Part shown: positions 1 through 64,000 of the stretch, piece by piece | Layout: every line of letters starts with the position of its first letter | Position numbering within the stretch: position 1 is the stretch's first letter | Virus record (IMG/VR): IMGVR_UViG_3300045988_082153 | Coordinates: 2,240 to 66,239 of that record | Length of the DNA stretch: 64,000 nt | Source: a virus | Strand: one strand, 5' to 3' | The notes under the pieces: model-generated | Seen by the model: only the letters and a program-made list of their open reading frames with translations | Database searches by the model: none | Told to the model about the DNA's origin: nothing | Translations under genes and position numbers: made by a program

Positions 1-762
1 TTGGGTGAGTACTTTGGCCTTTTCGCGACGGATCATGCAGCGTGCATAGAGTTCTGCAGAGAGCCGGTCGAGGTTGCGCGGTGCGTCGTCTTCGTCTTTA
101 CCTCGTCTCTCCTTGCTTATCTCGCCACCGCCATACTCGGCAAGGAACTTGGCGCGTCCGCCAAACTCAGACAAGCGTCCCATTATGGAGAGCTGCGCTA
201 TGAGATCGGCAGGACGATTGACAACTGGCGTACCAGACAGCAATATGCGATACTCCTTGCCCTCAGCAATGCCACGCGCGAAGATGGTCTGCTGTGCTGA
301 TGGGTCTTTCACGCGGTGGCTCTCGTCAATTATGATAGAACGAAACAGTTTGATGTCGGGCGTAAAAACCACATCTTTCAGCCGGAACCCACCACGTGAG
401 CCTCCCTTGATGTCCCACACGAAGTATTTGCGCAGAGACTCGTAGTTGACGACCGCCACCTGCTGCATGCCCATCCGGAGAAGATAAGGCCATGTGGTAA
501 GCACGGAATTGTCGAGCACAAGGGCTTTCTTGTTGGTGAATTTCTCGAACTCGCGCTGCCAGTTGATTTTGAGCGAGGACGGACAGACCACAAGGCAAGG
601 GTAAGCATTGGCACAGTCAACGACACCGATGCTTTGCAGCGTCTTTCCCAAGCCCGGCTCATCGCCGATTAAAAATCGGTGCCAGCGCAGCCCGGCAAGT
701 ATGCCCTCCTTCTGATAGTCGTAAGGCTCGACGCGAAGGTTATGTTTCAGAGTTTCAGCCAT
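1..762 (-). CDS. SNF2-family helicase, N-terminal portion (gene continues beyond the left window edge)
   Basis: The reverse frame is open from the ATG (762-760) to nt 1. It is absent from the ORF track because there is no stop in the window. Hand translation: MAETLKHNLRVEPYDYQKEGILAG..GDEPGLGKTLQ (motif I), IIDESHRVK (DExH motif II), LLSGTPVVNRP (motif III). Confidence 0.85.
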   Translation of the reverse strand, partial: MAETLKHNLRVEPYDYQKEGILAGLRWHRFLIGDEPGLGKTLQSIGVVDCANAYPCLVVCPSSLKINWQREFEKFTNKKALVLDNSVLTTWPYLLRMGMQQVAVVNYESLRKYFVWDIKGGSRGGFRLKDVVFTPDIKLFRSIIIDESHRVKDPSAQQTIFARGIAEGKEYRILLSGTPVVNRPADLIAQLSIMGRLSEFGGRAKFLAEYGGGEISKERRGKDEDDAPRNLDRLSAELYARCMIRREKAKVLTQ

Positions 763-789
763 ACGCATTGATTGTGTGTTTTGATATCG

Positions 790-1014
790 TTATGTCGTAG
801 CCATGTATGTATGCTTGCTTGCGCAAATCGGCGCATGAGAGCATGCAATGGCGAGCTTCCTTTGAGCGAGCGGCCATGCCTGAAGAAGAACGTACCCCCC
901 AACCATGCCACCGCATGTATATCCGTAAGAGCCAGAGAACACAGCGAACGGACACATACGTCTGAGGCGTTTGAGCAGCTGGATTTGTGCTGTCTGTGAT
1001 AATTTCTTTTTCAT
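790..1014 (-). CDS. hypothetical small protein (74 aa)
   Basis: ATG at 1014 (MKKKLSQTAQIQLLKRL..) lies 10 nt after the upstream stop and the ORF ends 27 nt before the helicase start. This fits a gap-free operon. No motif recognised. Confidence 0.35.
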   Translation of the reverse strand: MKKKLSQTAQIQLLKRLRRMCPFAVFSGSYGYTCGGMVGGYVLLQAWPLAQRKLAIACSHAPICASKHTYMATT

Positions 1015-1024
1015 ACTTTGTCTG

Positions 1025-1693
1025 TTACATAAGGTTGAAAGCCCAATATTGGAAGGCAAGTTCTTCGTACTTCTCGCGTCCGCGATTGTAGATGTCGTCG
1101 CCACGGTTGATGAACTTCTTGAAAATGTTGCAGTTCTTTTTGCTGATTGCGTAGATGAAGTCGCGGTCGGAATGGGCGATGTCCATGTACCATGCCCTGC
1201 TACGGTCCCAATCGAAGAAATCTACAGCATTGTCGAACTCCGCTTGTGTTGAGGCGAATGTCGTTTTCAGATCGCCGCCGAAGTTGGCCATTGGCAACCA
1301 CCAGTCCCATTTGCAGCGTGTGTCCAGATGGAAGGTAAATCCCCCATTGCTGAACTCCTGCTGCTTGTTGACCATGAAGCGTTGTGTATCGGCATGTTCG
1401 AGCACCTTAGCGAGAAATGGGTCTCGTCGTGCTTCTGCACGCAGTGCACGCTGCATTTCGCGAGCGTGGAGGAACTCCTCCTCTGAACATTGTTCGCCGT
1501 CGATGGTCATGTGCAGGAAGTCAACACGCGAGGGTTCGGTGATGATGGCATCGACGATAGACCCGAAGCGGAAAGCAGCCTCCTTGTCACCGAACTGCAT
1601 GTGAGGGTGCAGCAGGTTCTTCAGTTCGGTGAGGTCAGAATTGCTGACCTCACTTCTCTGATAGTATTCGTCCGGGTTGTTAATCTTCGTCAT
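1025..1693 (-). CDS. PD-(D/E)XK exonuclease, RecE/exonuclease VIII-like
   Basis: Uses an internal ATG of track ORF 1025..1981 (MTKINNPDEYYQRSEVSNSDL..). Motifs seen: FGSIVDAIITEP, CKWDWW, GGDLKTT ((D/E)xK) and FDWDRSRAWYMD. It lies in the same operon as RecT. Confidence 0.6.
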   Translation of the reverse strand: MTKINNPDEYYQRSEVSNSDLTELKNLLHPHMQFGDKEAAFRFGSIVDAIITEPSRVDFLHMTIDGEQCSEEEFLHAREMQRALRAEARRDPFLAKVLEHADTQRFMVNKQQEFSNGGFTFHLDTRCKWDWWLPMANFGGDLKTTFASTQAEFDNAVDFFDWDRSRAWYMDIAHSDRDFIYAISKKNCNIFKKFINRGDDIYNRGREKYEELAFQYWAFNLM

Positions 1694-1991
1694 AATCGTC
1701 GTAATCAGGTTCATATTCAACTTCGCCCTCACCGTCGCACACCTCGCAGGTTTCCTTTTTGCCCTTGATACAGTACTTGTGCTGGGCAATAGCCTCTTCT
1801 TCCGTTTCGGGAAGCATATTCCATGTTTCTTCGGAACATTCTGTTTCGTAGTCTGCCTCAAAGTCGTAGGCGTACCAATGATAGCCCTTGCCGCCACATG
1901 CAGCACATTCGACCATCGTAGGCTCTCGTTCATTCCAAGGTGCGCGTGGGTCAGACTCCGCACCGGCAGGATAATAACCACTCTCGTACAT
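1680..1991 (-). CDS. small zinc-finger protein with two DnaJ-type CxxCxGxG motifs and an acidic tail
   Basis: CAACGGKG and CEVCDGEG motifs; C-terminus EYEPDYDDYDED; 14-nt overlap with the downstream start. Confidence 0.6.
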   Translation of the reverse strand: MYESGYYPAGAESDPRAPWNEREPTMVECAACGGKGYHWYAYDFEADYETECSEETWNMLPETEEEAIAQHKYCIKGKKETCEVCDGEGEVEYEPDYDDYDED

Positions 1992-1997
1992 AACTGT

Positions 1998-3218
1998 TTA
2001 TTTAGCTTTTACTTCCTCATCATAGGAAACTGATGTTGAACTGATAAACTCCGGGTGGTCCTTGTCGTTAGCCACCTTCTCGCAGAACGTGATCTGCTTC
2101 TTGAATATCTTGGCGAGGTCTTCGACCGACATAAACTGTCCCTCCTTGGACCACCACATAGATACAGCAGCGAGAACGCCCTGTGCGTCGTGGAAGTGTA
2201 TGCGCTTCTTGACAGAGGTCTTAGGTTGGTAGCCAGCCGGAGAAACAACCGCTTGCTGACCGAACAGGTTGCCAATCTCGGAAGCCTCGGCTTGCATCTT
2301 CTTCTTGGCTGCTTCCTCTTCCTCTTTGCGCTTGCGCTCTGCCTCGATACGTGCGGCTTCGGCTTGCTCACGTGCTTTCAGTTCAGCAGCCATGCGTGCC
2401 TTCTCTTCCTCGTTAGCCTTCTGCATACGTTCCAGCTCTGCTTTCTTTGATGGCAGCATGTCGATGATGGAGTCACGGTATTCGGCTACCTCGAACTGAA
2501 ACTGCTCACGGAACTGTTGCATGAGCTTGGAAAGGATGGAAGAACGAATGCCCGGCAGCTGGTCTCTCATGTCGGCAATTTCAGTCGGGATAAGGACTGT
2601 AGAGTTCAGCGTGTTTCCATAGTCAGCCGGAAGAGTGACGGGATATTCACGGATAGTCTTGCATTGTGCTTCGTAGTTTTCGAGGGTCAGACCGCTGTTG
2701 AGCTTTGTCAGCTCGTTTGTGGCATTGGTCGTATATACATTGAACTGACGCTTGAAGTCGTCCTCCACGTCCTGCTTGTAGCGGCTGAGAGCCTGTTCGC
2801 GCTGCTGACGGATAATCTCTTCACGGCGGCGGCGTTCTTCCTCTTCACGCTTTCGGGCTGCATAGGCATTGCGCTCCTGCTGGATTTGATAAGGGATAGA
2901 ACCGGTCTTGTTAGGATCGACAGAATTTTCCATGCCGGTGAACTCGGAACGTATCTGGTCGAATATCTTGGTGATGGCTGAACGGTTGGTGTTCATCTTC
3001 TTCACCGTGTTGCGAGCCTTGTTGATGTAGTTGGCACACTGCATATCCAGTTCGTCGTTCATGCCGTTGGCCTTGATTTGTGCAAGGAGTTTCTGACCGT
3101 ACTCGGTGCAACGCTCGGACGAGGTTGTGTTGTCCTTGTATATCTGTGGCGCGGATTGCGCTATCATCTGTACGTTCTCTTTGCGTACGATGGTGAGGTC
3201 TGTTGTCTGTTCGCTCAT
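1998..3218 (-). CDS. coiled-coil protein of the recombination module (function unknown)
   Basis: ATG at 3218 (MSEQTTDLTIV..). Long charged helical tracts (REEEERRRREEIIRQQREQ; AELKAREQAEAARIEAERKRKEEEEAAKKK). It starts 20 nt after the recT stop. Confidence 0.65.
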   Translation of the reverse strand: MSEQTTDLTIVRKENVQMIAQSAPQIYKDNTTSSERCTEYGQKLLAQIKANGMNDELDMQCANYINKARNTVKKMNTNRSAITKIFDQIRSEFTGMENSVDPNKTGSIPYQIQQERNAYAARKREEEERRRREEIIRQQREQALSRYKQDVEDDFKRQFNVYTTNATNELTKLNSGLTLENYEAQCKTIREYPVTLPADYGNTLNSTVLIPTEIADMRDQLPGIRSSILSKLMQQFREQFQFEVAEYRDSIIDMLPSKKAELERMQKANEEEKARMAAELKAREQAEAARIEAERKRKEEEEAAKKKMQAEASEIGNLFGQQAVVSPAGYQPKTSVKKRIHFHDAQGVLAAVSMWWSKEGQFMSVEDLAKIFKKQITFCEKVANDKDHPEFISSTSVSYDEEVKAK

Positions 3219-3237
3219 TGTTGTAAGTATTATAGGG

Positions 3238-4233
3238 TTAGAATGTATCATCGTCGTCGTTGGCGGCAGGATCAACGGTTACTCCTGCAGACGTGTCGGT
3301 CTGAGGTGCGAAGTCCTGCTTCTCTTGGATAATCTCGCCAGTGGAGGTGTCAACCTTCTCGCCATCACCGGTAACGCCGTAGATGTCGTCAGTGATTTCT
3401 GTCTCGTCAACCTGCTGTGACTCCAACTGCGTAGCACGACCGACACGTGCCTTCGGGTAGGTCTTGAAGGCGTGCTTGATGCACTTGGCAACGAGGAAGC
3501 CGGGGTCAATCTGTCCGCCTTGTGCTTCGTAGAGCGCATTGGGTTTACCGTTTTCCCACTGCTTGGTCTGATAGTTCCACTTGCCGTTCTGACGAGCGGA
3601 GTAGCTGGAGAGTCGTATCCAGTCTTCTGGCAACATGACTGCATAGTCGATAGAACCATCGGCGCGTGTGATCTTCATGAAGCAAGCAACGATACGACCG
3701 GTGGTGTGGGGAAGACGGCATGTGTAGTTGACGAATTTTTGTCCGTCGCGTTCGCCATACTCGAAGCTGTCCTCTTCGTACACGATAACCGGGTTGTCGG
3801 CGTGGCGTATCTGGCCGCAGCGTGCACGAAGCACCAGCTCGCCATATCCGGACACGGTGAGCATGCAGTGTGTCTCGTACTTGTTTTTCTTCTGTCCGTT
3901 GTCATAGTAGCTGTCAACGGCGACGGAGCGAGCGAGGAGGTAGGCTTGCGCCTTGGTGCCGGGGTCGAGGGTGAGTCCGGAAATTGCCACGTCGAGGAAA
4001 GCTGTGAAGAGCGAGAACTTTGTGCACGTCTTGCGCATGTCCTCTTTCTCAGAAAGCAGACGGTTGAAGTTGCGTGACTCGCGCTCGTAGGCTGCTTCGC
4101 CTGATGTTCCGGTGGATGGTGTCCACATTGCCTCGTAAATCTGGATGAACTTGTCGCGTACATTGTCATTGCGAACAATCACAGTAGGTTCCATTGCGTT
4201 GATTTGCTCAACTGTAAGTCCTATCTTACTCAT
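3238..4233 (-). CDS. recT: RecT-family single-strand annealing protein
   Basis: ATG at 4233 (MSKIGLTVEQINAMEP..). Core segments LTVSGYGELVLRARCGQI, FMKITRADGSIDYAVM and KCIKHAFKTYP; acidic tail DPAANDDDDTF. Confidence 0.7.
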   Translation of the reverse strand: MSKIGLTVEQINAMEPTVIVRNDNVRDKFIQIYEAMWTPSTGTSGEAAYERESRNFNRLLSEKEDMRKTCTKFSLFTAFLDVAISGLTLDPGTKAQAYLLARSVAVDSYYDNGQKKNKYETHCMLTVSGYGELVLRARCGQIRHADNPVIVYEEDSFEYGERDGQKFVNYTCRLPHTTGRIVACFMKITRADGSIDYAVMLPEDWIRLSSYSARQNGKWNYQTKQWENGKPNALYEAQGGQIDPGFLVAKCIKHAFKTYPKARVGRATQLESQQVDETEITDDIYGVTGDGEKVDTSTGEIIQEKQDFAPQTDTSAGVTVDPAANDDDDTF

Positions 4234-4417
4234 AGTGTTAAAAATTAAAAGATGAATATTATTTGTTTGTCTGTGAGCCGCAGGTGGGAGTCGAACCGCA
4301 CTAATGCACTCCGTGAGCATATTTGAGCCTTGTACTTCGGCTGTAACACGCCTTCTGTGGTTCCCGTTGCGCCGGGATGCCCTTTCCGATTAAGCATTCT
4401 ATCTGCGGCAGTTGAGG

Positions 4418-4690
4418 CTACTTTTCAAGGTAGTCTTGTTGTATCCTCTGCAATAGCCGCAGGTCGGCTGTACGGTATTCGACTTTGCCCGGACGCTTGT
4501 AGGCAAGGACTTTGCCCTGCTTGCGCCACCGCTCCACATTGCCACGACCGAACATCTGAAAAGCTTTGTTCTGGCTGATGAACTCGGGGTCGTTGGCATC
4601 CTGCTTAATCATGTGGACCACCTTTGCGGCCACATCATTGAGGAAGGTGGAGTAGCGTACGCACTTGTCGGGGAAGTTGAGGAAGTCCAT
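4418..4690 (-). CDS. excisionase/MerR-like helix-turn-helix DNA-binding protein
   Basis: FGRGNVERWRKQGKVLAYKRPGKVEYRTADLRLL resembles Bacteroidota excisionase-family HTH proteins. Its start overlaps the upstream stop at 4690. Confidence 0.55.
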   Translation of the reverse strand: MDFLNFPDKCVRYSTFLNDVAAKVVHMIKQDANDPEFISQNKAFQMFGRGNVERWRKQGKVLAYKRPGKVEYRTADLRLLQRIQQDYLEK

Positions 4691-4968
4691 TATAGTTCGC
4701 CCTCCTGTCGGCTCATTGGGTTTGGGGTCTCGTCGGCTTCATCGCACAGCTTGTCGAAGAACTGAAGCAACCAGTCATGCTTGCGCCACTTGTTGAAGAG
4801 AAAGATGGTGAGAGCAAGCAGCAGGAAACCGAGGGCCTTGTCGAGGATAAGGTGGAAGAGGTACGCGAAGAAACTGTTGTCTTGCTCCTCTCCGAAAAGG
4901 AAGAGTGTTCCTGCGCATCCGATGATAAGTAGGATGCAAACGCGGATGATAGAATATGCTTTATTCAT
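4690..4968 (-). CDS. small membrane protein (two hydrophobic helices)
   Basis: IIRVCILLIIGCAGTLFLF and ALGFLLLALTIFLF segments. It overlaps both neighbouring genes at its start and stop codons. Confidence 0.6.
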   Translation of the reverse strand: MNKAYSIIRVCILLIIGCAGTLFLFGEEQDNSFFAYLFHLILDKALGFLLLALTIFLFNKWRKHDWLLQFFDKLCDEADETPNPMSRQEGEL

Positions 4969-5099
4969 TTTTTGTTGTTATTAGTGGTTGCACATGGTGG
5001 TGTCTTTGCGTACTCAACGTAACGGTTGAGGAACATGCAGAAACAGCCGTTGAGAGCATTGAAGGACTGTTTGCAGGAGGTGCAGAACTTATTAGACAT
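4965..5099 (-). CDS. Cys-rich small protein (44 aa)
   Basis: ATG at 5099 overlaps the upstream stop (TAATG) and its own stop overlaps the next start. Sequence begins MSNKFCTSCKQSFNALNGCFC. Confidence 0.4.
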   Translation of the reverse strand: MSNKFCTSCKQSFNALNGCFCMFLNRYVEYAKTPPCATTNNNKK

Positions 5100-5344
5100 T
5101 AGTTGTAGAGGTTTATGCCCAACTTGTTGAACGCCTCTTCTTCTGCAACGGATCCGCGCCAAGCGTCGAGATAATCGTTGATGGCTTTCTCGTTGTTGGC
5201 ATCGGCCTTTTCGTTGTAGCCGAAGTCCTTGCAGAAGGCTGACCAGCTAATACGGTCGAGTTCTTCGTTAGACAATTGGGTTGAGGTGTTGCAGCTGATG
5301 AGGCTTGCAACAAGGAGTGCTGATGTGATGATTAACTTTTTCAT
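5099..5344 (-). CDS. lipoprotein
   Basis: MKKLIITSALLVASLISC: signal peptide followed by a lipobox Cys. Confidence 0.65.
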   Translation of the reverse strand: MKKLIITSALLVASLISCNTSTQLSNEELDRISWSAFCKDFGYNEKADANNEKAINDYLDAWRGSVAEEEAFNKLGINLYN

Positions 5345-5362
5345 GATGGAGTGGGTTTAATG

Positions 5363-5569
5363 TTACGAAATTCGGGTTGCTGTGATTGTGCGTTGCTCGC
5401 GGTTCGTCGTGGTGGTAAACTTCTTGTCCCACTGGAGTCCAAAGCTGACGCAAATCGACTTCAAGTAGCTTGAACGGCTAACCGATACTGTCAACTCTTC
5501 GCCGACTTCAAGGGCGTTCAACTGGCCCAAGAGCGATTTTTTTCGCTGATTTTTAGATGTTTCTGTCAT
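5363..5569 (-). CDS. first gene of the leftward early operon (Cro position), hypothetical
   Basis: 68-aa ORF divergent from the repressor across a 116-bp AT-rich region. Confidence 0.5.
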   Translation of the reverse strand: MTETSKNQRKKSLLGQLNALEVGEELTVSVSRSSYLKSICVSFGLQWDKKFTTTTNREQRTITATRIS

Positions 5570-5609
5570 TATTTCGATATTTATTTATAACTTTATGCTG
5601 CAAAGTTAG

Positions 5610-5640
5610 ACAATTGGGTTGATATAACAATACAATTGGG
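5610..5640. promoter_or_regulatory. candidate operator pair: ACAATTGGG direct repeat (5610-5618, 5632-5640)
   Basis: An exact 9-mer containing the CAATTG palindrome occurs twice, 22 bp apart, in the divergent repressor/early intergenic region. Confidence 0.4.
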
Positions 5641-5685
5641 CAACTATTATTTGTAAATTAAGATATTTTAAGAATAGGGTTGCGT

Positions 5686-6102
5686 ATGGAAACGATTAAC
5701 GACCGAATGGAAATGCTTGTAAATCAAAGATTTAACGGCAATAAAGCAGCCTTTGCAAAGACAATTGGTTTGCCTCCCACCGGATTGTCTAACTATCTGG
5801 GGACAAAGAGGCGAAGCAAACCATCTGTAGAAATGGTTACTAAAATTGTCTTGGCGTTAGATGTTGATGCAAGATGGCTGCTCACTGGAGAAGAAACGCC
5901 ACAACAGCAAGGCGTGAATACCAACATGAACGGCAATGTGACCGACAGCAATGTGGCAATTGGTAGCCACAACTCTGTTGGCAATGTGACAGTTGGTGCT
6001 GATGTTGTTTTGTCTGAGCGAGTAAAGAGTCTTGAGGCTCTGCTTGCAGAAAAAGAGAGACTGATTAAGGTTTACGAGAAGATGGTGGAGGGCAAGGTAT
6101 GA
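5686..6102 (+). CDS. XRE-family HTH repressor (CI position)
   Basis: HTH segment NGNKAAFAKTIGLPPTGLSNYL..DARWLLTGE, an N/G/V-rich linker and a C-terminal coiled coil (VKSLEALLAEKERLIKVYEKM). TTG at 5680 is an alternative start. Confidence 0.75.
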   Translation: METINDRMEMLVNQRFNGNKAAFAKTIGLPPTGLSNYLGTKRRSKPSVEMVTKIVLALDVDARWLLTGEETPQQQGVNTNMNGNVTDSNVAIGSHNSVGNVTVGADVVLSERVKSLEALLAEKERLIKVYEKMVEGKV

Positions 6103-6560
6103 AGAAAGCTTTGGCTCTTGCATTGTTCGCTATTGCGCTCGTTTCATGTAGAGATAATTGTGCCAGAAAGCAAGGAGATTATGCAGTCGGAAAATATCTC
6201 TATATGGACTCTCAGCATAGATTACATATCAATAAAGACTGCTGGCGGATTGGTGATGTCGTGCAATTTTTAGATACGGCAAGTGTATATGCCAAAGACG
6301 AATTTCAATATTGCAAAGACTGTTTTACTGATACAACATACGAACATGTACAGGCTATATTGCATAATGACATGGACAGAAAGTGGTTGTATGAAAAATT
6401 AAAAGAAACTTATAATGATATGCCCACATATCAAGTGTATATCAATAAGCTTCATGATCCCAAAAAGGTAAAATTGGTTTATGAAGCTGCGTGTAACGAA
6501 GGGTGGGATGTAGGAACATACGAAGATTTTTCAAAGACAATAGGTTTTGAAAACAAATAA
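6099..6560 (+). CDS. lipoprotein; its C-terminal part carries a KWLY/DF module also found at the N-terminus of the giant protein
   Basis: MKKALALALFAIALVSC lipobox; ATGA overlap with the repressor stop. Confidence 0.7.
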   Translation: MKKALALALFAIALVSCRDNCARKQGDYAVGKYLYMDSQHRLHINKDCWRIGDVVQFLDTASVYAKDEFQYCKDCFTDTTYEHVQAILHNDMDRKWLYEKLKETYNDMPTYQVYINKLHDPKKVKLVYEAACNEGWDVGTYEDFSKTIGFENK

Positions 6561-6561
6561 A

Positions 6562-6948
6562 ATGGATAAAGATTTGAAGAAGCTGAAGATATTGATGAAT
6601 GCCATCAATGAAGTTGAAGAAGAAAACCAAGAGGAGGAATTCGATGAGGCTTCAGACTTCTATGCAGAACTGAAAGAGGCTGCATGGAATATCCTGCATG
6701 AAAACCCCGGTACAGATTTCGGGGATTGGCAGATGATGCTCATCGAGCAGTACCCGACGGAAGTAGTGGACGCATTGGGCACCAACCCTCCTGAAGTCTT
6801 TGCGGAACTTTCCGACTGGTGGGACTGCATGGACTACGACGACGGAGTGCTGGAGATACCGCACACGTTCCGGGAATGGGCAGAGTATTTCGCCACCGAA
6901 CGTTCCGTGGAACTATACGACCTACTTGTTGAAGCGAAGCGCAAATAA
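6562..6948 (+). CDS. highly acidic hypothetical protein
   Basis: MDKDLKKLKILMNAINEVEEENQEEEFDEASDFYAELKE.. is D/E- and W-rich. An alternative start exists at 6547. Confidence 0.55.
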   Translation: MDKDLKKLKILMNAINEVEEENQEEEFDEASDFYAELKEAAWNILHENPGTDFGDWQMMLIEQYPTEVVDALGTNPPEVFAELSDWWDCMDYDDGVLEIPHTFREWAEYFATERSVELYDLLVEAKRK

Positions 6949-7223
6949 GGCGTTTTAAGCGTCTGTTTTCGTCAAGACAACAAAACCCTCATCCGAGCAC
7001 ACAAAGTTCGTCAGAGGGGCAAAATAACGGCTCAGGACGGCATTGTGATGCCGGAGTCAGAGTCGCACAAACAAATGAGATTAGCACGATAAGATTAGTT
7101 AATTCACCTCTTTTGATAGAGACGCTTACAAATTCTTCAAAAGTCCCTCATAATGAGAGGGTGAAATCAGCTGCGCAGGCTGCTGTAGAGGAATAATAAG
7201 ATAAGCCCTCGTAACTAACGAGT

Positions 7224-7275
7224 TAGGCGGTAAGTCTCTGATAATAAAGAGGCTTGCCGCCTAAATTGTTTTTGG
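7224..7275 (+). terminator. orphan intrinsic terminator (16-bp stem plus T-run)
   Basis: TAGGCGGTAAGTCTCT / AGAGGCTTGCCGCCTA with an 8-nt loop, followed by AATTGTTTTTGG. The two non-Watson-Crick pairs are G-U only on the + strand. No ORF of 60 aa or more lies upstream within 270 nt. Confidence 0.55.
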
Positions 7276-7321
7276 TGGGTCTGCACGTTCTGCACACTAA
7301 TCATGCAGAATTTGTAGGCTT

Positions 7322-7374
7322 TGCTTACAAAAACTGACACAAACTTTGGTGGTCGTGCTTACAAGTGCTTACAA
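7322..7374 (+). repeat. TGCTTACAA direct repeats (7322-7330, 7356-7364, 7366-7374; related cGCTTACAA at 7123-7131)
   Basis: The exact 9-mer occurs three times within 53 bp, immediately upstream of the integrase ATG. Confidence 0.6.
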
Positions 7375-7410
7375 ACGATTTTTGATGAACAACAAAATAG
7401 AATTGAAATT

Positions 7411-8907
7411 ATGGCTCTATTCAAAGCAACGGTAAGAACGCCACGAAAGGACGGCTTCTACCAAGTGTACATCCGGGTGATGCAGAACCGCAAACCCGGC
7501 TACATCAAGACAGACAAGGTTGTTACCAAGAAACAGCTTGATCGAGAAGGGAATATTACCGACCCATTTGTGACGGAATATTGCGCAAGGCGCATATTGA
7601 GGTTTAGTGAGCTGCTTAACAGGGTGGACTGCACAAGGTGGACGGTCAGGCAGATCATTGAGTATGTGACGAAGGAGGACGAGGACTTGTGCTTCTCTGA
7701 CTATGCTGCACTTCACATAGACCGTATGATTGACAATGGACAGGTGCGGAATGCCAAGAACTACAAACTGGCGTTGCAGCACATGGAGAGGTTTGCAGGT
7801 ACCAACAGGCTTATGTTCGGACAGCTGACATCGACATTCGTGAACCGATGGATAGCTACGTTGGAGCAGACGCACAGGGCAAAGGAAATGTACCCTGTGT
7901 GCATAAGGCAAGTGTTCAGAGCTGCTATCAAGGAATACAACGACTACGACAACGGCATCATCCGTATCAGGACGAACCCTTGGGGCAAGGTGAAGATACC
8001 ACAGGCGGACCGCTCGACAAAGATTGCCATCAGCCCGGAGGAATGCCGACTGTTCTTTGCCGCTCCATTGCCGGAAACGAAGTTCATTGACCCGGTGCCA
8101 GAGATTGGGCGTGACGTGGCCAAGATGATACTTTGCCTTGCAGGTATCAACACGGTTGACCTGTTCGAAATGCCAAGGGACGGCTATCACAACGGAATAT
8201 TATGCTACAACAGGGCGAAGACGAAGAAGGTACGCACGGATGATGCGTATATCGAGATGCGCGTGGAGCCGGTTATCCAGCCATTGGTGGAGAAGTACAA
8301 ATCGCACGATCCAAACGACAAGTACTTTTTCAACTTCCATGAAAGGTTTTGTGACAGTGACTCTTTCTGTGCTTGTGTGAACAAAGGCATCAAGATGGTT
8401 TGTGAGAGTATGGGCATACCGAAAGCGAAGCAGTACAAGGCATACACGTTCCGGCACACATGGGGAACAGTGGCGCAGAACGACTGCAAAGCATCCATTG
8501 ACGAGGTTGCATTTGCCATGAACCACTCTCATGGGCGCACCATCACACGAGGTTATATCAAGTTGGACTTTACACCGGCGTGGGAACTCAACGCTAAAGT
8601 GATTGACTTCATCTTCTTCAGCACACGCAGGAGCAAGCAGGGAATGGCGCGAGACGTTGACGAACGGAAGGACGCTTTGTTCCGCATAGCACCGAAGTAC
8701 ATGATATATGCCCGGGCCTACTTCCGTGGTGAGGTTCTGGCCGAGGTGAGCGACATCGGCTTCAGCAACATTGACGGGATAATATCACGGCTGGTGGCGA
8801 AGCTGCCGGACAGCATCCCGGAAAGATGTGCAGTTCAATTCAGAATTAAAAACGTTGACACGGAACGTGAGGCGGTGTATGAACGCACCAAAGGTAAGGG
8901 CTTTTAA
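7411..8907 (+). CDS. int: tyrosine integrase (Bacteroidota phage type) with a roughly 116-aa extension after the catalytic Tyr
   Basis: ATG at 7411 (MALFKATVRTPRKDGFYQVYIRV, arm-binding N-terminal type). Catalytic region FRHTWGT .. HSHGRTITRGYIK (R, HxxR, Y at 8554-8556). Confidence 0.9.
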   Translation: MALFKATVRTPRKDGFYQVYIRVMQNRKPGYIKTDKVVTKKQLDREGNITDPFVTEYCARRILRFSELLNRVDCTRWTVRQIIEYVTKEDEDLCFSDYAALHIDRMIDNGQVRNAKNYKLALQHMERFAGTNRLMFGQLTSTFVNRWIATLEQTHRAKEMYPVCIRQVFRAAIKEYNDYDNGIIRIRTNPWGKVKIPQADRSTKIAISPEECRLFFAAPLPETKFIDPVPEIGRDVAKMILCLAGINTVDLFEMPRDGYHNGILCYNRAKTKKVRTDDAYIEMRVEPVIQPLVEKYKSHDPNDKYFFNFHERFCDSDSFCACVNKGIKMVCESMGIPKAKQYKAYTFRHTWGTVAQNDCKASIDEVAFAMNHSHGRTITRGYIKLDFTPAWELNAKVIDFIFFSTRRSKQGMARDVDERKDALFRIAPKYMIYARAYFRGEVLAEVSDIGFSNIDGIISRLVAKLPDSIPERCAVQFRIKNVDTEREAVYERTKGKGF

Positions 8908-8912
8908 TTTTT

Positions 8913-8950
8913 TGTCCGGCTTTGCAATTGCAAGGTCGGACATTTTCATT
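8913..8950 (+). terminator. intrinsic terminator after int
   Basis: TGTCCGGCTTTGC / GCAAGGTCGGACA forms a 13-bp stem (two G-U pairs on the + strand), followed by TTTTCATTTTG. Confidence 0.65.
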
Positions 8951-9156
8951 TTGTAGTATCTCAGAAAGTAAAAAAAGAACTTCAAACTCGAAGTCTTTTT
9001 GTCGTCGTTGTTGTGGTATTATACGACGTAAGGAGTATAATATATATCTATATTCCTTTATCCTTTATGTTTATATAACATTCGTTATATCTATACGCGC
9101 GCGCGAGGAAAACCCCATAGGGGATATTATTTGTGTCGAGTTTTCTTCTTTTGAAA

Positions 9157-9200
9157 AACCCCTTAGGGGTTTCTGAAATAACCCCATAGGGGTTTTTATT
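9157..9200 (+). repeat. 44-bp direct repeat, copy 1 (contains two palindromes)
   Basis: AACCCCTTAGGGGTTTCTGAAATAACCCCATAGGGGTTTTTATT is identical to 9449-9492. Confidence 0.9.
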
Positions 9201-9448
9201 CGCTGTAACGTCTTAAATATCAACGGATAACGGCATTTTGTGTTTTTCGCTTTTTGTCATAGTTCATTAGGGTTTAAGCATGTTCTTTACAATTCGTTTC
9301 AGTGGAGTTTTCTGTTTTAAGTCGTTGATTACTTGGAAAATTATGTAGTTGTCGAGGGGTTTATTTACGGTTGATTTTCATGCAGTTAAAAAAACGGGTA
9401 AGGGGTTTTATAAATAACCCCATAGGGGTTTTTGTTTTGCGTTTTAAT

Positions 9449-9492
9449 AACCCCTTAGGGGTTTCTGAAATAACCCCATAGGGGTTTTTATT
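9449..9492 (+). repeat. 44-bp direct repeat, copy 2
   Basis: Identical to 9157-9200. Confidence 0.9.
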
Positions 9493-9600
9493 GAAGAGCA
9501 TGAAAACAAAAACGACCCATCCTCACGGACAGGTCGAAGCCTAAAAAACTATGAGTAAACAAAATGAGTCGGTCTAAAAGTAGATGAAATAGAGACTGGC

Positions 9601-9939
9601 TTAATCGTCCTCGTCGTCATCATCTTCTTCCTCGCCACAAAGGACGCGCAGCTTGTCTTCGATTGTGTGTACGCAGACGTGTGCGTTCATGTCAACGTCG
9701 ATAGCCTTCATCTTTGGCGTGTGGAACTCCAGCAAGCGAAGTTCTGCGTTTACGCGATCGTCAGGCGCAAGCATCATCATGTCGCAATCGAAGTCTGACA
9801 TTGTGCGCTTCTTACCGTCGTCGCCAACTATTTCCTTGGGTTCGAAGTATGCCAAGGAATGTGTTTTGATGAACCCTTTAATCGGGTTCTCCTTGTTTGG
9901 TGTGCCCTTTTTCCGGCCACCGGTCTTCATTCCCTTCAT
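9601..9939 (-). CDS. basic-N-terminus/acidic-tail DNA-binding protein; small-terminase-like candidate
   Basis: MKGMKTGGRKKGTPNKENP.. N-terminus, AELRLLEFHTPKMKAIDV segment and C-terminal EEEDDDDEDD. It lies adjacent to the palindrome array. The function is a guess. Confidence 0.55.
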   Translation of the reverse strand: MKGMKTGGRKKGTPNKENPIKGFIKTHSLAYFEPKEIVGDDGKKRTMSDFDCDMMMLAPDDRVNAELRLLEFHTPKMKAIDVDMNAHVCVHTIEDKLRVLCGEEEDDDDEDD

Positions 9940-9969
9940 ATTGATATGTTTTGTGTTGCGCCGTTGGCG

Positions 9970-9978
9970 CAAAAGTTA
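9970..9978 (-). promoter_or_regulatory. candidate -7 box TAACTTTTG for the 9601-9939 gene
   Basis: The reverse complement reads TAACTTTTG, the same 9-mer as the + strand copy at 10023-10031. It resembles the Bacteroidota TAnnTTTG element. Confidence 0.3.
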
Positions 9979-10022
9979 AAAGTACTGGGCAAAGATACAT
10001 TACTAATTTAGCGCACGATTTA

Positions 10023-10031
10023 TAACTTTTG
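10023..10031 (+). promoter_or_regulatory. candidate -7 box TAACTTTTG for the rightward structural operon
   Basis: Lies 15 nt upstream of the ATG at 10046. Confidence 0.3.
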
Positions 10032-10045
10032 AAACATAAAACGAT

Positions 10046-10543
10046 ATGGGACTAATTGGTAGCATAGCAGGAGGCGCACTCGGAGCAGCCGGCAGCATCT
10101 TTGGCGGCATCAGCGCAAGTAAGGCGATGAGACGAGTGAAGAAGAACCTCCAAGCACAGAAGGAGGCCAACCAGAACTGGTATGACCGTCGTTATAACGA
10201 GGATGCGACGCAGAGGGCGGACGCTCAGCGCATACTCACCCAGACGGAGGAGAGCATCAGGAACCGCAACCGACAGGCGGCAGGTGCCCAAGCCGTGATG
10301 GGTGGTACTGACGAGAGCACAGCAGCAGCCAAGGCCGCGAACGCACAAGCATTGGCTGCTGCAACGTCGCAGATAGCTGTTAATGCGGAGAACCGCAAAG
10401 ACCAGATTGAGCAAACCTATCAGCAGCGCGACTCGCAGATCAACGAAGCGTTGAACAATTTGGAGATTAATAAGGCACAAGCCATCAGTCAAGCCGTGCA
10501 GGGCGTAGCCAAAGCAGGTGCAGGGATTGCTGGAGCCTTCTAA
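10046..10543 (+). CDS. virion/ejection protein candidate with glycine-zipper ends
   Basis: N-terminus GLIGSIAGGALGAAGSIFGGISA and C-terminus GVAKAGAGIAGAF flank a Q/A/N-rich helical core. Confidence 0.65.
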   Translation: MGLIGSIAGGALGAAGSIFGGISASKAMRRVKKNLQAQKEANQNWYDRRYNEDATQRADAQRILTQTEESIRNRNRQAAGAQAVMGGTDESTAAAKAANAQALAAATSQIAVNAENRKDQIEQTYQQRDSQINEALNNLEINKAQAISQAVQGVAKAGAGIAGAF

Positions 10544-10554
10544 AAACATTCGAC

Positions 10555-11763
10555 ATGAGTAATTGGACAGAAGAACAGCAGGAACAGTACGAGCAGGGCA
10601 ATGATGGTGGATATACCCCACCTAAAGGTTCGCTTGACTGGGCCGAGCAGCCTACACAGCCAGAGCCAGCACCGAAAGGGACGGAGGCATGGACCGAGCA
10701 GCCTACACAGCCAGAGCCAGCACCGAAAGGGACGGAGGCATGGACCGAGCAGAACAGCGGAGGCAATGCACCGGAGCCGTCGGAGTCGAAAGAACCACCA
10801 AAGACAGATGTGGCACCACCTGCCGACAAGCCAGCCGGTGTGTCGCCACACAACGACACGATGGGCTACGACCAGCAGATAGCAGCCTTGCAGGAAGCCG
10901 CTAACCGCGTGAAGCCGGAAACCGAGGAGGAACGCAAGAAGAGAGAACGCAGAGAGAAGTCAGCGAAGATTGTTTCAGCTGTCAGCGACGGTCTGCAAGC
11001 GTTGAGCAACCTTTTCTTCACTACTCGCGGTGCTCCTAACATGTATGACCACAAGGAGGCAAGCCAGCTCACGCCATTGCAGGAGAAACTGGAGAAGCTG
11101 AAAGCTGAACGACAAGCCAACGCGGACAAATACCTCCAGTATTCACTCAAAATCGGTGACGCACAGAATGAGCGTGCCAAGACCTTGCGAGAGATGGAAG
11201 CTGAGCAGGAAAAGCAAAAATTGGCACGTGAAAAGGCACAACGTGAGCAAGAAGAGCACGGATGGCTTGCGGCATTGCAGCCAGACAAGCAGCGTGAGCA
11301 AGCTGGTAAGGCTACTAAAGCCGAACAGGAGGCTGTTACCGCCAAGGCAGAAGCGGACAATGCTCCTGATCTCTACAAGGCAAAGGTTGATACCGAAAAG
11401 GCACGAGGTGAGGCACAGAGAGCGTCGGCTGCATCAAGCCGGGCAGCGGCTACAGACCATTATGCTTCGGCAAGAGCGCACGACCGCTCCAACAACGACG
11501 AGTTCAGTGCATGGGACGAGAATGGACGCGAACACAAGTTCAGAACGGCAGCAGCTGCGGAGGCTTTTGCCAAACAGCACGGCACATTCGAGGAGACCGA
11601 TGTCACCTCTACAAGCACAACTGACAGCGAGACCAACGGCAAGTCCACTACTACCTACAAGAAGAAAAGTGGCTATGCCAAGCGCGTAGTTCCCGATAAT
11701 ACGCCCCCAAGCAGAAGACGCGGAGGCAATAAAGATAATACACCACCAAGCAGAAGAAGATAA
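10555..11763 (+). CDS. low-complexity coiled-coil virion protein candidate with internal repeats
   Basis: EQPTQPEPAPKGTEAWT occurs twice. E/K/A/Q-rich middle region. C-terminal DNTPPSRRR occurs twice. The stop overlaps the start of the giant ORF (TAATG). Confidence 0.7.
   Translation: MSNWTEEQQEQYEQGNDGGYTPPKGSLDWAEQPTQPEPAPKGTEAWTEQPTQPEPAPKGTEAWTEQNSGGNAPEPSESKEPPKTDVAPPADKPAGVSPHNDTMGYDQQIAALQEAANRVKPETEEERKKRERREKSAKIVSAVSDGLQALSNLFFTTRGAPNMYDHKEASQLTPLQEKLEKLKAERQANADKYLQYSLKIGDAQNERAKTLREMEAEQEKQKLAREKAQREQEEHGWLAALQPDKQREQAGKATKAEQEAVTAKAEADNAPDLYKAKVDTEKARGEAQRASAASSRAAATDHYASARAHDRSNNDEFSAWDENGREHKFRTAAAAEAFAKQHGTFEETDVTSTSTTDSETNGKSTTTYKKKSGYAKRVVPDNTPPSRRRGGNKDNTPPSRRR
10645..10746 (+). 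repeat. perfect 51-bp tandem duplication (2 copies) inside the CDS
   Basis: 10645-10695 is identical to 10696-10746 (GAGCAGCCTACACAGCCAGAGCCAGCACCGAAAGGGACGGAGGCATGGACC). Confidence 0.9.
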
Positions 11764-14700
11764 TGGCACAAGTAAACGATAATGACGACATCAAGTGGCT
11801 CTACGGCAAACTGAAAGCCAAGGGCTACAATATTGGCAGTGAAGCAGAGTTCAAGTCTTCGCTTGCCAACGGTGAAGACCGCAAGTGGTATTACGAGAAG
11901 GCCAAGGGCATGGGGCTTGACATGGGCAACATGGCCGACTTCGAGAGTATGTATGCACCAAAGGCGGCACCGGCACCCAAGAGGAAAGCCCCATCTTCTG
12001 GACAGCGGAGGCCAGCCTCAGCCGTTTCGGCATCCCCGGAACAGCCAAAGCAGCAGAAGCCGAAGGGCACGCCTATGACGGAGCAGGACAAAATCCGCAT
12101 GAGCTTGCAGATGGGCCAGATGAAGCAGCAGGTGCAGCAGGGCATTGCCAACACCAATGCCAAGATTGGTCGCATGATGGAGCCGTTGACACAGAAAGGA
12201 CGCGAGCGACGCAGACTTGGAGAGTTCCAAGCGCGTATGGCTGGCACTCCTACTCATGTCGTCGGCTTCAACACCGCATCCCCGGCTCCAGCAAGTAGTG
12301 GCGCACGTGGCGGCAGTCGGCAGAAGCCGGTGCAGAGCGAGCAGTCGCCTCAGCCATACGGCGTGAAGTATGAGAACGGCAAGGCGAAAACCCAGTGGGT
12401 ATTGCCCGACGGTACGCTCACTACATCACTTATAGAGGCCAACCAAGCCGAGTATGAGGCAAGAACGGCACGTCTCGCCCACCAATTCCAAAACCGTATG
12501 AAGGAGAACGGACTTGACCCTAACAAGCCCGAGGACGTTCGCAAACAGGCGCAGCTGGACTATGAGGCTCCTATGCGAAAGGCCATTGAAGACGAGTGGC
12601 AGCGTGCCGAAGCCGAGGACAGAGCGGCTGATGAGGCGTACCGCAAGGATATGGAACGTGCTGAAGGTGGCAGTTTCTGGGATAGGTTGAAGAAATCTAT
12701 CACTCCTCTTGGTCCCGATGGTATGCCATTGCGACGAGGTGACGAGACTTTGCGCGACATCAAACGAGCAGCCAAGCGTCAGGACACGTTCAATCTGGAG
12801 AAGATGGCGCAGTCGGTGTTGCAGAATATGCCACAGGAGTATAAGGATAATCAGATGCTGAACTACAGCCGCTATTTCCGCGAGCATCCGTCGGAGCTGA
12901 AAGGCAGAACGGTGTCGCAAGCTGCAAAGGAAGCCCTGCAAGGCGAGGTGTACCACGCTACGTATGAGCGTGCAGTGCAAGCACGAATGCCTAAGAGTAA
13001 GACGGAGTTCCTTCTTCGCAAGGTTGCAGACCAGCCTTTCTTCTCACAGACGATTGCCGACAATATGGCAGCACGTCTATTCTCCCACTCCATCGGAACA
13101 GAGGCCGCCGACATGGACGCGATGAGCAGATATGGCACAGATCATCGTGCGCTCGACATCACTGGTACCGTTTTGAATATGGCTATTGACCCGACTACCT
13201 ATATTTCGGGTGGTGTTGGTAGCTTTGCAGGTAAACAAGCCTTGAAACTGAGTGGCAAAATGGCACTTAAAGGCGCAAGCAAGGAAGCTGCAGAGCGTTA
13301 CGTCGGTCGTACACTTGCCGGACGTATGGTTGCAGGAGTGGCCGCAGGTTCTGCCAACTTCGGTACATTCGAGGGCTTGAAGAACATGCAGCAGCAGATG
13401 AGGCTGGGCGGAACATTGAACCCGGAAACTGGCGAGTATGAGTTTTCAGCTGGCGACATGTTGAAGGCGACCGGGCACGGCATGTTGCTCGGTTCGGTTA
13501 CCGGTACCCTATCTCCAGTGTTGGGCAATGTGTCTGACAAGTTGGTGAAGGCCACCGAGAGCACGGCTGGCAAGGTGGGCATCCGTGCAGGAGAGCTTAT
13601 GACCTCTACTGTTGCCGAGGGAACTATTTTTGCTACTCCCGAATGGATCGAGAACGCACAGTTAGCAGACGACGACCCAAGAAAGCGCAAGGCTATGGAC
13701 ATCTGGACGGACAACATGGCTATGATGTTGGGTTTCAAGGTAAGCCACGGCATCAAGTCGGCACCACAGGTTATTGCCGGTCTTCGTCCTATAGCTGAGC
13801 CTAAGACCATGGAGGAGCGCAACCGCAACCGAAGAAGTTTTGCAGAGAGACTACGTAAGCGCATGGATGCGAGTCCGCGTGACCTCGACTTCACCAAGGA
13901 GGAACGTGAGGAACTCAGACGCAACGGATATGGTGACCTTGCATCGCTCTTCACTCGCACACCTAAGCAGCCGACAAAACCAAAAGCCAAGCCGACCATG
14001 ACGGACGGCAAAACCATGACCTTTGACGTTGACTACCAACATGCAGAGGCCAAGCGTGTGAGCAATCCGGAGTTTGACGGCTACGAAGCTATGGAACGCC
14101 TCATGCAGGACCCGAACGTCAGTCAGAGCGCAAGAGCGAAGGCATATTATATCCTCACTGGACGTATGTTGCCGATGGGCACCGTCACTGGTTATACAAC
14201 CAATAAGGATGCGAACGGCGTGACTGTACAGGCTGTGACCGCACAAGGCGAGGTTGTAACGAGCCGCCACTTCAAAACTGAGGAAGGGGCAAAGAAGGAG
14301 GAGGCCAACATCATGCGTCAGGCCGAGCTTAATAGTGTGGACGTTGGTGAACGCTACAAGGAAGCAGCCGCCAATGCCAAGGTTGTGCAAGCCGCTGTTG
14401 AGTCTGTTGCACCCGGTGCCGACTTTGCCACTGTCATGCGCAACTACAAGGTTGTGAAGGAGGGCGACAAGGATGCTATTGCGGCCTATGGCAAGATGGT
14501 TGAGGATATAGACCGCGCCATTGAAGCCAACAAGACAATGGCAGACGGTGAACGTCCGGAAGCCATCCGCGCATCAATCAAGGAGGAAACCGGCGTGGAC
14601 GTTGACGCTACACTACGCAAGGAGCCGAAAAACCGCACCGAAGAGGAGCAAGCAGCTGTAGAAGACTATATCAAGCGTTTGTTCCCAGAACAGAAGAGCG

Positions 14701-17700
14701 AGGAGGCAGGAGCCAGCGCAGAGGCAGAGCAGCCTATGTCGGAGGCAGAGTCAGCCGCCGCAGCCGCATACGACCAAGCACGTCTGCTTTGGGATAAGGT
14801 GGAGAAAGGCGATACCGACGCTAAGGCCGAGGTAGATGCCATTACTTTGCGTATGCAGGAGGCTTACCAGATGTGTGAGGATGCCTTCGGTGCTGACGCT
14901 GAAATGCGCATTGCAGAAATAAACGAAGACCCTTGGCCGCTTGTCAACAATCCGGAACTAAGCGAAGACCAGCAGGACGCTGTACTCTACTATGTCAATG
15001 CCAAGGCAGCAATGGAGGGCGTTATGGACGCTTCCAATGAAGCCGCCGACGGCAAGCGCAAGGAGGTTGAAGCCAATGTGGAGCGACACACCCATAAGGA
15101 TATGGGCGTTGTCCAGCCTGCAACCATGAAGGTTGACGACAAGCCGGTGTACGTTGTCAAGGGCAATGTCGTGATGCTCCCCGATGGTTCCGGCATTGAC
15201 GTGCGCAATTCGGATCAGAGTATTGTTATCTGTGATGCAGAGACTGGCGAGTATAAGTTTGCCAGCCCGGACCAACTGTTCTCTCTTGGTGAGGCCATCG
15301 ACCCACAGACAGAACTCGATGAGGCATACGCAAACATTCAAGCCGAGCACGAAACCGTGCTTGGTGTACCAGAAAACGGTGAAAACGTACAGGGAAACGG
15401 TGAAAACGTATCACAGCTTACCGATGAGCAGTTGCAACAGTACGCCCATAGTGCCTTCAATGAAGCCACACAGAGCAACGGTATCACCATTCCGCAAGAG
15501 CAAGCCGAGCAGTTGCAGCAGCACAACCAACAGATGTTGGAGCAGGAACAACAGCGCAAGGAAGAGGAGGCAAACCGCCAGCCTACCGCATTGGAGCATG
15601 TACCCATCAACGAGGAAACCGGTGAACCGATGTTTGAGAAGGCAGACCGCGAGACAGCCCTTGATGCCCTCAATGAGGTTACCGGAGGTAACGATGAAAA
15701 TACTACCGCCATCGTGAGAGCGCAAGTAGAACAGGCTACCAAGGCACTTGAAGCGTTGAAGAAGAAGGAACCCACAAAGAAAGCTCCTTCTCTGAAAGGT
15801 TCACCAATGGCAATGGTAAAGGCGCAGCAGGAAGCAGAGGCCAACTACAACACCGCCATGGAAGAGTATAACGCCCAAGTAGCCGCAGCAGAAGAGAACT
15901 TGAACGCATGGTCGCGCATCAACTCCCTTATGAATGACAGAAAGCGTGCTATCCGTGAGCAGCAGGAGGCAGAGCGCAAGGTTCGCGAGGAAAAGCTACA
16001 CGCCGAAGCCGTTGCACGTCTGGAGGAAGACAAGCGCATTGCCGCTGAGAAAGCAGCCGAGCAAGAGGCCGTCGGCACTCATGCCGTGAACCCGAAGATA
16101 AAAGCAAAGTGGGACGGAGCCACCAAGGTTGAGGGCAATCCTAATGCTATCACCCTTGCAGATGGTTCTACAATCCGTGGTCACTACGTCCTCACTGAGG
16201 CAGGAGCAGCCACAGCCAGCCATGACGTGAACAATGCCTACGAGCCTACTGAAGGTTTCCCGGTTGATGAGAATGGTGAGAGCGTGAATGACCGTGACTA
16301 CAAGCGTGACAAAGACGCGCAGCGCATTGTTAGGGATATGGCAGACAGCTACGACAGCAGAGCTTTGCAGACACCAGTCATTGTCAGCAAGGACGGCGTT
16401 GTGCTTTCGGGCAACAACCGCACTATGTCGGGCGAAATTGCAGCAAAGAACGGCACAGACAAGGCGTATGTGGACCACTTGCGCGAGTTTGGAGCCATGT
16501 TCGGTTTCACTCCCGAGCAGATAGACGGCATGCAACATCCGCGTGTTGTCTTTGTTCCAGATGAGGAACTGCCATACGATGCAAGTACGTTTGCACGCTT
16601 CAACGCAGAACAGCAGAAGAAGCAGAGCAAACCTGAGCACGCCGTGAAACTTGGCAAGATTGTTCCTGACAATGTGTTCACAAGCATCACCAATGACATC
16701 AGCCGCTTTGACCGCATGTCGGACTACTATGCCGACGACAAATCAGTGGCTTCTGCCATCAGTCAGTTGTTGGATGCAGGAGTTATTAACGAAATGCAGT
16801 TGCCGGAGCTTCGCACTGGCAATGCTTTGTCGGCAGCAGGTAAGGAACTTATCGAGAACACACTTATAGGCAAGGTCTTCCAGACTTCGCCCGATGCCGT
16901 GCGTCAGATTATCAGCACACTGACACTTCGTCAGTCTGTTGTTATGGGCTTGAACGAGATTGCCAATAACCGCACACTTGCCAAGAGCGGCTATGACCTT
17001 AGCAAGGAATTGGCAGCAGCCGTTGATCTTGTGAGTCGTGCCAAGTCTGACTCGCCCGAAATCTATAAGGAAGGTATGCCGGTATCTCCTTACGGCAGAC
17101 AGAAAGGGCTGTTTGACGACGAATACGGAGACAGTCGTGTAACCGATGGCGTTACGTTGCTCCTTGCCGACCTGCTGAACAGCGGAAAGCCGAGCGACTT
17201 GCGCAAGGTTCTCTCTACATACAATAATGAGGCTGCATCACCTGCTGCAGGTCAGATAGACATGTTTAGCGGTGACGTGAGCTCTAAGGAAGAAATTCTC
17301 AAAAATGTAAACGAATATTTCAGAAATGCTACACCAAAAGAACAACAAGCCCTCATCGACGCAGCCGTTGCAGAACGCAAACGGAGAGCAGAAGCCGCAG
17401 AGCCAGCTGGAGGAGACGAGGCAAGCGAACAAGCTAAGGTTGTTGCTGGGAGCGATGCAGAGCCTCAACAGCCAGTCGTAGCCAGTGAAGAACCAGCTAA
17501 GGGTAACAATCCCGATGCCGACGCATTGGCGAAGGAAGCCGAAGAAAAACTGAGCGAGCGCATCACCGACACAGACGACGAGTGGACGGAGCCAAGCGAA
17601 TATGGCGAAATCTACAAGCATCGTATGTTCGTTGATGGCAAGGAAGTTATCAAGGTTGACGCTCCTGACAAGAGCAAGAATTATCCCGGAACCTATTATG

Positions 17701-20700
17701 AGATTGACGGCAAGCAGTTTGGCGACCTCTACGAAGTAGCCAACTATATTGACGGCAATGAGCAGCCGTTGTCTGCCAAGATTGAAGCAGCCTCAGCCGA
17801 AGTGAACACCGACCCCACCGAAGCACAAAAGGAAGCCGGCAACTACAAGAAGGGACATGTGCAAGTTGGTACGTTCGACATCACCATTGAGCAACCGCAG
17901 GGCAGCGTGCGTAAGGGCACTGATGCCGACGGCAAGCAGTGGGAAAGTAAAATGAACAACACTTACGGCTACATTCGTGGTGCAGTGGGTGTTGACGGAG
18001 ACCACATTGACGTGTTCCTCTCCAATGATATTGACGGTTGGAACGGACGCAAGGTGTATGTTGTGGACCAGTACAACCCCGACGGCAGCTTTGACGAGCA
18101 CAAGGTTATGCTTGGCTTCAATGATCAAGACGAGGCTAAGGGCGACTACCTTGCCAATTACGAGCAGGGCTGGGAGAATGGCCGCAGAATTGACATTACC
18201 GGCGTGAACCTCGAAGACTTCGAGAAGTGGATAGAGTCGAGCAAGCGTAAGACTAAGCCTTTTGGCGAGTACTCGTCGGTGAAGAAGGACGTTGTGGAAA
18301 TCAATACACCAGAAGAAGCCGGCTATTCCATCACTCCTTCAACCTACACCAATAAGAAGGGTAAGACGAGCGATGTTTCTCTCCTTACCTTTGACAATGA
18401 CTTGACAGCCGACCAAGAGCGTGCCGTCAAGGAGTTTGCCAAAGAGCGTACAGGCGAGGGACGCTTTGCCCCTGCACGCGGTTGGAAAGACCGTGAGAGT
18501 GGTGGTTGGATGTTCCGTAGCGAAGAGGACGCACGCAAGGCCGCTGAAATGGTTGGTAATGAGCAAGCCGTAGCAGACAACCAGCCAATGACAGCGCAGG
18601 AGCTTCGCGATGCCGTGGAGCCGAAGAAGCCAACGGCAAGCAAGAAGACCGCAGCCAAGAAACCTGCAAACCGCATAGAGAACGTGCCAACAGAAGAACC
18701 AATAGAGCCGGAGAAACCTAAGTATGAGGTCAGTGACGAGGAAATGAACGGATTGATGAATGACATTCGTGATATTCTTGGCATTGGTGACGACGAGGGT
18801 GATGCCGGGGTTAAGTTCCGTGATCCGGACGAACTGACCGCAGAGCAGCGTCAGAAGCTCATGTCAGTCGGTCAGCGTCTGGCCATGGCCATGGTTGAGC
18901 GTGGCAATGAGTCGTTTGGCAACTATGCTTCCATGATGGTTAAGGCTTTGGGCGACAAGGTACGCCCTTGGCTAAAGGCTTTCTATGGAGGACTGGAGTA
19001 TGTTCCCGGCTATGACAAATACGCCCTCACTCCATACGAAGAGGTGAAAGCCTTTGACGTGGAGAACTTCGACAAGCCTAACAAGGACGTGATGGCACAA
19101 GCCAACATGATAGTTGAGGAAGGCAAGGTACAAGTGGCCGCAGAAAAAGCAAACAAAGAATTAAAGGCAACAAGAAATGAGCAACGAAAAGAAACCGAAA
19201 AGCAGACAGCAGCAAATACAGATGCTGTTGCAGTGGAAGCAGAGTCTGTTGCAAGCGAAGCAACGGCTCTCGCAGAAACTTCAAGCGACGAGCAAGCCCT
19301 CGCAGGAGCAGCAGAGCGAGTAGATGAAACCCTCAACAAGGTAAATGAGCAGCTTGCCCTGCTTGGCTACTATGAGGCTGACGAGGTAGAGAAGGACTAC
19401 AACGAGGCATACGGCTACATGCGTAATGCTGAAAAGAAGGCCGTCAAGGATGCAGCCAACCTTGCAAGTCAGTTGATTTCTGATTTGAACCTTAGCCACT
19501 ATGAGGCTTCTCACTCAAAGCAGACGGATAAGAAAGGCAATCGTAAGAAAAAGCCACTTGCAGTTTCCAACATTTCCCCTATTGGAGGTGATGTGTCTAT
19601 ACACCTGCCATTAGAAGAAGGACGCGAGCTGTATCTGACAATAGGCGTTGAGCCAAGAGCAGCCAAGGGTGTAGATGGCTTTGGAGGCAGCGACCTTGAA
19701 GTTACTCACATCATGTTCCGTGTTGACCATCCTGAAGGCACCGGCAATGACCGCTACGGTAGAAATGTCTTCGTTGACAGCAATGTTACGTATTCTGACC
19801 TTCTGAAGCAGGTGCAGCGTGAAGCCTACAAATATCTTATAGGTAGTGGCGTGACCAATGAAGGAGAGTATGCAGCAGGTGACAAGGTGCAGTATTCAAC
19901 CGATGGTGGCCGCACATGGACTGATGCAGTTGTAGTGCAGCCGAACGATGAGGGCGGCATCCGCATTGACACCGGCCTTGCTCCTGTCATGTGGGTTAAT
20001 GCTCATCCGGACCAGTTGCGTCATAAGCCGAGCGAGTCAGCCGAGCCGAAGCATGAAGCCGTTGGCGACTTCTACGAGGATGGTATTAACGAGGATGCCG
20101 TTGCGGCATTGCCAGAAGACACTGCTATACAGCTCCATGTTGTTGACATTCTCAATCCGGGCATGACCGACCATTCAATGAAATCGAAGATCGAGAGCCT
20201 CAACACGTTGCTCCCTAAAATTTCAGACAAGAAATTGTCGGAACTCGACAAGGAGTATGGCGACGACAAGGATATGGGCACCCATATCAAGGCAGAGGTG
20301 GCGAGACGTGCCAAGGATGGGGGCGTTCAGCCAACATCATCAGAGAAACCAGCAGACAAGCCAAAGCCTGCATCCAAGAAAAATGCAACTAAGAAAGTTA
20401 AACCAGAGCAGCCTGTAGGTGATTTGTTTGCCGGGCTGTTTGATAATACATCAGACAATGGATTACAAGGAAATGATGAAGCGGTACGCACCGAAACAGT
20501 GCCAGCCGACAATGGTGGACAACAGCAAGGACTACGAGGAAGCAAAGAAAGTACTCGCAAAACAGTTGCACAAGAAGGTGGAAGACCTGACGGAGGACGA
20601 GGAGGACAAAGCACTGGCAAAGATAGGGCTGTGTCCGCTGGACTTCATGGACTGACCGAGCCGAAGAACACACGCAACAACCATTCAGAGCGTGGCGCAG

Positions 20701-23700
20701 ACCATGCCCCTACTTCGGTGAATGGCAGAATAGAGGCCAATATCAAGGCTATTGAATTGGCGCATGAATTACTTGAGAGCGGTGAGACAGCCACTCCCGA
20801 GCAGATGAGTGTGCTTAGACAGTTCAGTGGTTGGGGTGGTCTTGGAGCCGCTTTCAGCGACGGAGGCTATGACTGGAAACAGCGTGAGCGTAACAAGAAA
20901 ATACGTGAGTTGCTTGGAGAAGAAGCCTACGAGCAAGCCGTTATGAGTGCTAACAGTGCCTACTACACCCCTGCATACGTTGTTGATACACTTTGGGACA
21001 TTGCAAATCAGCTTGGTTTCAAGGGTGGCAACATCTTGGAGGGTTCTGCAGGTATTGGCAACATTTTGGGACAGATGCCTACAACGGTAAGCGAGCGCAG
21101 TAACATTCACGCCATTGAGATAGACGGCACATCTGGCGGCATTCTCTCATTGCTCTATCCCGATGCCAAGGTGGAGATACAAGGTTTTGAGCAGACACGC
21201 ATACCTAATGGCAGTGTGGATCTGGCTATTACCAATGTGCCTTTCGTTACCGGGTTGCGTGTGAATGACACCACAGGCGACAGTGACCTTTCTAAGAAGT
21301 TCCACAATATCCACGACTTCTGTATAGCCAAGAATGTGCGTAAGTTGCGTGAGGGTGGATTGGGTATCTTCATTTCTTCAAACGGCACACTCGATAACAG
21401 CAAGGCTTTGCGCGACTGGGTTGTGAACGAAGGAGGTTCGGACTTCATCGGAGCATTCCGCATGAATAACAAGACCTTTGGCGGTACAACCGTCACGTCG
21501 GACATCATCGTTATCCGCAAGCGAGTGAATGGCCAGAAGTCGGCACAAGCCATTGACGTGAGCAGCATCAGCGGTGAGCGCACGGCCGAATATGAAGAAC
21601 CGGGCGCACGCAAGGCCAAACAACTCTCCATGGACTACAACAAGTATTTCATCGAGCACCCAGACCACATGGCCGGTGAAATGCGCTTTGCCTTTGAGGA
21701 AGGTGATACATTCAGACCTACGAGCAAGGGACTCTACCCGGTAAGCGGCAAAGACCAAGGCAAGATGCTGGTTGATTTCGTTAAATCGTTCACTGAAGAA
21801 GATAGCAGCAAAGCGACCACTACAGATCACCACGATGTTTCACTTGTGCTTGATGCGTCAGCGGATGGCAAGAAACTTGGTGAAATGTATATGAAAGACG
21901 GCCAGATTGTTTTGGCCAGCTTTGGCGGTTACTATCCTCTTGAAGTGAACGACAAGAAGATAAAGGGACACACCAAGCAGGAGTGTTTCACTGCTTATGC
22001 TGCCATCAAAAGTGCATTGGCCGATGTTATGCAGTACCAGACAGAGAACGAGAGTGACGCAGGACTGAAACCATTGATTGCCAAACTCAACAAGGCATAC
22101 GATGCCTTTGTCAATACCTACGGCCATTTCAACAAAAACAACCAATTAGCATGGTTGCGCAATGATGTGGACTATCCTAATGTGTTCTCATTGGAGACAT
22201 ATAAGGAGCAAGGAGACGGCAAGGGAGGCGTTGTCAAGACCTACGATAAGGCCGATGTGATGAAAGGCCGTGTCGTGGAAAAGGAAAGCGAACCGCACCC
22301 AGAGAATGTTAAGGACGGTGTTGTTGTAAGTATGTTCAAGAACGGACGCATAGATGTTCCTTACATTGCAAGCCAGCTCGGAAAGAGTGAGGCGGAAGTG
22401 AAGCGTGAAATCATTGACAGCGGACTCGGCTTTGAAGACCCTACGACACGACAGATGGAAGTGTCATACCAGTATCTGAGCGGTAACGTTAGAGAGAAGC
22501 TGAAACAAGCTGAGGCCAACAATGAGAATGGCGAATACAGCAAGAATATCAAGGCATTGCAGGATGTAGTTCCTATGAATATTCCTGCACACTTGATAGA
22601 CTTTACACTCGGTTCGTCATGGCTTGACCCAAAACTCTATGACGAGTATGTGAAAGAGCGTACCGACATAGATGTGCATTTCACAGCAGCTGGTGGTACA
22701 TGGTTTATGAAAGCCCCGACCTATGGCGTGAACGTTGAGAAGAACCGCGCAATGGGTATTGTGAGTGAAATGCTTAAGAAAACAATAATGGGTCATGAAC
22801 TCATTTCAGCCGCAATCCAGAACAAAAGCATTATCGTGTCACGTACGGAAAAGCATTATGACGGCACAACGGAAACCATCACAGACCGCGAGGCTACGGC
22901 AGCATGTGCAGCCAAGATAGACGAGATACGTCAGGACTTCAAGGACTGGGCGCGAGGAAAGATGCAGAGTGACGCGGACTTGTCAGCACGCATGGAGCAA
23001 GAGTATAACGACCGCTTCAACAACTATGTTCCTATGAGCATACCTGACGATTTTGTACCTGAATACTTCGGTGGCGCAACACACAAGTTCAAGATGCGTT
23101 CACACCAAGGTAAGGCCATTGTACGAGGTACAATGCAACCGTTGCTGCTTGCCCATGAGGTTGGTACCGGCAAGACATTCACCCTTATCTCCACAGCAAT
23201 GGAGATGCGCAGACTCGGTACGGCACGCAAGCCTATGATTGTGGTACAGAATGCCACCGTAGGACAATTTGCAGCTTCAGCTAAGGAACTCTATCCAAAT
23301 GCCAAGATACTTACGCTTGAAGATAATGACCGCAATGCGGAAGGTAGAAAGAATTTCTATGCAAAAATCAAGTACAACGATTGGGATATGATAGTTGTAC
23401 CTCAGAGTACCTTTGAGTTTATCCCCGACAGTGACGAGCGTCAGATGCAGTTCGTACAGGACAAGATAGACGAGAAAATGCTTGTGCTTGAACAGATGCG
23501 TGAAGCAGACTCCAGCGGCAGAGACCCTATAACAAGGCGTGCTGAAAAGGAGTTGGCCGACCTGCAAGCAGAAATGGCAGCATTGTCAGAAGGTATCTCA
23601 AAGAAGCGCACAGCCAACAATGAAAAGAAGAAAGCCGTTGCCAAGCAGAACGCAGCTGTCAAGGCGCAGGAAATGCTCGATCGCCGCACGGATGATGTGG

Positions 23701-26700
23701 AGAACTTTGATGATATGGGCATTGATGCTCTGCTCATTGACGAGGCGCACGAATACAAACACCTCGGTTTTGCAACAGCCATGCAGCGCGGTGTGAAAGG
23801 TGTTGACCCTTCATACAGTAAGAAGTCGCAAGGCGTGTACTTGAAGACGCAAGCCATATTGGAGAAGAATAACGGTCGCAATGTTATCTTCGCCACTGGT
23901 ACGCCTATCAGTAATACAGCAGCAGAGATTTGGACTTTCATGCGTTATCTCATGCCAAAGGACACCATGAAGGAATACGGTATCTACTACTTTGACGACT
24001 TTGTGCGCAACTTCGGCAATATACAGCAGATGCCAGAGTTCAACACAAGCGGCAAGTTCAAAGAAGTGAACCGTTTTGCAGGATATGTGAACCTGCCCGA
24101 ATTGGTTCGTATATGGTCAGGGGTAGCAGACACCGTGCTGACCAAAGACCAGACGGAACTTGTGAAGAAGATACCAGAAATGGAGGGCGGCAAGGCGCAG
24201 GACATCTATTTACCACAGACACGCGCTCTTCGCAGTGTGATGAAATATGTGCGTGAAGAACTTGAACGCTTTGACCAGATGAGCGGCAAGGAGAAGAAGG
24301 AAAACAGCAGCATACCTCTCACTATGTATGGTATTGCTCAAGGAGCCGCTGTTGATGCCCGACTTGTGGAAATGCACGCAGAGGATGATCCGAGGAGTAA
24401 GACTAACGAAGCCGTACGCCAAACCTTGCGTTCGTTGAAAGAGACTGACGACTATAAGGGTACTGTAGCCATCTTTGCCGACCACTACCAGAATAAGCGC
24501 AGCGGTTTCAACCTGTATGAGGACATCAAGAAGAAACTCATCCAGCAGGGTATTCCCGAAAGCGAGGTTATCGTAATGAAGCCCGGCATGACCATCAAGA
24601 AGAAGTTGGAAATCTTCGACAAGGTTAACCGAGGCGAGGTGCGTGTTATTCTCGGTAGTACTGCTACCCTTGGTACTGGTGTGAACATACAGGAACGTCT
24701 GCACACCCTTATACACCTTGATGCGCCAAACCGTCCGATGGACTACACGCAACGCAACGGCCGCATCTTGCGACAGGGCAATCTGCACAAGCAATGGAAT
24801 AAACCAGTCCGTGTGCTTCGTTTCGGTGTGGAAGATAGTCTTGACGTAACTGCATATCAGCGATTGAAGACCAAAGGTGCGATTGCTGATAGTGTTATGG
24901 AGGGTGACCGACTGATGCAGGACAGCATGAATAACCGTGTGCTTGAAGAGGAAGAAGATGTGTTCGGCGACACAGTGGCCCAACTCTCGGGTAGTGAATA
25001 CGCCCTGCTGAAAAACAATGCGGAGAAGAATGTGCGCAAGTACGAAAGTCGCAAGAAGCAGTGGGAAGCCGACCAAACCTATATTCACAATGCCAAGCCA
25101 AAGTTGGAGGGACAGATAAAGGCAGCAGAGCAACGGGCGGAGGAAGCTAACGCCCAGCTGCTTGCAGTGCAAAAGGCATTCCCCGATGGCAAGTTCACAG
25201 AGATAACTGTTGGCAAACTGAAATTTGCTTCGGTTGATGCCATGGCTGACTTCATCAAGGAACACAACAAGAAAATCCTCGATGCAGTAAAGGCGATGAA
25301 AGAGAACCCCGGCAATAACGTCCAGACAAATACTCTTACTTTGTCATTGGGAGGTTACGACTTTGTTGTCAAGACAGAGATGTCGCGAGAGACTGTGAAC
25401 AATGGCGGACTGCTGTTTGCCGAGATACATCGTAGAATGAGCTACTCATGCCCTGAACTTGGTCTGAATAATGTTCCTGTAAAGCAGTCGCTATTGCGCA
25501 ATGCCGTTGAGGACATCACCGAGAATGTAATCACAGGTAGGGACTTTGCCGAGCGGTTCGACATTGCTACACGTATGGTACAGCACGGCAAATCAGAGTT
25601 GGAACAACTAAAGCAGCGTGAAGGTAAGCCGTTTGAGTTTGGAAAGGAACTTGAAGAAGCCAAGCGTCAGCTTGAGGAATATTCCGAGGCCATGAAGGTA
25701 GAAATGGCAGAAAAGGAGAAGAAATATGCCGAAATGGACGCAAGTGTAGAAGCTGCTTCAGATGTAGTCACCGACGATGAGGACGAGACCGCAGAAGACA
25801 AGACGAAGTTCCGTTTGCTTGATGAGGATGATCCAAAGGCGATGGAGCTGGAGTCTTTGCCGGAGAGTGAGTTGGTTCCTGTTTACCGTAATGTGCAAGC
25901 CTTTGAGGATGATGCACTGGGTTCACCTATGGCATTTACCGATGCCGAGACAGGCGAGCGCAGAACATTGGAAGGCAGACGTTGGAACTATTCTGCACCT
26001 CCAAAGGTGGAACTCTCCGAGGAGCAGCAGCGCAAGTTGGACGAACTCAACAAGAATGGCTACATCATGGTTGACGGCAAAAAGAGTACAGAGTTGCAGA
26101 TCAATGACGGTCTGAAATTCGTGAAGCCTAAGACCAAGGAGGCACAGTTGCAGTACTTCCTGAAGAAGAACCCCGAAGACAAGGGCTTGTGGGCAGCATA
26201 CGACCCATACGACCATGCCATTGAAACTCCGCTGAACACGCAGTTTGGCGAGGCATACAAGAGACCGAACCTTGTTGTGGTGCGTAGCCTCATCCCAAAA
26301 TCGGAGATAGACGAGCCGTTCCACGCAGACTATGCTCTGTTGCCTACCGGTGCCCATCAGTGGAACAATGGTCGCACACTGTATCTTTCACGCTGGAGCA
26401 AGATAGACAAGGTGCTTACCCGTGAGGAGGAAGCTAAGCTCATTGACGAGTACTGGAAGAAGCATCCGGGAAAGCGTGAGGAGCTAAAGACCCACCGTGA
26501 CTACAACCGTTTTGTGCCACAAGTGCGCATAGAGTTGGAGAAGATGGGTTACCGCTTTGAACTTGATGGCAAGGAGTTGACACCGGAGGAGAGTCTTGCA
26601 CTCGACAAGCAGAACTGGGAAAGCCGCGATGTTATCCCCGGACGCGAGGGACACACTCCATTCGTCAGCAACGAAGACATAGCACGCATCAATGCGAAGA

Positions 26701-29700
26701 TGGCCGGCAAGTGGGTAGGCGAACCGAAGGAAGCAATGGAAAGTGCAATGAGCGATAGAGTGACCGAGTTGTCCGAACGTCTGCATACTCCAGTGCGCAT
26801 CATACGTACAGAGGAAGAAGTGGCTGCATTACCTTCCGTGCGCCAGCGCAGAATGAAGGGTAGCTTCAATCCTATGACCGGCGAGGTGACTATTGTTGTT
26901 CCCAACAATGCTAACATGGCAGACATTGAGAATACGTTTGTGCATGAGGTTGTGGGTCACGATGGTTTGCGCGTGCTGTTCCCTGATGAGGCTAAGCTGA
27001 ACAATGCCCTTGATGAACTCTATCGTGTGTCTAAGGACGAGATACGCGGTACCATTGACCGCATGGCGCAGAAGATGTACGATGCCGAGGTGGACCGCAT
27101 ACGTGAGAAGAAACGCAAGGAGCATGTAGCCAATGGAGAGGATGCCAACGCTTCATACTATGCAGACATGGCAGCAGCACATGCCGAAGCCGGAAAGAAG
27201 CGTGAGCAGTTCAAGCGTGATGCAACAGAGGAATATGGAGCCGACCTTGCCGGACGTATCGGTGAGAAAGGCTTCGAGATGATGAGTGCCGAAGAACTTA
27301 CGTTCTGGGGCAAGTTGAAAGCTATGCTCCAAAAAGCTCTACAAAAATTGTTGGACGGATTGAAAATCCCCGGCAAGAGAAAGTGGGGTGATAAGGACTG
27401 GGCGTTTGTTCTGCATGAGGCATACAAGCGTAAGAAGAATGGTGGTAAGCCTACTGTGTTCGATGCTGCTGATACTGAGGTTATGCGCAGAAGAACTGGC
27501 TTTGGAGATACTAAGTTCAGTGATGGAAAGCGTGAGCAACAGACTGCTAACGAACGTTTCAACAATGAACTTACACGCTATCAGAATGGCGAAATGGATA
27601 AGAACGAAATGCTACATCTTGGCAGACCACAAGGTGTAATGCGTACTTTCCTCCCAAACTTGCCTATTGTTATGCGTCAGCGTGTAATAAAGAAAGGTTC
27701 GGAGAAGAAGCATGACGTAGATGTATCTGCCATAATGAACATGCCGCAGCACTTATCTTCGCCTATATTCGTGTTCCAACGTAGCGAAGACACCATTGGC
27801 GTACTTACTGACATGAGAGACCGCAACGGCAAAAACGTATGTGTGGCTATTGAATTGAAGCGACAGATACAGCAAGGTGCGGAATATCTCGAAGTGAATG
27901 ATGTGCGTTCGTTCCACGGCAGAGAATTCAAGAACATCGTAGAACCGATTGCGAATAACAAGACATTGAAGTGGGTGGATAAAGAAAAAGGACTCGCTTA
28001 TCTCTCCTCAGCGTCACAACCGGTTCAGCAGGAAATAGACAAGCAAGTCCTTGATACTGCGACAAAGGTAGTCAAAGATTTTGTAAATCCCAAAGTTTCT
28101 GACGAAAATATTGCAGATGAGGGCATTATGTTCCGCGATGGTGACATGGGACTTGAAGAAACCATCACTAAGATGAAGGTTGAGGCAAGCCAAGCGAACG
28201 CCGACAACTGGCAAGCCAAGCAGGACGCAATGAGAGCCATCGGTGGCAATCTGAACAAATTGCGTCAGGCAATGGCACGTCAGAGAGAGTATGACCTATC
28301 AACCGTTAAGAGCATAACAGACCTTGCAAAGGTGTTGCTTGAAAACGGATTGCTCGATGATCTGAGCAAGTATGAGACAAAGCGCATCCTATCAGCCGTG
28401 AACAATGTACATGGCAAGCAGGACGTAAGTGATTACGTACAGAAGGTTATGGACATCATGGTTGACAACCAGCTACGCATGGGAGCTAACCAGCTGGGCA
28501 AACTACTTTCCATCCGTGGAAGCCGCGTTGACGCGCGAGGTATTGAGGTGCAAGGACAGCTTGACCCAGAAGGCCAGCGTATAGCGCAGGTGGTTAGGAA
28601 AGCTACTTCCTTACCAAAGGAGAACATAGAGGAGCGTATTGCAGACTGCACCAATCGTATGAGTAGTGACGACAATGCCGTAGCCGAGGAAGCAGCTATC
28701 GAGTACAGCGGTCTGTTGCTTGCCCATCAGTTTGTAGAGGACATCACCGAAAGCAAGGCAGAGGAAAAGGCTCTTCGTGAAAGCATTAAGGAAGCCAAGG
28801 CCGACTTGGATGCCGGAACGATGGAAGCCGATGCTTACCGTGAATACGTGGAGTCAACCAACGATGCCATCCGTCAGAATAAGATAGAGCGAGCCGAAGC
28901 CTACCGCAGCATAGTGGAGCAAGCAGGCGGTGTTCTTGGTGGCAGCGTTGAGCGAGCCAAGGCATGGCGTGAGGCAGAGAAGCAGCGCGTTGAGACCATC
29001 CATCACAATGCCAACTCCGATATGACCGGCAGACCTAACGACGAGCATCACAAGGAAAGCAAGGCACAGAAGATAGCCAATAACAGTATAGTGCGCTTTG
29101 TTCTTGCACCTTTAGGCACGTTCGACCAGATGCTGAGAATGTTCGGAAAGAAAAGCGTGAACGGTGAGGGCTACTTGTGGAACCGCTATATGCGTGGATG
29201 GGTTGAGGCTACCGAAAAGGAGTACACCGGTTATCAAAACGCCTTGAAGACGCTCGACGAGAAGGTTAGCGACCTATTCGGCAAGAAGATGAAATGGGGC
29301 GACCTATTCTCTTTGGAGCGCAACCTTCCAAAAGCGACCGTTACCTTCTGGGACGGTGGCGAGCAGAAGGCACACGAACTGACACAAGGCAACCTTCTGT
29401 ATATATACATGGTTGACAAGATGGCAGACGGCCGCATGAAGTTGCGCCGTATGGGCATCACCGAGGAAGATGTGGAGAACATAAAAGAATTTGTTGATCC
29501 TCGCTTCTTAGAACTTGCCGACTGGATGCAGGACGAGTTCCTTGTGGAAAAACGCAACGAGTACAACGAGGTGCATAAGCGCATGTTCGGTGCTTCAATG
29601 GCAGCGATTGAGAACTACTTCCCTTTGAAGATACTTGCCAATGCGAGAATTGAAGAAGTGGACGTAGCCGACGATACAACCGACACCGCATTACCGGCGA

Positions 29701-31685
29701 CCTCAACCGGTAGCATCATCAAGCGCAGACGCAACAATCTTGCCCTTGACGTGATGGGAGCAGACGCATTCAGCGTTATACTCGACCACATTCAGCAGAT
29801 GGAACGTTGGGCATCCTTTGCAGAGTTCAATCGCGACTTGAACACCTTGTTGTCATACAAGCGTTTCCGCAACCAAGTTATGAACATGACGAGTGTTTAT
29901 GGTGGTGGCAAAACTCTGTGGAAGAATTTCCGCAATGTGTGCAGTATGGCCGCAGGAGCCTATCGCCCACCAATCGCAGCCCTTGACAAGGCCGCAGTGA
30001 ATGTGGCGAAGGGCGTAACGGCAGCCAAGGTTAGTTTCAGAGTGTTCACGGCATTAAAGCAGTTCCTCTCTATGCCAGCTTATCTTTCTGACAGCAGCCC
30101 TGTATATCTTGCAGGAAACATTGCCAATCCGATAGGAGCTTGGAAGTGGTCAATGGAAAACCTTCCACTCTTCGAGAAGCGTTGGAAGAGCCGCATGGCA
30201 GGAGACCCAAGACTGATGAAGAGTGAAATGGACTGGAAGATGTGGCAAAACCGCGCTGTTGAAATAGCCTCACGTATCGGTATGTCTCCTAATGCCTTTG
30301 TCGATGCACTGACAGTTGCCATAGGTGCACACTCGATGTATCAGACCAAGAAGAAGAAATATCTTCGTTACGGCTATGATGAAGAGACGGCAGAGAAGCG
30401 AGCCAAGCAAGACGCTACTATTCTGTTCAACCAGACACAGCAGTCGAGTGAAAGCGCGTTCCTCTCTACGATGCAGACCGACCGTTCATGGTTGAGTGTT
30501 CTGTTCACTGTGTTCAGAAACTCTTCGATGTCGTACACACGTCAGCTGTATGATGCACTCCGTAACCTCAAACACCGCTTTGAACCCGGTTACAAAGGAC
30601 TCACAGAGGAGTATCTTGCCAAGCAGATGCGCAGAGATGGCATAGACCCAGACAAGGCCGACCAGAACGCCAAGAGCGAGTATAGAAGAAGCCTGATGCG
30701 TGATATAGTCCGCGTAGGCGTGTTTGGCTATCTGTTGCAGTTTGCTTGGAACTTGGGAGCCTATCTGCCCTATCTCCTCTTAGGTGACGACAAGGACGAG
30801 AAGAGCGACATGTGGCATGACATCTTCTGCCATACTATGTTCGGCAGTATAGAAGGCTTGACTGGAGGTGACGTGATGAGTGCTGTAGGTAATGGCTTTG
30901 CTAAAGGCGAAGGTTTGAACCTATTCTCCGCTTCAAAGGATATGCCTCTTAGTTCAGACTTGCAGAACATTGTAAACAAATGGAACAAAGACAAGGTTGC
31001 CGCCATGAACGACGTGACCAACTTGATGGTTCAGTCTGGTATAGGTGTCAATCCCCAATCGCTGACAGATGCAGTGGTTGCCATCATGGACTACTGTGGT
31101 GACGACGCAAACACCTCTCGCGAGTGTGCCCTGCTTATCACGCGCATCATCAACTGCCCACAAAGTCAGATCGACAAGATTTATTTTGACGAGCTTAACG
31201 CAACGGCAGCAGAGGCGCAAGGCATGACCCCGGCAGAGATAGCCGAGCGATATGCCCGATATAAGATGCACAGAGGCGCACCGTTGACCGGATGGGCGTA
31301 CACTGATGAAGCTCGCGACTCCGTAATGACTGCCCTGCAGAACCGAGTGCTTACGAAAGCCAAGGAGAAGTTGAACAGCAGAATGGAGACTGAGGAAACC
31401 AAACAGTTGCTCAGTGATTACGATGCTGTTGCCAAGCAAGAGACCGCATTGTCGAAGATAAAGAAGACGGACCGTGCAGCCTACCACGAGGGAATGAAGC
31501 AGCTACGCCAGTCGAACGACATGCGCCAGCACATGCGCTTGAAGCGATACAAGCATGACATGAATGAACTCACGTCGAAGTATCTACGCTGCAAGAGTGC
31601 AGAGGAACGAGACTCGATTGTCAGCACGATGTTCAGTACACGTGCGAAGATGCTTGAAGACATCGACAGATTGAAGCAACAATAG
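11763..31685 (+). CDS. giant polyvalent protein (6,640 aa): DarB-like methyltransferase-helicase core plus ParB-like, zincin, MuF_C-like and hydrophobic modules
   Basis: A single uninterrupted ORF that starts on the stop of the upstream gene and ends 58 nt before the portal gene. Domain motifs are listed as separate features. Confidence 0.9.
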   Translation: MAQVNDNDDIKWLYGKLKAKGYNIGSEAEFKSSLANGEDRKWYYEKAKGMGLDMGNMADFESMYAPKAAPAPKRKAPSSGQRRPASAVSASPEQPKQQKPKGTPMTEQDKIRMSLQMGQMKQQVQQGIANTNAKIGRMMEPLTQKGRERRRLGEFQARMAGTPTHVVGFNTASPAPASSGARGGSRQKPVQSEQSPQPYGVKYENGKAKTQWVLPDGTLTTSLIEANQAEYEARTARLAHQFQNRMKENGLDPNKPEDVRKQAQLDYEAPMRKAIEDEWQRAEAEDRAADEAYRKDMERAEGGSFWDRLKKSITPLGPDGMPLRRGDETLRDIKRAAKRQDTFNLEKMAQSVLQNMPQEYKDNQMLNYSRYFREHPSELKGRTVSQAAKEALQGEVYHATYERAVQARMPKSKTEFLLRKVADQPFFSQTIADNMAARLFSHSIGTEAADMDAMSRYGTDHRALDITGTVLNMAIDPTTYISGGVGSFAGKQALKLSGKMALKGASKEAAERYVGRTLAGRMVAGVAAGSANFGTFEGLKNMQQQMRLGGTLNPETGEYEFSAGDMLKATGHGMLLGSVTGTLSPVLGNVSDKLVKATESTAGKVGIRAGELMTSTVAEGTIFATPEWIENAQLADDDPRKRKAMDIWTDNMAMMLGFKVSHGIKSAPQVIAGLRPIAEPKTMEERNRNRRSFAERLRKRMDASPRDLDFTKEEREELRRNGYGDLASLFTRTPKQPTKPKAKPTMTDGKTMTFDVDYQHAEAKRVSNPEFDGYEAMERLMQDPNVSQSARAKAYYILTGRMLPMGTVTGYTTNKDANGVTVQAVTAQGEVVTSRHFKTEEGAKKEEANIMRQAELNSVDVGERYKEAAANAKVVQAAVESVAPGADFATVMRNYKVVKEGDKDAIAAYGKMVEDIDRAIEANKTMADGERPEAIRASIKEETGVDVDATLRKEPKNRTEEEQAAVEDYIKRLFPEQKSEEAGASAEAEQPMSEAESAAAAAYDQARLLWDKVEKGDTDAKAEVDAITLRMQEAYQMCEDAFGADAEMRIAEINEDPWPLVNNPELSEDQQDAVLYYVNAKAAMEGVMDASNEAADGKRKEVEANVERHTHKDMGVVQPATMKVDDKPVYVVKGNVVMLPDGSGIDVRNSDQSIVICDAETGEYKFASPDQLFSLGEAIDPQTELDEAYANIQAEHETVLGVPENGENVQGNGENVSQLTDEQLQQYAHSAFNEATQSNGITIPQEQAEQLQQHNQQMLEQEQQRKEEEANRQPTALEHVPINEETGEPMFEKADRETALDALNEVTGGNDENTTAIVRAQVEQATKALEALKKKEPTKKAPSLKGSPMAMVKAQQEAEANYNTAMEEYNAQVAAAEENLNAWSRINSLMNDRKRAIREQQEAERKVREEKLHAEAVARLEEDKRIAAEKAAEQEAVGTHAVNPKIKAKWDGATKVEGNPNAITLADGSTIRGHYVLTEAGAATASHDVNNAYEPTEGFPVDENGESVNDRDYKRDKDAQRIVRDMADSYDSRALQTPVIVSKDGVVLSGNNRTMSGEIAAKNGTDKAYVDHLREFGAMFGFTPEQIDGMQHPRVVFVPDEELPYDASTFARFNAEQQKKQSKPEHAVKLGKIVPDNVFTSITNDISRFDRMSDYYADDKSVASAISQLLDAGVINEMQLPELRTGNALSAAGKELIENTLIGKVFQTSPDAVRQIISTLTLRQSVVMGLNEIANNRTLAKSGYDLSKELAAAVDLVSRAKSDSPEIYKEGMPVSPYGRQKGLFDDEYGDSRVTDGVTLLLADLLNSGKPSDLRKVLSTYNNEAASPAAGQIDMFSGDVSSKEEILKNVNEYFRNATPKEQQALIDAAVAERKRRAEAAEPAGGDEASEQAKVVAGSDAEPQQPVVASEEPAKGNNPDADALAKEAEEKLSERITDTDDEWTEPSEYGEIYKHRMFVDGKEVIKVDAPDKSKNYPGTYYEIDGKQFGDLYEVANYIDGNEQPLSAKIEAASAEVNTDPTEAQKEAGNYKKGHVQVGTFDITIEQPQGSVRKGTDADGKQWESKMNNTYGYIRGAVGVDGDHIDVFLSNDIDGWNGRKVYVVDQYNPDGSFDEHKVMLGFNDQDEAKGDYLANYEQGWENGRRIDITGVNLEDFEKWIESSKRKTKPFGEYSSVKKDVVEINTPEEAGYSITPSTYTNKKGKTSDVSLLTFDNDLTADQERAVKEFAKERTGEGRFAPARGWKDRESGGWMFRSEEDARKAAEMVGNEQAVADNQPMTAQELRDAVEPKKPTASKKTAAKKPANRIENVPTEEPIEPEKPKYEVSDEEMNGLMNDIRDILGIGDDEGDAGVKFRDPDELTAEQRQKLMSVGQRLAMAMVERGNESFGNYASMMVKALGDKVRPWLKAFYGGLEYVPGYDKYALTPYEEVKAFDVENFDKPNKDVMAQANMIVEEGKVQVAAEKANKELKATRNEQRKETEKQTAANTDAVAVEAESVASEATALAETSSDEQALAGAAERVDETLNKVNEQLALLGYYEADEVEKDYNEAYGYMRNAEKKAVKDAANLASQLISDLNLSHYEASHSKQTDKKGNRKKKPLAVSNISPIGGDVSIHLPLEEGRELYLTIGVEPRAAKGVDGFGGSDLEVTHIMFRVDHPEGTGNDRYGRNVFVDSNVTYSDLLKQVQREAYKYLIGSGVTNEGEYAAGDKVQYSTDGGRTWTDAVVVQPNDEGGIRIDTGLAPVMWVNAHPDQLRHKPSESAEPKHEAVGDFYEDGINEDAVAALPEDTAIQLHVVDILNPGMTDHSMKSKIESLNTLLPKISDKKLSELDKEYGDDKDMGTHIKAEVARRAKDGGVQPTSSEKPADKPKPASKKNATKKVKPEQPVGDLFAGLFDNTSDNGLQGNDEAVRTETVPADNGGQQQGLRGSKESTRKTVAQEGGRPDGGRGGQSTGKDRAVSAGLHGLTEPKNTRNNHSERGADHAPTSVNGRIEANIKAIELAHELLESGETATPEQMSVLRQFSGWGGLGAAFSDGGYDWKQRERNKKIRELLGEEAYEQAVMSANSAYYTPAYVVDTLWDIANQLGFKGGNILEGSAGIGNILGQMPTTVSERSNIHAIEIDGTSGGILSLLYPDAKVEIQGFEQTRIPNGSVDLAITNVPFVTGLRVNDTTGDSDLSKKFHNIHDFCIAKNVRKLREGGLGIFISSNGTLDNSKALRDWVVNEGGSDFIGAFRMNNKTFGGTTVTSDIIVIRKRVNGQKSAQAIDVSSISGERTAEYEEPGARKAKQLSMDYNKYFIEHPDHMAGEMRFAFEEGDTFRPTSKGLYPVSGKDQGKMLVDFVKSFTEEDSSKATTTDHHDVSLVLDASADGKKLGEMYMKDGQIVLASFGGYYPLEVNDKKIKGHTKQECFTAYAAIKSALADVMQYQTENESDAGLKPLIAKLNKAYDAFVNTYGHFNKNNQLAWLRNDVDYPNVFSLETYKEQGDGKGGVVKTYDKADVMKGRVVEKESEPHPENVKDGVVVSMFKNGRIDVPYIASQLGKSEAEVKREIIDSGLGFEDPTTRQMEVSYQYLSGNVREKLKQAEANNENGEYSKNIKALQDVVPMNIPAHLIDFTLGSSWLDPKLYDEYVKERTDIDVHFTAAGGTWFMKAPTYGVNVEKNRAMGIVSEMLKKTIMGHELISAAIQNKSIIVSRTEKHYDGTTETITDREATAACAAKIDEIRQDFKDWARGKMQSDADLSARMEQEYNDRFNNYVPMSIPDDFVPEYFGGATHKFKMRSHQGKAIVRGTMQPLLLAHEVGTGKTFTLISTAMEMRRLGTARKPMIVVQNATVGQFAASAKELYPNAKILTLEDNDRNAEGRKNFYAKIKYNDWDMIVVPQSTFEFIPDSDERQMQFVQDKIDEKMLVLEQMREADSSGRDPITRRAEKELADLQAEMAALSEGISKKRTANNEKKKAVAKQNAAVKAQEMLDRRTDDVENFDDMGIDALLIDEAHEYKHLGFATAMQRGVKGVDPSYSKKSQGVYLKTQAILEKNNGRNVIFATGTPISNTAAEIWTFMRYLMPKDTMKEYGIYYFDDFVRNFGNIQQMPEFNTSGKFKEVNRFAGYVNLPELVRIWSGVADTVLTKDQTELVKKIPEMEGGKAQDIYLPQTRALRSVMKYVREELERFDQMSGKEKKENSSIPLTMYGIAQGAAVDARLVEMHAEDDPRSKTNEAVRQTLRSLKETDDYKGTVAIFADHYQNKRSGFNLYEDIKKKLIQQGIPESEVIVMKPGMTIKKKLEIFDKVNRGEVRVILGSTATLGTGVNIQERLHTLIHLDAPNRPMDYTQRNGRILRQGNLHKQWNKPVRVLRFGVEDSLDVTAYQRLKTKGAIADSVMEGDRLMQDSMNNRVLEEEEDVFGDTVAQLSGSEYALLKNNAEKNVRKYESRKKQWEADQTYIHNAKPKLEGQIKAAEQRAEEANAQLLAVQKAFPDGKFTEITVGKLKFASVDAMADFIKEHNKKILDAVKAMKENPGNNVQTNTLTLSLGGYDFVVKTEMSRETVNNGGLLFAEIHRRMSYSCPELGLNNVPVKQSLLRNAVEDITENVITGRDFAERFDIATRMVQHGKSELEQLKQREGKPFEFGKELEEAKRQLEEYSEAMKVEMAEKEKKYAEMDASVEAASDVVTDDEDETAEDKTKFRLLDEDDPKAMELESLPESELVPVYRNVQAFEDDALGSPMAFTDAETGERRTLEGRRWNYSAPPKVELSEEQQRKLDELNKNGYIMVDGKKSTELQINDGLKFVKPKTKEAQLQYFLKKNPEDKGLWAAYDPYDHAIETPLNTQFGEAYKRPNLVVVRSLIPKSEIDEPFHADYALLPTGAHQWNNGRTLYLSRWSKIDKVLTREEEAKLIDEYWKKHPGKREELKTHRDYNRFVPQVRIELEKMGYRFELDGKELTPEESLALDKQNWESRDVIPGREGHTPFVSNEDIARINAKMAGKWVGEPKEAMESAMSDRVTELSERLHTPVRIIRTEEEVAALPSVRQRRMKGSFNPMTGEVTIVVPNNANMADIENTFVHEVVGHDGLRVLFPDEAKLNNALDELYRVSKDEIRGTIDRMAQKMYDAEVDRIREKKRKEHVANGEDANASYYADMAAAHAEAGKKREQFKRDATEEYGADLAGRIGEKGFEMMSAEELTFWGKLKAMLQKALQKLLDGLKIPGKRKWGDKDWAFVLHEAYKRKKNGGKPTVFDAADTEVMRRRTGFGDTKFSDGKREQQTANERFNNELTRYQNGEMDKNEMLHLGRPQGVMRTFLPNLPIVMRQRVIKKGSEKKHDVDVSAIMNMPQHLSSPIFVFQRSEDTIGVLTDMRDRNGKNVCVAIELKRQIQQGAEYLEVNDVRSFHGREFKNIVEPIANNKTLKWVDKEKGLAYLSSASQPVQQEIDKQVLDTATKVVKDFVNPKVSDENIADEGIMFRDGDMGLEETITKMKVEASQANADNWQAKQDAMRAIGGNLNKLRQAMARQREYDLSTVKSITDLAKVLLENGLLDDLSKYETKRILSAVNNVHGKQDVSDYVQKVMDIMVDNQLRMGANQLGKLLSIRGSRVDARGIEVQGQLDPEGQRIAQVVRKATSLPKENIEERIADCTNRMSSDDNAVAEEAAIEYSGLLLAHQFVEDITESKAEEKALRESIKEAKADLDAGTMEADAYREYVESTNDAIRQNKIERAEAYRSIVEQAGGVLGGSVERAKAWREAEKQRVETIHHNANSDMTGRPNDEHHKESKAQKIANNSIVRFVLAPLGTFDQMLRMFGKKSVNGEGYLWNRYMRGWVEATEKEYTGYQNALKTLDEKVSDLFGKKMKWGDLFSLERNLPKATVTFWDGGEQKAHELTQGNLLYIYMVDKMADGRMKLRRMGITEEDVENIKEFVDPRFLELADWMQDEFLVEKRNEYNEVHKRMFGASMAAIENYFPLKILANARIEEVDVADDTTDTALPATSTGSIIKRRRNNLALDVMGADAFSVILDHIQQMERWASFAEFNRDLNTLLSYKRFRNQVMNMTSVYGGGKTLWKNFRNVCSMAAGAYRPPIAALDKAAVNVAKGVTAAKVSFRVFTALKQFLSMPAYLSDSSPVYLAGNIANPIGAWKWSMENLPLFEKRWKSRMAGDPRLMKSEMDWKMWQNRAVEIASRIGMSPNAFVDALTVAIGAHSMYQTKKKKYLRYGYDEETAEKRAKQDATILFNQTQQSSESAFLSTMQTDRSWLSVLFTVFRNSSMSYTRQLYDALRNLKHRFEPGYKGLTEEYLAKQMRRDGIDPDKADQNAKSEYRRSLMRDIVRVGVFGYLLQFAWNLGAYLPYLLLGDDKDEKSDMWHDIFCHTMFGSIEGLTGGDVMSAVGNGFAKGEGLNLFSASKDMPLSSDLQNIVNKWNKDKVAAMNDVTNLMVQSGIGVNPQSLTDAVVAIMDYCGDDANTSRECALLITRIINCPQSQIDKIYFDELNATAAEAQGMTPAEIAERYARYKMHRGAPLTGWAYTDEARDSVMTALQNRVLTKAKEKLNSRMETEETKQLLSDYDAVAKQETALSKIKKTDRAAYHEGMKQLRQSNDMRQHMRLKRYKHDMNELTSKYLRCKSAEERDSIVSTMFSTRAKMLEDIDRLKQQ
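16080..16700 (+). other. ParB/sulfiredoxin-like domain within the giant ORF
   Basis: TEAGAATASHDVNNAYEP .. QTPVIVSKDGVVLSGNNRTMSGEIAAKNG (DGxxLSGNxR-type motif at about 16376-16450). Confidence 0.5.
17835..18235 (+). other. inorganic-pyrophosphatase-like module within the giant ORF (tentative)
   Basis: NYKKGHVQVGTFDITIEQPQGSVRKG..YGYIRGAVGVDGDHIDVFLS..VVDQYNPDGSFDEHKVMLGF. The GDxxDVF pattern recalls PPase-fold modules seen in phage or plasmid polyvalent proteins. This is recalled from memory only. Confidence 0.35.
20690..21560 (+). other. N6-adenine DNA methyltransferase domain within the giant ORF
   Basis: LRQFSGWGGLG; motif I ILEGSAGIGNILG (about 21033-21075); motif IV DLAITNVPF (about 21225-21248). 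Confidence 0.8.
23050..24900 (+). other. SNF2/DExH helicase domain within the giant ORF
   Basis: LLAHEVGTGKTFTLI (motif I, about 23155), LLIDEAHEYKH (motif II, about 23729), FATGTPISNT (III), ILGSTATLGTGVNIQ (V), YTQRNGRILRQGN (VI, about 24749). Confidence 0.85.
26900..27000 (+). other. zincin-like HExxH metallopeptidase motif within the giant ORF
   Basis: NTFVHEVVGHDGLRVLF (HEVVGH at 26943-26960). Confidence 0.55.
27610..27935 (+). other. MuF C-terminal-like (polyvalent-protein associated) module within the giant ORF
   Basis: LHLGRPQGVMRTFLPNLPIVMRQRVIKKGSEKKHDVDVSAIMNMPQHLSSPIFVFQRSEDTIGVLTDMRDRNGKNVCVAIELKR..LEVNDVRSFHGRE matches the pattern I recall for the MuF_C family. Confidence 0.5.
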
Positions 31686-31743
31686 TTAAACAACAAAGGA
31701 CGGTGCAAGGAATTACCTTTGCACCGTCCCAAATTATAAAATT

Positions 31744-33702
31744 ATGGCAAGAAGAAAATTACATAAGGCGAGTGCTGTCATGCCTCATGAAGGAATGGAC
31801 AGCGTAGCTACAGCCAAGCACACGTTGGGCGGTAACCGTGCATTTGAGGTATTGTGGCAAGCCCAGCAGTATTGGCTTGCTATGGATACGTTCCGCAGAG
31901 ACCGTGAACGTAACAAGAACTACACCTACGGACGGCAGTGGGATGACTACGTTTGCGTGAATGGTCGGAAAATACGCGAAGAGGAACTCATCAAGAAGCA
32001 AGGTAATGTACCCTTGAAGAACAACCTCATTCGTCGTATGGTACAAGCTGTACTTGGTATATACCGCAGTCAAGCCAAAGAACCCACTTGTACGGCACGC
32101 GACCGCGACGAGCAGCGTTATGGCGAGACGATGAGTACCGTGTTGCAATGCAACATGCAGCTGAACCGCATGACAGAGATAAACGCACGATGTATGGAGG
32201 AGTTCCTTATATCGGGCTTTGTCGTGCAGCGTAAGTGGTATGGCTGGCGAGAAAACAAGCTGGACTGTTGGACTGACTATGTACAGCCCAACAACTTCTT
32301 CATCGATAACAACATGAGGGATTTTCGAGGTTGGGATTGCAGTTGTGTGGGCGAGGTGCATGACATATCGTTTGAGGAACTGTGCGGACGCTTTGCCAAG
32401 GACGGAAACGATTACAACCGTCTGGCCGAGATATACAAGTTTGCCAAAGACAAATCGTATCTCAGTGCTACGTTTAATCATTTTGGCCATCCTTTGCAGG
32501 GCAACTTTGATTTTTTTGTTCCGTATGATGTGACACGTTGTCGTGTAATAGAAGTGTGGAGGAAGGAAAGCAAACCACGTGTCCGCTGCCATGACGTAAA
32601 CAACGGCGATGTGTTCAAGATAGACATTGAGGATTTCCAAGCCCTTGTAACAGACGAAAACAACAAGCGTTTACAAGAGGCCCGTGAGCTTGGTATGGAC
32701 GAGAGCGATGTGCCGCTTATCCGTTGGGAGTGGTTTATGGATAGCTACTGGTATTATTACATGCTCACTCCGTTTGGTGACATTCTGGAAGAAGGCGAAA
32801 CCCCATACGAGCACAAGAGCCATCCGTATGTGTTCAAAGCATATCCGTTCATCGACGGTGAGATACATAGCTTTGTCAGCAATGTAATAGACCAGCAGCG
32901 ATACACAAACCGTTTGATTACGATGTACGACTGGATTATGCGAGCTTCGGCAAAAGGTGTGTTGTTGTTCCCGGAAGACTGCTTACCAAAGGGAATGTCA
33001 ATGGACGACGTTGCCGACGAATGGGCACGCTTCAACGGCATCATCATGATCAGGACACCGAAGGCCGGAACGCCATTGCCTCAGCAGATAGCCAACAACT
33101 GCACACAGATAGGTATCTCAGAGTTGCTGAGCATGCAGTTGAAGTTCTTCGAAGACATATCCGGCGTTAACGGCGCATTGCAAGGCAAGCCCGGTTATTC
33201 GGGTATGTCGGCCAGTCTGTACAATCAACAGGCACAGAACGCCTCAACGTCTCTGCTTGACTTGCTCGACACGTTCTCTTCTTTCGTAAAAGAAGGTGCG
33301 TATAAGGACGTGAAGAACATTCAGCAGTTTTACGACACGCCACGTGTATTCAACATTGCAGGAAAGAACTCTACCATTGTGGAGTACGACCCGAAGAAGA
33401 TACGCGACGTAGAGTTTGACCTTTCGATTGTGGAGAGCACAGCAACCCCAGCATACCGCGCTCTAACCAACGACATGCTTATGCAGTTGTGGGAAAAGAA
33501 CGCTATCAGCGTGGAGCAGCTGTTGGAACACGGCGACTTTCCATTTGCCGACGAGTTGCTGCAGAGCATCAAGTCACAAAGGGAACAGCTGGAACAAGGC
33601 AAGGTGCCGGACGGCATTTCTCCGGAACTTGCGCAGCAGGTTCATCAAAACGCAAACGCATCTGCCATGCAACAGGCACAGCAGATGTTACAAGCGGCTT
33701 AA
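31744..33702 (+). CDS. portal protein
   Basis: 652 aa. N-terminal FRRDRERNKNYTYGRQWDD (YxxGxQW portal-type motif). Adjacent to the large terminase. Confidence 0.7.
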   Translation: MARRKLHKASAVMPHEGMDSVATAKHTLGGNRAFEVLWQAQQYWLAMDTFRRDRERNKNYTYGRQWDDYVCVNGRKIREEELIKKQGNVPLKNNLIRRMVQAVLGIYRSQAKEPTCTARDRDEQRYGETMSTVLQCNMQLNRMTEINARCMEEFLISGFVVQRKWYGWRENKLDCWTDYVQPNNFFIDNNMRDFRGWDCSCVGEVHDISFEELCGRFAKDGNDYNRLAEIYKFAKDKSYLSATFNHFGHPLQGNFDFFVPYDVTRCRVIEVWRKESKPRVRCHDVNNGDVFKIDIEDFQALVTDENNKRLQEARELGMDESDVPLIRWEWFMDSYWYYYMLTPFGDILEEGETPYEHKSHPYVFKAYPFIDGEIHSFVSNVIDQQRYTNRLITMYDWIMRASAKGVLLFPEDCLPKGMSMDDVADEWARFNGIIMIRTPKAGTPLPQQIANNCTQIGISELLSMQLKFFEDISGVNGALQGKPGYSGMSASLYNQQAQNASTSLLDLLDTFSSFVKEGAYKDVKNIQQFYDTPRVFNIAGKNSTIVEYDPKKIRDVEFDLSIVESTATPAYRALTNDMLMQLWEKNAISVEQLLEHGDFPFADELLQSIKSQREQLEQGKVPDGISPELAQQVHQNANASAMQQAQQMLQAA

Positions 33703-33710
33703 TAAAACTA

Positions 33711-35840
33711 TCAGATGGAAGCCTCGGAAACGGGGCTTCTGTCTTTTCTAAGTGTACGGTTAACAATAGGAACCCATTCAGGCATATCCATTTCCCGGAA
33801 GCAGATATGCAGACCTATTGCACGTGTCATAAGCAAGTCGTCATGTTTGCCAGTAATAGCACCATATGCACCGTTCTGTTTTCGCTCATAGGTGTTGTAT
33901 TCATCCAGACAGCGTTTGTCGCGCTCGATATAGAGTCGGTCGCGTACCACCTTGATGAGGGTAGAGATAATCATCGGCTTTGTTGACACATTGGTATGGA
34001 AGCCATATTTACGCGGTGCGCCCTCCCTAATTTCATCCTCCGACTGCTTGCGTGCATACAAGTTCGGGTAGATGTCTGAAATCTGATTGAGTATATATTG
34101 CGACTGGTCGCCACCTTCCACCTGACGCTCCTTGTCGTGAGTCTCCAACGTGTTAGACTCAATGACCAGAAGAGAATTGTCGTAGAACGCCGCTATCTGT
34201 GCTGCACGCCAAGCGAGTTGGTCTATGTCGCAATGTCCGTACCACTGAGCCACCACAGACGGCGGCTCGCTACCATCAATCATACTAAGCCTGTCGAATA
34301 CCACGATAACAGACCAGTCAGCTTTATTGGAACGTCCACCCACATCGACAACGGTAAGATAACGGTTGACAACTTCGTAGCCTTCGAATGTTTCCGGCAT
34401 TGCCCATATAGAAAGCAATCCTTGCCTGTCTGCACGGAAACGGAGATTGGAAAGTGCATCCTCTCCTTCGTCTCCATCAGCATATACCTCACCGATATAC
34501 TGAGGCTGCTTGCAGAACCGCTCGAACTTCTTGACACGGTATTTGTCGAACACCATAGAACCAGAATGAACGAAAGCCTCCACATCATCAGAAGGGAACT
34601 CGGAAGCCATTACAGCAAAGTCGTCCTTACCAGCACGCTCCTCTATGTACCAGTTGATAGCCTCCAGTGTAGCCCCTTTCTCCCATAACGACCAAAGGTA
34701 GCGTCCGGACTCCTCACGATTTGACGGCACATAGGCATTCTCTCTATTCTCATACAGCCATTGTGCAAATTCACGCATTTCGTCAGCCGAAGCGAACTGC
34801 TTGGAATACTGCTCAATCTGAAACCACGATATAAAAAGAGCTTCATATTGTGATTTGATTGTAGGATCTGCAGCAGCCGTATATTCTGTGTGGAAGAAGT
34901 TTCCTGTTCCATTCGGTGTACTCTCCATTACGATCATCGTGAATGGTTCCAAAAGAATACCGGAACATGCCGAACGCACGATGTCCTGCGGTGACTTACC
35001 TTCTGTCTTTTGCCACAAACCGACCTCTGACAAATGCACAAGAGAATAGGCACCGCCACGGCATCCATTAGGACGCTCAGCAGTGCCAACCTTAATCTTG
35101 CAATTGCGTTGTGGTACGCGATGAGTGGAGCCAGACTTACCTACACCAACCAACTTCGGCTCGTTCTCGGAATATGCCTCACCCAGTTTATGCAGGAACT
35201 CTACCGGGTATCTGTCAATCATGAGGTCGAACATATCCTTGATTTCGTCAGAAGCCGCTCCTTGATGTGCAATGATAAGTGAATTTAGTCCCTTTCGATG
35301 GTTGAACTGAAGCCATGCCATGTAGAGCTGTGTTGTAGTAGAACCACCCCACTGTCGAGCCTTCAACAATATTAGTCGTATAGGGAGACGAGCTTTTCTC
35401 TTCGCCTCAAAACGAGACACCAAAATACGCTGCGGATAGTAAAGCCGGAACAACACGTCCTTACCAGCCTTCTTGTTGTGGATATAGACGAGCGTAGCCG
35501 CCCAGAAAGGGAAGTCGTGTTTGAAGCGTAGTCGTATGAACTTACGCGAGACCTTGATGTAATCATCATCGTTTGGCTCAACATGGAGAACAGACGAAAG
35601 AAACTTGTCGATAGACCCAGCCTTGACAAGTTTCTTCACCATTTGTATTTTCATCATCTCTACAGGGAGCCATTGGACGGGTATGGCAAAGTCAGAGATA
35701 CACACTCGCACACGTTCCCCTATGGACCCTTCACCCGTGACCGGGTCGAAGTGAGCGAACATCACCTCATTTCGCCGGTCGTTTTCAGCGAGTAAGCGTG
35801 CAATCTCTGTATCTATCATATTGGTTGTCATACCATCCAT
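33711..35840 (-). CDS. terL: terminase large subunit
   Basis: ILLKARQWGGSTTTQLYMAWL (Walker A-like), LVHLSEVG, IVMESTPNGTGNFFH, and the nuclease segment VVDVGGRSNKADWSVIVVFD. Confidence 0.9.
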   Translation of the reverse strand: MDGMTTNMIDTEIARLLAENDRRNEVMFAHFDPVTGEGSIGERVRVCISDFAIPVQWLPVEMMKIQMVKKLVKAGSIDKFLSSVLHVEPNDDDYIKVSRKFIRLRFKHDFPFWAATLVYIHNKKAGKDVLFRLYYPQRILVSRFEAKRKARLPIRLILLKARQWGGSTTTQLYMAWLQFNHRKGLNSLIIAHQGAASDEIKDMFDLMIDRYPVEFLHKLGEAYSENEPKLVGVGKSGSTHRVPQRNCKIKVGTAERPNGCRGGAYSLVHLSEVGLWQKTEGKSPQDIVRSACSGILLEPFTMIVMESTPNGTGNFFHTEYTAAADPTIKSQYEALFISWFQIEQYSKQFASADEMREFAQWLYENRENAYVPSNREESGRYLWSLWEKGATLEAINWYIEERAGKDDFAVMASEFPSDDVEAFVHSGSMVFDKYRVKKFERFCKQPQYIGEVYADGDEGEDALSNLRFRADRQGLLSIWAMPETFEGYEVVNRYLTVVDVGGRSNKADWSVIVVFDRLSMIDGSEPPSVVAQWYGHCDIDQLAWRAAQIAAFYDNSLLVIESNTLETHDKERQVEGGDQSQYILNQISDIYPNLYARKQSEDEIREGAPRKYGFHTNVSTKPMIISTLIKVVRDRLYIERDKRCLDEYNTYERKQNGAYGAITGKHDDLLMTRAIGLHICFREMDMPEWVPIVNRTLRKDRSPVSEASI

Positions 35841-36228
35841 TCTTTATTCGGTAAATAAATTCGCCCACTGTACGAGGCGTGAGATAGAATTTCGGTGCAG
35901 GTTGATTTACTATTTTCGTCACAAGTTCGTACACCGATTTGTCGGGCTGTTTCTCACGTAGTATAACGAACCTTCGGTAAATCTCCTCAAACATTTCACG
36001 CTTGTTGCTCCTCATCCTTGGCATCGGTTTTCCAGCTGCCATTGCTGAAATGACAATAGCAGCCCTCTCATCGCTCACCCAAAAGCGAGAAGCCGGAGAC
36101 TGAGCGACAAGTTCGAAGATGACCGGCATCACGATGATGGATGCCTCTGCGAGTTTCTCCCGATATGCCCTCATGAGGTCGTTATTACGTTCGCGTGTAA
36201 ATTCAAGAATGCTGCCAAAGTATTTCAT
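35785..36228 (-). CDS. small protein upstream of terL (small-terminase position; function unproven)
   Basis: ATG at 36228 (MKYFGSILEFTRERNNDLMRAYREKL..). It overlaps the terL start. Confidence 0.6.
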   Translation of the reverse strand: MKYFGSILEFTRERNNDLMRAYREKLAEASIIVMPVIFELVAQSPASRFWVSDERAAIVISAMAAGKPMPRMRSNKREMFEEIYRRFVILREKQPDKSVYELVTKIVNQPAPKFYLTPRTVGEFIYRIKNGWYDNQYDRYRDCTLTR

Positions 36229-36305
36229 AAAAGTGCTCGATTGTTTCCTCAAAGTTACAGAAACGAGGTCACAAAAGTTAAAAGTCAGTCCACATCTTAT
36301 ATAGG

Positions 36306-36313
36306 TATTTTTG
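36306..36313 (+). promoter_or_regulatory. candidate -7 box TATTTTTG for the scaffold/capsid operon
   Basis: Matches TAnnTTTG and lies 38 nt upstream of the ATG at 36351, in the divergent region. Confidence 0.35.
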
Positions 36314-36350
36314 CAAATGAATATGACACATTCTAAAGATTTTGAAGATA

Positions 36351-37088
36351 ATGACTGATAACAACGGAGTTAAGAGCAGACGCGACCAACAGTTGGAACG
36401 GCTGCGAAAGAAATATCCCGACAAGAAGTTCGAGGATGATGAGGAGATTTACGGTCAGATTTACGACGATTACGACCAATACGAGCAGGATCTTAGCGGC
36501 TACAAGGACAGGGAAAAGGCCATGTCCGACATGTTTGCCGCTGACCCGAGAAGTGCACAGTTCCTTGCTGATATGCACAATGGTAACGACCCCTACGTCG
36601 GGCTTGTAAAAAACTTCGGCATAGAAATACAGGACGTACTTGACGATCCTGAAATGCAGGAGAAGATAGCCGAGGCCAACAAGGACTATGTGGAGCGTGT
36701 AGCCAAGTCAAGACAGCTTGACGAGGAATATGAGAAGAACATGGACGCAAGTCTTGAAACCCTTCGTCAGTTCCAAGAAGAGCGTGGCATGAGCGACGTA
36801 CAGATTGACGCTGTAGTTGATGCCGTTTTGACCGTGGTTCGTGACGGTGTAATGGGCAAGTTCTCGAAAGAGACTCTTGCAATGTTCGTGAATGCCATCA
36901 ACCATGACAGTGATGTAGCCTCAGCAAGTGAAGAGGGACGTGTTGCCGGACGCAATGACAAGATTGTGGAAGGCTTGCGCAAGCGAGACAAAGGCGACGG
37001 CACATCACCACTGAACGGCAAGAATGGCGGTGCGCCCAAGAACAAGAGAAACATGGACATCTTTGACTTTGCAAATGCTGCAAAATAA
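36351..37088 (+). CDS. scaffolding protein candidate
   Basis: Acidic, helical, about 245 aa, immediately upstream of the capsid gene. TTG at 36342 is an alternative start. Confidence 0.6.
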   Translation: MTDNNGVKSRRDQQLERLRKKYPDKKFEDDEEIYGQIYDDYDQYEQDLSGYKDREKAMSDMFAADPRSAQFLADMHNGNDPYVGLVKNFGIEIQDVLDDPEMQEKIAEANKDYVERVAKSRQLDEEYEKNMDASLETLRQFQEERGMSDVQIDAVVDAVLTVVRDGVMGKFSKETLAMFVNAINHDSDVASASEEGRVAGRNDKIVEGLRKRDKGDGTSPLNGKNGGAPKNKRNMDIFDFANAAK

Positions 37089-37094
37089 TACGTC

Positions 37095-37295
37095 ATGAGC
37101 ATTAGTGTAGAATTTCCAAATACAAAGCCACGTGAACCCTCACAAGGAAGTGCAGGATTGCGAACACATATCGGTGGTGCCTGTACCACTGTAAGTGCGT
37201 TAATGGAAGCAAGCAAAGCTATACATAACGAAGGCTTTGTGAAGAAAAGCATTGTCAAGGTACCGGCAAAAACGAAACATAACAATAACAAATAA
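37095..37295 (+). CDS. 66-aa protein duplicating the N-terminal arm motif of the major capsid protein
   Basis: PSQGSAGLRTHIGGACTTVSALMEAS versus capsid PSAGSAGLQTQLGGAPTTVSGVENAS (16 of 26 identical). Confidence 0.5.
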   Translation: MSISVEFPNTKPREPSQGSAGLRTHIGGACTTVSALMEASKAIHNEGFVKKSIVKVPAKTKHNNNK

Positions 37296-37305
37296 AAAAA
37301 TTAAA

Positions 37306-38904
37306 ATGAGCGTAGAAGTAACAACAACCCAGCAACAGAACTCTGGCAGTGCAAACACGCCAGATAGTCCTGAACTTACTCCAAGTGCTGGTTCCGCTGG
37401 TCTTCAGACACAGTTAGGTGGTGCGCCTACTACCGTCAGTGGAGTAGAGAACGCATCAGGAGGTATGGGCGAACTTGTAATGCCCGAAGTTGACAAACGA
37501 ATTTTCATGTTTGAACGTGATCAGAACTCTTTGATGCAGCTTATGCTGATGGCAAAGTCCGTGAACGTTCATAGCATGGAAGTGAAACACTATGCAATTG
37601 ACCAAGGCACACCAATCGTTACGGTTGCATCTGTTAATGGCAATACTATCACGTTGGTAAATGCCGACCAGAAGAAAGTTCGAGCATACGACACTCTTAT
37701 GGTCAAGGGAGTCAAAGGCTACGACTTTATCGGTGGTACCAATGTCAAGAGCCGTCGTCCCCTCCAGCTCTTTGTAAAGAGCGTGAACAACGACGACACA
37801 ATCACCTGTATAGCAACCAACGGTGTTAAGCAGGCTGCGACAGACCAGTATGGCAGTCTTCCAACAGCAACCTCTCCAACAGCAAGCAATACCAATATCA
37901 TAACAGCAGGTACGAAGTTAGTACGTATGGCTAATGCCATGTATGAGACTCAGAAGTGGGTTGACCCCAATACTGTCATTCCTTCTCCAGACGACTTGTA
38001 CTTGCAGAAGCGAGGTATGACAAGCATCGTATCAAAGTATCTTGCCGACCAGAACATGGAGATACCTTACGATGAGGCTGTCAAGGCAGAGGCTCAGTTG
38101 CGTGAGTTCAAGGCTGCCGGCAACCGTACGCTTCTCATTTCTCAGCAGAACAAGATGCTTGTACGTTCAAGCATGGGTGACGACCAGTGGGACTATACAA
38201 CCAATGGTGTTCGTTGGCAGGTGAAGCGTGAGGTGAAGCATCGTGGCAAGTGGACATTTGAGGATGTAATGTCTCTCATCAAGCTATACTACGGTGGTGC
38301 AGACAAGCCTAAGTCCGGTCTCTTCCTCGTTGGTAACAACCTTGGCCAGAGTTTGCAGCTCATTGACTGGAGCAAGCACCCAGAGGTTACGATGGAGCCT
38401 TTCACCAATGAGAGACTTGGTTGGAAGGTGACACGTCTGTACTGCATCTTCGGTGAGCTTCAGATTAAGATTGAGCCTACGTTCAATGATTGCGGCTACG
38501 AGAACAGCGGTATCATTGTGGGCGAAGACCGTTTGGTACACTATGTACGTCGCGGCGAGAGCAGCTACACAGAGGACGTTGAAGGTGAGGAGGCAACACG
38601 CAATGGCGTTCTCGTCAGTGACGCTCTTGGTTTGAAGGGCAACTGTCATATCTGGGTTGATGGTGACGATGACGATGACGACACCGCTCCTGCAGCTGAC
38701 GAGTTCCGCTTGTGGAGTAGTGACACAGCTCCGACCGAAGCCGATCTCGAAGATGGCGTAATTTACGTTTTCGCTTATGGCATGAACATCAAGTCAGGCA
38801 CTGCCACTATTACAGTGAGTGCAGGTGACGCATTCAAGTACAATGCGACAGGCGAGAACGAGAAGAAGTGGGTTCGTTTCTACGGTCCTATTTCAGCTGA
38901 GTAA
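37306..38904 (+). CDS. major capsid protein candidate
   Basis: ATG at 37306 (MSVEVTTTQQQ..), 532 aa, follows the scaffold gene. Assigned by size and position; EVDKRIFMFERDQNSLMQLM resembles capsid N-terminal regions. Confidence 0.65.
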   Translation: MSVEVTTTQQQNSGSANTPDSPELTPSAGSAGLQTQLGGAPTTVSGVENASGGMGELVMPEVDKRIFMFERDQNSLMQLMLMAKSVNVHSMEVKHYAIDQGTPIVTVASVNGNTITLVNADQKKVRAYDTLMVKGVKGYDFIGGTNVKSRRPLQLFVKSVNNDDTITCIATNGVKQAATDQYGSLPTATSPTASNTNIITAGTKLVRMANAMYETQKWVDPNTVIPSPDDLYLQKRGMTSIVSKYLADQNMEIPYDEAVKAEAQLREFKAAGNRTLLISQQNKMLVRSSMGDDQWDYTTNGVRWQVKREVKHRGKWTFEDVMSLIKLYYGGADKPKSGLFLVGNNLGQSLQLIDWSKHPEVTMEPFTNERLGWKVTRLYCIFGELQIKIEPTFNDCGYENSGIIVGEDRLVHYVRRGESSYTEDVEGEEATRNGVLVSDALGLKGNCHIWVDGDDDDDDTAPAADEFRLWSSDTAPTEADLEDGVIYVFAYGMNIKSGTATITVSAGDAFKYNATGENEKKWVRFYGPISAE

Positions 38905-38981
38905 CTTTTTTGTCAACGCTAATTATGGGGGTGGATGCGCTTTAAGTCAATCCGTCCCCATTTTTAATAAAACAATATAAC

Positions 38982-39515
38982 ATGGAAATTAAAACATACG
39001 GAGTATATGGTCTCACGGAATGGCACGGTAAAGTTAAGGCCGGCACCCTTGAGGCGAACTTGTCGTTCGTTGGTGGCACGTCTTCTCCAAGTGGTTCACA
39101 ACCTGCATACATGGTGACCAAAGACCCAATTACACAGTTTGTAATTGAGAACTCAAAGGAATACAAGAGTGGTTTTATCAGTCTCGTAATGCGTCAAGTA
39201 CTGCCCGGTACCCACATGCGAATTGCTACCCATAAGCCTGTTCCTGACAGTGACGAACAGGCAAATGAGCATTTGTCAGAAGAAACTAAGACAGAAACAG
39301 TAAAGCCGACAGGTGATGTAGAAATGCCTACACAAGAGACTGGCATCGAGCAGAACGAACGTGGTCTCACTGAAGTTGAGTTCAGTACCAACCAAGAAGC
39401 CAAGGACTATCTCGCGAATACCTTTGGTGTGAAGAGTGGTACGATGAGAACTCGTGCAGAAATTATAGCTGTAGGTGAAACCTATGGCGTTAAAATCATT
39501 TTTGTAACCGAGTAA
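38982..39515 (+). CDS. hypothetical virion protein (two domains joined by an acidic/T-rich linker)
   Basis: 177-aa ORF in the structural operon. The C-terminal EVEFSTNQEAKDYLANTFGVKSGTMRTRAEIIAVGETYGV looks like a helix-extension-helix motif. Confidence 0.6.
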   Translation: MEIKTYGVYGLTEWHGKVKAGTLEANLSFVGGTSSPSGSQPAYMVTKDPITQFVIENSKEYKSGFISLVMRQVLPGTHMRIATHKPVPDSDEQANEHLSEETKTETVKPTGDVEMPTQETGIEQNERGLTEVEFSTNQEAKDYLANTFGVKSGTMRTRAEIIAVGETYGVKIIFVTE

Positions 39516-39528
39516 TCACAGCGACGGT

Positions 39529-40164
39529 ATGGTGTACAAAATCGAAGTCGTGGAGCGTGACGTGCGCATTGCCATTGACGAAAACAAGACAAACGATCAG
39601 CTCATCAGCGATGAGGACATTGACACCTTATCGTTGAATGACATCATCCGCTCAAAGATAGTTGAAGCCGTTCGGCGTGTAGAGTCGTCCGCTCCCGTTC
39701 ACTACTTGGAAGAAGGTCACGTGTTTGGCGATGCCATCTACTGGGAGAACAACGGAAGCGGTTGGACTCTGCTGCCCGATGATTTCATGCGTCTTGTAGC
39801 CTTTCGCATGAGCGACTGGGAACGCACCTGCTATATGGCCATATCAGCAGACGACCCATTGTATGATTTGCAATCGTCAAGATACAAGGGTATTCGCGGC
39901 AATGTCCAAAAGCCGGTGTGTGCCGTAGTGAACCGTGCCGAGGGCAAGGTGTTGGAGTTCTACAGTTGCAACAGTGAAGAAGCCTACGTGAAACGTGCCT
40001 CATACATTCCTTATCCGAGCATAGACGAGGAGGACGGCATAGACATCAGCGAGCGTTGTTACACAGCCGTGGTCTATACTACGGCTGCATTAGTATTAAC
40101 CGCCTATGGTGCGAGCGAGCAAGCTGCCGCAATGAACACCTTGGCAAAAAGCATTTTTGAATAA
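39529..40164 (+). CDS. hypothetical virion protein (head-tail connector/adaptor position)
   Basis: 211 aa. Its stop overlaps the tail-fibre start (TAATG). Confidence 0.6.
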   Translation: MVYKIEVVERDVRIAIDENKTNDQLISDEDIDTLSLNDIIRSKIVEAVRRVESSAPVHYLEEGHVFGDAIYWENNGSGWTLLPDDFMRLVAFRMSDWERTCYMAISADDPLYDLQSSRYKGIRGNVQKPVCAVVNRAEGKVLEFYSCNSEEAYVKRASYIPYPSIDEEDGIDISERCYTAVVYTTAALVLTAYGASEQAAAMNTLAKSIFE

Positions 40165-43100
40165 TGAGTTCAATACCAACAAAACAGATAGATGGTGACG
40201 TTGCGGTTAGTCGTGACGTTAACATCGGCGGCAAGGCCACCATACGCGGTTCGGCAAAGGTCGGCCACAATCTGACCGTTGACGGCTGGCTTGAAGCCAA
40301 GAACATAAAAGGCCCGAACAAAGGCCTGTTCAAAACGGCGGCACAGCTACGCGAGGCTTACCCTAATCCTCATGAAGGATGGTGGGCGTTGGTGACCGTA
40401 GAAGGCAGTGCAGCGTCAGATCATCTTGGCCAGCTCTATGTAGCTGACGGTGGTACATGGGTAGCGCAAGTTGACAGCAACGGTAATCCGCTGCTGAAGG
40501 GTAATCCTACGGTTGATAGCACCGAGTACATGGAAGCCGTGGAGGGAATGACAGCCGATCTCGAAGCCGTGAAGGTGGACGTTAACCAGAACAAGAGCGA
40601 CATCAGCAGTTTGCGCACCACGCAGACCACGCAGGGTAACAGCATCAACACTCTAAATACCCAGATGAATACTGCACAGAGCGACATAACAACTCTGAAA
40701 AAGACCGTCAGTGACAACAAAACGGAACTTGCCAAGGGTGTGGCGGAAGTGCAGAGTGACCTCAACACTTTCAAAAAGACCAAAGGAGAGGCAGGAGGAC
40801 TGGCACCGCTGGACGAGAACGGACAGGTGTCTTCGCAATATCTGCCCAGTTATGTGGACGATGCCTTGGAATTTGGCTGCATCGTAAGTGATGTAACAGC
40901 GCAGATGTCTTCTGTATCTAAAAAATCAGATGATGAAAACTGCTCGGTTGTTTATAACAAGACAACCAACACTTTCTTACTGAAATATTCCAAGCCATCA
41001 GAGTCTGAATTTGACTTACGTCCGACTATCACTTACTACAACAATTGGCTCGATGGTGACTTGTACGGTGAAGCCACCATGAACGGTCGTGTGCCCCACA
41101 GCGGCAAGATATTCATGGACGTAAGCACCAACAAGACCTACCGCTGGGCAGGGACAAAACTTGCCGTAATCGGTTCAGACCTTGCGCTCGGTCATACCAG
41201 CGGCACCGCATTTCCTGGTAATGAAGGAGCCGACATTCAGGAACGTATGAACGAGGTGGAGAGTACAGCTGACATCAACCGTCAACTGATAGAAAATACC
41301 TCCACAGAACTACTATGTCGCAACACAATCAATGCTAATAACCTGCTATCGTTGGGCGAAAGGGAGGTGACACTATCTGTTGTGCTTGAAAAAATCTTCG
41401 ATTTGGAGAACAGCGTGCGCTATATGAAGCCCGGTATTGTTCTATCATTCCTTTCAGAAACAGGCATACAAAACAAGCAGTGGACGAACTACGGCAAGAA
41501 AACAGAAACAGATTGGAAAACCGAGGCCAACTGGACAGACTTCGGCTCGAACGGCAGTGCCATAGGCAACACGGTGAATGTAAATGACATCTGCGATGAT
41601 ACTGAATACACCCTTTCTACCGCCATAAAAGCCGTGCTCGACAAGGAGAAAGAGAGCGGACTGTCGTATATGAAAGCAGGTGTTGTGCTGACCTACAAGA
41701 CCGCAGACATGACCAGCAACGGCTCGCCCAAATGGGAAGCCTACCAATTCACACGCAACGTAGAAGACATCAACCCAGCCGACTTGAAGCCGTGGGTGGA
41801 GTTTGGCGGAGGCGGCAACAATGCCGTACCCACCTCGGACACCCCAGAGAAAGACGGCAAGGAAGCCTTCTCGACAGGCGGCGCATACACCAACATACCC
41901 AACAACCTGCGCATCGACACCGAAACCCAAGGTGTGGTGAAACTCCAGCTGGAGAACGCCGAGCATGAAGCCGTGGGCGATGAGGTGCAGTTTGCCGTAG
42001 GCGGCGGTGGTGGAGAGAGTACAGGCACCATTGTGAGCATACAGTTTGAGCAAAGTCCGCTCTATGCCAAGGCAGGAGGCAGCGTGGTGATGAAAGCCGC
42101 CGTGCGAAGCATCACCACGCAAGGCAACAACGAGCTGAGCAACATGATAGAAAAGGTGGTTCTGAAAGACCGCGACACGGGACAGACCTTGGAGACTTTC
42201 ATGTTCAACCGCGCCTCGTCAGCCAGCGGAGACACCTACGACTTCGAGATGGACGTGAGCAGCTACTTCGTGACCGCCACAACAAAGAGGTTCCAACTCA
42301 TAGCCTACGACGATGCAGGAAACACGGGAAGCCGCAACATCAACGTGAGCGGTGTGGACGTGACCATCAGCAGTGTGCAGACACTGAACTACACCAGCAG
42401 CACCTCGCTTGCCGTAGGCGGAGTCGCCAAGAGCATACCGATGTACAAGTTTGCCAACAACGCTTCGGACAAGGGCATCAAGGTTATTACCGAGATATAC
42501 ATGAACGGCGAGTGGAAGACCCTCGGCGAGCAGACCATACTTGACACCTACTCGCATAGCATCACCGTGGATCCAAAGAGCTGCTTGACTGAAGCACTCA
42601 CGCACGGAGCCTATCCCCTGCGCATCCATGGCGAAGATGTGGGCAGCGGTGTGAGGGGCAACTACCTGCATACCGCCATTATGGTAGTGGAAGCAGGGAA
42701 CAATACCCCAATCATCGCCATGCGGTGGTACACCGACCAGCTGAAAGGCAAGCGCAAGCTATACGAGAACATCGAAATAGACTATGCCGTGTATGTAGGC
42801 GACAACGATGAGCCGCAAGCCACCATACTCTATGACGGAGCAAAGGAGACCACCGCCATAGCCTACCGCCAGCAGACCAACACCTACACCAAGCAAGTGC
42901 TTGAGAGCGTGCATGACGGCACGAAGAGCGTGTCGGTGCAAGTGACGTGCGGCGACAGCCAAGGCGAGACCGCTACATTTGTGGTGGACGGTTCGCTTGT
43001 AGACGTGGAAGAAGTGACCACCCTCAGAGAGTTCAACATCACAATGGACTCACGCAGCAACGGCGAGACCGACAAGAGCATCAAGGACGGCAGCGTGGAG

Positions 43101-46100
43101 GTGAACGTGGAGAACTGTAACTGGAGCAGCAACGGCTTTGTAAAGGACACCTACGGCACACCCACCTACGGAACGGAGAACGACAAGGGACGCATGGCAC
43201 TGCGCATAGCAGAGGACATGAAAGCCCGATGCACCTACAAACCATTCTCCGGCACAAGCATCGAGCAGAACGGACTGGCACTGAGTTTCACCATCAAGGT
43301 GAAGAACGTGGAAGACCGCACGGCAAGGCTCATAGACTGCCTTGGCGACAACTCGCTCGGCTTCTATGTGACAGGCGAGAAGCTTGTATTCACCTGCGAC
43401 GGAGCCACCGCCGCCAACCAAGACGACCTTGGCGCACAGCAGACCGCCGTAGCCCTGTATGCGACCGACAAGGAGACCCGCTTTGACATCGTGATAGAGC
43501 CGACCAGCATTGCCCCCTACTCGGGTATAGGCAGCATCAAGATATATGTGAACGGAGACGAGGTAGCAGCCACCTACTACAATGCAGGACGCTTCGCGCA
43601 CAACGACATGACGATGCTCTTTGACGGCACAAAAGCCGACATCTACCTGTACCGCCTCACGGCATGGGCGACCTACTACAACTACCGCCAAGCGTTCAAC
43701 AACTACCTCGTAGGACAGAAAGACACCACCGCCATGCTGACCGAATACGAGAAGAACCAAGTGATGGCATCGCAGACGGCAGAGGGAATAACCAAAGACC
43801 GCCCCACACTGCAAGCGTGCATGAACGCAGGACTGTGCTGCGTGACGCTGCTGAAGAACGCCGACACCCCCGACATAGAGCAGAGCTACCCCGGCTACCT
43901 TGACAAGCTGGACGGCGACAAGAAGACCAAAGCCTACTTTGACTGGGTAATCCGTTTTCCCGACCGCCCATGGCAGGACTGCAAGGTGTACAATGTGCCG
44001 ACCACCAACCAAGGCACGACCTCATCGCTTCGCCCAATCAAGAACAAGAAAGGCAAGTTCAAGGGCTGCAAGATTGAGATGCTCCACACCGAGGAGGACT
44101 TCAAGGACAACCCGACGGCACTCGCTAAGTTCAAGACGGCACAGAAGATGGCAGCGAAGAGCCAAATACAGGTGATAGACGGCGGCTTGTGGGTAAAGAC
44201 CATAACAATCAAGGTGGACTATTCCGACTCGACAGGCGCGAACAACGGAGCCACGATGGAACTGTTCAACAAGGTGCAGCGCGCCATGGGAGCCGACTAT
44301 ATGACCCCTGCACAGAACGCCTACAACGGCGAAGGCACGATGAACACCAGCATCGACAGCGTGACGTGCGCCCTGTTCCGCACCGACCAGCAGAGCGTGG
44401 ATGCCACCAACGAGACCTACGCCTACTTCCATGCCAAGGCCAACTTCAACGTGGACAAGGGCAACCCCTCTTTCTTCGGCTTCGAGAAAGTGAGCGGCTA
44501 CAACGGAGATTGCTTGAACTATGGCGACTTCAAGGAACTCGTGGCAGAGAAAGGCCAAGACATCAACATCTTCAAGGTACAGTCCCTTGCCAAGAGTGAC
44601 GAACTCATAGCCTCGAACATCTACATGCTCTCGGAGTACTGCGGCGAGAAGCACATCTTCCTGGAGAATGACGGTACGGGAAAAATGGCAGAGTGTGATG
44701 CTACCGCCGACCCGACCGAAGTGGACAAGAGCCTTGCCGAAGTCATTGCCGATGATGTGAAGAACTATGACTGGGGAACGGTGTACTTGACCAACGACTA
44801 CAAGTATGTGAAGTACACAGGCGGCAAGTGGAAAGACACCACGGGCAAGATGCAGTATGACCAGAGCGTGAAGAAATGGACGGTGACAGGCAGAGTGCTG
44901 AACCCTGTGGAGTGCTTCGAGTACTTGAAGTATGACAGTCTGTGCTGGCTGCAAGGCGTGAACGGCATCGAAGACATGATGAAGCTCGACCCTGCCACAA
45001 GCAAACCCATCTGGCTGAGTTACTACGAAAGCCGATACCCCGATGATGACGACTTGAACGACCTGTATGCGCAGGGCAAGAAAGTGCCGTACCGCCTGTA
45101 CAAGTGGCTGCGGTGGACGCAAGACTGCTCGCAAGACCGCACAGAGGCAGACGGCGACATCACCATTCACGGCAAGACCGTGGCAGGAACCAAGGAGAAC
45201 CGTCTGAAGAAGTTCTGCGAAGAGCTGCACGAATGGGCCAACGTGAAATCCACATTGTCGTATGTGGTGGGCAGCGATTATGTATTGGCCGTTGACCAGC
45301 GAAGCAAGAACATGATGATAACGTTCTACCTCGACACCAACGGACTGGTACGCGCCTACTTCAACCACTGGTATGATGGTGACTGCGTGTGGCTCTCGGA
45401 CAACGACTGCGGTGTGACCATACCTTGGGACTTGGACAGCAAGGTAGACCCCAAGCACTACTACCAAGGCTGGAACTCGGTGATGTTCCAGCAAGCGTAT
45501 GCAGGAGACAAGTTCTGGCTTGACGACAAGGGCAGCACTACCGTAACACTGCATGATGTGGCGCAGGATATGCGCACGGCAGAGGCAGACGGCATCAAGA
45601 TATTCTCGGCAGACGGCTGCAAGAAGCTGTGGATAACCGACCGCATAGACAAGTGGGCGAAGATAACCAGTTCGTTTGACAACGAGCGCAAATACATAGA
45701 GAACTCCAAGGCAGGAGCCAACTACTACTATGCCGTACACGGACTGAGGTATGAAGACCTGCCTGTAACGTTTGAGAAGCGTTTCGCCTATCGTGACGGC
45801 TTCTACCAAGTTGGCGAGCTGTACACCAACCCGTTCAAGATGCGTGCCGTGGGTACGGACATCAGCATCAAGATAACGGCAGCGCAGGACGCATTCTTCG
45901 GACTGGGTGTGGACCGTGCAGACGCTTGTGTGGACAGCTGTTACCTCAAAGCAGGAGAAAGCTATACGCTGAAGAGCGGCATGACCGCCACAGGCTCGGG
46001 AACGATGCTCTATGTGTTTGGTGCGAAATACCTTGCCAGCCTTGACGTGAGCGGCTGCACACCAAAGGCAGAGGGCTGGGACATCAGCAACTGCGACCTG

Positions 46101-48386
46101 CTGCAGGAGATAATCATCGGCGGTGAGGACTACACGCCAGAAGAAGGCAGCGGAGCCATCACCCAACTGAACATGGGCAACAAGAGTTTCTTGAAGCGCA
46201 TAGACGTGCGGAACACGAAGATAACGAGCATCATAGCCTCGTACTGTCCACGGCTGACCGAGGTGCTGGCGAGCGGTTCGCAACTTGCGAGCATTGACTT
46301 GGCAGAGACCGCCCCGATAGAAACGCTACAGTTGCCCGGTACTATGACCACACTCTACTTCAAGAACCTGCCACGGCTGACCTATCCCGGCGGACTGACC
46401 ATTGAGGGCGGCATGAGCAAGGTGACGAAGATGTTCTTGGACGAATGTCCGAAGATAGACACCATGACCTTGCTGCGGCAGATAACCACGGCAGGAGCGT
46501 TGAAGAGTGTGCGCATACCCGGCATCAATGCCACGGCAAGTGTGGAGATGCTGCGCGCTATAAAGAATAGCGGTGCCGTGGGAATAGATGCCAACGGAGC
46601 AACCTACGATGAGAGCGGCCAGTGTAGTGGACTGTTGGGACGCTGGATATTGACAGAGTTGGTGGAAGATGAAGAGGTGGAAGCCCTGCAAACGTACTTC
46701 CCCAGACTGACCGTCATCAACTCGCAGTTCTCCATGGTGAAGATAGACGATGTAGTGAGCGGCGACTTCTGCGAGAAATACAGCAATCCCGAGAACGAGA
46801 CAGGTGCCGACTACGACAAGACATTCGTGGCAAGCGGACACACACTGAAAATCGTGCAGAACACCCATGCCTACAAGTGTACCTACAACAGTAAGTTGAA
46901 ACAGATGGAAGGCAGACAACTGAGCGACACCGACTTCAACCGCCTCATTAACGGCGAAACCTTTGATGTGGGCGACAGCGCAGGAGAAGGCTTCGACATC
47001 TTCCACCATTTACCCCACTTCTGGTACAAAGGTGTGAACGACTACAAGAACCAAGTAAAGTATATCTTCCACTCAATGACCGACAACGAGCCGCTGACCA
47101 CCGTAGGCAAGAAGAAAGAAGCAATGCTTTCGGAGTTGCTCTATGCCGAGAATACAGGCATCTATGCAGACGAGGCGCAGGAGGGCGAGACCATCGGCGA
47201 CAACATCATCACGACAGCCGCCAACGTGAATGCCTACCGCATGGACGTGGAAGGCATGAAGCAAGTGAGGTGGCCTGGACTGAACCATGCAAGGCTCGGA
47301 GCCGTGTTCACCGATGCGAGCGGAAAGATAGTAGGCAAGTTCATCATGATGGTGAGCCACACCTACTTTGACTTCACCATAGGCAAATATGTGTTCTGTG
47401 ATGTGCCGAACGGTGCCAAGTGGATGTACTTCACATCGTATCGCGACATCGAAGACACCATGTGTCTTGCCGTTGACAGCGAGAGTTTGGAAGCCATAGA
47501 ACCCGAATGGACGGAGCATACCGTGGGCGATGTGGACAGCCTCGTTGGAACGTACCCCATAACCATAGACGGACTGAAACGCCCCCGAAGCATATCGGGA
47601 GCGGTGCGTTCGAAGAAAGGCGACGGAACATCGCAGACCTCAAACGAATGGGCATACGACAGCGAGGGCAACCCGACGGAGATGCCTAACGGCACGTTGC
47701 ACTTCACCGACAAGGACTTCCAGAACTGCTGCCGTATGCGTGGCGAGGGTTATCAGTTGCAAGACTACGAGATGCACAAGGAGATAAGCAACCTGTGGTG
47801 GGCAACGCACGGCACGACCAACGAGCAAGCCGTTGTGGGCAACGGAGCGCATGATGCGATACTGAACAGCCGCGACGACATAGGCATGGCCGACACCGCC
47901 TATGTGGGCAATGCGATGAACTCAATCATGGGCTTGAAGCACTATGTGGGCTGTGACTCGGAGTGGATGGACTACATAGCAGGAAACGTGAAGAGCTACA
48001 CAGAGTTCTACAAGAACAGATGCGTGGAGACAAACGACGACCCTGTGGACTATGTGTTCCACATCTACGACCCGATAAAGAAGACAGAGCGCATGGTACA
48101 GAGCGTTACCAGTGGCGGCAACTGCGTGGTGAGAGTTGTGCATGGAGCCAAGTGCGACATATTGCCCAGCAAGGTGCATCAGACCGACACCAGCAAATAC
48201 ACGACCCACTATGCGGCAGGACTATGGTTCCCCGGCAGCAGAGGCCGCTGTGTTCTGCGGTCTGGCAACTACTCGTATGCGAACAGCGGTCTCGCTTGTG
48301 CGTACGCGAACTACGCTTCTTCGCACTCGTACACGGACTACGGCGGTCGGCTGGCCTTCCGCGGAAAATTCGTGATTGTTGACTAA
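40164..48386 (+). CDS. giant tail fibre / receptor-binding protein (2,740 aa), the DGR target
   Basis: Fibre-type N-terminus and coiled coil (..GEAGGLAPLDENGQVSSQYLPSYVDD). Leucine-rich repeats at about 46030-46600. C-terminal C-type-lectin-like variable region ending ..GRLAFRGKFVIVD. Confidence 0.85.
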   Translation: MSSIPTKQIDGDVAVSRDVNIGGKATIRGSAKVGHNLTVDGWLEAKNIKGPNKGLFKTAAQLREAYPNPHEGWWALVTVEGSAASDHLGQLYVADGGTWVAQVDSNGNPLLKGNPTVDSTEYMEAVEGMTADLEAVKVDVNQNKSDISSLRTTQTTQGNSINTLNTQMNTAQSDITTLKKTVSDNKTELAKGVAEVQSDLNTFKKTKGEAGGLAPLDENGQVSSQYLPSYVDDALEFGCIVSDVTAQMSSVSKKSDDENCSVVYNKTTNTFLLKYSKPSESEFDLRPTITYYNNWLDGDLYGEATMNGRVPHSGKIFMDVSTNKTYRWAGTKLAVIGSDLALGHTSGTAFPGNEGADIQERMNEVESTADINRQLIENTSTELLCRNTINANNLLSLGEREVTLSVVLEKIFDLENSVRYMKPGIVLSFLSETGIQNKQWTNYGKKTETDWKTEANWTDFGSNGSAIGNTVNVNDICDDTEYTLSTAIKAVLDKEKESGLSYMKAGVVLTYKTADMTSNGSPKWEAYQFTRNVEDINPADLKPWVEFGGGGNNAVPTSDTPEKDGKEAFSTGGAYTNIPNNLRIDTETQGVVKLQLENAEHEAVGDEVQFAVGGGGGESTGTIVSIQFEQSPLYAKAGGSVVMKAAVRSITTQGNNELSNMIEKVVLKDRDTGQTLETFMFNRASSASGDTYDFEMDVSSYFVTATTKRFQLIAYDDAGNTGSRNINVSGVDVTISSVQTLNYTSSTSLAVGGVAKSIPMYKFANNASDKGIKVITEIYMNGEWKTLGEQTILDTYSHSITVDPKSCLTEALTHGAYPLRIHGEDVGSGVRGNYLHTAIMVVEAGNNTPIIAMRWYTDQLKGKRKLYENIEIDYAVYVGDNDEPQATILYDGAKETTAIAYRQQTNTYTKQVLESVHDGTKSVSVQVTCGDSQGETATFVVDGSLVDVEEVTTLREFNITMDSRSNGETDKSIKDGSVEVNVENCNWSSNGFVKDTYGTPTYGTENDKGRMALRIAEDMKARCTYKPFSGTSIEQNGLALSFTIKVKNVEDRTARLIDCLGDNSLGFYVTGEKLVFTCDGATAANQDDLGAQQTAVALYATDKETRFDIVIEPTSIAPYSGIGSIKIYVNGDEVAATYYNAGRFAHNDMTMLFDGTKADIYLYRLTAWATYYNYRQAFNNYLVGQKDTTAMLTEYEKNQVMASQTAEGITKDRPTLQACMNAGLCCVTLLKNADTPDIEQSYPGYLDKLDGDKKTKAYFDWVIRFPDRPWQDCKVYNVPTTNQGTTSSLRPIKNKKGKFKGCKIEMLHTEEDFKDNPTALAKFKTAQKMAAKSQIQVIDGGLWVKTITIKVDYSDSTGANNGATMELFNKVQRAMGADYMTPAQNAYNGEGTMNTSIDSVTCALFRTDQQSVDATNETYAYFHAKANFNVDKGNPSFFGFEKVSGYNGDCLNYGDFKELVAEKGQDINIFKVQSLAKSDELIASNIYMLSEYCGEKHIFLENDGTGKMAECDATADPTEVDKSLAEVIADDVKNYDWGTVYLTNDYKYVKYTGGKWKDTTGKMQYDQSVKKWTVTGRVLNPVECFEYLKYDSLCWLQGVNGIEDMMKLDPATSKPIWLSYYESRYPDDDDLNDLYAQGKKVPYRLYKWLRWTQDCSQDRTEADGDITIHGKTVAGTKENRLKKFCEELHEWANVKSTLSYVVGSDYVLAVDQRSKNMMITFYLDTNGLVRAYFNHWYDGDCVWLSDNDCGVTIPWDLDSKVDPKHYYQGWNSVMFQQAYAGDKFWLDDKGSTTVTLHDVAQDMRTAEADGIKIFSADGCKKLWITDRIDKWAKITSSFDNERKYIENSKAGANYYYAVHGLRYEDLPVTFEKRFAYRDGFYQVGELYTNPFKMRAVGTDISIKITAAQDAFFGLGVDRADACVDSCYLKAGESYTLKSGMTATGSGTMLYVFGAKYLASLDVSGCTPKAEGWDISNCDLLQEIIIGGEDYTPEEGSGAITQLNMGNKSFLKRIDVRNTKITSIIASYCPRLTEVLASGSQLASIDLAETAPIETLQLPGTMTTLYFKNLPRLTYPGGLTIEGGMSKVTKMFLDECPKIDTMTLLRQITTAGALKSVRIPGINATASVEMLRAIKNSGAVGIDANGATYDESGQCSGLLGRWILTELVEDEEVEALQTYFPRLTVINSQFSMVKIDDVVSGDFCEKYSNPENETGADYDKTFVASGHTLKIVQNTHAYKCTYNSKLKQMEGRQLSDTDFNRLINGETFDVGDSAGEGFDIFHHLPHFWYKGVNDYKNQVKYIFHSMTDNEPLTTVGKKKEAMLSELLYAENTGIYADEAQEGETIGDNIITTAANVNAYRMDVEGMKQVRWPGLNHARLGAVFTDASGKIVGKFIMMVSHTYFDFTIGKYVFCDVPNGAKWMYFTSYRDIEDTMCLAVDSESLEAIEPEWTEHTVGDVDSLVGTYPITIDGLKRPRSISGAVRSKKGDGTSQTSNEWAYDSEGNPTEMPNGTLHFTDKDFQNCCRMRGEGYQLQDYEMHKEISNLWWATHGTTNEQAVVGNGAHDAILNSRDDIGMADTAYVGNAMNSIMGLKHYVGCDSEWMDYIAGNVKSYTEFYKNRCVETNDDPVDYVFHIYDPIKKTERMVQSVTSGGNCVVRVVHGAKCDILPSKVHQTDTSKYTTHYAAGLWFPGSRGRCVLRSGNYSYANSGLACAYANYASSHSYTDYGGRLAFRGKFVIVD
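48244..48359 (+). repeat. DGR variable repeat (VR)
   Basis: 116 nt aligned to 49198-49313 with 11 mismatches, all at positions where the template repeat has A. Confidence 0.93.
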
Positions 48387-48415
48387 GCGGAAAGCGAAAG
48401 CTCGAAAAAAGCGTC

Positions 48416-48458
48416 AGAGGGAGAGCCGACGAAAGGAGGCTGCTCCCTCTCCCTTTTT
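48416..48458 (+). terminator. intrinsic terminator 1 after the tail-fibre gene
   Basis: GAGGGAGAGCC / GGCTGCTCCCTC stem (11 bp with one bulge), followed by TCCCTTTTT. Confidence 0.55.
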
Positions 48459-48481
48459 ATCTCGCGTCAGCGAGATTTTTT
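48459..48481 (+). terminator. intrinsic terminator 2
   Basis: ATCTCGC-GTCA-GCGAGAT is a perfect 7-bp stem followed by TTTTT. Confidence 0.6.
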
Positions 48482-48534
48482 ATAGGCTCTGCAAAATAAA
48501 AGTAAAAGTTGTATGATATATCAACTTTTTGTAT

Positions 48535-48542
48535 TACCTTTG
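48535..48542 (+). promoter_or_regulatory. -7 box TACCTTTG placed 4 nt before the toxin ATG (leaderless-type promoter)
   Basis: Exact TAnnTTTG match. The same geometry is seen at 58567-58574 (-). Confidence 0.4.
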
Positions 48543-48546
48543 CACC

Positions 48547-48882
48547 ATGAACTCAGAACGGAGAATACTGGTTTACAAAGATTATTTCCTCACGTTCTAC
48601 CGCGCCTTGGAAGCAGGAGCGCAGAAGAAGATAGACTATGTGCTTGATGTGCTGAAGATGCAGGACAGAGTGAGCGAAAAATTTGTAAAGTACATAAAGG
48701 ATGGTCTCTATGAAATAAGAGCCTCCTACAATGGTAATATATATCGAGCGTTCTTCATTTTCGACGAGGGCAACATCGTGATGCTCTTCAACGGCTTTCA
48801 GAAGAAAACCCAGAAGACACCCTCCAAAGAGATAGACAGAGCACTTGAACTTAAAAAGGAATATTATGCAGGAAAGAAATGA
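48547..48882 (+). CDS. RelE/ParE-superfamily toxin, phage Gp49/HigB-like
   Basis: ATG at 48547. DGLYEIRASYNGNIYRAFFIFDEGNIVMLFNGFQKKTQKTPSKEIDRALELKKEY is the typical Gp49-like/DUF891 pattern. Confidence 0.8.
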   Translation: MNSERRILVYKDYFLTFYRALEAGAQKKIDYVLDVLKMQDRVSEKFVKYIKDGLYEIRASYNGNIYRAFFIFDEGNIVMLFNGFQKKTQKTPSKEIDRALELKKEYYAGKK

Positions 48883-49168
48883 CATTAGCAGTTTTGATGC
48901 CATTCTTGACGCCAAGTATGGAGCAGTAGGAACTGCGGAAAGAGAGGCTTTCAGAAAAGAAGCCACCAACTATTGCGTGGGACAGATTATCTATGATGCC
49001 CGTAAGCAGGAGCACATGACCCAATCTGACCTCGCAAAGAAAGTCGGTACGGACAAGACCTACATATCACGCATAGAGAAAGGTGTGATAGAGCCTGGTG
49101 TGGGAATGTTTTTCCGCATCATTGACGCTTTGGGACTAAAAGTGGACATTGTGCGTCCGATAGTATAA
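48866..49168 (+). CDS. XRE-family HTH antitoxin (HigA-like)
   Basis: MTQSDLAKKVGTDKTYISRIEKGVIEPGVGMFFRIIDALGLKVDI. It overlaps the toxin stop by 17 nt. Confidence 0.8.
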   Translation: MQERNDISSFDAILDAKYGAVGTAEREAFRKEATNYCVGQIIYDARKQEHMTQSDLAKKVGTDKTYISRIEKGVIEPGVGMFFRIIDALGLKVDIVRPIV

Positions 49169-49197
49169 CAAGAAACAAAAGGCAGAAAATCCCACGC

Positions 49198-49313
49198 GCC
49201 GCTGTGTTCTGCGGTCTGGCAACAACTCGAATGCGAACAGCGGTCTCGCTTATGCGAACGCGAACAACGCTTCTTCGAACTCGAACACGAACTACGGCGG
49301 TCGGCTGAAATTC
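49198..49313 (+). repeat. DGR template repeat (TR)
   Basis: Non-coding copy of the VR, rich in AAC triplets, lying 99 nt upstream of the RT ATG. Confidence 0.93.
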
Positions 49314-49411
49314 TAAGTGGTACTTAATCGGGGGACTCTGACGTGGCACGAGGATTGCCGCAAACAAACTCCGAGGGATTAGAGCCTCGGCAACAGCATG
49401 ATAAACGAATT

Positions 49412-50899
49412 ATGGAAAGCCGGAACACGACATTAACCACATGTGGGGAGTGCGCAAGTATCTCCCCACAGGACAGGAAGGCTGTCAACACATTGGAAGA
49501 CTTGTTAGGACAGGTAGAAGCACCGACTTCTATCTGTTTTCCTTTATATAACCTCATCCCAGAAATTATTTCGGACGAAAACATGGAACGCTCGTTCAAG
49601 CGTGTCATGTCGAACCTTCATAACGCAGACACGCGAAGCGGAATAAAATGGAGGGAGACGGTTGTTATAGATGGTGTGGAATGTACTCCACGCATGGTGC
49701 GCTATATGAGACGCAAGAAAGAAATTATTGCCGAGTTGAAAGAACAAATAGGTAATGGAACTTTCCGCGTTGTTCGTTTATCCTCGTTTGAAGTGGACGA
49801 TGGTCCGAAGAAAAGAATGGTTCAAGCACCTCCTGTTGTGAAACGTATAGGCTGCAATGCCATCATGGAGATTGTGGAAAAACACCTTTCGCCATTGCTA
49901 ATTGAAAACACGGCAGCTTCGATAGAAGGACGCGGCCCACACGGACTATTCCACAAGATGCAGGAAGTGAGAGCCGAGAACCCCGACCTTATATATTATT
50001 ATCAAAGCGACTATAAAGGTTATTATGACCACATATTGCACGACAAGATGATTGACATCATCAAGCAGTATATAGCCGACCCGATATTACTCCCCATACT
50101 AATAGACTTCGTTAAAGTATTGCACCCGGATGGCAACGTAGGCATCAGCAAGGGACTACGCTCCTCGCAGTTCTTCGGCAACCTGTACCACAATGACATT
50201 GACCATGCCATGATAGAGGAGTGTGGAAAGGATAACTACAACCGCTTTTGTGACGACATATACATATATGGAGACAACAAAAAAGAGTTGTGGAAACACA
50301 GGGACACACTGCATAGGCTAAGTAAACCCTACAATCTGATAATCAAGCCGAGCGAGAAGGTTGCTCCAGTGAGTGCAGGAATGGATGCACTGGGTTATAT
50401 TGATTATGGTGACCACTCACGAATACGCAAGCGCACAAAGGTGAACGCTGCGAGGAAACTCGCCAAGATAAAGTCGAGAAAGCGAAGGCAACAAATTATA
50501 GGCTCGTTCAAAGGAATGGCATGTCATGCGGACTGCCAGCATTTATATTATATATTAACAGGTAAAAACATGAAGAAATTTTCAGAAATGGGCGTGACCT
50601 ATAAGCCAGCAGACGGAAAGAAACGTTTTCCCGGTAAGGTGACACGCTTGGGTGACATCGTGAAAATCCCGGTAGAAATTCACGACTACGAGACACTGGA
50701 CACGAAGTTTGGCGAAGACCGCTACTTAGTGTCGTTCAAGAACCCTGCGACACAGGAATGGGGCAAGTTCTTCACCGCTTCGGACGAGATGAAAGGCATC
50801 CTTGACCAGATAAGCGACATCGAGGATGGCTTTCCGTTTGAGACCGTCATCAAGTGCGAACAGTTTGACGGCAGCAAGCGAAAGTATAACTTCACCTAA
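49412..50899 (+). CDS. DGR-type reverse transcriptase with a roughly 100-aa C-terminal extension
   Basis: PLYNLIPEIISDENMERSFKRV (N-terminus), QSDYKGYYDHI (motif A), GLRSSQFFGNLY (DGR SQ motif), FCDDIYIYG (xxDD), SFKGMACHADCQHLY. This is followed by an extra domain, KNMKKFSEMG..KRKYNFT. Confidence 0.88.
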   Translation: MESRNTTLTTCGECASISPQDRKAVNTLEDLLGQVEAPTSICFPLYNLIPEIISDENMERSFKRVMSNLHNADTRSGIKWRETVVIDGVECTPRMVRYMRRKKEIIAELKEQIGNGTFRVVRLSSFEVDDGPKKRMVQAPPVVKRIGCNAIMEIVEKHLSPLLIENTAASIEGRGPHGLFHKMQEVRAENPDLIYYYQSDYKGYYDHILHDKMIDIIKQYIADPILLPILIDFVKVLHPDGNVGISKGLRSSQFFGNLYHNDIDHAMIEECGKDNYNRFCDDIYIYGDNKKELWKHRDTLHRLSKPYNLIIKPSEKVAPVSAGMDALGYIDYGDHSRIRKRTKVNAARKLAKIKSRKRRQQIIGSFKGMACHADCQHLYYILTGKNMKKFSEMGVTYKPADGKKRFPGKVTRLGDIVKIPVEIHDYETLDTKFGEDRYLVSFKNPATQEWGKFFTASDEMKGILDQISDIEDGFPFETVIKCEQFDGSKRKYNFT

Positions 50900-50972
50900 A
50901 GCGACTCACTAAAGATAAAAGCGTGAATTGGGCTGCATACTATATCTTTGCCTCAACAAAATCATAGCGACA

Positions 50973-51443
50973 ATGGAAAAGATATACGGCACAACCAAAC
51001 GTCAGGACGGACTGCAACGAGTAGGCAAGAATAAATGGCTGCTCTATTTCGGTCTGTATGAAACAGAGAGCGGTACATACGAATACCGCCATACGTTCAC
51101 GCACAAGCCCACGCTTGACGAGATAAAGAAACTTGTTTGGGCTACGATAGACGCAGAGACCAAAGACAAGATTGTTAATCAGTTTGAGTATGAGGGCATC
51201 AAGGTTTGGCTCACAGACGAGAAGCAGCGTAACTTTGCCTCTATTGAGAACAACGAAAGTGTTACATTCCCACTTACGTTGAAGCTCAACGAGAAAGCCG
51301 ACGCTACACCAATCTATCATACCTTCCAGACGCGAGACGAGTTCAAGAAGTTCAGCGAGGCCGCTGCATGTTTCATTCTTGAAACCATCAGGAACGGATG
51401 GAAGGAGAAGGACAATGTAGATTGGGACGTGTTTGACATGTAA
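50973..51443 (+). CDS. hypothetical; DUF4376-like (tail-fibre assembly-associated) pattern
   Basis: ATG at 50973. ATIDAETKDKIVNQFEYEGIKVWLTDEKQRNFASI resembles the DUF4376 motif (from memory). Confidence 0.55.
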   Translation: MEKIYGTTKRQDGLQRVGKNKWLLYFGLYETESGTYEYRHTFTHKPTLDEIKKLVWATIDAETKDKIVNQFEYEGIKVWLTDEKQRNFASIENNESVTFPLTLKLNEKADATPIYHTFQTRDEFKKFSEAAACFILETIRNGWKEKDNVDWDVFDM

Positions 51444-51534
51444 TCACAACATTATCAATAAGAGGAACAGGAGAAATCTTGCTCCTCTTTTTTTGTGCTA
51501 CAATAGTTAAAACGACGCTCACCGGTTAAGTCGC

Positions 51535-51542
51535 TAAATTTG
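51535..51542 (+). promoter_or_regulatory. candidate -7 box TAAATTTG for the lysis cassette
   Basis: Exact TAnnTTTG match 20 nt upstream of the ATG at 51562. Confidence 0.4.
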
Positions 51543-51561
51543 CCAAGAACATAAAATCATA

Positions 51562-51810
51562 ATGGCAATGAAAAAGATTATTACATGGTTAAAATCCAGC
51601 AACCGCGGCAGACATATCGTAGGCGGCGTTCTCATCGGCTTGGGAGCTGATGATACCTACTGTGCGCTGTATGCCGGAGCTGGTGTAGCTGGAGCCTTGG
51701 AACTTAAAGACAAGTTGTATGGCGGCAAATGGGATTGGGTTGACTTCGGTTGTACGATGGCCGGAGTAGTTGTAGGACGCTTGATAAGAGTAACACTGAC
51801 AGGGAAATGA
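51562..51810 (+). CDS. small membrane protein (holin candidate)
   Basis: Gly/Ala-rich hydrophobic segments (HIVGGVLIGLGADDTYCALYAGAGVAGAL; GCTMAGVVVG). First gene of the lysis cluster. Confidence 0.55.
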   Translation: MAMKKIITWLKSSNRGRHIVGGVLIGLGADDTYCALYAGAGVAGALELKDKLYGGKWDWVDFGCTMAGVVVGRLIRVTLTGK

Positions 51811-52412
51811 ACGATGTAAGTCAAATTACGCAGGTGGCTAAAGGTATTAGCGACTATGGCATGATGGCAATAACTGCAGCCTTTTTCCTTCTCCTTTCCG
51901 CAGCTATGATGGTGGCCCTCTTCCGTTGGTTCAAGAGCATCATCGAACAGATGATGCAAGACCAGAAGGACAGTATGCACAACCTTGCCGAAGAGACACG
52001 TAAGCAGAACGACATGCTGCAAGACATATCAGAGGGGCTTCGCCCGGAGACATTGTTACGCATCCGCAACCTTACAGGTTTTGCTTTCGACCTCAGCATT
52101 GAGCAGGTGTGCAGGCTTATCAAGCGTGTAAGAGAAGAGAACCACATCATAGACCACGAAGCGACAGCAGCGAAGATACGCAAGTCGTTGCTCGTTATAC
52201 ACAACGACCGCAACTCGCGCTTCGACTCTTTCACATATCGAGGTAAATCCATTTCAGAGTTTTGCAGTTCGGCATGGGTGGAGGACGTGGCGAAGATTGT
52301 TGAAGGTGAGATTTATAATGAAGATGGCGCAAACAATGCTCGTGCTTATACTAACATTAAACTTGCGTATGATAATATCAAGACAGACTTTTACCAAAGG
52401 TTGAACGCATAA
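51807..52412 (+). CDS. single-pass membrane protein of the lysis cluster
   Basis: ATGA overlap with the upstream stop. One TM segment, MMAITAAFFLLLSAAMMVALF. Confidence 0.6.
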   Translation: MNDVSQITQVAKGISDYGMMAITAAFFLLLSAAMMVALFRWFKSIIEQMMQDQKDSMHNLAEETRKQNDMLQDISEGLRPETLLRIRNLTGFAFDLSIEQVCRLIKRVREENHIIDHEATAAKIRKSLLVIHNDRNSRFDSFTYRGKSISEFCSSAWVEDVAKIVEGEIYNEDGANNARAYTNIKLAYDNIKTDFYQRLNA

Positions 52413-52473
52413 ATACAACTTTTGCGTAAAATTATATACAGATTTCTACAACTTTCTAAGCAAATTATATATT

Positions 52474-53070
52474 ATGATTAAAATTCTAATCGACAATGGG
52501 CATGGAGTGAACACTAAAGGCAAGCAATCGCCTGATGGTCGTTTGCGTGAATATGCCTATGCAAGAGAGATTGCAACCCGAGTTATGACCGAGCTTCGCG
52601 GCATGGGCTACAATGCAGAGCGTGTTGTGGAAGAGGAGCAGGACGTTGCACTGTCTGTACGCTGCAAGCGTGTGAACGACATCTGCAAGAAAGTAGGCAC
52701 CAAGAACGTACTGCTTGTCTCGATCCACAACAATGCAGCAGGAGGCGACGGCAAATGGCATGAGGCGCGAGGCTTTTCTGCCCATGTAGGCATGAACGCA
52801 TCCGCAAAGAGCAAGGCTTTGGCGCAGTATCTTTGGAACGAAGCAATACTTCAAGGACTGAAAGGCAACCGTTGTGTGCCCTATGCCAAGTACATCGCCC
52901 AGAACCTTGCTATCTGTAGAGACACGAACTGCCCTGCAGTGTTGACGGAGAACCTTTTCCAAGACAACAAAGAAGACGTTGACCTGCTGTTGAGTGAGGA
53001 AGGCAAGGAGAAGGTGACAGCCGTGCATGTGAACGCTATTGTTGAATTTATCAAAGACTATTATGGATAA
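52474..53070 (+). CDS. N-acetylmuramoyl-L-alanine amidase (endolysin)
   Basis: ILIDNGHGVNTKGKQSPDG .. LLVSIHNNAAGG .. AVLTENLFQDN is an Amidase_3-like pattern. Confidence 0.8.
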   Translation: MIKILIDNGHGVNTKGKQSPDGRLREYAYAREIATRVMTELRGMGYNAERVVEEEQDVALSVRCKRVNDICKKVGTKNVLLVSIHNNAAGGDGKWHEARGFSAHVGMNASAKSKALAQYLWNEAILQGLKGNRCVPYAKYIAQNLAICRDTNCPAVLTENLFQDNKEDVDLLLSEEGKEKVTAVHVNAIVEFIKDYYG

Positions 53071-53608
53071 GAAGATTTTAGGCTTTTTGTGGGCAATGTT
53101 AGGTGTGGTTGTTGGCATCGTCTGTCTGGTTGGCATCGTGCATTGCGGAGGCTACGGCAAAGATCATGAACCTGCAGAAGTGGTGCGTGACACTGTGATT
53201 GACACCATACCTTACTATAAGCCAGTACCCAAGGACAGTTTGGTGTTGACGTACAAGACCGTGACCCTTCCCAAGAGTGACAAGGCGCAGCCATCTATCC
53301 GTGCGGACACACAACCGGCAGAAAGCTGTACACAAAACGATGCGGCAGATGTGCGTGACAGTGCGGAGGTTACTATCCCCATCATCCAAAAGATGTATAA
53401 AAGCAGTGACTATACGGCATGGGTGAGCGGATATGACGTGCAGCTTGACAGCATCTATGTATATCCCAAGCATGAGTATGTAACGCGCAAGATTAAGCAG
53501 CCTCCTAAGAAATGGCATATCGGTGTGACGGCAGGTTACGGCTTCGGCAAACAAGGTATGCAGCCATATATAGGCATCGGACTAACGTATTCACTAATCT
53601 CATTCTGA
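53063..53608 (+). CDS. membrane-anchored protein after the endolysin (spanin-like position)
   Basis: ATG at 53063 overlaps the amidase end. N-terminal TM segment ILGFLWAMLGVVVGIVCLVGIV; C-terminal GVTAGYGFGKQGMQPYIGIGLTY. Confidence 0.55.
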   Translation: MDKKILGFLWAMLGVVVGIVCLVGIVHCGGYGKDHEPAEVVRDTVIDTIPYYKPVPKDSLVLTYKTVTLPKSDKAQPSIRADTQPAESCTQNDAADVRDSAEVTIPIIQKMYKSSDYTAWVSGYDVQLDSIYVYPKHEYVTRKIKQPPKKWHIGVTAGYGFGKQGMQPYIGIGLTYSLISF

Positions 53609-53609
53609 C

Positions 53610-54152
53610 ATGGAGACAATCACCGTACAGATATTCAAGGACGACGTGTATGAAGAGGTGGCAAAGGCTACCGACTACACAGGCGCGAAGCTGATAGACG
53701 GCGACGATGGAGCGCGAGACCGCATCCTCGCCACGGACAGCGACCTTTCAGACCTCGGCAGGTTTTGGGAGGAGTCGATGCTTGCCACCAATGAGAGGCT
53801 GAAAGAGATGATCGTGAGTGGAGCTACGAAGCAGATACTTGTAACGATAACTCCTATTCCACCCATACAACAACCTAAAGATGTGGAGGCACAGAGCATC
53901 GTTGTTCCGTCACTTGCGACGAGGACAGGCTACGAAGCTGTGCTGGAGGTGAGCAAGTCGTTTGACAAAGGGATGAAGGACAATGTACAGTCGGCCCTTC
54001 GCAACTTCTTCATTGCCTCAATCATCGCCCAGTGGTTCAAGCTGGCCAACAAGGGCGAAGCCGCTGACTACTTCAATCAAGCCGGAGAAATGATGGACGG
54101 TGCGGAGCGTTTGCTATACAGCCGCAAGAGACCGACCCGTCCGAGTGACTAA
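53610..54152 (+). CDS. paralog 1 of a tandem three-member family (about 175 aa)
   Basis: Shared C-terminal pattern ..ALRNFFIASIIAQWFKLANKGEAADYF..YSRKRPTRPSD. Confidence 0.65.
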   Translation: METITVQIFKDDVYEEVAKATDYTGAKLIDGDDGARDRILATDSDLSDLGRFWEESMLATNERLKEMIVSGATKQILVTITPIPPIQQPKDVEAQSIVVPSLATRTGYEAVLEVSKSFDKGMKDNVQSALRNFFIASIIAQWFKLANKGEAADYFNQAGEMMDGAERLLYSRKRPTRPSD

Positions 54153-54171
54153 CAAATAATATTTTATTGAC

Positions 54172-54687
54172 ATGGAAGGACAAGAAAAGACATTAGGTGC
54201 CAAGAAGAGCGTGACGGCAACCATCAAAATTTCGTGGCTTCTCTTCGACATCATGAACGAGACCTTCTTGCGTGGCCGTACTATCCAGAACAAGGACAAC
54301 CACAAGGAGGTGGCGAGCATGTTTGCCTCTGAGGACGAAGAAAACCGCGAGAAGATACTTCGCTCTATCAAGAAAGGCTTTGCCGAGGTGAAGACAGAAC
54401 TGTCGGACTACCTCAACGAGGACGGCACAACCACAGACAACAGCCACTATGACGGCAGCACAGACCTGACGCTTAACCTCACAATGCCGAGCAACTTCAA
54501 CGAGGCTGCAACCACCGGTGTAGGCGAGGCTATCCACGACTACCTGAAGAACTCTGCCATCGCCGAGTGGTACATGGTGACAAACAAGGCAGACGCTGAA
54601 CAGTACATCGCCCTTGCACAGAGAAGTTTGCTGAGCATCCAACAGGCAGTGAGCAAGCGTAGCCGCCCGAAGCGTCCAACAGACTAA
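54172..54687 (+). CDS. paralog 2 of the tandem family
   Basis: ..AIHDYLKNSAIAEWYMVTNKADAEQYI..SKRSRPKRPTD. Confidence 0.65.
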   Translation: MEGQEKTLGAKKSVTATIKISWLLFDIMNETFLRGRTIQNKDNHKEVASMFASEDEENREKILRSIKKGFAEVKTELSDYLNEDGTTTDNSHYDGSTDLTLNLTMPSNFNEAATTGVGEAIHDYLKNSAIAEWYMVTNKADAEQYIALAQRSLLSIQQAVSKRSRPKRPTD

Positions 54688-54699
54688 GGAGGAACGCTT

Positions 54700-55227
54700 A
54701 TGAGCTGCTGCATAGAGAATGAGGGAGCGAAGCTAAAGGTAAAGCTTACCTTCGAGCGAGAACAGCTGCTCTATGACATCAAGAACAATGCCTATGTGGA
54801 GAGCCATGTAATGGCCCCGGAAACCGAGCACGCCAAGCACATGGTGGCTGACGTTGGCGAGGAGGGCAATGTGGACCGGGTGACAAGAGTGCTGGATTTG
54901 GGTATCTCCATGTGCCGGGAAATACTTTACCCTTGGTCAAAGAAGGAAATCGTCAAACTCTGTCTTGACGACAAGCTAAAGGAGAGGGAGCAATATCATA
55001 TAAACATGAGTGTGCCCAACACTATTTCGCAAACCACGCTGACCTATGTGGAAAGGCTGATACATGAATACCTTGTGTGCCGAGGCGTGGCCGACTGGCT
55101 AAGCATAACTAATCCGTCGAAGTCGGAGACGTGGCTTGCCAAGGCTGCTGAGGCAGAGCAAGAAATACGCACCTCCATCCATTCAAGAATGGAGAGGAAG
55201 CGTATCAGGCAACATTGGTTAGGATAA
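54700..55227 (+). CDS. paralog 3 of the tandem family (more divergent)
   Basis: ..LIHEYLVCRGVADWLSITNPSKSETWL..SRMERKRIRQ. An AAGGAGG lies 7 nt upstream of the ATG. Confidence 0.6.
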   Translation: MSCCIENEGAKLKVKLTFEREQLLYDIKNNAYVESHVMAPETEHAKHMVADVGEEGNVDRVTRVLDLGISMCREILYPWSKKEIVKLCLDDKLKEREQYHINMSVPNTISQTTLTYVERLIHEYLVCRGVADWLSITNPSKSETWLAKAAEAEQEIRTSIHSRMERKRIRQHWLG

Positions 55228-55231
55228 TAAA

Positions 55232-55270
55232 GACAAGAGCCGAGGTGCATCACGCATCCCGGCTCTTGTC
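55232..55270. terminator. hairpin at the convergent gene junction (bidirectional terminator candidate)
   Basis: GACAAGAGCCG / CGGCTCTTGTC is a perfect 11-bp stem with a 17-nt loop, lying between the + block end (55227) and the - block end (55327). Confidence 0.55.
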
Positions 55271-55326
55271 ATAGTTACCTAAAACAATCTAACCTTAATA
55301 AATAACTAAACCTAATAATATCTTCT

Positions 55327-58197
55327 TTATCTCGGCTTGTTGGTTTGTCGAGGTGTGAACTCGACTGACGCGCCGTAGATGTTTTCATCTGGTGAGAGTG
55401 TGGCTACACCGGCAATTCGGAAATACTTGTAAGGAGAGCCACGGAAGCCCTGTAGGTAATGGTCTTTACTTGACCATACAAGGTGCCAGTTCTGCAAGTC
55501 GCGCGAACCGTAGAGGGCCGTGGATACGTTCCCTTTGCGGAACAGTCCACGCTGTATGACACTGGCGACAGTCTTCAATACGTTTGCCGCTTCAAGCTTG
55601 AGAGGGCGTGTGACGTACAGGCATTTGACGGTATCCGTTATTGGGACAGAGAAGTTGAGTACAGCATTTTTTGTGTCCATGGCCAGTGCATCCGGATATG
55701 AATTGAGGTGTGAGACGATGTTAGAGAACATCATTCCCCATTGATTTGTCTTCAGCGAGAACACATAGGCGTATGTGATACCGGGCGCATAGACAATGAC
55801 GCGCTGATGAACATAGTCGTATAGCATCCGGCACTGCTTCAAAAACTTGGTGAACGATAGCGTAGGCAAGCACTTGTCTGTTGCAGGTTCATGTCCGAGC
55901 ATAGTGTGCAGCTTGTCGAACCCGGGAAGCCGGAGCGCATCGAACGGATATTCGGAGTTGATGGCTTCGGATATGCACTGTGTCTGCGAGCCGCTGATCA
56001 GCATTATGCCGCGGTCGGTTGGGAAGAGAACAGCGGAGTCGAGCTGTGTGATGCCGTCGGGATTGATGCACACGTCGCGCGTGATGGGCTGCTTGGCAGA
56101 ATAGGTGCCAGTAGACGAAACCTCTAACGCCCATACACCCTCAGAGGTGAAGGCATAGAGAGGAAACTGACCGAACTGTCCTTCAGAAAGAGCCTTTGCT
56201 GCAGAACAGATGCCCTTAATCTCTCCCGTGCCAACGGTGTTGATACCAAGTACCGGGAAGTAGAAGGGGTTGTTGACTTCGGAGGTGTAGATTTTGTTGG
56301 GTATGTCTATTTTGCCCTCGTAATCCGTTATTGTCGGTACATTGTTGACATTGTAATTATTCCAGCGAATACTCTCATAGTCAATCATGGCATACGCCCC
56401 ATTCAGAAAATCATGTGGACGCAGGTCTATAATCATGGAACCACCGCCAAAGCCAGCTGTAGATGTATCGTATCCAAATCTGCTGTTTATCACCATTTTC
56501 ACAGCATTGGGGTTCGGGTAGAACAAATAACAAGCACATGACGTTTTTGTCTTTTCTGTGTAAAGAACTTCATTCGTGTTGGGGTCTTTATGCTCTCGTA
56601 CTTTTGACATCCAACACGCATAATTTCCTTCTGTCCGTACCATATATGTTTTGCCACCTTCTTTTATATAGACACTTATATTCAGAGTATCGTCAAACCA
56701 AGAAAGACCGTAAGAAAGTGTTTTGCCGTCTTGCTTATACGTATCCAATGTTTTGTCACAATAGGCGAACATTCCGTAAGGTGTGAACCCGGCATAAGGC
56801 TCACGTTTTATGCCCGAAAGATTGAGCCTTGAATTATATACTTGCGAGAAAGATGCCACAAGACGGTCGTGTGTCAGATAATCATCTGTCATTGCCTCAC
56901 GAGTAACTAAAGACTGGAGGTATTCATTTTCAATAGGAATTTCTGTGCGTGCCGTAGCCTTAGCATCATCCAATGTAATAGAGTGCAACTTGTAGAAAGA
57001 AGAACAATCCTTCAAATTTTCATAGTTCTTGTTGTCCGTAAACTCTGGCAGATGAAAAGACTCCGCAGGATTACTCCTGTCTGGTGAAAAATATAGTTTG
57101 TATATTTCTTTGTAGTCCCATTCGAGGTAATGGTCTAAGAATGTGTTGTCACCGCTAATTGGGGCAAGAACTTTATCTTCAGACACAGAAGAAGCAAAAG
57201 TTGCAGTACTGCCAAGTGTATAGCCGTCATGGTATAATCTCCCGATAAACTTGCTACTCAAATTATCGGTATCAGCCAAGTAGGAAATCTTTCCGTCTTG
57301 GTCATAGGTGTAAATCGGTTTAGAAATAAAGACATCAATGGAGGTTATAATATCTTTCCATTTGTCCAAATCATAATAATCATCAACTCGCAATACTTTG
57401 TAATCCAAGGAACAAGCCATCATCATTATATCACAATTGGCATTAGTAAATCCACCATCGCCATAAGCATTTGTCCACAGAACGATAGGTGCAGGCGTTG
57501 TAGCTGGGTTCATGAGAACAGGCGCAGAATGACAAACCAAAGAGCCATCGAACAAGCGCAGCGCATAACGAACAAAGAAAGGGAAACAGAAGCGTCCATT
57601 ATCAATAGTCTGTTCGCGAATGAACTTGTTGAGCTTGGCCATCACTTGCTCAGTTATTCTTGTCTTGTTGTTATCGGAGAATTCGTTGCGTAAATTTCCC
57701 TTGGAGATCTTGTCAAAAGAAATAGTGAAAGTAGATTTACTGCTGTCAGAAAGACTAAACAAACGAGGATGACCAATAAGGCCGAATGAAACCTGTATGT
57801 CTGGTAGGTGATTTCCAAGACTTGTGTATTTGTCGCTCTCCCATAGCAAGTACAATATCTGCTCGTTACTGAAAGCGAGTAATGTATTACCTACGGCATT
57901 GCAATGAGTAAGGCCATAGAATGAACATATACGAGTCGTTGTATTTCCGTCTTTGTTTCGCCAAGATAACTCATTTTTTCCTGTATTGTATATGATGTAA
58001 TGCGTGAACGAGGAAGTCTTGTGTATAAACTTGACGACCTCACCATCTTGAAGCTGCATAACATCTGATGGCGCGAGGATTGGCTTCAAGGCACCGTCTT
58101 CTGGCAGCAGGTTGATGGACACAGCAAGAGAACCGTCGGAACATTCATAGTCGGACGGCACAGCGGAGAAGCCACTATATTTTATTTCTTGGTTCAT
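55327..58197 (-). CDS. large hypothetical protein (956 aa), virion/tail structural candidate
   Basis: Long uninterrupted ORF with beta-rich, N/S/T/Y-rich composition and no enzymatic motif recognised. 4-nt overlap with the upstream gene. Confidence 0.75.
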   Translation of the reverse strand: MNQEIKYSGFSAVPSDYECSDGSLAVSINLLPEDGALKPILAPSDVMQLQDGEVVKFIHKTSSFTHYIIYNTGKNELSWRNKDGNTTTRICSFYGLTHCNAVGNTLLAFSNEQILYLLWESDKYTSLGNHLPDIQVSFGLIGHPRLFSLSDSSKSTFTISFDKISKGNLRNEFSDNNKTRITEQVMAKLNKFIREQTIDNGRFCFPFFVRYALRLFDGSLVCHSAPVLMNPATTPAPIVLWTNAYGDGGFTNANCDIMMMACSLDYKVLRVDDYYDLDKWKDIITSIDVFISKPIYTYDQDGKISYLADTDNLSSKFIGRLYHDGYTLGSTATFASSVSEDKVLAPISGDNTFLDHYLEWDYKEIYKLYFSPDRSNPAESFHLPEFTDNKNYENLKDCSSFYKLHSITLDDAKATARTEIPIENEYLQSLVTREAMTDDYLTHDRLVASFSQVYNSRLNLSGIKREPYAGFTPYGMFAYCDKTLDTYKQDGKTLSYGLSWFDDTLNISVYIKEGGKTYMVRTEGNYACWMSKVREHKDPNTNEVLYTEKTKTSCACYLFYPNPNAVKMVINSRFGYDTSTAGFGGGSMIIDLRPHDFLNGAYAMIDYESIRWNNYNVNNVPTITDYEGKIDIPNKIYTSEVNNPFYFPVLGINTVGTGEIKGICSAAKALSEGQFGQFPLYAFTSEGVWALEVSSTGTYSAKQPITRDVCINPDGITQLDSAVLFPTDRGIMLISGSQTQCISEAINSEYPFDALRLPGFDKLHTMLGHEPATDKCLPTLSFTKFLKQCRMLYDYVHQRVIVYAPGITYAYVFSLKTNQWGMMFSNIVSHLNSYPDALAMDTKNAVLNFSVPITDTVKCLYVTRPLKLEAANVLKTVASVIQRGLFRKGNVSTALYGSRDLQNWHLVWSSKDHYLQGFRGSPYKYFRIAGVATLSPDENIYGASVEFTPRQTNKPR

Positions 58198-58562
58198 AAC
58201 GGATGCTTAAATATTATTGGTAAAACTGTTTCGCCGTCGCGTTTCTCTGCTTGGCCTATCATGAATGAGGCACGCTGCTCTTTTATGCCGCAGTTGTCGA
58301 GCATGAGTCGTGCGAGGAGGACGGAAGATGCACAGTAGTTCTTGGAACCTTTCTTTGTCGGGTGACACTGTGCGACATGCCGTCCTATCGCATTTTGGTG
58401 CCGGACAGCAAGCAGGTAGCACTCGCCAAGGTGGAAGGCTACGTTGATACTGTCGCCCGGCTGGAGCGAGAGTAACCACACGACTCTTGCCGTAATGGAA
58501 ATGCGGCCATTACGGGAAAATGTTATGTCGGGGCGGCGTGTTCGTTCCAAGAGTTTAATCAT
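58194..58562 (-). CDS. AbrB/SpoVT-like fold candidate, partner of the 956-aa protein
   Basis: ITFSRNGRISITARVVWLLSLQPGDSINV resembles the AbrB looped-hinge DNA-binding motif. Confidence 0.5.
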   Translation of the reverse strand: MIKLLERTRRPDITFSRNGRISITARVVWLLSLQPGDSINVAFHLGECYLLAVRHQNAIGRHVAQCHPTKKGSKNYCASSVLLARLMLDNCGIKEQRASFMIGQAEKRDGETVLPIIFKHPL

Positions 58563-58566
58563 AATG

Positions 58567-58574
58567 CAAAGATA
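58567..58574 (-). promoter_or_regulatory. -7 box TATCTTTG placed 4 nt before the ATG at 58562 (leaderless-type promoter)
   Basis: The reverse complement of 58563-58574 reads TATCTTTGCATT, followed directly by ATG. Confidence 0.4.
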
Positions 58575-58804
58575 TAGGGTTGTTGATGAAAGATGGTTTT
58601 AAGTTTAGAGGGACGTTCAATCCATCATGTGATGATGAATTGAACGTAGAAGTGAAACTCCCGGCACAACCTTGGTATTTGTGGGTAGTGCTTTGGATCC
58701 TCATTGTAGGGGAGGTATATGCACCGTTCCTTGGTGTTGCAGTGAATACCTCTCCTACGTAGCTTGTAGAGCATGTTAGCCCTGCGTTTGGGATGGCGCA
58801 TGAA

Positions 58805-59245
58805 TTACACGCTAATGCCTAACCCAAGTAAAGGCAACATCATTTCAAATTGTCTTCCCTCATCGCCCTGCTTGTAGAACTCAGGAGAAATGATGGCGAA
58901 CCCTTTCTTTTTCAAGTTCTCTATTTTGGCTGCAACCTCCTCCAACATCTTGTCGTCAGCTCCACCAAGAGTTAGCAGAGATATAGCCTTGTTGATACTT
59001 CCATGAGTTAAAGGGAAACACACCATTGCGACTTGTCCCTCATCAAACACGTTGTAGGAATTCTCGAACACCTGCTTAGGCGACCAAGAGTCGTAGGTGC
59101 TGCCGTCTGGGTTGTTGTACTGTACGTGATAACCTTCACGCCATTCGTGGTTGTCCTCGTTCTTGCGAGCGTAACCTTTCTCTACTGCGGCCAATTCGTT
59201 CATAGGTTCGGCCTTAACCTGTTTTGTTCCGATGTAAGTTTTCAT
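58805..59245 (-). CDS. hypothetical phage protein
   Basis: The N-terminus MKTYIGTKQVKAEPM..EGYHVQYNNPDGSTYDSWSPKQVFENSY is a recurrent phage family pattern. Confidence 0.65.
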   Translation of the reverse strand: MKTYIGTKQVKAEPMNELAAVEKGYARKNEDNHEWREGYHVQYNNPDGSTYDSWSPKQVFENSYNVFDEGQVAMVCFPLTHGSINKAISLLTLGGADDKMLEEVAAKIENLKKKGFAIISPEFYKQGDEGRQFEMMLPLLGLGISV

Positions 59246-59315
59246 TGTTTTATTGTTTTATGTTTACCATGACGTTTCAAACACACTCCACATTTGATGA
59301 AAGTGTTTTTGTTGA

Positions 59316-59609
59316 TCATCTTCTTGCCTTTCTTTTGCGTTTAGGGTTACGGATTGGGTACAGCCTGCCGAATTCATCGTGCCACGCATCGTAGCCGTGT
59401 CCGTGTTCGACGCGCCCTCCGGGATAGGAGCGTGAGTAGATGAGGACACGTCCCCACTTGTCCATGACGTAGCAGGTGCTGTAGTTCTTGCCTCTTATTG
59501 ACAGGCTCCAGTGTTCGCGGATGCGAAGGTAGAGGTACATGGCCTTGTTGGTAAGGCGTTGAGGCATTACCTTGTAGTTGTCGATTTTTCGTGCAATTCT
59601 TCTTTTCAT
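59316..59609 (-). CDS. small basic protein, member of the M-x-R-(Q/I)-ARKI family
   Basis: MKRRIARKIDNYK.. with C-terminal NPKRKRKARR. Confidence 0.55.
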   Translation of the reverse strand: MKRRIARKIDNYKVMPQRLTNKAMYLYLRIREHWSLSIRGKNYSTCYVMDKWGRVLIYSRSYPGGRVEHGHGYDAWHDEFGRLYPIRNPKRKRKARR

Positions 59610-59824
59610 ACGAATTTGTTTCTTGAAAGTTTTTCTTTATAATAGAATGGCTTAATCTTGCCGTCCGCTACGCCATTCCAATAGTAGCGGAGAGCCTTTT
59701 TAATTTGCGGTTGGCGGTATGTTGCACACCACTGGAGAGCACGGTCGAACCATGCGCTGCTCATGCGGTCGATTGGGGTGTACTTTACCATGCGGACTAT
59801 TTTCCGGGCTTGTCGTGAGCGCAT
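59606..59824 (-). CDS. small protein, member of the M-x-R-Q-ARKI family
   Basis: MRSRQARKIVRMVK..; 4-nt overlap with the downstream gene. Confidence 0.55.
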   Translation of the reverse strand: MRSRQARKIVRMVKYTPIDRMSSAWFDRALQWCATYRQPQIKKALRYYWNGVADGKIKPFYYKEKLSRNKFV

Positions 59825-60042
59825 CCTTTCTCCTCCTTTTTGTCGGAATAATCGACCTTTAATACAAATTTTCTGCCAATATATTCTTTTCTACCCCGAA
59901 GATCTTTGAGTGTCAGACCTTTTGGAACTTTAATATGCTTACACATATATAGTGACACTCTAAGGTTTTTGACATCGACATTTTTTGAACGATGGTCTGT
60001 AATTTCGATGCAGCGCATTGTCAGCTTATAAACTTTATTCAT
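59797..60042 (-). CDS. hypothetical small basic protein
   Basis: 81-aa ORF in the minus-strand chain. Confidence 0.5.
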   Translation of the reverse strand: MNKVYKLTMRCIEITDHRSKNVDVKNLRVSLYMCKHIKVPKGLTLKDLRGRKEYIGRKFVLKVDYSDKKEEKGCAHDKPGK

Positions 60043-60085
60043 TGCTTATGACCACTAATTTATAACCATATTTTAGAGTTGTATC

Positions 60086-60697
60086 TTATTTTACAAGATA
60101 AAAATTGTAAACGAAAACCCAAGGGTTGCTCTCCCATGTGCCCTTGCCGCTGATTTTGTCTATCAGGGCAGCGTAGGCTTCTTTCGCTGTTCTGAACGAG
60201 GAGTTGGCAAGACCGTGATACCAATACGTCGTGCCTTCAAGCCCTACGTTGTCGTCACGCCAAATGCCTTCTTTTAGGCAATCTTCTTCGCTGATGTCTT
60301 GCAGACGTTCTACGCGGATGTTGGTAATGCGAATATGATGGGGCATAAGGTCTGCACGGACAAACATCTTGTTGTTGCACCCTCTCTCGTATTTGATGCA
60401 CTCCAAAGGCATTCCGTTTTTGCCACAAAGACGGTAAAATTCATCGTTCTTTATCAAATCTTCGTATTTCTGGGCGATGGCTATGGTTTCGCCTATTTTA
60501 TAGTGGGCGGTTTTAAACCTGTTGTTGCAAAGCGTAAGCAGAGCCTGCCCATTGTCGAGCTTTTTGAGTTGAAAATCTTCACCATCAAACACAACAAACC
60601 CGTTTTGCGTATAGACTATTCTTCTTGTCTGCGTCTTTCGACCGTCAAGTACGGCTTGTGTTAAGCCGCACTCGTCGTTGAACATTATCTTTTTCAT
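60086..60697 (-). CDS. ASCH-domain-like protein
   Basis: The N-terminus MKKIMFNDECGLTQAVLDGRKTQTRRIV is typical of ASCH/PUA-like domains. Confidence 0.6.
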   Translation of the reverse strand: MKKIMFNDECGLTQAVLDGRKTQTRRIVYTQNGFVVFDGEDFQLKKLDNGQALLTLCNNRFKTAHYKIGETIAIAQKYEDLIKNDEFYRLCGKNGMPLECIKYERGCNNKMFVRADLMPHHIRITNIRVERLQDISEEDCLKEGIWRDDNVGLEGTTYWYHGLANSSFRTAKEAYAALIDKISGKGTWESNPWVFVYNFYLVK

Positions 60698-60730
60698 AAA
60701 AATATTATTAATAAGTTTGAGTATTTAAAT

Positions 60731-60919
60731 CTATCGTCCGAGCGGCTCTGGAGGTATCGCACGACTAAATTTGCGTACGATACGCTCGGCACGGCGTATG
60801 CGTTCGTCAATGAGTGTTAGTAGAAGCACGTTAGAAGGACGCACGTCATATCTATTCCAATAGTTAGCCGTTCTACGCCCTGATCTCTTGATGATTTTTC
60901 TCGCTTGCCGAAGTTTCAT
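60731..60919 (-). CDS. small protein, member of the M-x-R-Q-ARKI family
   Basis: ATG at 60919 (MKLRQARKIIKRSGRR..), 2 nt after the upstream stop. Confidence 0.5.
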   Translation of the reverse strand: MKLRQARKIIKRSGRRTANYWNRYDVRPSNVLLLTLIDERIRRAERIVRKFSRAIPPEPLGR

Positions 60920-60921
60920 AT

Positions 60922-61380
60922 TTATACTTTTAGTTCTGCGTTCAACCCCAACGCCCAAAGGATATGTTGAAGTTCGTGGATGTATTTAATTTTTCGTAAC
61001 AGAGCATAATCGTACAAACTACAATACTTAATGAAAACGACCCAATTACCACTTTTCCGCTCTACCGCCAAATATCTCGCAAGAGAATACTCCTCGTTAT
61101 CAAGAGGCTTTGTATAGTATTCACCAACGGCTTCTTCCTTAAAATCATTTTTGTTGAGTATTTCGGGTGTAACGGGTATGCCTTCGACATTGCAACACCA
61201 AACGCCCCAAGGACCGTCGTCGTCATCGTTGATAGCACTTAGACTGACAACTCCTTTTTTATCATTAAAAACTTTTAGGGGATTTATATCAGAAACAACG
61301 CACATTGTGCCTTTCGGAAACGCGCAATCGCGACTCACCCTTACAAAGTCGCCTGTTCTTAGGTCTTCTGCTTTAATCAT
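60922..61380 (-). CDS. hypothetical protein
   Basis: 152-aa ORF with a 4-nt overlap with the upstream gene. Confidence 0.6.
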   Translation of the reverse strand: MIKAEDLRTGDFVRVSRDCAFPKGTMCVVSDINPLKVFNDKKGVVSLSAINDDDDGPWGVWCCNVEGIPVTPEILNKNDFKEEAVGEYYTKPLDNEEYSLARYLAVERKSGNWVVFIKYCSLYDYALLRKIKYIHELQHILWALGLNAELKV

Positions 61381-61661
61381 TTGTCGCCTCCTTTGTTTTG
61401 GAATGGTTTATCTGGAAGCAAACACCAGTATTTCCACTTGTATTCAGCTTTGTTTGGTACAGGCAATCCCATTTCGTTATACATAGGTGACGGATTGTCA
61501 ATGTTGGCAATTCGCTTACAAGCATTGCGTAACAAGGCTTGGAATTTATCTGTAGCTTCTTTTGTCTTGCGGAATGTTAAACGAGTGAAACCACGTTCGC
61601 TAAGAAGTACTATCTCTTTGTTGAACGGTGGCAATTCGTCTGAAAGTTTAATCCATTTCAT
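61377..61661 (-). CDS. DUF551-like protein
   Basis: MKWIKLSDELPP N-terminal pattern. Confidence 0.5.
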   Translation of the reverse strand: MKWIKLSDELPPFNKEIVLLSERGFTRLTFRKTKEATDKFQALLRNACKRIANIDNPSPMYNEMGLPVPNKAEYKWKYWCLLPDKPFQNKGGDK

Positions 61662-62059
61662 ACTGTACCTCCTTTCTTCACCATTTCGGGATTGTCGTAG
61701 ATGTTTCCAACAACCTCAACATCGCCTTCATAATCGTTGACAACGACTCCGTATAACGACCATGTGCTTGTGCTTACTGGATCGGCATACACTACATCAA
61801 AACAGTAACCGCGAACACCATCAACAACATGACCGATAACTCTGCCATTGTGTGCGAGAATGTCACCGCCATAAATCTCATGGTTGTTCTTGTCTCTTAG
61901 CCCAGTATCCATGCCGAGTGTCTTTTCTTGTATTGTAACGCAGCCATTCTCAAAGTCTGCATATTCAAAAATAGCTGGTTGTCTACCCATCCAAACCAAG
62001 TCACCATGTACCCAACGGCCACTACCAACGGCTTTGCCGCGAAAATCAATTGTTCTCAT
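61658..62059 (-). CDS. YopX-family protein
   Basis: MRTIDFRGKAV..GRWVHGDLV .. EIYGGDIL .. VVGNIYDNPEM. Confidence 0.75.
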   Translation of the reverse strand: MRTIDFRGKAVGSGRWVHGDLVWMGRQPAIFEYADFENGCVTIQEKTLGMDTGLRDKNNHEIYGGDILAHNGRVIGHVVDGVRGYCFDVVYADPVSTSTWSLYGVVVNDYEGDVEVVGNIYDNPEMVKKGGTV

Positions 62060-62441
62060 TGTCTGTCTCTTTCTTTTTTAGTTCTTTGATAAGTGTATCT
62101 GCGAAGCGTATAGCTTCACGGCAGCAGCCTTCGAGAGTCTTATATTCAAAGCCGTTGATTGGCGAGTGGTCAGCTCTTGCCGCATTGCCATCGTCGGTGT
62201 AGATGGCAGGGAGCATGGTCTTTGCTATGTCGTAGCGGCGTTGTTCCCAGTTTACGTTACGGTCAGCTCGCCCCATGTAAGCCCAGTATAAATCAAGGTT
62301 CTTGTCATAGCTATTCTTTGAGTCGAGAATGAAACCGTTAAACTCTGCGACTACACGACTTCCTGATAGTTTGGCGGTGTGTAATACTAATTTGACAGCA
62401 TCTTCAATGCTCGTCATTGATTTAATCTCTATTGTTTCCAT
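62046..62441 (-). CDS. hypothetical protein
   Basis: 131-aa ORF in the operon chain. Confidence 0.6.
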   Translation of the reverse strand: METIEIKSMTSIEDAVKLVLHTAKLSGSRVVAEFNGFILDSKNSYDKNLDLYWAYMGRADRNVNWEQRRYDIAKTMLPAIYTDDGNAARADHSPINGFEYKTLEGCCREAIRFADTLIKELKKKETDNENN

Positions 62442-62444
62442 AAA

Positions 62445-63311
62445 TTATCTTCTACTTTTTCCGGGTAATGGAATTACGTTGTATGTTTTGAAGCGATCCA
62501 CAAGTCGGCCGTAGCCGTCATTGCGCTTGAACCGCTTTTCAAGCTCCTTGTTGTCAAGGTTCGTAGTCAGGTGGGCGAACTTACCGAACTGCGTCCAAAT
62601 CTCGTTGCGAGCGTGAAGGAACTCATCAGTGAGCAACCCGGTGTCCATGCCGAAGAACGTGCGGTCCTGTATGCCGATGTCGTTGAGGCACACATTTTCG
62701 GGTTTGCACTGGAAGCCCTTGCTTTCCTCCTCAAAGTAAGTGAAGCGGTCGAGGTTGTTGTGGATGGTGTAGTAGTTGACCATCTGTGTGACCGACACGT
62801 TGTGAAAGAAGCGAGGGTTCTTAGTGAGCCGCAAATACTCGCTGAATATCTGCATGAGGAGCGTTTTGCCAACACCTACACCGCCCTGTATAAGGAGGTT
62901 CTTGTGTAGCTTGTAGCCACGTTCGGGGAACACTTCTTCAGCCAGAGGGCAGTTATTGAAGTAGAGCAAGAGGAAGCGCAGCACCTGCTTGTTGTCATCG
63001 TCAACGATGAACTTGCGGCGTTGAGGAGCCAGCACAACAGAGTTGGCGATATAGACAAGGAAGCTGGAGTGTGCACTATATACGTTAGGGTCGGCAAGGT
63101 TGTACGCCTGTGCTCTCGCCTTTTCGCTCTCTCGCCGTAGGTTGAGTGCGCATTGGTGCAGGGTGAGCCACGGTGCATCCTTCTCGCGTTCGTTCTTGCG
63201 AAGAACGGAAAGGACGGCAGCGTCCCAGTCTTTGTTGCCGGTAGGCTGACGGCCATACTTGGCAAGTTCTGCGATTAGGCATTGTGGATATTGAGCCATA
63301 GTTTCAGACAT
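62445..63311 (-). CDS. AAA+ ATPase, DnaC/IstB-like helicase-loader candidate
   Basis: Walker A NLLIQGGVGVGKTLLMQIF; Walker B-like VCLNDIG. Confidence 0.7.
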   Translation of the reverse strand: MSETMAQYPQCLIAELAKYGRQPTGNKDWDAAVLSVLRKNEREKDAPWLTLHQCALNLRRESEKARAQAYNLADPNVYSAHSSFLVYIANSVVLAPQRRKFIVDDDNKQVLRFLLLYFNNCPLAEEVFPERGYKLHKNLLIQGGVGVGKTLLMQIFSEYLRLTKNPRFFHNVSVTQMVNYYTIHNNLDRFTYFEEESKGFQCKPENVCLNDIGIQDRTFFGMDTGLLTDEFLHARNEIWTQFGKFAHLTTNLDNKELEKRFKRNDGYGRLVDRFKTYNVIPLPGKSRR

Positions 63312-63317
63312 TAAAGG

Positions 63318-63920
63318 TTAGACATCTTGCCCACCGAAGCCGCCATTGAACTCGTATGACGGAGGTGGCAGCTCTTGTGCGTCTTCCGGCTCGGCATGTG
63401 AAGTGTACGCCTTGCGCATCCACGAACAGAAGTGACGTTTGGCATCATTGATATTGTCGTGAGGTTTACCCTCATACTCGCAACGGCAGTGGTTGAGGAA
63501 GGAGTCGAGGCGTTTGCCAAGCTCGTCCTCGCGTATGTGGAACTGCATACATACCGGTTCGTTCCAAGAACGATCGGCACGCATTTCTTCAATCTCCTGT
63601 TCCAGCGTGAGCGTGTAGCCGGGCGTGACGTTGGGCTTGTCTGAAATGGCAGACGAGACAGCTCTATCCTTAGCAGGGCGACCGCCAAGTTTGCCGAACT
63701 TCTTGCCCTTCTTGCCGCCCTCAGAGCGTGCGTTGTTGGCATCCATCACTGGCTTGATAAGGATGAAGACACCCTTGGCAATGTCGGATAGTCCTTTAGG
63801 CTCCTTTCCGTTAAGGGCATACTCCACGATAGCCGGGTATATCTCGGCCTGTACCTCGGAGGGCATACACTTGATAGCCTCAAGGAAACTGCGATAGAAT
63901 ATAAAACTGTCTCGTGCCAT
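63318..63920 (-). CDS. replication initiation/organiser-like protein
   Basis: ATG at 63920. MARDSFIFYRSFLEAIKCMPSEVQAEIYPAIVEYALNGKEP .. GGKKGKKFGKLGGRP is the pattern of a phage family found upstream of DnaC-like genes. Confidence 0.55.
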   Translation of the reverse strand: MARDSFIFYRSFLEAIKCMPSEVQAEIYPAIVEYALNGKEPKGLSDIAKGVFILIKPVMDANNARSEGGKKGKKFGKLGGRPAKDRAVSSAISDKPNVTPGYTLTLEQEIEEMRADRSWNEPVCMQFHIREDELGKRLDSFLNHCRCEYEGKPHDNINDAKRHFCSWMRKAYTSHAEPEDAQELPPPSYEFNGGFGGQDV

Positions 63921-63925
63921 ATAAA

Positions 63926-64000
63926 TCAAACCTCTTTAATGCGGATGCCATGCACATGCAGCATGAGTTTCCGCTTGATGATATACTCCTTTGTTCTGAC
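63926..64000 (-). CDS. C-terminal 24 codons of a gene entering from the right edge
   Basis: Hand translation ..VRTKEYIIKRKLMLHVHGIRIKEV*. The frame is open to nt 64000. Confidence 0.35.
   Translation of the reverse strand, partial: VRTKEYIIKRKLMLHVHGIRIKEV

Follow-up and report, generated by a model that had tools for sequence, protein, structure and literature searches.

A 6,640-residue, probably polyvalent protein encoded beside the portal gene in a temperate phage of gut Bacteroidales

A giant reading frame precedes the portal gene

The window analysed here, a 64,000-nucleotide stretch of an IMG/VR virus record, carries an open reading frame at 11763–31685 (plus strand) that encodes a protein of 6,640 aa and 742 kDa, with an ATG start and no internal stop in the ORF listing. 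Its 19,923 nt make up 31.1% of the window, in agreement with the original prediction of one frame continuous for about 19.9 kb. The stop codon of a 402-aa ORF (10555–11763) overlaps the start as TAATG; with zero Pfam or PHROG matches for this ORF, its original label as a virion-protein gene is putative. The ORF for a P22-like portal protein (31744–33702, plus strand; PF16510, E 3e-44; phrog_156, E 3e-96) begins 58 nt after the giant stop; both the coupling and the gap are seen in the sequence as first described. Within the gap lies a 13-bp perfect hairpin (31698–31729, plus strand; minimum free energy −25 kcal/mol, z = −6.0 relative to shuffled sequences) that has no U-tract. The large terminase gene comes next after the portal, and an integrase gene lies upstream.

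The giant ORF is a real gene for one selected polypeptide. A single frame of 6,260–6,780 aa is present in 34 of 39 stitched relatives (independent assemblies), and in some 65 of 78 related viral loci the frame is open over 10 kb or more ahead of the C-terminal module. Selection is purifying over the whole length, with a pN/pS of 0.16 overall and of 0.08–0.31 in all 250-codon bins; the claimed integrity of the frame therefore stands. The idea that relatives carry a split gene was rejected: a stretch of 100 N accounts for the apparent split in relative L002, the three ORFs of relative L003 result from a 2-nt deletion plus one in-frame TAA, and the IMG/VR contigs are intact. Given the broken L003 copy, either one intact chain is not strictly essential or this copy is decaying. 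Full-length relatives of 4,000–7,091 aa are numerous in an exhaustive library, and six of the best 150 family representatives are longer than the window protein (up to 7,091 aa). The size, originally called exceptional, is so against phages generally, but it is the norm within the lineage (34 of 39) and is surpassed within the family. Megablast with 12 kb of the ORF against phage and plasmid collections returned zero matches, and our literature searches found no description of this lineage's giant gene.

This is a temperate phage of gut Bacteroidales; its portal is P22-like and its genome measures ~64 kb. Prophage copies of the giant-gene locus occur in Bacteroidales genomes, and the hosts of the lineage comprise Prevotellamassilia, Prevotella, Muribaculaceae and Bacteroides. 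Salyersviridae/BV01 was considered as the phage family and rejected, since the 58.9 kb of BV01 carry 75 ORFs but lack a giant gene.

The N-terminal half carries ParB-like and pyrophosphatase-like domains

The protein is modular. A tandem N-terminal module, a lineage-specific N-region, a DdrB-type ParB domain and an InPase domain lead to a DarB-like core, which is followed by a domain of unknown type, an HExxxH domain, a MuF_C/PBECR cassette and an all-α C-module. The motifs first listed from the letters were all located in the order given, the HExxH excepted: KWLY (aa 11), KWYY (aa 41), EGSAGIGN (aa 3093), TNVPF (aa 3157), GTGKT (aa 3801), DEAH (aa 3993) and QRNGRILRQG (aa 4330). Pfam searches found ddrB-ParB, InPase, SNF2/ResIII/Helicase_C and MuF_C. 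Relaxed Pfam searches with ten short segments added nothing in aa 1–1450, 1590–2020, 2160–2960 and 4400–5300, and NCBIfam gave helicase matches only, all sub-threshold.

The N terminus is formed by a tandem module of ~30 aa (KWLY/KWYY; aa 9–64, 11787–11954, plus strand), after which comes a Pro/Ala/Gln-rich linker. A tandem module of the same pattern begins all 34 full-length relatives, in about five sequence variants. P1 DarB is targeted to the capsid by an N-terminal 30-aa signal (PMC9024508), and by analogy we regard the tandem module as a candidate capsid-targeting or interaction signal. A lipoprotein with the same tandem module is found on a handful of contigs only.

Residues ~400–1450 (12960–16112, plus strand) form a lineage-specific region, a Gly-rich stretch followed by charged, helix-rich sequence. 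It has zero matches in Pfam, PHROG and NCBIfam; its 46 homologs all belong to this lineage, none carrying a Pfam domain, and it is kept at 36–99% in 66 viral loci. Of the 'Gly-rich hydrophobic segments' originally noted, the Gly-rich stretch is present, but its hydrophobicity is only mild and below transmembrane grade.

The predicted ParB/Srx-like motif and PPase-like module both correspond to Pfam domains. The DdrB-type ParB/Srx domain (aa 1467–1593, 16161–16541, plus strand) matches PF18763 at 28.3 bits (E 2e-6), barely over the gathering score of 27.6, and the ddrB-ParB family is also precomputed on L003. The InPase (type I inorganic pyrophosphatase-like) domain (aa 2020–2158, 17820–18236, plus strand) matches PF18823 over its full length at 178.6 bits. 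It is also similar to the C terminus of a phage portal protein of known structure (9b41_L, E 1.6e-23), the one match obtained in PDB searches with single sequences.

The methylase–helicase core is DarB-like and exchangeable

The core (aa 2989–4428, 20727–25046, plus strand) consists of a γ-class N6-adenine methyltransferase, a linker and an SNF2/SF2 helicase, marked by methylase motifs I (LEGSAGIG) and IV (NVPF) and by the helicase motifs GTGKT, DEAH, TGTP and QRNGR. The PHROG family phrog_10089, 'DarB-like antirestriction', covers aa ~1870–5500, individual segments scoring as much as 1,393 bits, and Pfam places SNF2-rel_dom, ResIII and Helicase_C in the helicase half. P1 DarB aligns collinearly with the core (E 5.8e-40; BLASTP, phmmer), bringing into register methylase motifs I and IV (LEGSAGIG with LEPSAGTG, TNVPF with GNVPF; motif I lies 65 aa before IV) and helicase motifs I, II and VI (GTGKT with GLGKT, DEAH with DEGH, and QRNGR). 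In phmmer, DarB residues 662–1206 map to aa 3605–4148 and 1480–1603 to aa 4302–4428. DarB residues 47–90 align to aa 2989–3033 right before the methylase (domain E 5e-5), where the LPD36 model has no match. The Pfam N6_Mtase model stays below threshold on the giant protein, so the methylase call is based on the motifs and the DarB alignment. Both the γ-type methyltransferase and the full helicase of the original prediction are thus upheld.

In some near-identical backbones (97–99%), this core is swapped for a type B core of ~30% identity, over 5.5 kb. The exchange of two DarB-like cores this divergent between backbones this similar is new here.

A putative peptidase and a variable cassette follow the helicase

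Downstream of the core, a conserved domain of mixed α/β structure (aa ~4700–4990, 25860–26732, plus strand) has zero family matches. It is present in ~80% of relatives at a mean identity of 66–71%, with only moderate AF2 confidence.

The next domain (aa ~4990–5250, 26730–27512, plus strand) is a candidate zincin-like metallopeptidase. An HExxH zincin had been proposed, but the conserved motif is HEVVGH, that is, HExxxH (aa 5061–5066, nt 26943–26960), with LDELY downstream; the sole literal HExxH is HEYKH at aa 3996, overlapping the DEAH box. Alignments keep an HExxxHxGLR...LDExY pattern across relatives, and AF2 models a helix, three strands and the motif helix (pLDDT 75–93). HEXXXH metallopeptidase variants have been described in polyvalent proteins (PMC5512222). 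Fold and profile comparisons gave no confirmation of a zincin: hhalign to the HELFH region of phage LASTA is weak (probability 37%) and to the P1 DdrB metallopeptidase is 0.3%, a profile of the domain had zero matches among PDB sequences, and Foldseek against the PDB reached a best E of 1.2 with a 611-aa, partly low-confidence query model, so that its negative outcome carries little weight.

Residues ~5249–5462 (27507–28148, plus strand) constitute a variable cassette slot, bounded by the junction peptides TKFSDG and IMFRDG. In the window protein it holds the MuF_C-like segment anticipated from the sequence (PF18819, aa 5310–5410, 62–64 bits), a predicted RNase of the PBECR class. Relatives have PBECR1 (9), an unknown domain (6), MuF_C (6+1) or PBECR3 (1) at this position; in ~14 the slot is empty and in one it holds a deletion remnant. 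Against L003, nucleotide similarity is absent exactly over 27530–28093, between flanks that are 96–99% identical. A slot with interchangeable MuF_C, PBECR1, PBECR3, unknown domain or nothing is likewise new here, and the swapping of DarB-like cores and cassettes between near-identical phages indicates an arms race with host defences. A linker motif, (K/M)F(R/S)D(G/P), recurs at aa 2351, 5251 and 5456 and in relaxed form also at 2250 and 4682; the statistic for (K/M)F(R/S)DG is post hoc, as two of its sites defined the motif.

An all-α C-terminal module is shared by many polyvalent proteins

The protein ends in an all-α module of ~1,170 aa (aa 5470–6640, 28170–31682, plus strand), which is new here and is the best-conserved part of the chain, with ~90% mean identity among relatives. 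AF2 models it with a pLDDT of 80.2 and a pTM of 0.69. Foldseek found no match in the PDB (best E 0.038), the N4 mini-vRNAP appearing only as a non-significant match. Together with the N-region of ~1,000 aa, the module is unmatched by a Pfam library that includes the InPase, ddrB-ParB, MuF_C and PBECR models of the 2017 polyvalent-protein study (PMC5512222). In BFVD, 87 matches at E ≤ 1e-3 are terminal pieces of other polyvalent proteins; the module spans 1,311 representative clusters, is C-terminal in every case among the matches listed, and is common to many polyvalent proteins with other effector domains. The original prediction of a ~1,200-aa C-terminal region with hydrophobic helices holds for the all-α region and fails for membrane-grade hydrophobicity: the module does hold a cluster of the giant protein's most hydrophobic stretches, but the highest Kyte–Doolittle 19-residue mean in the whole protein is 1.2, below transmembrane grade. 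We propose that the C-module may act as a 'carrier' for virion incorporation or translocation.

Relation to known phage proteins

P1 DarB (2,255 aa) defends against restriction and resembles the core in fusing an N6A-methylase to an SF2/SNF2 helicase. It is a head-internal protein of ~40 copies that is thought to enter the cell (PMC9024508), and darB adjoins the portal gene as the giant ORF does. Identity over the core is only ~21–29%, and the giant protein has ~4,400 residues beyond DarB, with other domains. Since the methylase–helicase dyad starts ~2,988 aa from the N terminus, the 30-aa targeting signal that precedes the DarB methylase has no equivalent at that place, and a signal of this kind would have to be located elsewhere in the giant protein. 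Single-sequence phmmer with DarA, DdrA, DdrB and Ulx of P1 found no counterparts.

The closest annotated relative is gp55 of Bacteroides phage BKO1-TP3 (5,553 aa, 'DarB-like antirestriction', PQ571269.1), a ~65-kb temperate Bacteroidales phage in which the gene is, as here, directly upstream of the portal. The two proteins share 70.7% identity over the core at aa 2866–4675. BKO1-TP3 gp55 is 1,087 aa shorter, with similarity undetectable in the first ~900 aa and in aa 5254–6640, and thus lacks the C-module and the cassette slot. The paper on the phage (PMC12694917) is silent on this gene.

Giant DarB-like or 'PLxRFG' virion proteins are also known from Bcep22-like (JC1 gp69, 4,515 aa; Bcep22 gp75) and Lasta-like (LASTA gp01, 4,433 aa) podophages. 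Like the window protein, they are each encoded by a single giant ORF among the morphogenesis genes, which in JC1 takes up 22% of the genome, and mass spectrometry has shown the 4,515-aa homolog of JC1 to be present in virions (PMC9144972). The Bcep22-like and Lasta-like proteins have a DarB-like core ~28–30% identical over ~1,600 aa and a possibly homologous HExxH domain after the helicase. Compared with them, the window protein has ~2,100 more residues, with ParB, InPase and MuF_C as additional domains; these podophages, unlike the window phage, have Proteobacteria hosts. A PL.RFG motif is absent from the giant protein, where only PLGTFDQMLRMFG occurs. Homology of the C-module to PLxRFG was rejected, as hhalign found no match in the C-terminal 1,233 aa of the LASTA protein.

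Phage-type polyvalent proteins, among them the mosaic Helicobacter jhp1044 family, were described by Iyer, Burroughs, Anand, de Souza and Aravind in 2017 (PMC5512222). The giant protein shares their vocabulary (DdrB-ParB, InPase, MuF-C/PBECR, the MTase–SNF2 part of the LPD36–MTase–SNF2 dyad and a candidate metallopeptidase), their late-gene, portal–terminase context and their domain mosaicism. The swap of a whole 5.5-kb core in 97–99% identical backbones is documented here and not in that work. The virion RNA polymerase of phage N4 is also giant, packaged in a podovirus capsid and injected, and it needs a metallopeptidase-type domain for encapsidation (PMC5512222); the giant protein differs in having no RNA polymerase module and shows neither sequence nor fold similarity to it.

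Proposed function and alternative explanations

Several unrelated effector domains of the polyvalent repertoire lie in one polypeptide in a portal–terminase context. On this basis the giant ORF very plausibly encodes a phage-type polyvalent protein, probably a virion-carried vehicle for anti-defence delivery. The P1 DarB-type assignment made at the outset is borne out by phrog_10089, the Pfam domains, the collinear DarB alignment and the portal–terminase neighbours. By homology to P1 DarB and the Bcep22-like proteins, the product would be made late, put into the capsid beside the portal and translocated into the cell together with the DNA. There the methylase–helicase core would shield the incoming genome from restriction in cis, and the ParB-like, InPase and RNase-like modules would act, as infection begins, on the nucleotides or RNA of the host. 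Capsid incorporation and exit would most likely be supplied by the conserved terminal modules. Pfam, PHROG and NCBIfam searches found no transglycosylase or lysozyme domain in the protein, and it has no membrane-grade helix either, which counts against this reading in view of the 742 kDa that would have to leave the capsid.

More speculatively, the HExxxH domain may cleave the polyprotein in its linkers, where (K/M)F(R/S)D(G/P) recurs; autoprocessing of polyvalent proteins has been proposed (PMC5512222). A self-processing delivery polyprotein, with the C-module as universal carrier and the HExxxH domain cutting linkers to free interchangeable warheads, is conceivable though doubtful. If it were true, the C-module would be a hitherto unrecognised universal module that brings polyvalent cargo into the capsid and lets it leave by the portal, and the released warheads would be the alternative DarB-like cores and the MuF_C/PBECR RNase cassettes.

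Proteins of this kind are known already, and giants are common in this phage lineage; the current picture is unchanged, and what the protein adds to the polyvalent-protein concept is the top of the size range, in a clade important to the microbiome. That the lineage commits about one third of its genome to a single protein implies a strong pay-off, which is probably the overcoming of the dense restriction and defence repertoires of gut Bacteroidales hosts. The family amounts to a natural experiment in effector swapping, in which backbones that are otherwise near-identical carry DarB-like cores of two anciently diverged types and a cassette slot with five states or more. The C-module, confidently modelled and structurally unprecedented, could account for the packaging and export of polyvalent cargo. 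Cultured entry points, including to the passage of a 0.74-MDa protein through a phage portal, are BKO1-TP3 and a prophage of Prevotellamassilia timonensis.

The foremost rival to virion-carried anti-defence delivery casts the protein mainly as a DNA-ejection machine like T7 gp15/gp16 or the P22 ejection proteins. Its terminal modules would form a trans-envelope conduit or internal core and the enzymes would be passengers; this is compatible with a polyvalent protein and shifts the role to structure. We judge it unlikely. The size, all-α structure, conservation, C-terminal position and hydrophobic stretches of the C-module fit such a machine, as do its occurrence irrespective of cargo, the adjoining portal gene and the annotation of a Tenacibaculum phage homolog as 'structural protein'. 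Yet the fold of the module matches none of the solved ejection or internal-core proteins, and membrane-grade helices are absent, as is a peptidoglycan hydrolase domain (Pfam and PHROG searches). BKO1-TP3 gp55, having no detectable similarity to aa 5254–6640, also argues that the module is dispensable for this virion type.

Far less probable is a prophage defence or restriction–modification-like system (BREX, DISARM or type I-like, with a methylase and an SNF2 helicase) that would keep other phages out of the lysogen and not be virion cargo. The phage is temperate, with an integrase, and one homolog is labelled 'Type I restriction enzyme' in BFVD. Matches to DrmD, DrmA, DpdE, PbeA and PLD-helicase models do occur, but at 17–52 bits against curated cut-offs of 610–1,200 (NCBIfam DrmD 35–37 bits against 610; PADLOC 17–34 bits, in the helicase C-domain), and they span mostly ~100–170 aa of generic helicase C-domain, whereas the DarB-like PHROG scores 1,393 bits. 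The start is translationally coupled upstream, the gene lies in the same orientation right before the portal, homologs are found in virions, and InPase, DdrB-ParB and MuF_C/PBECR are hallmark polyvalent-protein domains (PMC5512222), all of which speak for virion cargo.

A last alternative, that misassembly or the joining of adjacent genes or pseudogenes produced a long frame that is not translated as one protein, we regard as practically refuted. In its favour, the fragments listed by a word-indexed protein database did not exceed 2,130 aa and the L003 locus has three ORFs. Against it, L003 is one 2-nt deletion and one TAA from continuity, the L002 split is 100 N, the exhaustive library contains the full-length relatives, 34 of 39 independent assemblies have one frame of 6.3–6.8k aa, and no bin exceeds a pN/pS of 0.31.

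A polyvalent protein around a DarB-like core

The giant ORF (11763..31685, + strand) runs from an ATG start through 6,640 codons with zero internal stops, encodes a product of ~742 kDa and takes up 31.1% of the window's 64,000 bases. The start codon shares bases with the stop of ORF 10555..11763 (TAATG), and its own stop lies 58 nt before the start of a portal-like ORF; the ORF listing bears out the continuous frame, coupling and spacing of the original prediction.

Judged at the level of sequence, the product is by architecture, domain vocabulary and context a phage-type polyvalent protein (PMC5512222) around a DarB-like dyad. Pfam recognizes a ddrB-ParB domain (aa 1467–1593; 28.3 bits against a cut-off of 27.6), an InPase domain (aa 2020–2158, nt 17820–18236; 179 bits), ResIII/SNF2-rel/Helicase_C (aa ~3776–4339) and MuF_C (aa 5310–5410; 62 bits), and phrog_10089 ('DarB-like antirestriction') has matches across ~aa 1870–5500, scoring as high as 1,393 bits in a 1,200-aa segment. 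Residues 2989–4428 are collinear with P1 DarB, placing in register methylase motifs I (LEGSAGIG; LEPSAGTG in DarB) and IV (TNVPF; GNVPF in DarB) as well as helicase motifs I, II and VI. Motif I precedes motif IV, 65 aa apart, which is the order of a gamma-class enzyme. The motifs listed in the original prediction (KWLY and KWYY, EGSAGIGN, TNVPF, GTGKT, DEAH, QRNGRILRQG) all occur in the order given there, and its domain content and DarB-type polyvalent reading are essentially right by Pfam, phrog_10089 and the P1 DarB alignment.

Among solved structures the InPase domain has a single relative: residues 637–763 of a phage portal protein ('gp19 Portal', 9b41 chain L; E = 1.6e-23), which form its C-terminal domain. 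This domain type can therefore be a physical, built-in part of the virion or portal vertex.

A zincin had also been proposed from an HExxH motif. The only literal instance, HEYKH, overlaps the DEAH box; the motif to consider instead is HEVVGH (aa 5061), part of an HExxxHxGLR...LDExY pattern conserved in alignments of relatives. Polyvalent proteins with HEXXXH metallopeptidase variants have been described explicitly (Iyer et al., PMC5512222). An AF2 model of the candidate domain (pLDDT 75–93) has the topology helix, three strands, motif-helix. The domain found no counterpart in the PDB, either by Foldseek or with a profile run on PDB sequences, nor in an hhalign comparison with P1 DdrB; the one link that hhalign did give, to the HELFH-containing part of phage LASTA, has a probability of 37%.

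Among annotated proteins, the nearest relative is BKO1-TP3 gp55 from a Bacteroides phage (5,553 aa, 'DarB-like antirestriction'), which likewise sits directly upstream of the portal gene and whose core is 70.7% identical to that of the window protein. Its first ~900 aa and C-terminal region have no detectable similarity to those of the window protein. The paper on BKO1-TP3 is silent on the gp55 gene (PMC12694917), and literature searches found no published account of the giant gene of this lineage. Further removed are homologues in Bcep22-like and Lasta-like podophages, giant proteins known as DarB-like or 'PLxRFG'. One of the giant proteins, JC1 gp69 (4,515 aa, 22% of the JC1 genome), was detected by mass spectrometry in purified virions (PMC9144972). 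P1 DarB is a head protein with ~40 copies per virion; a signal at its N terminus targets it to the capsid, and it is believed to pass into the cell (PMC9024508).

Conserved terminal modules

The C-terminal module (C-module, aa 5470–6640) is the most conserved part of the protein, with ~90% mean identity among relatives. AF2 predicts a confident all-alpha structure (pLDDT 80.2, pTM 0.69), and a fold search with this model gave no PDB match (best E 0.038, TM ~0.06). The C-terminal hydrophobic helices originally described are not membrane-grade: no 19-residue window anywhere in the protein exceeds a Kyte–Doolittle mean of 1.2. Over >1,000 columns the module aligns with terminal fragments of many polyvalent proteins from uncultured phages; 87 matches reach E<=1e-3, the best 2e-39. 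Labels on these proteins include ART-PolyVal, MuF_C, nuclease and acetyltransferase. An exhaustive HMMER search extends the family to 1,311 representative clusters at E<=1e-3 (590 at E<=1e-30). Among the best 150 of these 1,311 representatives, the module is invariably C-terminal and the median length is 4,918 aa, with 20 proteins of at least 6,000 aa, 6 longer than 6,640 aa and the longest reaching 7,091 aa. The size first thought exceptional is the lineage norm, and is surpassed elsewhere in the family. This widespread, structurally unprecedented C-terminal module goes beyond the published work we found.

Towards the other end, aa 400–1250 have 46 homologues, which are confined to this lineage and carry no Pfam domain. 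A tandem module at the N terminus exists in about five variants among relatives. It has a further homologue in the window: the C-terminal half of a 153-aa ORF (6099–6560, +) with a lipoprotein signal (MKKALALALFAIALVSC) matches it at 32% identity over 59 aa (pairwise E 8e-7). This ORF, found on only four related viral contigs (six loci), is placed where morons typically sit, ~650 nt from the attachment site or genome end. The lipoprotein could serve as a decoy, act in exclusion or have a binding partner in common with the giant protein.

By analogy with its homologues, the window protein would be a late product, packaged close to the portal and entering the host together with the DNA; for incorporation into the capsid and exit from it, the conserved terminal modules are the strongest candidates. 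The methylase–helicase would then shield the infecting DNA in cis, and early action on host nucleotides or RNA may fall to the ParB-like, InPase and RNase-like modules. A role of the conserved modules that is mainly structural, as an ejection machine, is compatible with the data, but is not backed by any fold match, and BKO1-TP3 does without the C-module. A prophage defence system is disfavoured, since matches to DrmD, DrmA, Dpd and PLD-helicase models reach just 17–52 bits, far under curated cut-offs, and fall mostly on the generic helicase C-domain.

Mosaicism on near-identical backbones

Compared with the near-identical relative L003 (Logan SRR23389271_1407), the giant ORF alternates between blocks of 96–99% nucleotide identity and blocks without DNA similarity. 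Two alternative methylase–linker–helicase cores are found among relatives whose other modules are 96–99% identical to the window. The first is ~99% identical to the window core; the second, type B, only ~30/25/32% (methylase/linker/helicase), and it too is DarB-like (phmmer E 2e-53 against P1 DarB; NVPF and DECH motifs). Such allelic replacement of whole cores between near-identical backbones also goes beyond the published work found, as does a well-defined cassette slot directly upstream of the C-module, flanked by two junction peptides, TKFSDG and IMFRDG. In the 38 relatives compared, the slot holds PBECR1 (9), MuF_C (6, the window counted, plus 1 divergent), an unknown domain (6), PBECR3 (1), a deletion remnant (1) or nothing (~14). 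MuF-C is itself classed as a PBECR-type predicted RNase (Iyer et al., PMC5512222).

Junction-like motifs recur within the window protein: the strict form [KMR]F[RS]D[GPN] is found 3 times against 0.03 expected, and a relaxed form 5 times against 0.5 (aa 2250, 2351, 4682, 5251 and 5456; nt ~18510, 18813, 25806, 27513 and 28128), in linker-like stretches and at module boundaries. The sites at aa 2351 and 5456 are kept in diverse relatives. Because the motif was defined post hoc, we treat these (K/M)F(R/S)D(G/P) sequences only as hypothetical processing or linker sites.

Integrity of the frame

That a 19.9-kb frame results from misassembly is excluded by several observations. Among 78 IMG/VR loci carrying the C-terminal 1,200 aa, ~65 keep the frame open across all 10 kb of upstream flank; 34 of 39 reconstructions, stitched from N-side and C-side loci on the same contigs, give a single ORF of 6,260–6,780 aa; and the exhaustive search returns full-length relatives. 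Against 20 full-length relatives, pN/pS (Nei–Gojobori) is 0.08–0.31 in each 250-codon bin and 0.16 overall, so the entire ORF, unannotated thirds included, evolves as coding sequence. In L003, the locus is called as three genes (1,703 + 3,063 + 2,067 aa). The sole differences from a continuous frame are a 2-nt deletion (L003 759 = window 17067–68) and one in-frame TAA (L003 9956–9958), past which the same frame resumes; this break could reflect decay or a split that is tolerated, or be passed by read-through. The split seen in a second relative, L002, is only apparent: a run of 100 N marks a scaffold gap there.

Genome context and neighbouring elements

Related viral contigs start or stop at window ~7.1–7.25 kb: one ends at 7251 (L186), one diverges at 7198 (L184) and one begins at ~7093 (L083), all just upstream of the integrase gene (7321..8907), which adjoins the attachment site. 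The interval ~7093–7251 is probably attP or a genome end, and the window thus essentially one (nearly complete) circular or permuted ~64-kb genome. The integrase is followed by two unknown ORFs, the giant ORF, a P22-like portal and, on the minus strand, the large terminase; then come capsid-module genes, a second giant ORF (2,740 aa), a reverse transcriptase, an endolysin and replication or recombination genes. Copies integrated as prophages are present in the cultured isolate Prevotellamassilia timonensis and in gut MAGs (human, mouse and ruminant) of Muribaculaceae, Prevotella and Bacteroides.

Three identical terminator-like hairpins (9180–9194, 9416–9430 and 9472–9486, +), each AACCCCATAGGGGTT followed by a T-run, lie between the integrase and the ORFs preceding the giant gene. 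The 58-nt gap ahead of the portal gene holds a perfect 13-bp hairpin (31698–31729; -25 kcal/mol, z = -6) without a U-tract, possibly an attenuator or mRNA-stabilising element. The 709-aa ORF after the portal (33711–35840, -) matches large-terminase PHROGs (phrog_2, E 2e-16). The BKO1-TP3 gene at the same position (24971–27085 of its locus L001, -) is labelled 'tail spike protein', a possible mis-annotation judging by its position.

The window also carries a diversity-generating retroelement (VR 48244–48353, TR 49198–49307, RT 49343–50899, target ORF 40164–48386). The 110-nt VR and TR differ at 8 positions, all of them adenine in the copy that closely precedes the reverse-transcriptase gene (phrog_1423, E 5e-89). 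The second giant ORF (phrog_14959) has no Pfam or PDB match; the variable copy forms its final ~45 codons, and its product is probably a receptor-binding protein.

Follow-up and report, generated by a model that had tools for sequence, protein, structure and literature searches.

A Hankyphage-type diversity-generating retroelement predicted to rewrite the tip of a tail-fibre-like protein in a temperate Bacteroidales phage

Does a repeat pair beside a reverse transcriptase (RT) gene in an uncultivated viral genome belong to a working diversity-generating retroelement (DGR), and if so, how does that element compare with the DGRs already described? The 64,000-nt stretch of DNA analysed here (the window) carries one 116-nt segment at the 3' end of a tail-fibre-like gene and a second, non-coding copy ahead of the RT gene, and a reading made from the sequence alone (the sequence-only reading) had taken them for the variable repeat (VR) and template repeat (TR) of a DGR. 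Comparisons of the VR/TR pair, of related populations and of the RT uphold that proposal. Judging from sequence, we put at roughly 93% the probability that the cassette is a functional DGR, of the type seen in Hankyphage and BS-TP4, carried by a temperate Bacteroidales phage. The features of the locus are listed in Table 1.

Table 1. Positions of the DGR and neighbouring features, counted from the first nucleotide of the window
Feature	Position	Strand	Basis or remark
DGR target gene, 2,740-aa tail-fibre-like structural protein, VR at C-terminus	40164..48386	+	ORF call, phrog matches, AF2 model
VR	48244..48359	+	pair alignment, comparison of related loci
IMH-like VR 3' end	48341..48375	+	GC-rich CGGCGGTCGGCTG common to TR, then VR-specific GCCTTCCGCGGAAAATTCGTGA
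12-bp GC-rich inverted repeat, one bulged G, then T run	48416..48458 (arms 48416-48427/48438-48450)	+	
Predicted Bacteroides-type promoter, -7 box TACCTTTGCACC	48533..48544	+	sequence, relatives
Gp49/RelE(HigB)-like toxin gene, VR-TR cargo	48547..48882	+	Pfam Gp49, E 1.3e-22; phrog_3445 'toxin'
HTH_3/XRE antitoxin-like gene, VR-TR cargo	48866..49168	+	Pfam HTH_3, E 3.4e-14
Conserved TR 5' flank AGGCAGAAAATCCCACGC	49180..49197	+	alignment; kept in lineages with and without toxin-antitoxin pair
TR, non-coding	49198..49313	+	pair alignment; would encode ...SGNNSNANSGLAYANANNASSNSNTNYGGRLK
Spacer RNA, Rfam RF03068 (RT-3)	49326..49477	+	covariance model
RT-3 helix P1	49328-49334/49369-49374	+	covariation
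RT-3 helix P2, hairpin with CGAGGAU loop	49343-49347/49357-49361	+	covariation
RT-3 helix P3	49387-49391/49419-49423	+	covariation
RT-3 helix P3b, holds ATG 49412	49397-49401/49410-49414	+	
RT-3 helix P4	49442-49447/49465-49470, inner 49449-49453/49458-49463	+	
DGR RT, 495 aa	49412..50899	+	ATG 49412 an uncertain start, since inside RT-3
RT C-terminal domain, aa 387-495	50570..50899	+	phrog_19665; AF2 model
DUF4376-like gene	50973..51443	+	Pfam DUF4376 (weak), phrog_19239

Adenine-specific divergence of the repeats

Pairwise alignment of the two copies, as the sequence-only reading had proposed, is ungapped across 116 nt, the offset being 954, and the ORF call places VR within the last 143 nt of the target gene. 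The copies differ at 11 positions, at every one of which the downstream copy has A and the coding copy T (five times), G (three) or C (three); with 27 A in the 116 nt of TR, all 11 mismatches would land on A by chance with a probability of about (27/116)^11, or roughly 1e-7. The nine recoded codons counted earlier were recovered, but the in-frame number of A-containing TR codons is 15, not 12, and the change of AAA to GCC, cited as an example of adenine recoding, has to be set aside: these 3 of the 11 differences (48354-48356, GCC in VR and AAA in TR) are identical in 58 of 59 related VR/TR pairs and, on this comparison, are a fixed IMH/IMH* boundary difference rather than the product of adenine mutagenesis. 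Because this triplet is fixed, the window carries 8 mutagenic substitutions among 24 mutable adenines. The mutable tract (48267-48340) has its 24 positions opposite TR adenines, all at codon position 1 or 2.

Across the 59 related phage VR/TR loci that formed our comparison set, 816 of 841 VR/TR mismatches (97%) lie at TR adenines, and 58 distinct VRs stand against 11 distinct TRs. All 24 TR adenines are polymorphic in the VRs, non-A columns being invariant or following TR; on the point named beforehand as a refutation test, polymorphism is thus confined to columns that are A in TR. Twelve loci, the window included, share an identical TR, yet their 12 VRs are all different. One relative (L004) matches the window at 100% identity over 1,500 nt upstream of VR and at 99.84% over 2,500 nt downstream, and their VRs differ at 15 positions, all 15 in TR-A columns. 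Since VRs differ between genomes that are more than 99.8% identical in their flanks, diversification has been very recent in the window's exact lineage.

Tail-fibre genes often contain repeats and are often mosaic, and the pair could in principle be the remnant of an ordinary duplication or gene conversion at the 3' end of such a gene, altered by normal mutation and lying near an unrelated RT. This account has next to no probability: it is refuted by the mismatch pattern (over 59 loci, 97% of mismatches fall on adenines, and on those of one copy only), by the restriction of changes to codon positions 1 and 2 and by the comparison of near-identical genomes, and it is further at odds with an invariant template copy facing a hypervariable coding copy and with an RT that groups with DGR RTs. 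We give just as little credence to the idea that the VR differences in metagenome-derived relatives are assembly artefacts caused by VR/TR read chimeras. Many IMG/VR contigs do end at VR, and A-to-N changes in the 'TR' copies of three loci (L037, L038 and L055) are possible VR/TR chimeras, but a chimera mixes two existing sequences and leaves the three alternative bases per A column unexplained, and the isolate genome BS-TP4 has the same pattern, its VR/TR differences likewise being A-only.

Sequences around the repeats

The 3' end of VR consists of a GC-rich 13-mer common to VR and TR, after which the two continue into VR-specific and TR-specific sequence, respectively. This segment is kept in all lineages and would, by analogy with BPP-1, function as an IMH. 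Within its VR-specific part lies the 10-bp palindrome TTCCGCGGAA (48357-48366) to which the sequence-only reading had drawn attention; the palindrome is present, but amounts to no more than codons TTC CGC GGA AAA (F-R-G-K) of the conserved C-terminal ...RLAFRGK: changes in it among relatives are uncompensated, and its Hankyphage equivalent does not form a 10-bp palindrome. The 12-bp repeat further downstream (48416-48450) is the stronger candidate for a target-side inverted repeat, or DGR cruciform. Its arms pair fully (100%) across 18 distinct sequences, a CG-to-UA pair being the one compensatory change, and elsewhere in the family, distant relatives included, it occurs as variants such as AGATGGAG/CTCCATCT and AGAAGGGG/CCCCTTCT. 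GC-rich inverted repeats downstream of the IMH are present in about a third of DGRs. Going by its intrinsic-terminator shape, the same element with its T run is also the terminator of the target gene, and a second terminator-like hairpin lies at 48459-48476.

The Bacteroides-type -7 box has the consensus TAnnTTTG. The box found here probably drives the toxin-antitoxin genes, TR and RT, and relatives that have no toxin-antitoxin pair (L013, L139, L155 and Hankyphage) carry it too, about 30-40 nt upstream of TR. In the window the pair is placed between this probable DGR promoter and TR, with the toxin gene directly upstream of the antitoxin gene and overlapping it by 17 nt, an order that resembles the HigB/RelE-HigA type II arrangement. 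The conserved flank immediately 5' of TR may have a role in the DGR RNA.

Target protein, reverse transcriptase and spacer RNA

Over its last 528 aa the target protein has matches in phrog_14959 (E 1e-187) and in phrog_5302 ('tail protein'), and its position and relatives suggest that it is a tail fibre. When the last 298 aa were modelled with AF2 (pLDDT 62, pTM 0.71, moderate confidence), the top PDB matches in Foldseek were TaqVP and Mtd (5vf4 and 1yu1, prob 0.99 and 0.89), at TM 0.33-0.41. Both are DGR variable proteins. The VR domain thus models, with moderate confidence only, as the Mtd/TaqVP C-type-lectin fold.

The ORF that follows TR is an RT (Pfam RVT_1, E 1.3e-9), as had been claimed. 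Its best PDB match, at E 4.8e-18, is 8ub7, a 328-aa RT which we take to be the bRT of Bordetella phage BPP-1; group II intron RTs reach only 8.6e-5. The alignment to 8ub7 covers the core (aa 126-379), and an SQxFxNxY motif is common to both. The window RT carries the motifs GLRSSQFFGNLY and FCDD, is full length with SQ and xxDD intact, and scores under the curated cut-offs of group II, retron and Drt models. It is 39.8% identical to the Hankyphage RT (aa 48-495) and 29% to BPP-1 brt, and the named relatives among the phage matches listed (Hankyphage, BPP-1 and ANMV-1) are DGR RTs. Its grouping with DGR RTs, the other point on which the proposal could fall, therefore holds by best PDB match and named relatives.

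The C-terminal domain of the RT is more conserved than its core. Its AF2 model (pLDDT 73) has the topology b1-b2-b3-helix-b4-b5, and Foldseek matched it to PrgE, PRD1 SSB P12 and RPA70N, then to viral SSBs and DUF669, which makes an SSB-like OB fold probable. Avd is essential in the BPP-1 paradigm, is poorly conserved and is present in about 74% of DGRs. The window's 44 ORFs and the neighbouring genes gave no match to the Avd family (PF05635) or HRDC, a divergent Avd elsewhere being possible, and in relatives lacking the toxin-antitoxin pair the stretch from the target gene to TR holds no ORF. One might speculate that in the absence of Avd the OB-fold C-terminus takes a nucleic-acid-binding accessory role.

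Between TR and the RT gene lies an RNA matching the full RT-3 model (1-148/148; it scores 56.4 bits where the gathering threshold is 40.5, with E 1.4e-10), although pairing in the window is poor for the model helices P1b and outer P4. RT-3 was found in 20 of 20 relatives, in six of six further loci and in Hankyphage, directly 3' of a DGR TR in every case examined, and this position is the site of BPP-1's spacer RNA. The motif (RF03068) had been described only as an RNA near RT genes, its role unknown (Weinberg et al., 2017, PMC5737381); RT-10 was tied to the BPP-1 DGR, and other RT motifs were speculated to serve DGRs (PMC5737381). The CCGAGG and CCTCGG sequences noted earlier are present (49371-49376 and 49385-49390), and the spacer is a conserved structured RNA, but the hairpin proposed between them was rejected as a conserved fold: it has no covariation, 77.5% of cells pair while 458 of 500 shuffles do likewise, and both arms are used by other, covarying RT-3 helices.

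Among the relatives, P0007 and P0048 have dead RTs, with about 92 aa of the catalytic core deleted, and VR and TR have collapsed in L002 and L076; loss of function therefore occurs in this DGR family. Such inactivation (the two RT deletions, and the collapse in BKO1-TP3 and L076), like the failure to find Avd, would fit a fossil DGR that diversified formerly and now lies non-working in the window genome with a frozen VR. We consider this improbable, given a full-length RT ORF with both motifs intact, the retention of all 24 TR adenines, the intact RT-3 RNA, IMH-like segment and inverted repeat, and VRs that differ between genomes more than 99.8% identical in their flanks. By its sequence, the DGR of the window, from a Bacteroides-type gut phage, is instead a recently active one that rewrites the tip of the 2,740-residue protein.

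Known relatives and a proposed mechanism

The family to which this DGR belongs is already known from BS-TP4 and Hankyphage, and the window holds a further member, with those two as its closest relatives. In BS-TP4 (PQ571277) a DGR in gp14 was reported from myDGR (PMC12694917). The order of target (gp14), RelE-like toxin, XRE regulator, TR, RT and DUF4376 is that of the window, VR and TR are again 116 nt long with the same GCC/AAA boundary, and the RTs are 73% identical; nucleotide identity is about 72%, in the DGR module only. Identity between the toxins reaches only 43%, across 60 aa, so the two toxin-antitoxin cassettes differ.

For the Hankyphage homologue, DGR activity has been demonstrated experimentally (PMC12135933), and a clonal lysogen culture showed VR heterogeneity at A sites. 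Hankyphage (Bacteroides phage p00, BK010646) shares with the window the 116-nt VR and TR, a tail-fibre-like protein longer than 2,000 aa that carries VR at its C-terminus, a VR-specific end (in its version ...CTGGCCTTCCGCGG), a TAnnTTTG box about 30 nt upstream of TR, and an RT whose C-terminal domain is the same and whose gene precedes a DUF4376 gene, a neighbour also found downstream of the RT in BS-TP4, BKO1-TP3 and L165. It differs in its VR-TR gap of 370 nt without a toxin-antitoxin pair and in an RT that starts after RT-3, whereas the putative start of the window RT is inside it. Hankyphage is a 43-kb Mu-like transposable phage, unlike the window phage (~64 kb), which has a P22-type portal. 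The latter also carries an integrase-like gene and encodes a polyvalent protein of 6,640 aa, and the first 25 kb of the window had no match in the phage collection searched.

BPP-1 (mtd-avd-TR-brt) has a homologous RT, adenine-specific transfer from TR to VR, a VR at the 3' end of a gene for a lectin-fold protein (receptor-binding in BPP-1), an IMH with a GC-rich start and VR-specific remainder, and a GC-rich inverted repeat downstream of VR. The window departs from it in having no detectable Avd, with toxin-antitoxin genes at the place of avd; in the extra N- and C-terminal regions of its RT, the latter being the predicted OB-fold domain; in its spacer RNA, which is RT-3 and not RT-10; and in its inverted repeat, which lies about 57 nt beyond the point where VR/TR homology ends and also serves as a terminator. 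Mutagenic retrohoming, in which RT-dependent cDNA replaces VR, has reportedly been demonstrated in BPP-1 and in Hankyphage (PMC12135933 for the latter).

We propose that a transcript, probably from the Bacteroides-type promoter at 48533, would span the toxin-antitoxin genes, TR, the RT-3 spacer RNA and the RT gene, and that the RT would recognise the structured RNA beside TR and copy TR into cDNA, misincorporating wherever TR has one of its 24 adenines; that the outcome is adenine-specific is seen in the sequences, and the enzymology would follow that of BPP-1. The cDNA would then replace VR at the 3' end of the tail-fibre-like gene, an outcome again visible in the sequences by a path that we deduce. 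Direction probably comes from the VR-only IMH-like sequence (the GC-rich block and GCCTTCCGCGG...) and perhaps also from the downstream 12-bp inverted repeat. Ten AAY and four single-A codons would thereby be rewritten on the C-type-lectin fold's surface, with TR keeping the master copy, giving by arithmetic up to about 1.5e14 potential protein variants.

More broadly, and as a tentative proposal that we think somewhat more apt to fail than to hold, Hankyphage-type DGRs may form a distinct Avd-independent subclass across Bacteroidales phages, marked by RT-3 located directly 3' of TR, a highly conserved SSB-like OB domain fused to the RT and the lack of Avd. In this subclass the OB domain, together with RT-3, might replace Avd in positioning the template or in handling single-stranded cDNA, and in the window's lineage a HigBA-like toxin-antitoxin operon, inserted after the DGR promoter and ahead of TR, might share a transcript with TR and perhaps regulate it.

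Template-restricted variation at the 3′ end of the tail-fibre gene

The variable repeat (VR), the last part of the 2,740-aa tail-fibre-like ORF, and the non-coding template repeat (TR) align without gaps over 116 nt, and direct reading of the sequence upholds the earlier statement that at each of their 11 differences the downstream copy has A and the coding copy T (five times), G (three) or C (three). With 27 adenines in the 116-nt template copy, we calculate the chance of all 11 differences falling on A as ~1e-7. The sequence-only reading had counted twelve A-containing template codons, nine of them recoded; nine are recoded, but the template codons with A number 15. It had also read the A-restricted differences as a whole as the mark of mutagenic retrohoming, which fits all but the last three: GCC in the VR versus AAA in the TR recurs in 58 of 59 pairs and in phage BS-TP4 (PQ571277). 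With these set aside, 8 true substitutions are left in the window, out of 24 mutable adenines; the GCC/AAA triplet is not a mutagenesis product but marks the end of VR-TR homology. On its 5′ side lies a GC-rich 13-mer common to both repeats, CGGCGGTCGGCTG, and on its 3′ side the VR reads GCCTTCCGCGGAAAATTCGT and the TR AAATTCTAAGTGG, resembling the IMH/IMH* (VR-end and TR-end 3′ segments) of Bordetella phage BPP-1 in having a GC-rich start and then a VR-specific remainder (Wu et al., 2018). Elsewhere in the tail-fibre gene, two 31-nt stretches in direct orientation (77% identity) probably encode copies of one peptide motif.

A query of IMG/VR with the reverse transcriptase (RT) protein gave 143 related stretches, from which 80 loci with RTs 70-99% identical were kept; two isolated phages, BS-TP4 and BKO1-TP3 (PQ571269), are also related. 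VR-TR spacings fall into classes of 347, about 954 and about 1,012 nt. The proposed population check, namely that polymorphism be confined to columns that are A in the TR, came out in favour of a diversity-generating retroelement (DGR): across 59 loci with both repeats, 816 of 841 VR/TR mismatches lie on TR adenines. All 24 adenines of the mutable interval are polymorphic among VRs, each at codon position 1 or 2, and non-A columns are invariant or shift jointly with the TR. The 59 loci hold 58 distinct VRs versus 11 distinct TRs, and the twelve that share an identical TR, including the window, have 12 different VRs. The related locus L004 matches the window completely (100%) over 1,500 nt on the upstream side and at 99.84% over 2,500 nt on the downstream side, and its VR differs at 15 positions, all of them TR-A columns; a second locus, L003, is 99.9% identical with 10 VR differences, again in TR-A columns without exception. 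The mismatch count and the column-by-column VR pattern in the 59 loci rule out an ordinary duplication. Judged from these sequence comparisons, the VR pattern is what mutagenic retrohoming leaves behind, here recently and repeatedly in the window's own lineage, and the earlier reading of the locus as a DGR holds, with VR variation among near-identical genomes at TR-A columns only: we conclude that the element is a true DGR, active in the recent past, and belongs to the Hankyphage/BS-TP4 family.

Many IMG/VR contigs (L010, L017, L019, L028, L050, L055-L063) stop ~900-1,000 nt upstream of the TR, roughly at the VR, as would be expected if assemblies break where the sequence is hypervariable or repeated. 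Five loci (L037, L038, L033, L048, L055) carry TR-position copies with A-to-G/T/C changes expected only in VRs, their 5′ flank and AAATTC end being normal; these could be assembly chimeras of VR and TR reads, or real TR erosion or self-targeting.

Pfam and NCBIfam gave nothing useful for the 2,740-aa protein or its C-terminus, so its fold was taken from structure prediction. Over its C-terminal 528 aa the protein matches phrog_14959 and a PHROG annotated 'tail protein'. When its C-terminal 298 aa were modelled with AF2 (pLDDT 62, pTM 0.71), the best PDB matches were TaqVP (prob 0.99) and Mtd (prob 0.89), the pair of DGR variable proteins of this type with solved structures, followed by FGE-like and C-type lectin folds. 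Since TM-scores are low (0.33-0.41), the model is supportive of, not conclusive for, a TaqVP/Mtd-type variable-protein fold. Variable proteins of >2,000 aa in Bacteroides prophage DGRs are an already recognised group (Macadangdang et al., 2024).

Coordinates of features in the window
Feature	Position	Strand	Detail
Integrase-like ORF	7411-8907		Phage_int_SAM_5
Giant ORF	11763-31685	+	6,640 aa
Target gene	40164-48386	+	tail-fibre-like
31-nt direct repeat	47787-47817 / 47824-47854		inside target gene
VR	48244-48359		
Mutable interval	48267-48340		24 adenines
GCC/AAA difference	48354-48356		
Inverted repeat	48416-48427 + 48438-48450		12 bp, one bulge, then T run
-7 box	48533		TACCTTTGCACC, Bacteroides-type, just 5′ of toxin gene
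TR	49198-49313		
RT-3 RNA	49326-49477		full model
P3	49387-49391 / 49419-49423		UCGGC pairs with GCCGG
P3b	49397-49414		
RT	49412-50899	+	495 aa from ATG 49412-49414
Start of OB-like domain	50567-50572		Met of M-K/R-x-F
Endolysin	52474-53070		Amidase_3

A DGR reverse transcriptase without detectable Avd

The RT matches Pfam RVT_1, and among solved structures it is closest to 8ub7, a 328-aa 'Reverse transcriptase' (E 4.8e-18) which we take to be the BPP-1 bRT; BPP-1 brt matches the same region of the query, and the alignment with 8ub7 has in common the motif SQ(L/F)F(A/G)N(V/L)Y and xxDD. Group II intron RTs come next (E 8.6e-5), but on the curated NCBIfam group II, retron and Drt RT models the protein scores far under the cut-offs; a group II intron is rejected on that score and for want of flanking intron RNA, and a retron or defence RT on the scores. 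With tblastn, 44 of 50,697 phage records matched the RT, the named relatives being BS-TP4 (73%), BKO1-TP3 (70%), Hankyphage (p00, BK010646; 39.8% over aa 48-495), LoVEphage, BPP-1 (29%) and ANMV-1. The annotated start codon lies within helix P3b of the spacer RNA RT-3 (Rfam RF03068), so that the ORF overlaps RT-3 in its first 66 nt, and the codons of the conserved N-terminal 'MESRN' coincide with conserved RT-3 nucleotides (GGAAAGCCGRAA). Because the start falls inside P3b, whereas in Hankyphage and in the related locus L165 the RT begins 3′ of RT-3, the RT start in the window is uncertain; the overlap may alternatively reflect control of translation.

Neither Avd (accessory variability determinant) nor HRDC was detectable in the window's 44 ORFs or among neighbours. 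Relatives lacking the toxin-antitoxin pair described below have only a terminator and a promoter in the target-TR gap, and the 64-aa ORF annotated there in Hankyphage has no family match. The RT ends in a 109-aa domain (phrog_19665) whose conservation exceeds that of the polymerase core and whose model (pLDDT 73) shows a b1-b2-b3-helix-b4-b5 order, as in the OB fold; its best structural matches are SSB-like PrgE, PRD1 SSB P12 and RPA70N, followed by viral SSBs and DUF669. Unexplained C-terminal extensions occur in about 20% of DGR RTs, and ~26% of DGRs lack avd (Wu et al., 2018). We hypothesize that the OB domain may substitute for Avd. A Met (M-K/R-x-F) stands exactly at the start of the OB-like domain in every family member; gene callers often give ~105-aa proteins starting there, and many phrog_19665 representatives have 103-109 aa. 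A stand-alone OB-like protein is hypothetical: the one case followed, P0179, is the C-terminus of a fused 464-aa RT.

Two related RTs, P0007 and P0048, have lost ~92 aa in frame, among them the SQ and xxDD catalytic motifs, and retain the N-terminus and the OB-like C-terminus, which marks them, by sequence, as dead RTs inside the family. In two further loci, L002 (BKO1-TP3; 5990-6135) and L076 (about 2777-2900), a single copy stands in place of VR and TR: the tail-fibre ORF runs into TR-type sequence (all-Asn codons, end ...GARLKFCWLN*), directly followed by RT-3 and the RT. This collapse suggests a recombination between VR and TR in which the IMH, terminator, promoter and any cargo were lost, and which would thereby have disabled the DGR; BKO1-TP3 was isolated as a viable phage despite it. 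L034 and L075 were ruled out as further collapsed loci, their TR context being normal.

Spacer RNA, target-side repeat and cargo genes

RT-3 matches the TR-RT spacer with 56.4 bits (gathering score 40.5). Working blind to the Rfam match, we compared 46 distinct spacers of Bacteroidales genomes and found a constant-length element running from AAUCG to GAGCCUCGGCAAC, with a helix UCGNN/NNCGA that is 97.4% paired, shows 42 double changes and was equalled by 0 of 500 shuffles. A CGWG-loop hairpin (P2) has 33 different stems, as counted by a loop-anchored script that favours pairing by construction, the MAFFT alignment of distant spacers having misregistered the P2 3′ arm. The RT-3 model adds P3, which covaries (CAGC/GCUG, CAGU/ACUG, CACU/AGUG, CGCC/GGCG). 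The sequence-only reading had proposed a CCGAGG/CCTCGG hairpin here; the repeat exists where it was placed, but its arms do not covary in the alignment used for the other helices (77.5% paired, 458 of 500 shuffles as good), and they belong elsewhere, CCGA to P1 and UCGG to P3. RT-3 was found in 20 of 20 relatives tested, in 6 of 6 further loci and in Hankyphage, always just 3′ of the TR; in locus L044 (about 2826-2911) an insertion of ~85 nt separates the two. RT-10 has been placed in the BPP-1 TR-brt gap and other RT motifs were speculated to serve DGRs (Weinberg et al., 2017, PMC5737381); RT-3 can now be taken as one of them.

The palindrome TTCCGCGGAA, previously suggested as a DGR target structure, is likewise present, and consists of the codons TTC CGC GGA AAA of the C-terminal ...RLAFRGK, whose residues R, L, A, F and G vary little or not at all in the protein alignment. 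Relatives carry TTCCGCGGCA or TTTCGCGGAA, uncompensated, and Hankyphage differs with TTCCGCGGCC; what is conserved in the palindrome is therefore coding or IMH sequence and not a structure. The inverted repeat downstream of the tail-fibre gene is the stronger candidate for the target-side element: it pairs fully (100%) in 18 distinct sequences, one of its pairs having changed from CG to UA by compensation, and distant relatives have it in altered forms such as AGATGGAG/CTCCATCT; it is also shaped as the tail-fibre gene terminator, a role inseparable here from the putative target-side one.

The VR-TR gap of the window holds a Gp49/RelE-like toxin gene and an HTH-XRE gene. By the Bacteroides consensus TAnnTTTG, the -7 box is a probable promoter element; a sigma-70 promoter scan gave no signal over shuffles, and the sigma-70 model does not apply to Bacteroides. 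Since relatives without the pair, and Hankyphage, have the same box ~30-40 nt upstream of the TR, and since the 18 nt preceding the TR are conserved with and without the pair, the cassette looks as if it had been inserted between the DGR promoter and the TR, a placement that predicts a single transcript spanning toxin, antitoxin, TR and RT. BS-TP4 has in the same slot a different cassette of the same family (toxins 43% identical over 60 aa versus 73% for the RTs).

Distribution and significance

Gut Bacteroides phages are rich in DGRs that diversify very large tail-fibre-like proteins, and the DGR of the window is expected biology. Of about 185,000 species-representative genomes, 141 were matched by the RT C-terminal domain, nearly all of them from Bacteroidales (Bacteroides, Phocaeicola, Prevotella, Muribaculaceae, Parabacteroides, Alistipes), with a few evidently mis-binned MAGs. 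Upstream of the RT, 47 of the 80 loci fetched from this set show a repeat pair (at least 50 nt), with mismatches at adenines of the RT-proximal copy in nearly all 47. The loci L083 and L084, filed under Sphaerochaetaceae and Eggerthellaceae MAGs with the module at 88% identity (RT C-terminal domain), are almost certainly mis-binned Bacteroides phage. Megablast found no isolated phage that matches the first 25 kb of the window, and no tRNA genes were found in the window. A giant ORF just 5′ of a P22-type portal gene combines InPase, ddrB-ParB, SNF2/Helicase_C and MuF_C domains, as a phage 'polyvalent protein' does. An endolysin gene is present, and positions 1-11000 and 53000-64000 encode, with the integrase-like ORF, RecT, PDDEXK-like DUF3799, CI-type HTH and YopX; these lysogeny and recombination genes would suit a temperate phage.

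The BS-TP4 DGR (PMC12694917) and Hankyphage DGR activity (PMC12135933) are already published; potentially useful to specialists are RT-3 as a DGR spacer RNA, the OB-fold C-terminus without Avd, and toxin-antitoxin cargo in the predicted DGR transcript. RT-3, an orphan Rfam motif, acquires a definite role, that of the spacer RNA beside the TR in a DGR family, and the VR-TR gap emerges as a cargo slot for toxin-antitoxin genes, which would there share the DGR transcript. The family also defines a clean natural Avd-less DGR with a candidate substitute domain, the mechanism of Avd-less DGRs (about a quarter) not being understood; all three points are open to test in the cultivable relatives, BS-TP4 and Hankyphage lysogens.

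Follow-up and report, generated by a model that had tools for sequence, protein, structure and literature searches.

A predicted HigBA-like toxin-antitoxin cassette lodged in an Avd-less, Hankyphage-type DGR of a temperate phage

Two overlapping genes that lie between VR and TR of a phage DGR were found to be, very probably, a selfish or addiction-type toxin-antitoxin (TA) cassette lodged in an Avd-less, Hankyphage-type DGR and standing outside its retrohoming machinery. The locus was analyzed within a window of 64,000 nucleotides, which is the whole stretch of viral DNA under study. We propose that a self-contained cassette, made up of a promoter with a palindromic operator candidate, a toxin gene and an overlapping antitoxin gene, would have lodged in the non-coding VR-TR spacer of about 200 nt found in this family of Bacteroidales phage DGRs. 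It would behave there as an addiction or moron module that enters the slot, is swapped and is lost from it.

The cassette and the DGR around it

The features of the locus, in order along the window, are as follows:

40164..48386, + strand: DGR target gene, a tail-fibre-like ORF of 2740 aa with VR at its 3' end, in the last 143 nt
48244..48353, + strand: VR, a 110-nt direct repeat of TR, 93% identical to it with 8 mismatches
48417-48458 and 48459-48482, + strand: two terminator-like hairpins 3' of the target gene, the first GAGGGAGAGCC...GGCTGCTCCCTC and the second ATCTCGCGTCAGCGAGAT, each followed by a T-run
48506..48527, + strand: candidate antitoxin operator, the inverted repeat AAGTTG-N10-CAACTT, which overlies the -33 region
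48535..48542, + strand: putative Bacteroides-type -7 box, TAccTTTG, 4 nt before the toxin ATG and thus leaderless or near-leaderless
48547..48882, + strand: toxin gene, Gp49/HigB-type RelE-fold, 111 aa, pI 9.5
48866..49168, + strand: antitoxin gene, XRE/HTH_3, 100 aa, with a 17-nt overlap with the toxin gene
49177..49197, + strand: conserved leader box AAAAGGCAGAAAATCCCACGC, directly 5' of TR and 8 nt after the antitoxin stop
49198..49307, + strand: TR, 110 nt with 24 adenines, starting 954 nt downstream of the VR start
49371..49390, + strand: hairpin CCGAGG-GATTAGAG-CCTCGG in the TR-RT spacer, conserved in the relative L013 and in phage BKO1-TP3
49412..50899, + strand: DGR reverse transcriptase (RT), 495 aa, with a match to RVT_1 (Pfam)
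50973..51443, + strand: DUF4376-type protein, 156 aa, pI 5.5, adjoining the RT
51469..51495, + strand: terminator-like hairpin plus T-run, from the hairpin search

The last of these hairpins likely marks the end of the transcription unit, and the first (48417-48458) is kept in relatives with and without the pair. The RT adjoins TR, and VR lies in the 3' end of the target and differs from TR at adenines only, since all 8 of the 8 mismatches in the direct-repeat alignment fall on TR adenines. The same adenine-specific pattern was found in more than 100 related loci. Judged by this pattern, the window carries a working DGR. Large targets homologous to the 40164-48386 gene are also present in BS-TP4 and BKO1-TP3. 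These two relatives were isolated as temperate phages (PMC12694917), and with the integrase-like ORF at 7321-8907 they show that the window phage is temperate as well.

The initial annotation of this DNA had described a RelE/Gp49-like toxin with an XRE antitoxin between VR and TR, preceded by two terminators and read from a TAnnTTTG promoter of their own of the leaderless type, and it had proposed profile searches with both ORFs. The searches agreed with the coordinates and families given. ORF 48547-48882 matched Gp49 (PF05973) in Pfam at E=1.2e-22 and 80 bits (cutoff 23.9), and the nearest solved structures of the toxin are HigB toxins (PDB 6af3, E=5e-5). ORF 48866-49168 matched HTH_3 in Pfam (E=3e-14) and also antitoxin-type NCBIfam models, and neither ORF matched PF05635, the Avd family. 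The two terminators correspond to the terminator-like hairpins at 48417-48482, and the putative promoter box TAccTTTG, placed 4 nt 5' of the toxin ATG, is conserved across copies of the cassette.

The two genes are co-oriented, with the toxin first and the antitoxin second, and they are inherited as a unit in at least 75 loci. Values of dN/dS were 0.01-0.11 for the toxin gene and 0.02-0.21 for the antitoxin gene; by this measure, both genes are under strong purifying selection. The pair is predicted to be a type II TA system of the HigBA or Gp49(Tad)-XRE(Ata) kind, of which growth inhibition by mRNA cleavage, neutralisation by the antitoxin and an addiction phenotype would be expected.

The same annotation had placed the pair in the "Avd slot" of the DGR and had seen no Avd-like ORF elsewhere in the window. 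The latter observation was borne out, as none of 104 window ORFs of 80-260 aa matched Avd (PF05635) at E<=0.01 in Pfam. The pair (ORFs 1 and 2), the RT and the three small ORFs downstream of the RT gave no Avd match in Pfam or NCBIfam. A cryptic Avd was rejected on these searches, in which the 104 ORFs were compared with Pfam and PHROGs and the cassette ORFs with Pfam and NCBIfam. The term "Avd slot" is correct for the position between VR and TR but holds in that positional sense only, since the family natively has no gene there. The pair itself has the Gp49 and HTH_3 folds instead of that of Avd, and it is not conserved with the RT.

The RT-adjacent ORF at 50973-51443 was also considered as an Avd and rejected, because it is acidic and DUF4376-like, has a modelled alpha/beta fold and lacks an Avd profile match. 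Each of the 164 RT-bearing loci collected has a homologue 3' of the RT, nearly always within about 150 nt of the RT stop, and these homologues are acidic (pI 5.0-5.5). The product is 28% identical (E=2e-20) to a Hankyphage ORF labelled "Avd" in GenBank; Avd in Hankyphage was originally proposed from size and isoelectric point only (PMC6199706). The DUF4376 match of the window protein itself is below the Pfam cutoff (17.2 bits, cutoff 25), while its Hankyphage homologue passes with 29.7 bits against the same cutoff. When a 33-sequence profile of the family was compared with PDB sequences, no Avd was found. The alignment-based AF2 model has a mixed alpha/beta fold at a pLDDT of 93 (a single-sequence model, at pLDDT 40, was not usable). 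This model had no structural match in the PDB, and its matches in BFVD were DUF4376 proteins of many phages, several of them from groups not known for DGRs.

In Alteromonas phages, proteins with DUF4376 serve as chaperones of the tail fibre, and their genes directly follow those of the fibre (PMC7289586, PMC10579305). Lineage 3a DGRs of Bacteroides, which lack Avd, have a CH1 gene whose product is 160-169 aa long with a pI of 4.7 (PMC5758913). The ORF at 50973-51443 is probably a tail-fibre chaperone or "CH1" gene; the chaperone role is predicted from sequence and model, and the likeness to CH1 is one of description (size, pI, host, architecture), not of sequence. A gene labelled "Avd" or CH1 beside Hankyphage-type RTs may, then, act as a chaperone of the tail fibre instead of as a DGR factor. 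DGRs without Avd are well known: they make up 29% of a curated DGR set, in which Lineage 3/3A of Bacteroides has no avd (PMC5758913), and one has also been found in a crAss-like phage (PMC7290462).

Relatives with and without the pair

An IMG/VR scan seeded with the window RT gave 80 loci with RTs 70-99% identical to it. The content of the VR-TR interval in these loci was as follows:

31 loci of 80: the window-type pair (type A)
33 loci of 80: a different Gp49+HTH_3 pair (type B, as in BS-TP4)
11 loci of 80: no pair
1 locus of 80: collapsed VR/TR
4 loci of 80: interval in a truncated contig

The 11 relatives without the pair are close to the window phage, with RTs 93-98% identical to its own. 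In these loci, TR begins 347 nt after the start of VR, and the interval holds no ORF. One identical TR is common to all of them, their VRs are 11 distinct sequences, and all 146 of their 146 VR/TR mismatches are at TR adenines. Each VR has 11-17 mismatches in the pair-less relatives, compared to 5-17 in close pair-bearing relatives. Since 11 VRs differ from one TR at adenines only in loci that lack the pair, retrohoming works without it. Judged by this natural experiment, the pair is dispensable for adenine-mutagenic retrohoming.

A second survey was seeded with the RT of the L096 lineage, which is 48% identical to that of the window, and 61 loci were examined. All but two have an ORF-free VR-TR spacer of 120-230 nt and adenine-specific mismatches, and the two exceptions duplicate the L096 query lineage. 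This lineage carries a type-A pair, and its relatives at 92, 85 and 79% RT identity are without one. As read from these loci, the native layout of this RT family is VR, about 200 nt without an ORF, TR and RT. Since the native slot is empty in the wider RT family, the pair would be a sporadic gain.

A survey of this kind had been suggested in the initial annotation, with absence of the pair from otherwise syntenic DGRs named as one observation that would speak against its recruitment by the DGR. Such absence was found in 11 close and at least 45 more distant relatives, which still have adenine-specific VR variation. A cultured phage, BKO1-TP3, also exists without the pair. The reading of the pair as a selfish or addiction insertion, one of two that had been offered, is supported by this sporadic distribution, by the autonomy of the cassette and by the active DGRs that lack it.

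The slot appears to have a long and repeated history of occupation. Type-B pairs are 30-45% identical to type A, with non-overlapping genes and a GTTC...GAAC palindrome and promoter of their own, and they occur in the BS-TP4 clade, where the RT is 70-73% identical to that of the window. Cassettes of both types have the same orientation and the same register in the slot. Between the window and the clade at 86% RT identity, dS was 0.8-1.3 for the pair and 1.0 for the RT. The pair and the RT thus diverged in step, suggesting that the pair was inherited with the DGR for a long time and is not a recent arrival. Between types A and B, dN was 0.5-0.8, compared to 0.2 for the RT. With a dN so far above that of the RT, the two types are not derivable from one another on that timescale, and, by these values, the slot must have been entered by at least two cassettes. 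The L096 lineage is a probable third entry. Its pair has saturated dS, and the dN ratios fit either a vertical or a horizontal origin; a gain in this lineage would follow solely from parsimony.

Comparison of the window with the pair-less relative L013 gave an identical DUF4376 gene, an RT dS of 0.18 and a dS of 1.4 for the C-terminus of the target. By this contrast, the DGR region is a mosaic. VR and TR are 83-90% conserved between clades and could, as a suggestion only, act as homology arms that move the intervening DNA. In BKO1-TP3 and the locus L076, VR x TR recombination cleanly removed 1008 nt including the pair, leaving one TR-like hybrid joined to the target gene.

The cassette is found mostly outside DGRs. 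A toxin scan with one genome per species gave 80 loci at 57-96% identity; the antitoxin was attached in nearly all of them, and for about 73 no RT was found within 5 kb. The cassette, with its promoter and palindrome, is present in many Bacteroidales genomes at 72-86% nucleotide identity, among housekeeping genes. It was seen between PHO4/Crp/glycogen-debranching genes, between an amino-acid permease and RpoD, adjoining RhuM, and between the genes of a TPR protein and thioredoxin reductase. At the nucleotide level, such copies are homologous to the window from about 48504, just 5' of the palindrome, to about 49161, at the end of the antitoxin gene. These copies show, at the level of sequence comparison, that the cassette (about 48504-49168) is an autonomous module. 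An origin by retro-insertion of the TA mRNA through RT template switching was rejected because the segment common to the chromosomal copies includes the promoter/operator, which lies upstream of the transcription start. Three chromosomal remnants (L083, L087 and L101) have an intact pair, TR and an RT stub beside ordinary bacterial genes. This suggests the pattern expected of an addiction module that outlives a decaying prophage.

Two observations run counter to a simple insertion. One is the long retention of the pair described above. The other is that a Gp49/XRE pair is in the slot of most members of three RT clades and recurs in the L096 lineage, where RT identity to the window is as low as 48%. 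Since this recurrence is above the expectation for random insertion, there may be selection for some benefit of the pair at this position.

Other explanations and the transcription of TR and RT

One such benefit could be to the lysogen. The pair would then be a moron that provides abortive infection or phage exclusion, or that stabilises the prophage or the VR-TR interval, and its position in the DGR would be incidental. The window phage and its relatives BS-TP4 and BKO1-TP3 are temperate, intact pairs persist in the decayed prophage remnants, and VR x TR recombination does delete the interval, as recorded for L002 and L076. Also, the toxin matches the PADLOC model NsnC (E=2.4e-13). However, this match is limited to the RelE-like C-terminal region of a longer model, and the interval did collapse in lineages with a pair, which is therefore no safeguard against such events. 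We regard a benefit to the lysogen as a tentative explanation, somewhat doubtful on present evidence.

Another explanation concerns the promoter from which TR and the RT are transcribed. The sequence of the putative -7 box and its spacing to the toxin ATG are conserved in all type-A copies examined. The box at 48535-48542 is the sole + strand copy of TAnnTTTG between 42974 and 50943, and the only one from the target-gene stop to the RT stop is, thus, the cassette's own. TAnnTTTG is not enriched across the window (36 found vs 32 expected) and, therefore, only its positional conservation was used as evidence; our promoter calls are consensus matches supported by conservation. Among pair-less loci, 27 of the 37 distinct spacers have a TAnnTTTG box at 15-35 nt before TR, where the chance expectation for such short stretches is well under 1%. 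Since this frequency is far above chance, the box very likely serves as the native promoter of TR and the RT.

In pair-bearing loci, the cassette occupies the position where pair-less relatives carry this promoter segment. There, TR follows the antitoxin stop after 12-30 nt, and no terminator or promoter motif was found in the window between the antitoxin stop and the AAAAGGCAGAAAATCCCACGC leader box, which precedes TR in type-A, type-B and pair-less loci alike. With the cassette in the native promoter position and no terminator or promoter before TR, it is probable that TR and the RT are transcribed from the TA promoter in pair-bearing phages. TR-RT would be the 3' part of the TA message, co-transcribed from the cassette promoter.

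The palindrome that overlies this promoter has conserved arms and a variable centre among type-A copies, both those in DGRs and those on chromosomes. It may be the antitoxin operator, at which the antitoxin would bind and repress its own promoter. An antitoxin regulon elsewhere in the phage was rejected since the palindrome occurs once in the window, with no exact copy of AAGTTG-N10-CAACTT other than that at 48506-48527.

If TR and the RT were under TA autorepression, diversification could be gated by the state of the cassette (stress, antitoxin turnover), and the coupling could be adaptive. This is compatible with the selfish cassette that we favour. The native TAnnTTTG box of the pair-less spacers is missing at that spot in pair-bearing loci, the antitoxin stop lies close to TR with no terminator, the conserved palindrome overlaps the cassette promoter, and two different cassettes share one orientation and register. 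Also, it is reportedly through transcription of avd/TR/rt that the activity of Bacteroides DGRs is controlled (bioRxiv 10.1101/2024.11.15.621889). Against this, TR could be reached by read-through from the target gene or served by an unrecognised internal promoter, and the shared orientation may mean no more than that the DGR survives no other arrangement. Moreover, VRs diverge to a similar degree whether or not the pair is present, and an effect on output is thus not seen. Adaptive coupling is, in our judgement, unlikely. The fuller proposal, in which the promoter that took the native one's place is antitoxin-repressed and toxin-modulated and would, through TR RNA and the RT, govern hypermutation of the tail fibre, also seems rather improbable.

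The remaining explanation follows the second reading in the initial annotation, that the RelE-fold protein and its HTH partner were recruited as an accessory or regulatory factor for the TR RNA. They would substitute for Avd and be required to handle TR RNA or to make cDNA; the positional analogy to avd-TR-brt, the small and basic toxin (pI 9.5), the lack of an Avd in the window and the frequency of the pair in the clade fit such a role, but relatives without the pair diversify with one TR and 11 VRs, the slot lacks a gene in the wider RT family, two non-orthologous pairs occupy it, the cassette is mostly far from any RT and BKO1-TP3 is cultured without it, so that a requirement for retrohoming is unsupported and the reading, largely refuted by natural variation among the loci compared, has very little probability left. 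Of its regulatory side, a weaker version survives, in that the cassette promoter probably drives TR and the RT.

The tempting idea of a RelE-fold RNase as a new DGR accessory factor is thus removed. What stands in its place is the repeated capture of Gp49/XRE cassettes at the exact position of the TR-RT promoter, with the possibility that an autoregulated promoter now drives the DGR. If that promoter did govern TR and the RT in this regulated way, diversification would be coupled to the physiological state that the cassette senses. Selection for such coupling, or for protection of the VR-TR interval, would, if true, account for the capture of two unrelated Gp49/XRE cassettes at exactly one site and in one orientation. 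The type-A, type-B, pair-less and VR x TR collapsed phages provide natural near-isogenic sets for the control of TR/RT transcription in gut phage DGRs. Two cultured temperate phages can be compared in the same way, BS-TP4 with a pair present and BKO1-TP3 with the interval collapsed.

Comparison with known systems

The cassette itself resembles HigBA and Tad-Ata systems. These likewise have a Gp49/HigB toxin gene first, an overlapping XRE-HTH antitoxin gene and a palindrome over a promoter of their own, a putative one in the window copy, and they too are autonomous two-gene units of prophages and chromosomes. The link to gp49-gp48 (Tad-Ata) of phage N15 is one that we presume from the Pfam family name. 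Unlike these systems, the window copy, known here from its sequence, lies inside a DGR and has no terminator before TR.

A parallel for the position of the pair is BS-TP4 (PQ571277), a phage of the same family with an RT 73% identical to that of the window. Between its DGR target and RT, GenBank labels gp15 and gp16 as "Addiction module toxin RelE" and "transcriptional regulator". This pair is in the same slot, but its Gp49/XRE cassette is not orthologous to that of the window, with an identity of 30-45% and an operator candidate of its own. The paper on BS-TP4 gives no discussion of it (PMC12694917).

In BPP-1 of Bordetella, the avd-TR-brt arrangement likewise has a small gene immediately 5' of TR that is probably co-transcribed with TR and the RT. 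Avd of BPP-1 binds the RT as a basic pentamer with a helical-bundle fold and is essential (PMC5758913), whereas the window pair has unrelated folds and is, by the natural variation described above, dispensable.

The DGR resembles the Avd-less Lineage 3/3A and "X" architectures of Wu et al. 2018 (PMC5758913), with which it shares a target-VR, TR and RT without avd. It also shares with them non-conserved ORFs 5' of the TR-RT core and an acidic "CH1"-like gene of about 160 aa flanking the RT. The RT was assigned to Lineage 3A by description (size, pI, host, architecture) and not by sequence. ORFs nested between the target and the TR-RT core were judged to be non-accessory in that study because they were not conserved among related DGRs (PMC5758913). 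The nested ORFs of the window differ from those in being identified as a TA cassette in the position of the TR-RT promoter. In the literature searched, we found no description of a TA pair between VR and TR or upstream of TR, or of a DGR driven by a TA promoter.

Hankyphage (Bacteroides phage p00) has a DGR of similar kind. Its RT is about 40% identical to that of the window over residues 33-495, with both extensions included, and it shares the very large tail-fibre target, TR directly 5' of the RT and the DUF4376 gene directly 3' of it. Its VR-TR interval, however, has no TA pair and holds only a hypothetical ORF of 64 aa. The locus can be placed in known categories, as a HigBA-like cassette nested in an Avd-less, Hankyphage-type DGR.

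Recombination between VR and TR

The DGR region of the window (47187-51443) was compared with a pair-less relative (L013) and with another related locus, L007. Against L013, the DUF4376 gene was identical, the RT had a dS of 0.18 and the target C-terminus had a dS of 1.4. Against L007, the toxin-antitoxin pair was nearly identical, yet the target C-terminus had a dS of 1.07. By these comparisons the region is strongly mosaic, and the recombination breakpoints appear to be grouped around VR and TR.

Two related loci keep a sole VR/TR-like copy:

L002 (Bacteroides phage BKO1-TP3, PQ571269), 8001-8115
L076, 5777-5886

In both, the single copy has the 5' flank of the target gene and the 3' flank of TR, and all of its adenines are TR-like. 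Compared with locus L071, 1008 nt have been cleanly deleted. On the sequence, this loss, which includes the toxin-antitoxin pair, is the product of VR x TR recombination. The cultured temperate phage BKO1-TP3 is left with a presumably dead DGR.

In five other relatives, the TR is short of adenines:

L037, L033 and L038, TR at about 5791-5900
L048, TR at 5782-5891
L067, TR at 1071-1180 (VR at 59-168)

Adenine counts fall to 10, 18, 16 and 22 among these loci, compared to the usual 24-25. Each TR is similar to its own VR and, in L067, the two do not differ. This likeness therefore suggests either VR-to-TR gene conversion or homing mis-targeted into TR.

Chromosomal remnants that keep the pair

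Three loci carry an intact pair of the window type (type A), followed by TR and by a short RT stub at most:

L083, 248-1008
L087, 4472-5883
L101, 129-1046

All three are chromosomal, with housekeeping genes on the flanks, and L087 has a fragment resembling the integrase region of the window (7168-7667) immediately before the pair. They resemble prophages that have decayed around a surviving cassette.

Elsewhere in the window, an uninterrupted ORF of 6640 aa (11763-31685) takes up nearly one third of the ~64-kb phage genome, with a P22-like portal gene (31744-33702) just downstream.

Elements around TR

A probable Bacteroides-type promoter, TAnnTTTG, lies 15-35 nt 5' of TR in 27 of the 37 distinct spacers from pair-less DGRs in this family (L165-L222). 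Two other elements are conserved:

49177-49197, AAAGG(C/T)AGA... box abutting TR
49371-49390, CCGAGG...CCTCGG hairpin between TR and RT

The box and the hairpin are probably functional elements of the TR RNA.

The RT and the adjoining DUF4376 gene

49412-50899, RT (495 aa)
50973-51443, DUF4376 protein gene, adjoining the RT in all 164 of 164 related loci

The Pfam RVT_1 match is limited to residues 156-352 of the scanned 518-aa ORF (start GTG 49343), or about 133-329 in the numbering of the 495-aa RT, leaving extensions of about 130 aa (N-terminal) and about 115 aa (C-terminal). Both are conserved as far as the Hankyphage RT (alignment of residues 33-495) and might be linked to an Avd-independent function.

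The 50973-51443 product is homologous to the Hankyphage ORF labeled 'Avd'. It is acidic and alpha/beta in the AF2 model (pLDDT 93), and a PDB search with this model gave no match. Tail-fibre chaperones are known among DUF4376 proteins (PMC7289586, PMC10579305). Compared by description only, the product agrees with the published CH1, the acidic RT-flanking gene of Avd-less Bacteroides DGRs (Wu et al., PMC5758913). Given its acidic alpha/beta character, the fit to CH1 and the known DUF4376 chaperones, the gene called 'Avd' or CH1 in Hankyphage-type DGRs may encode the chaperone of the fibre rather than a retrohoming factor.
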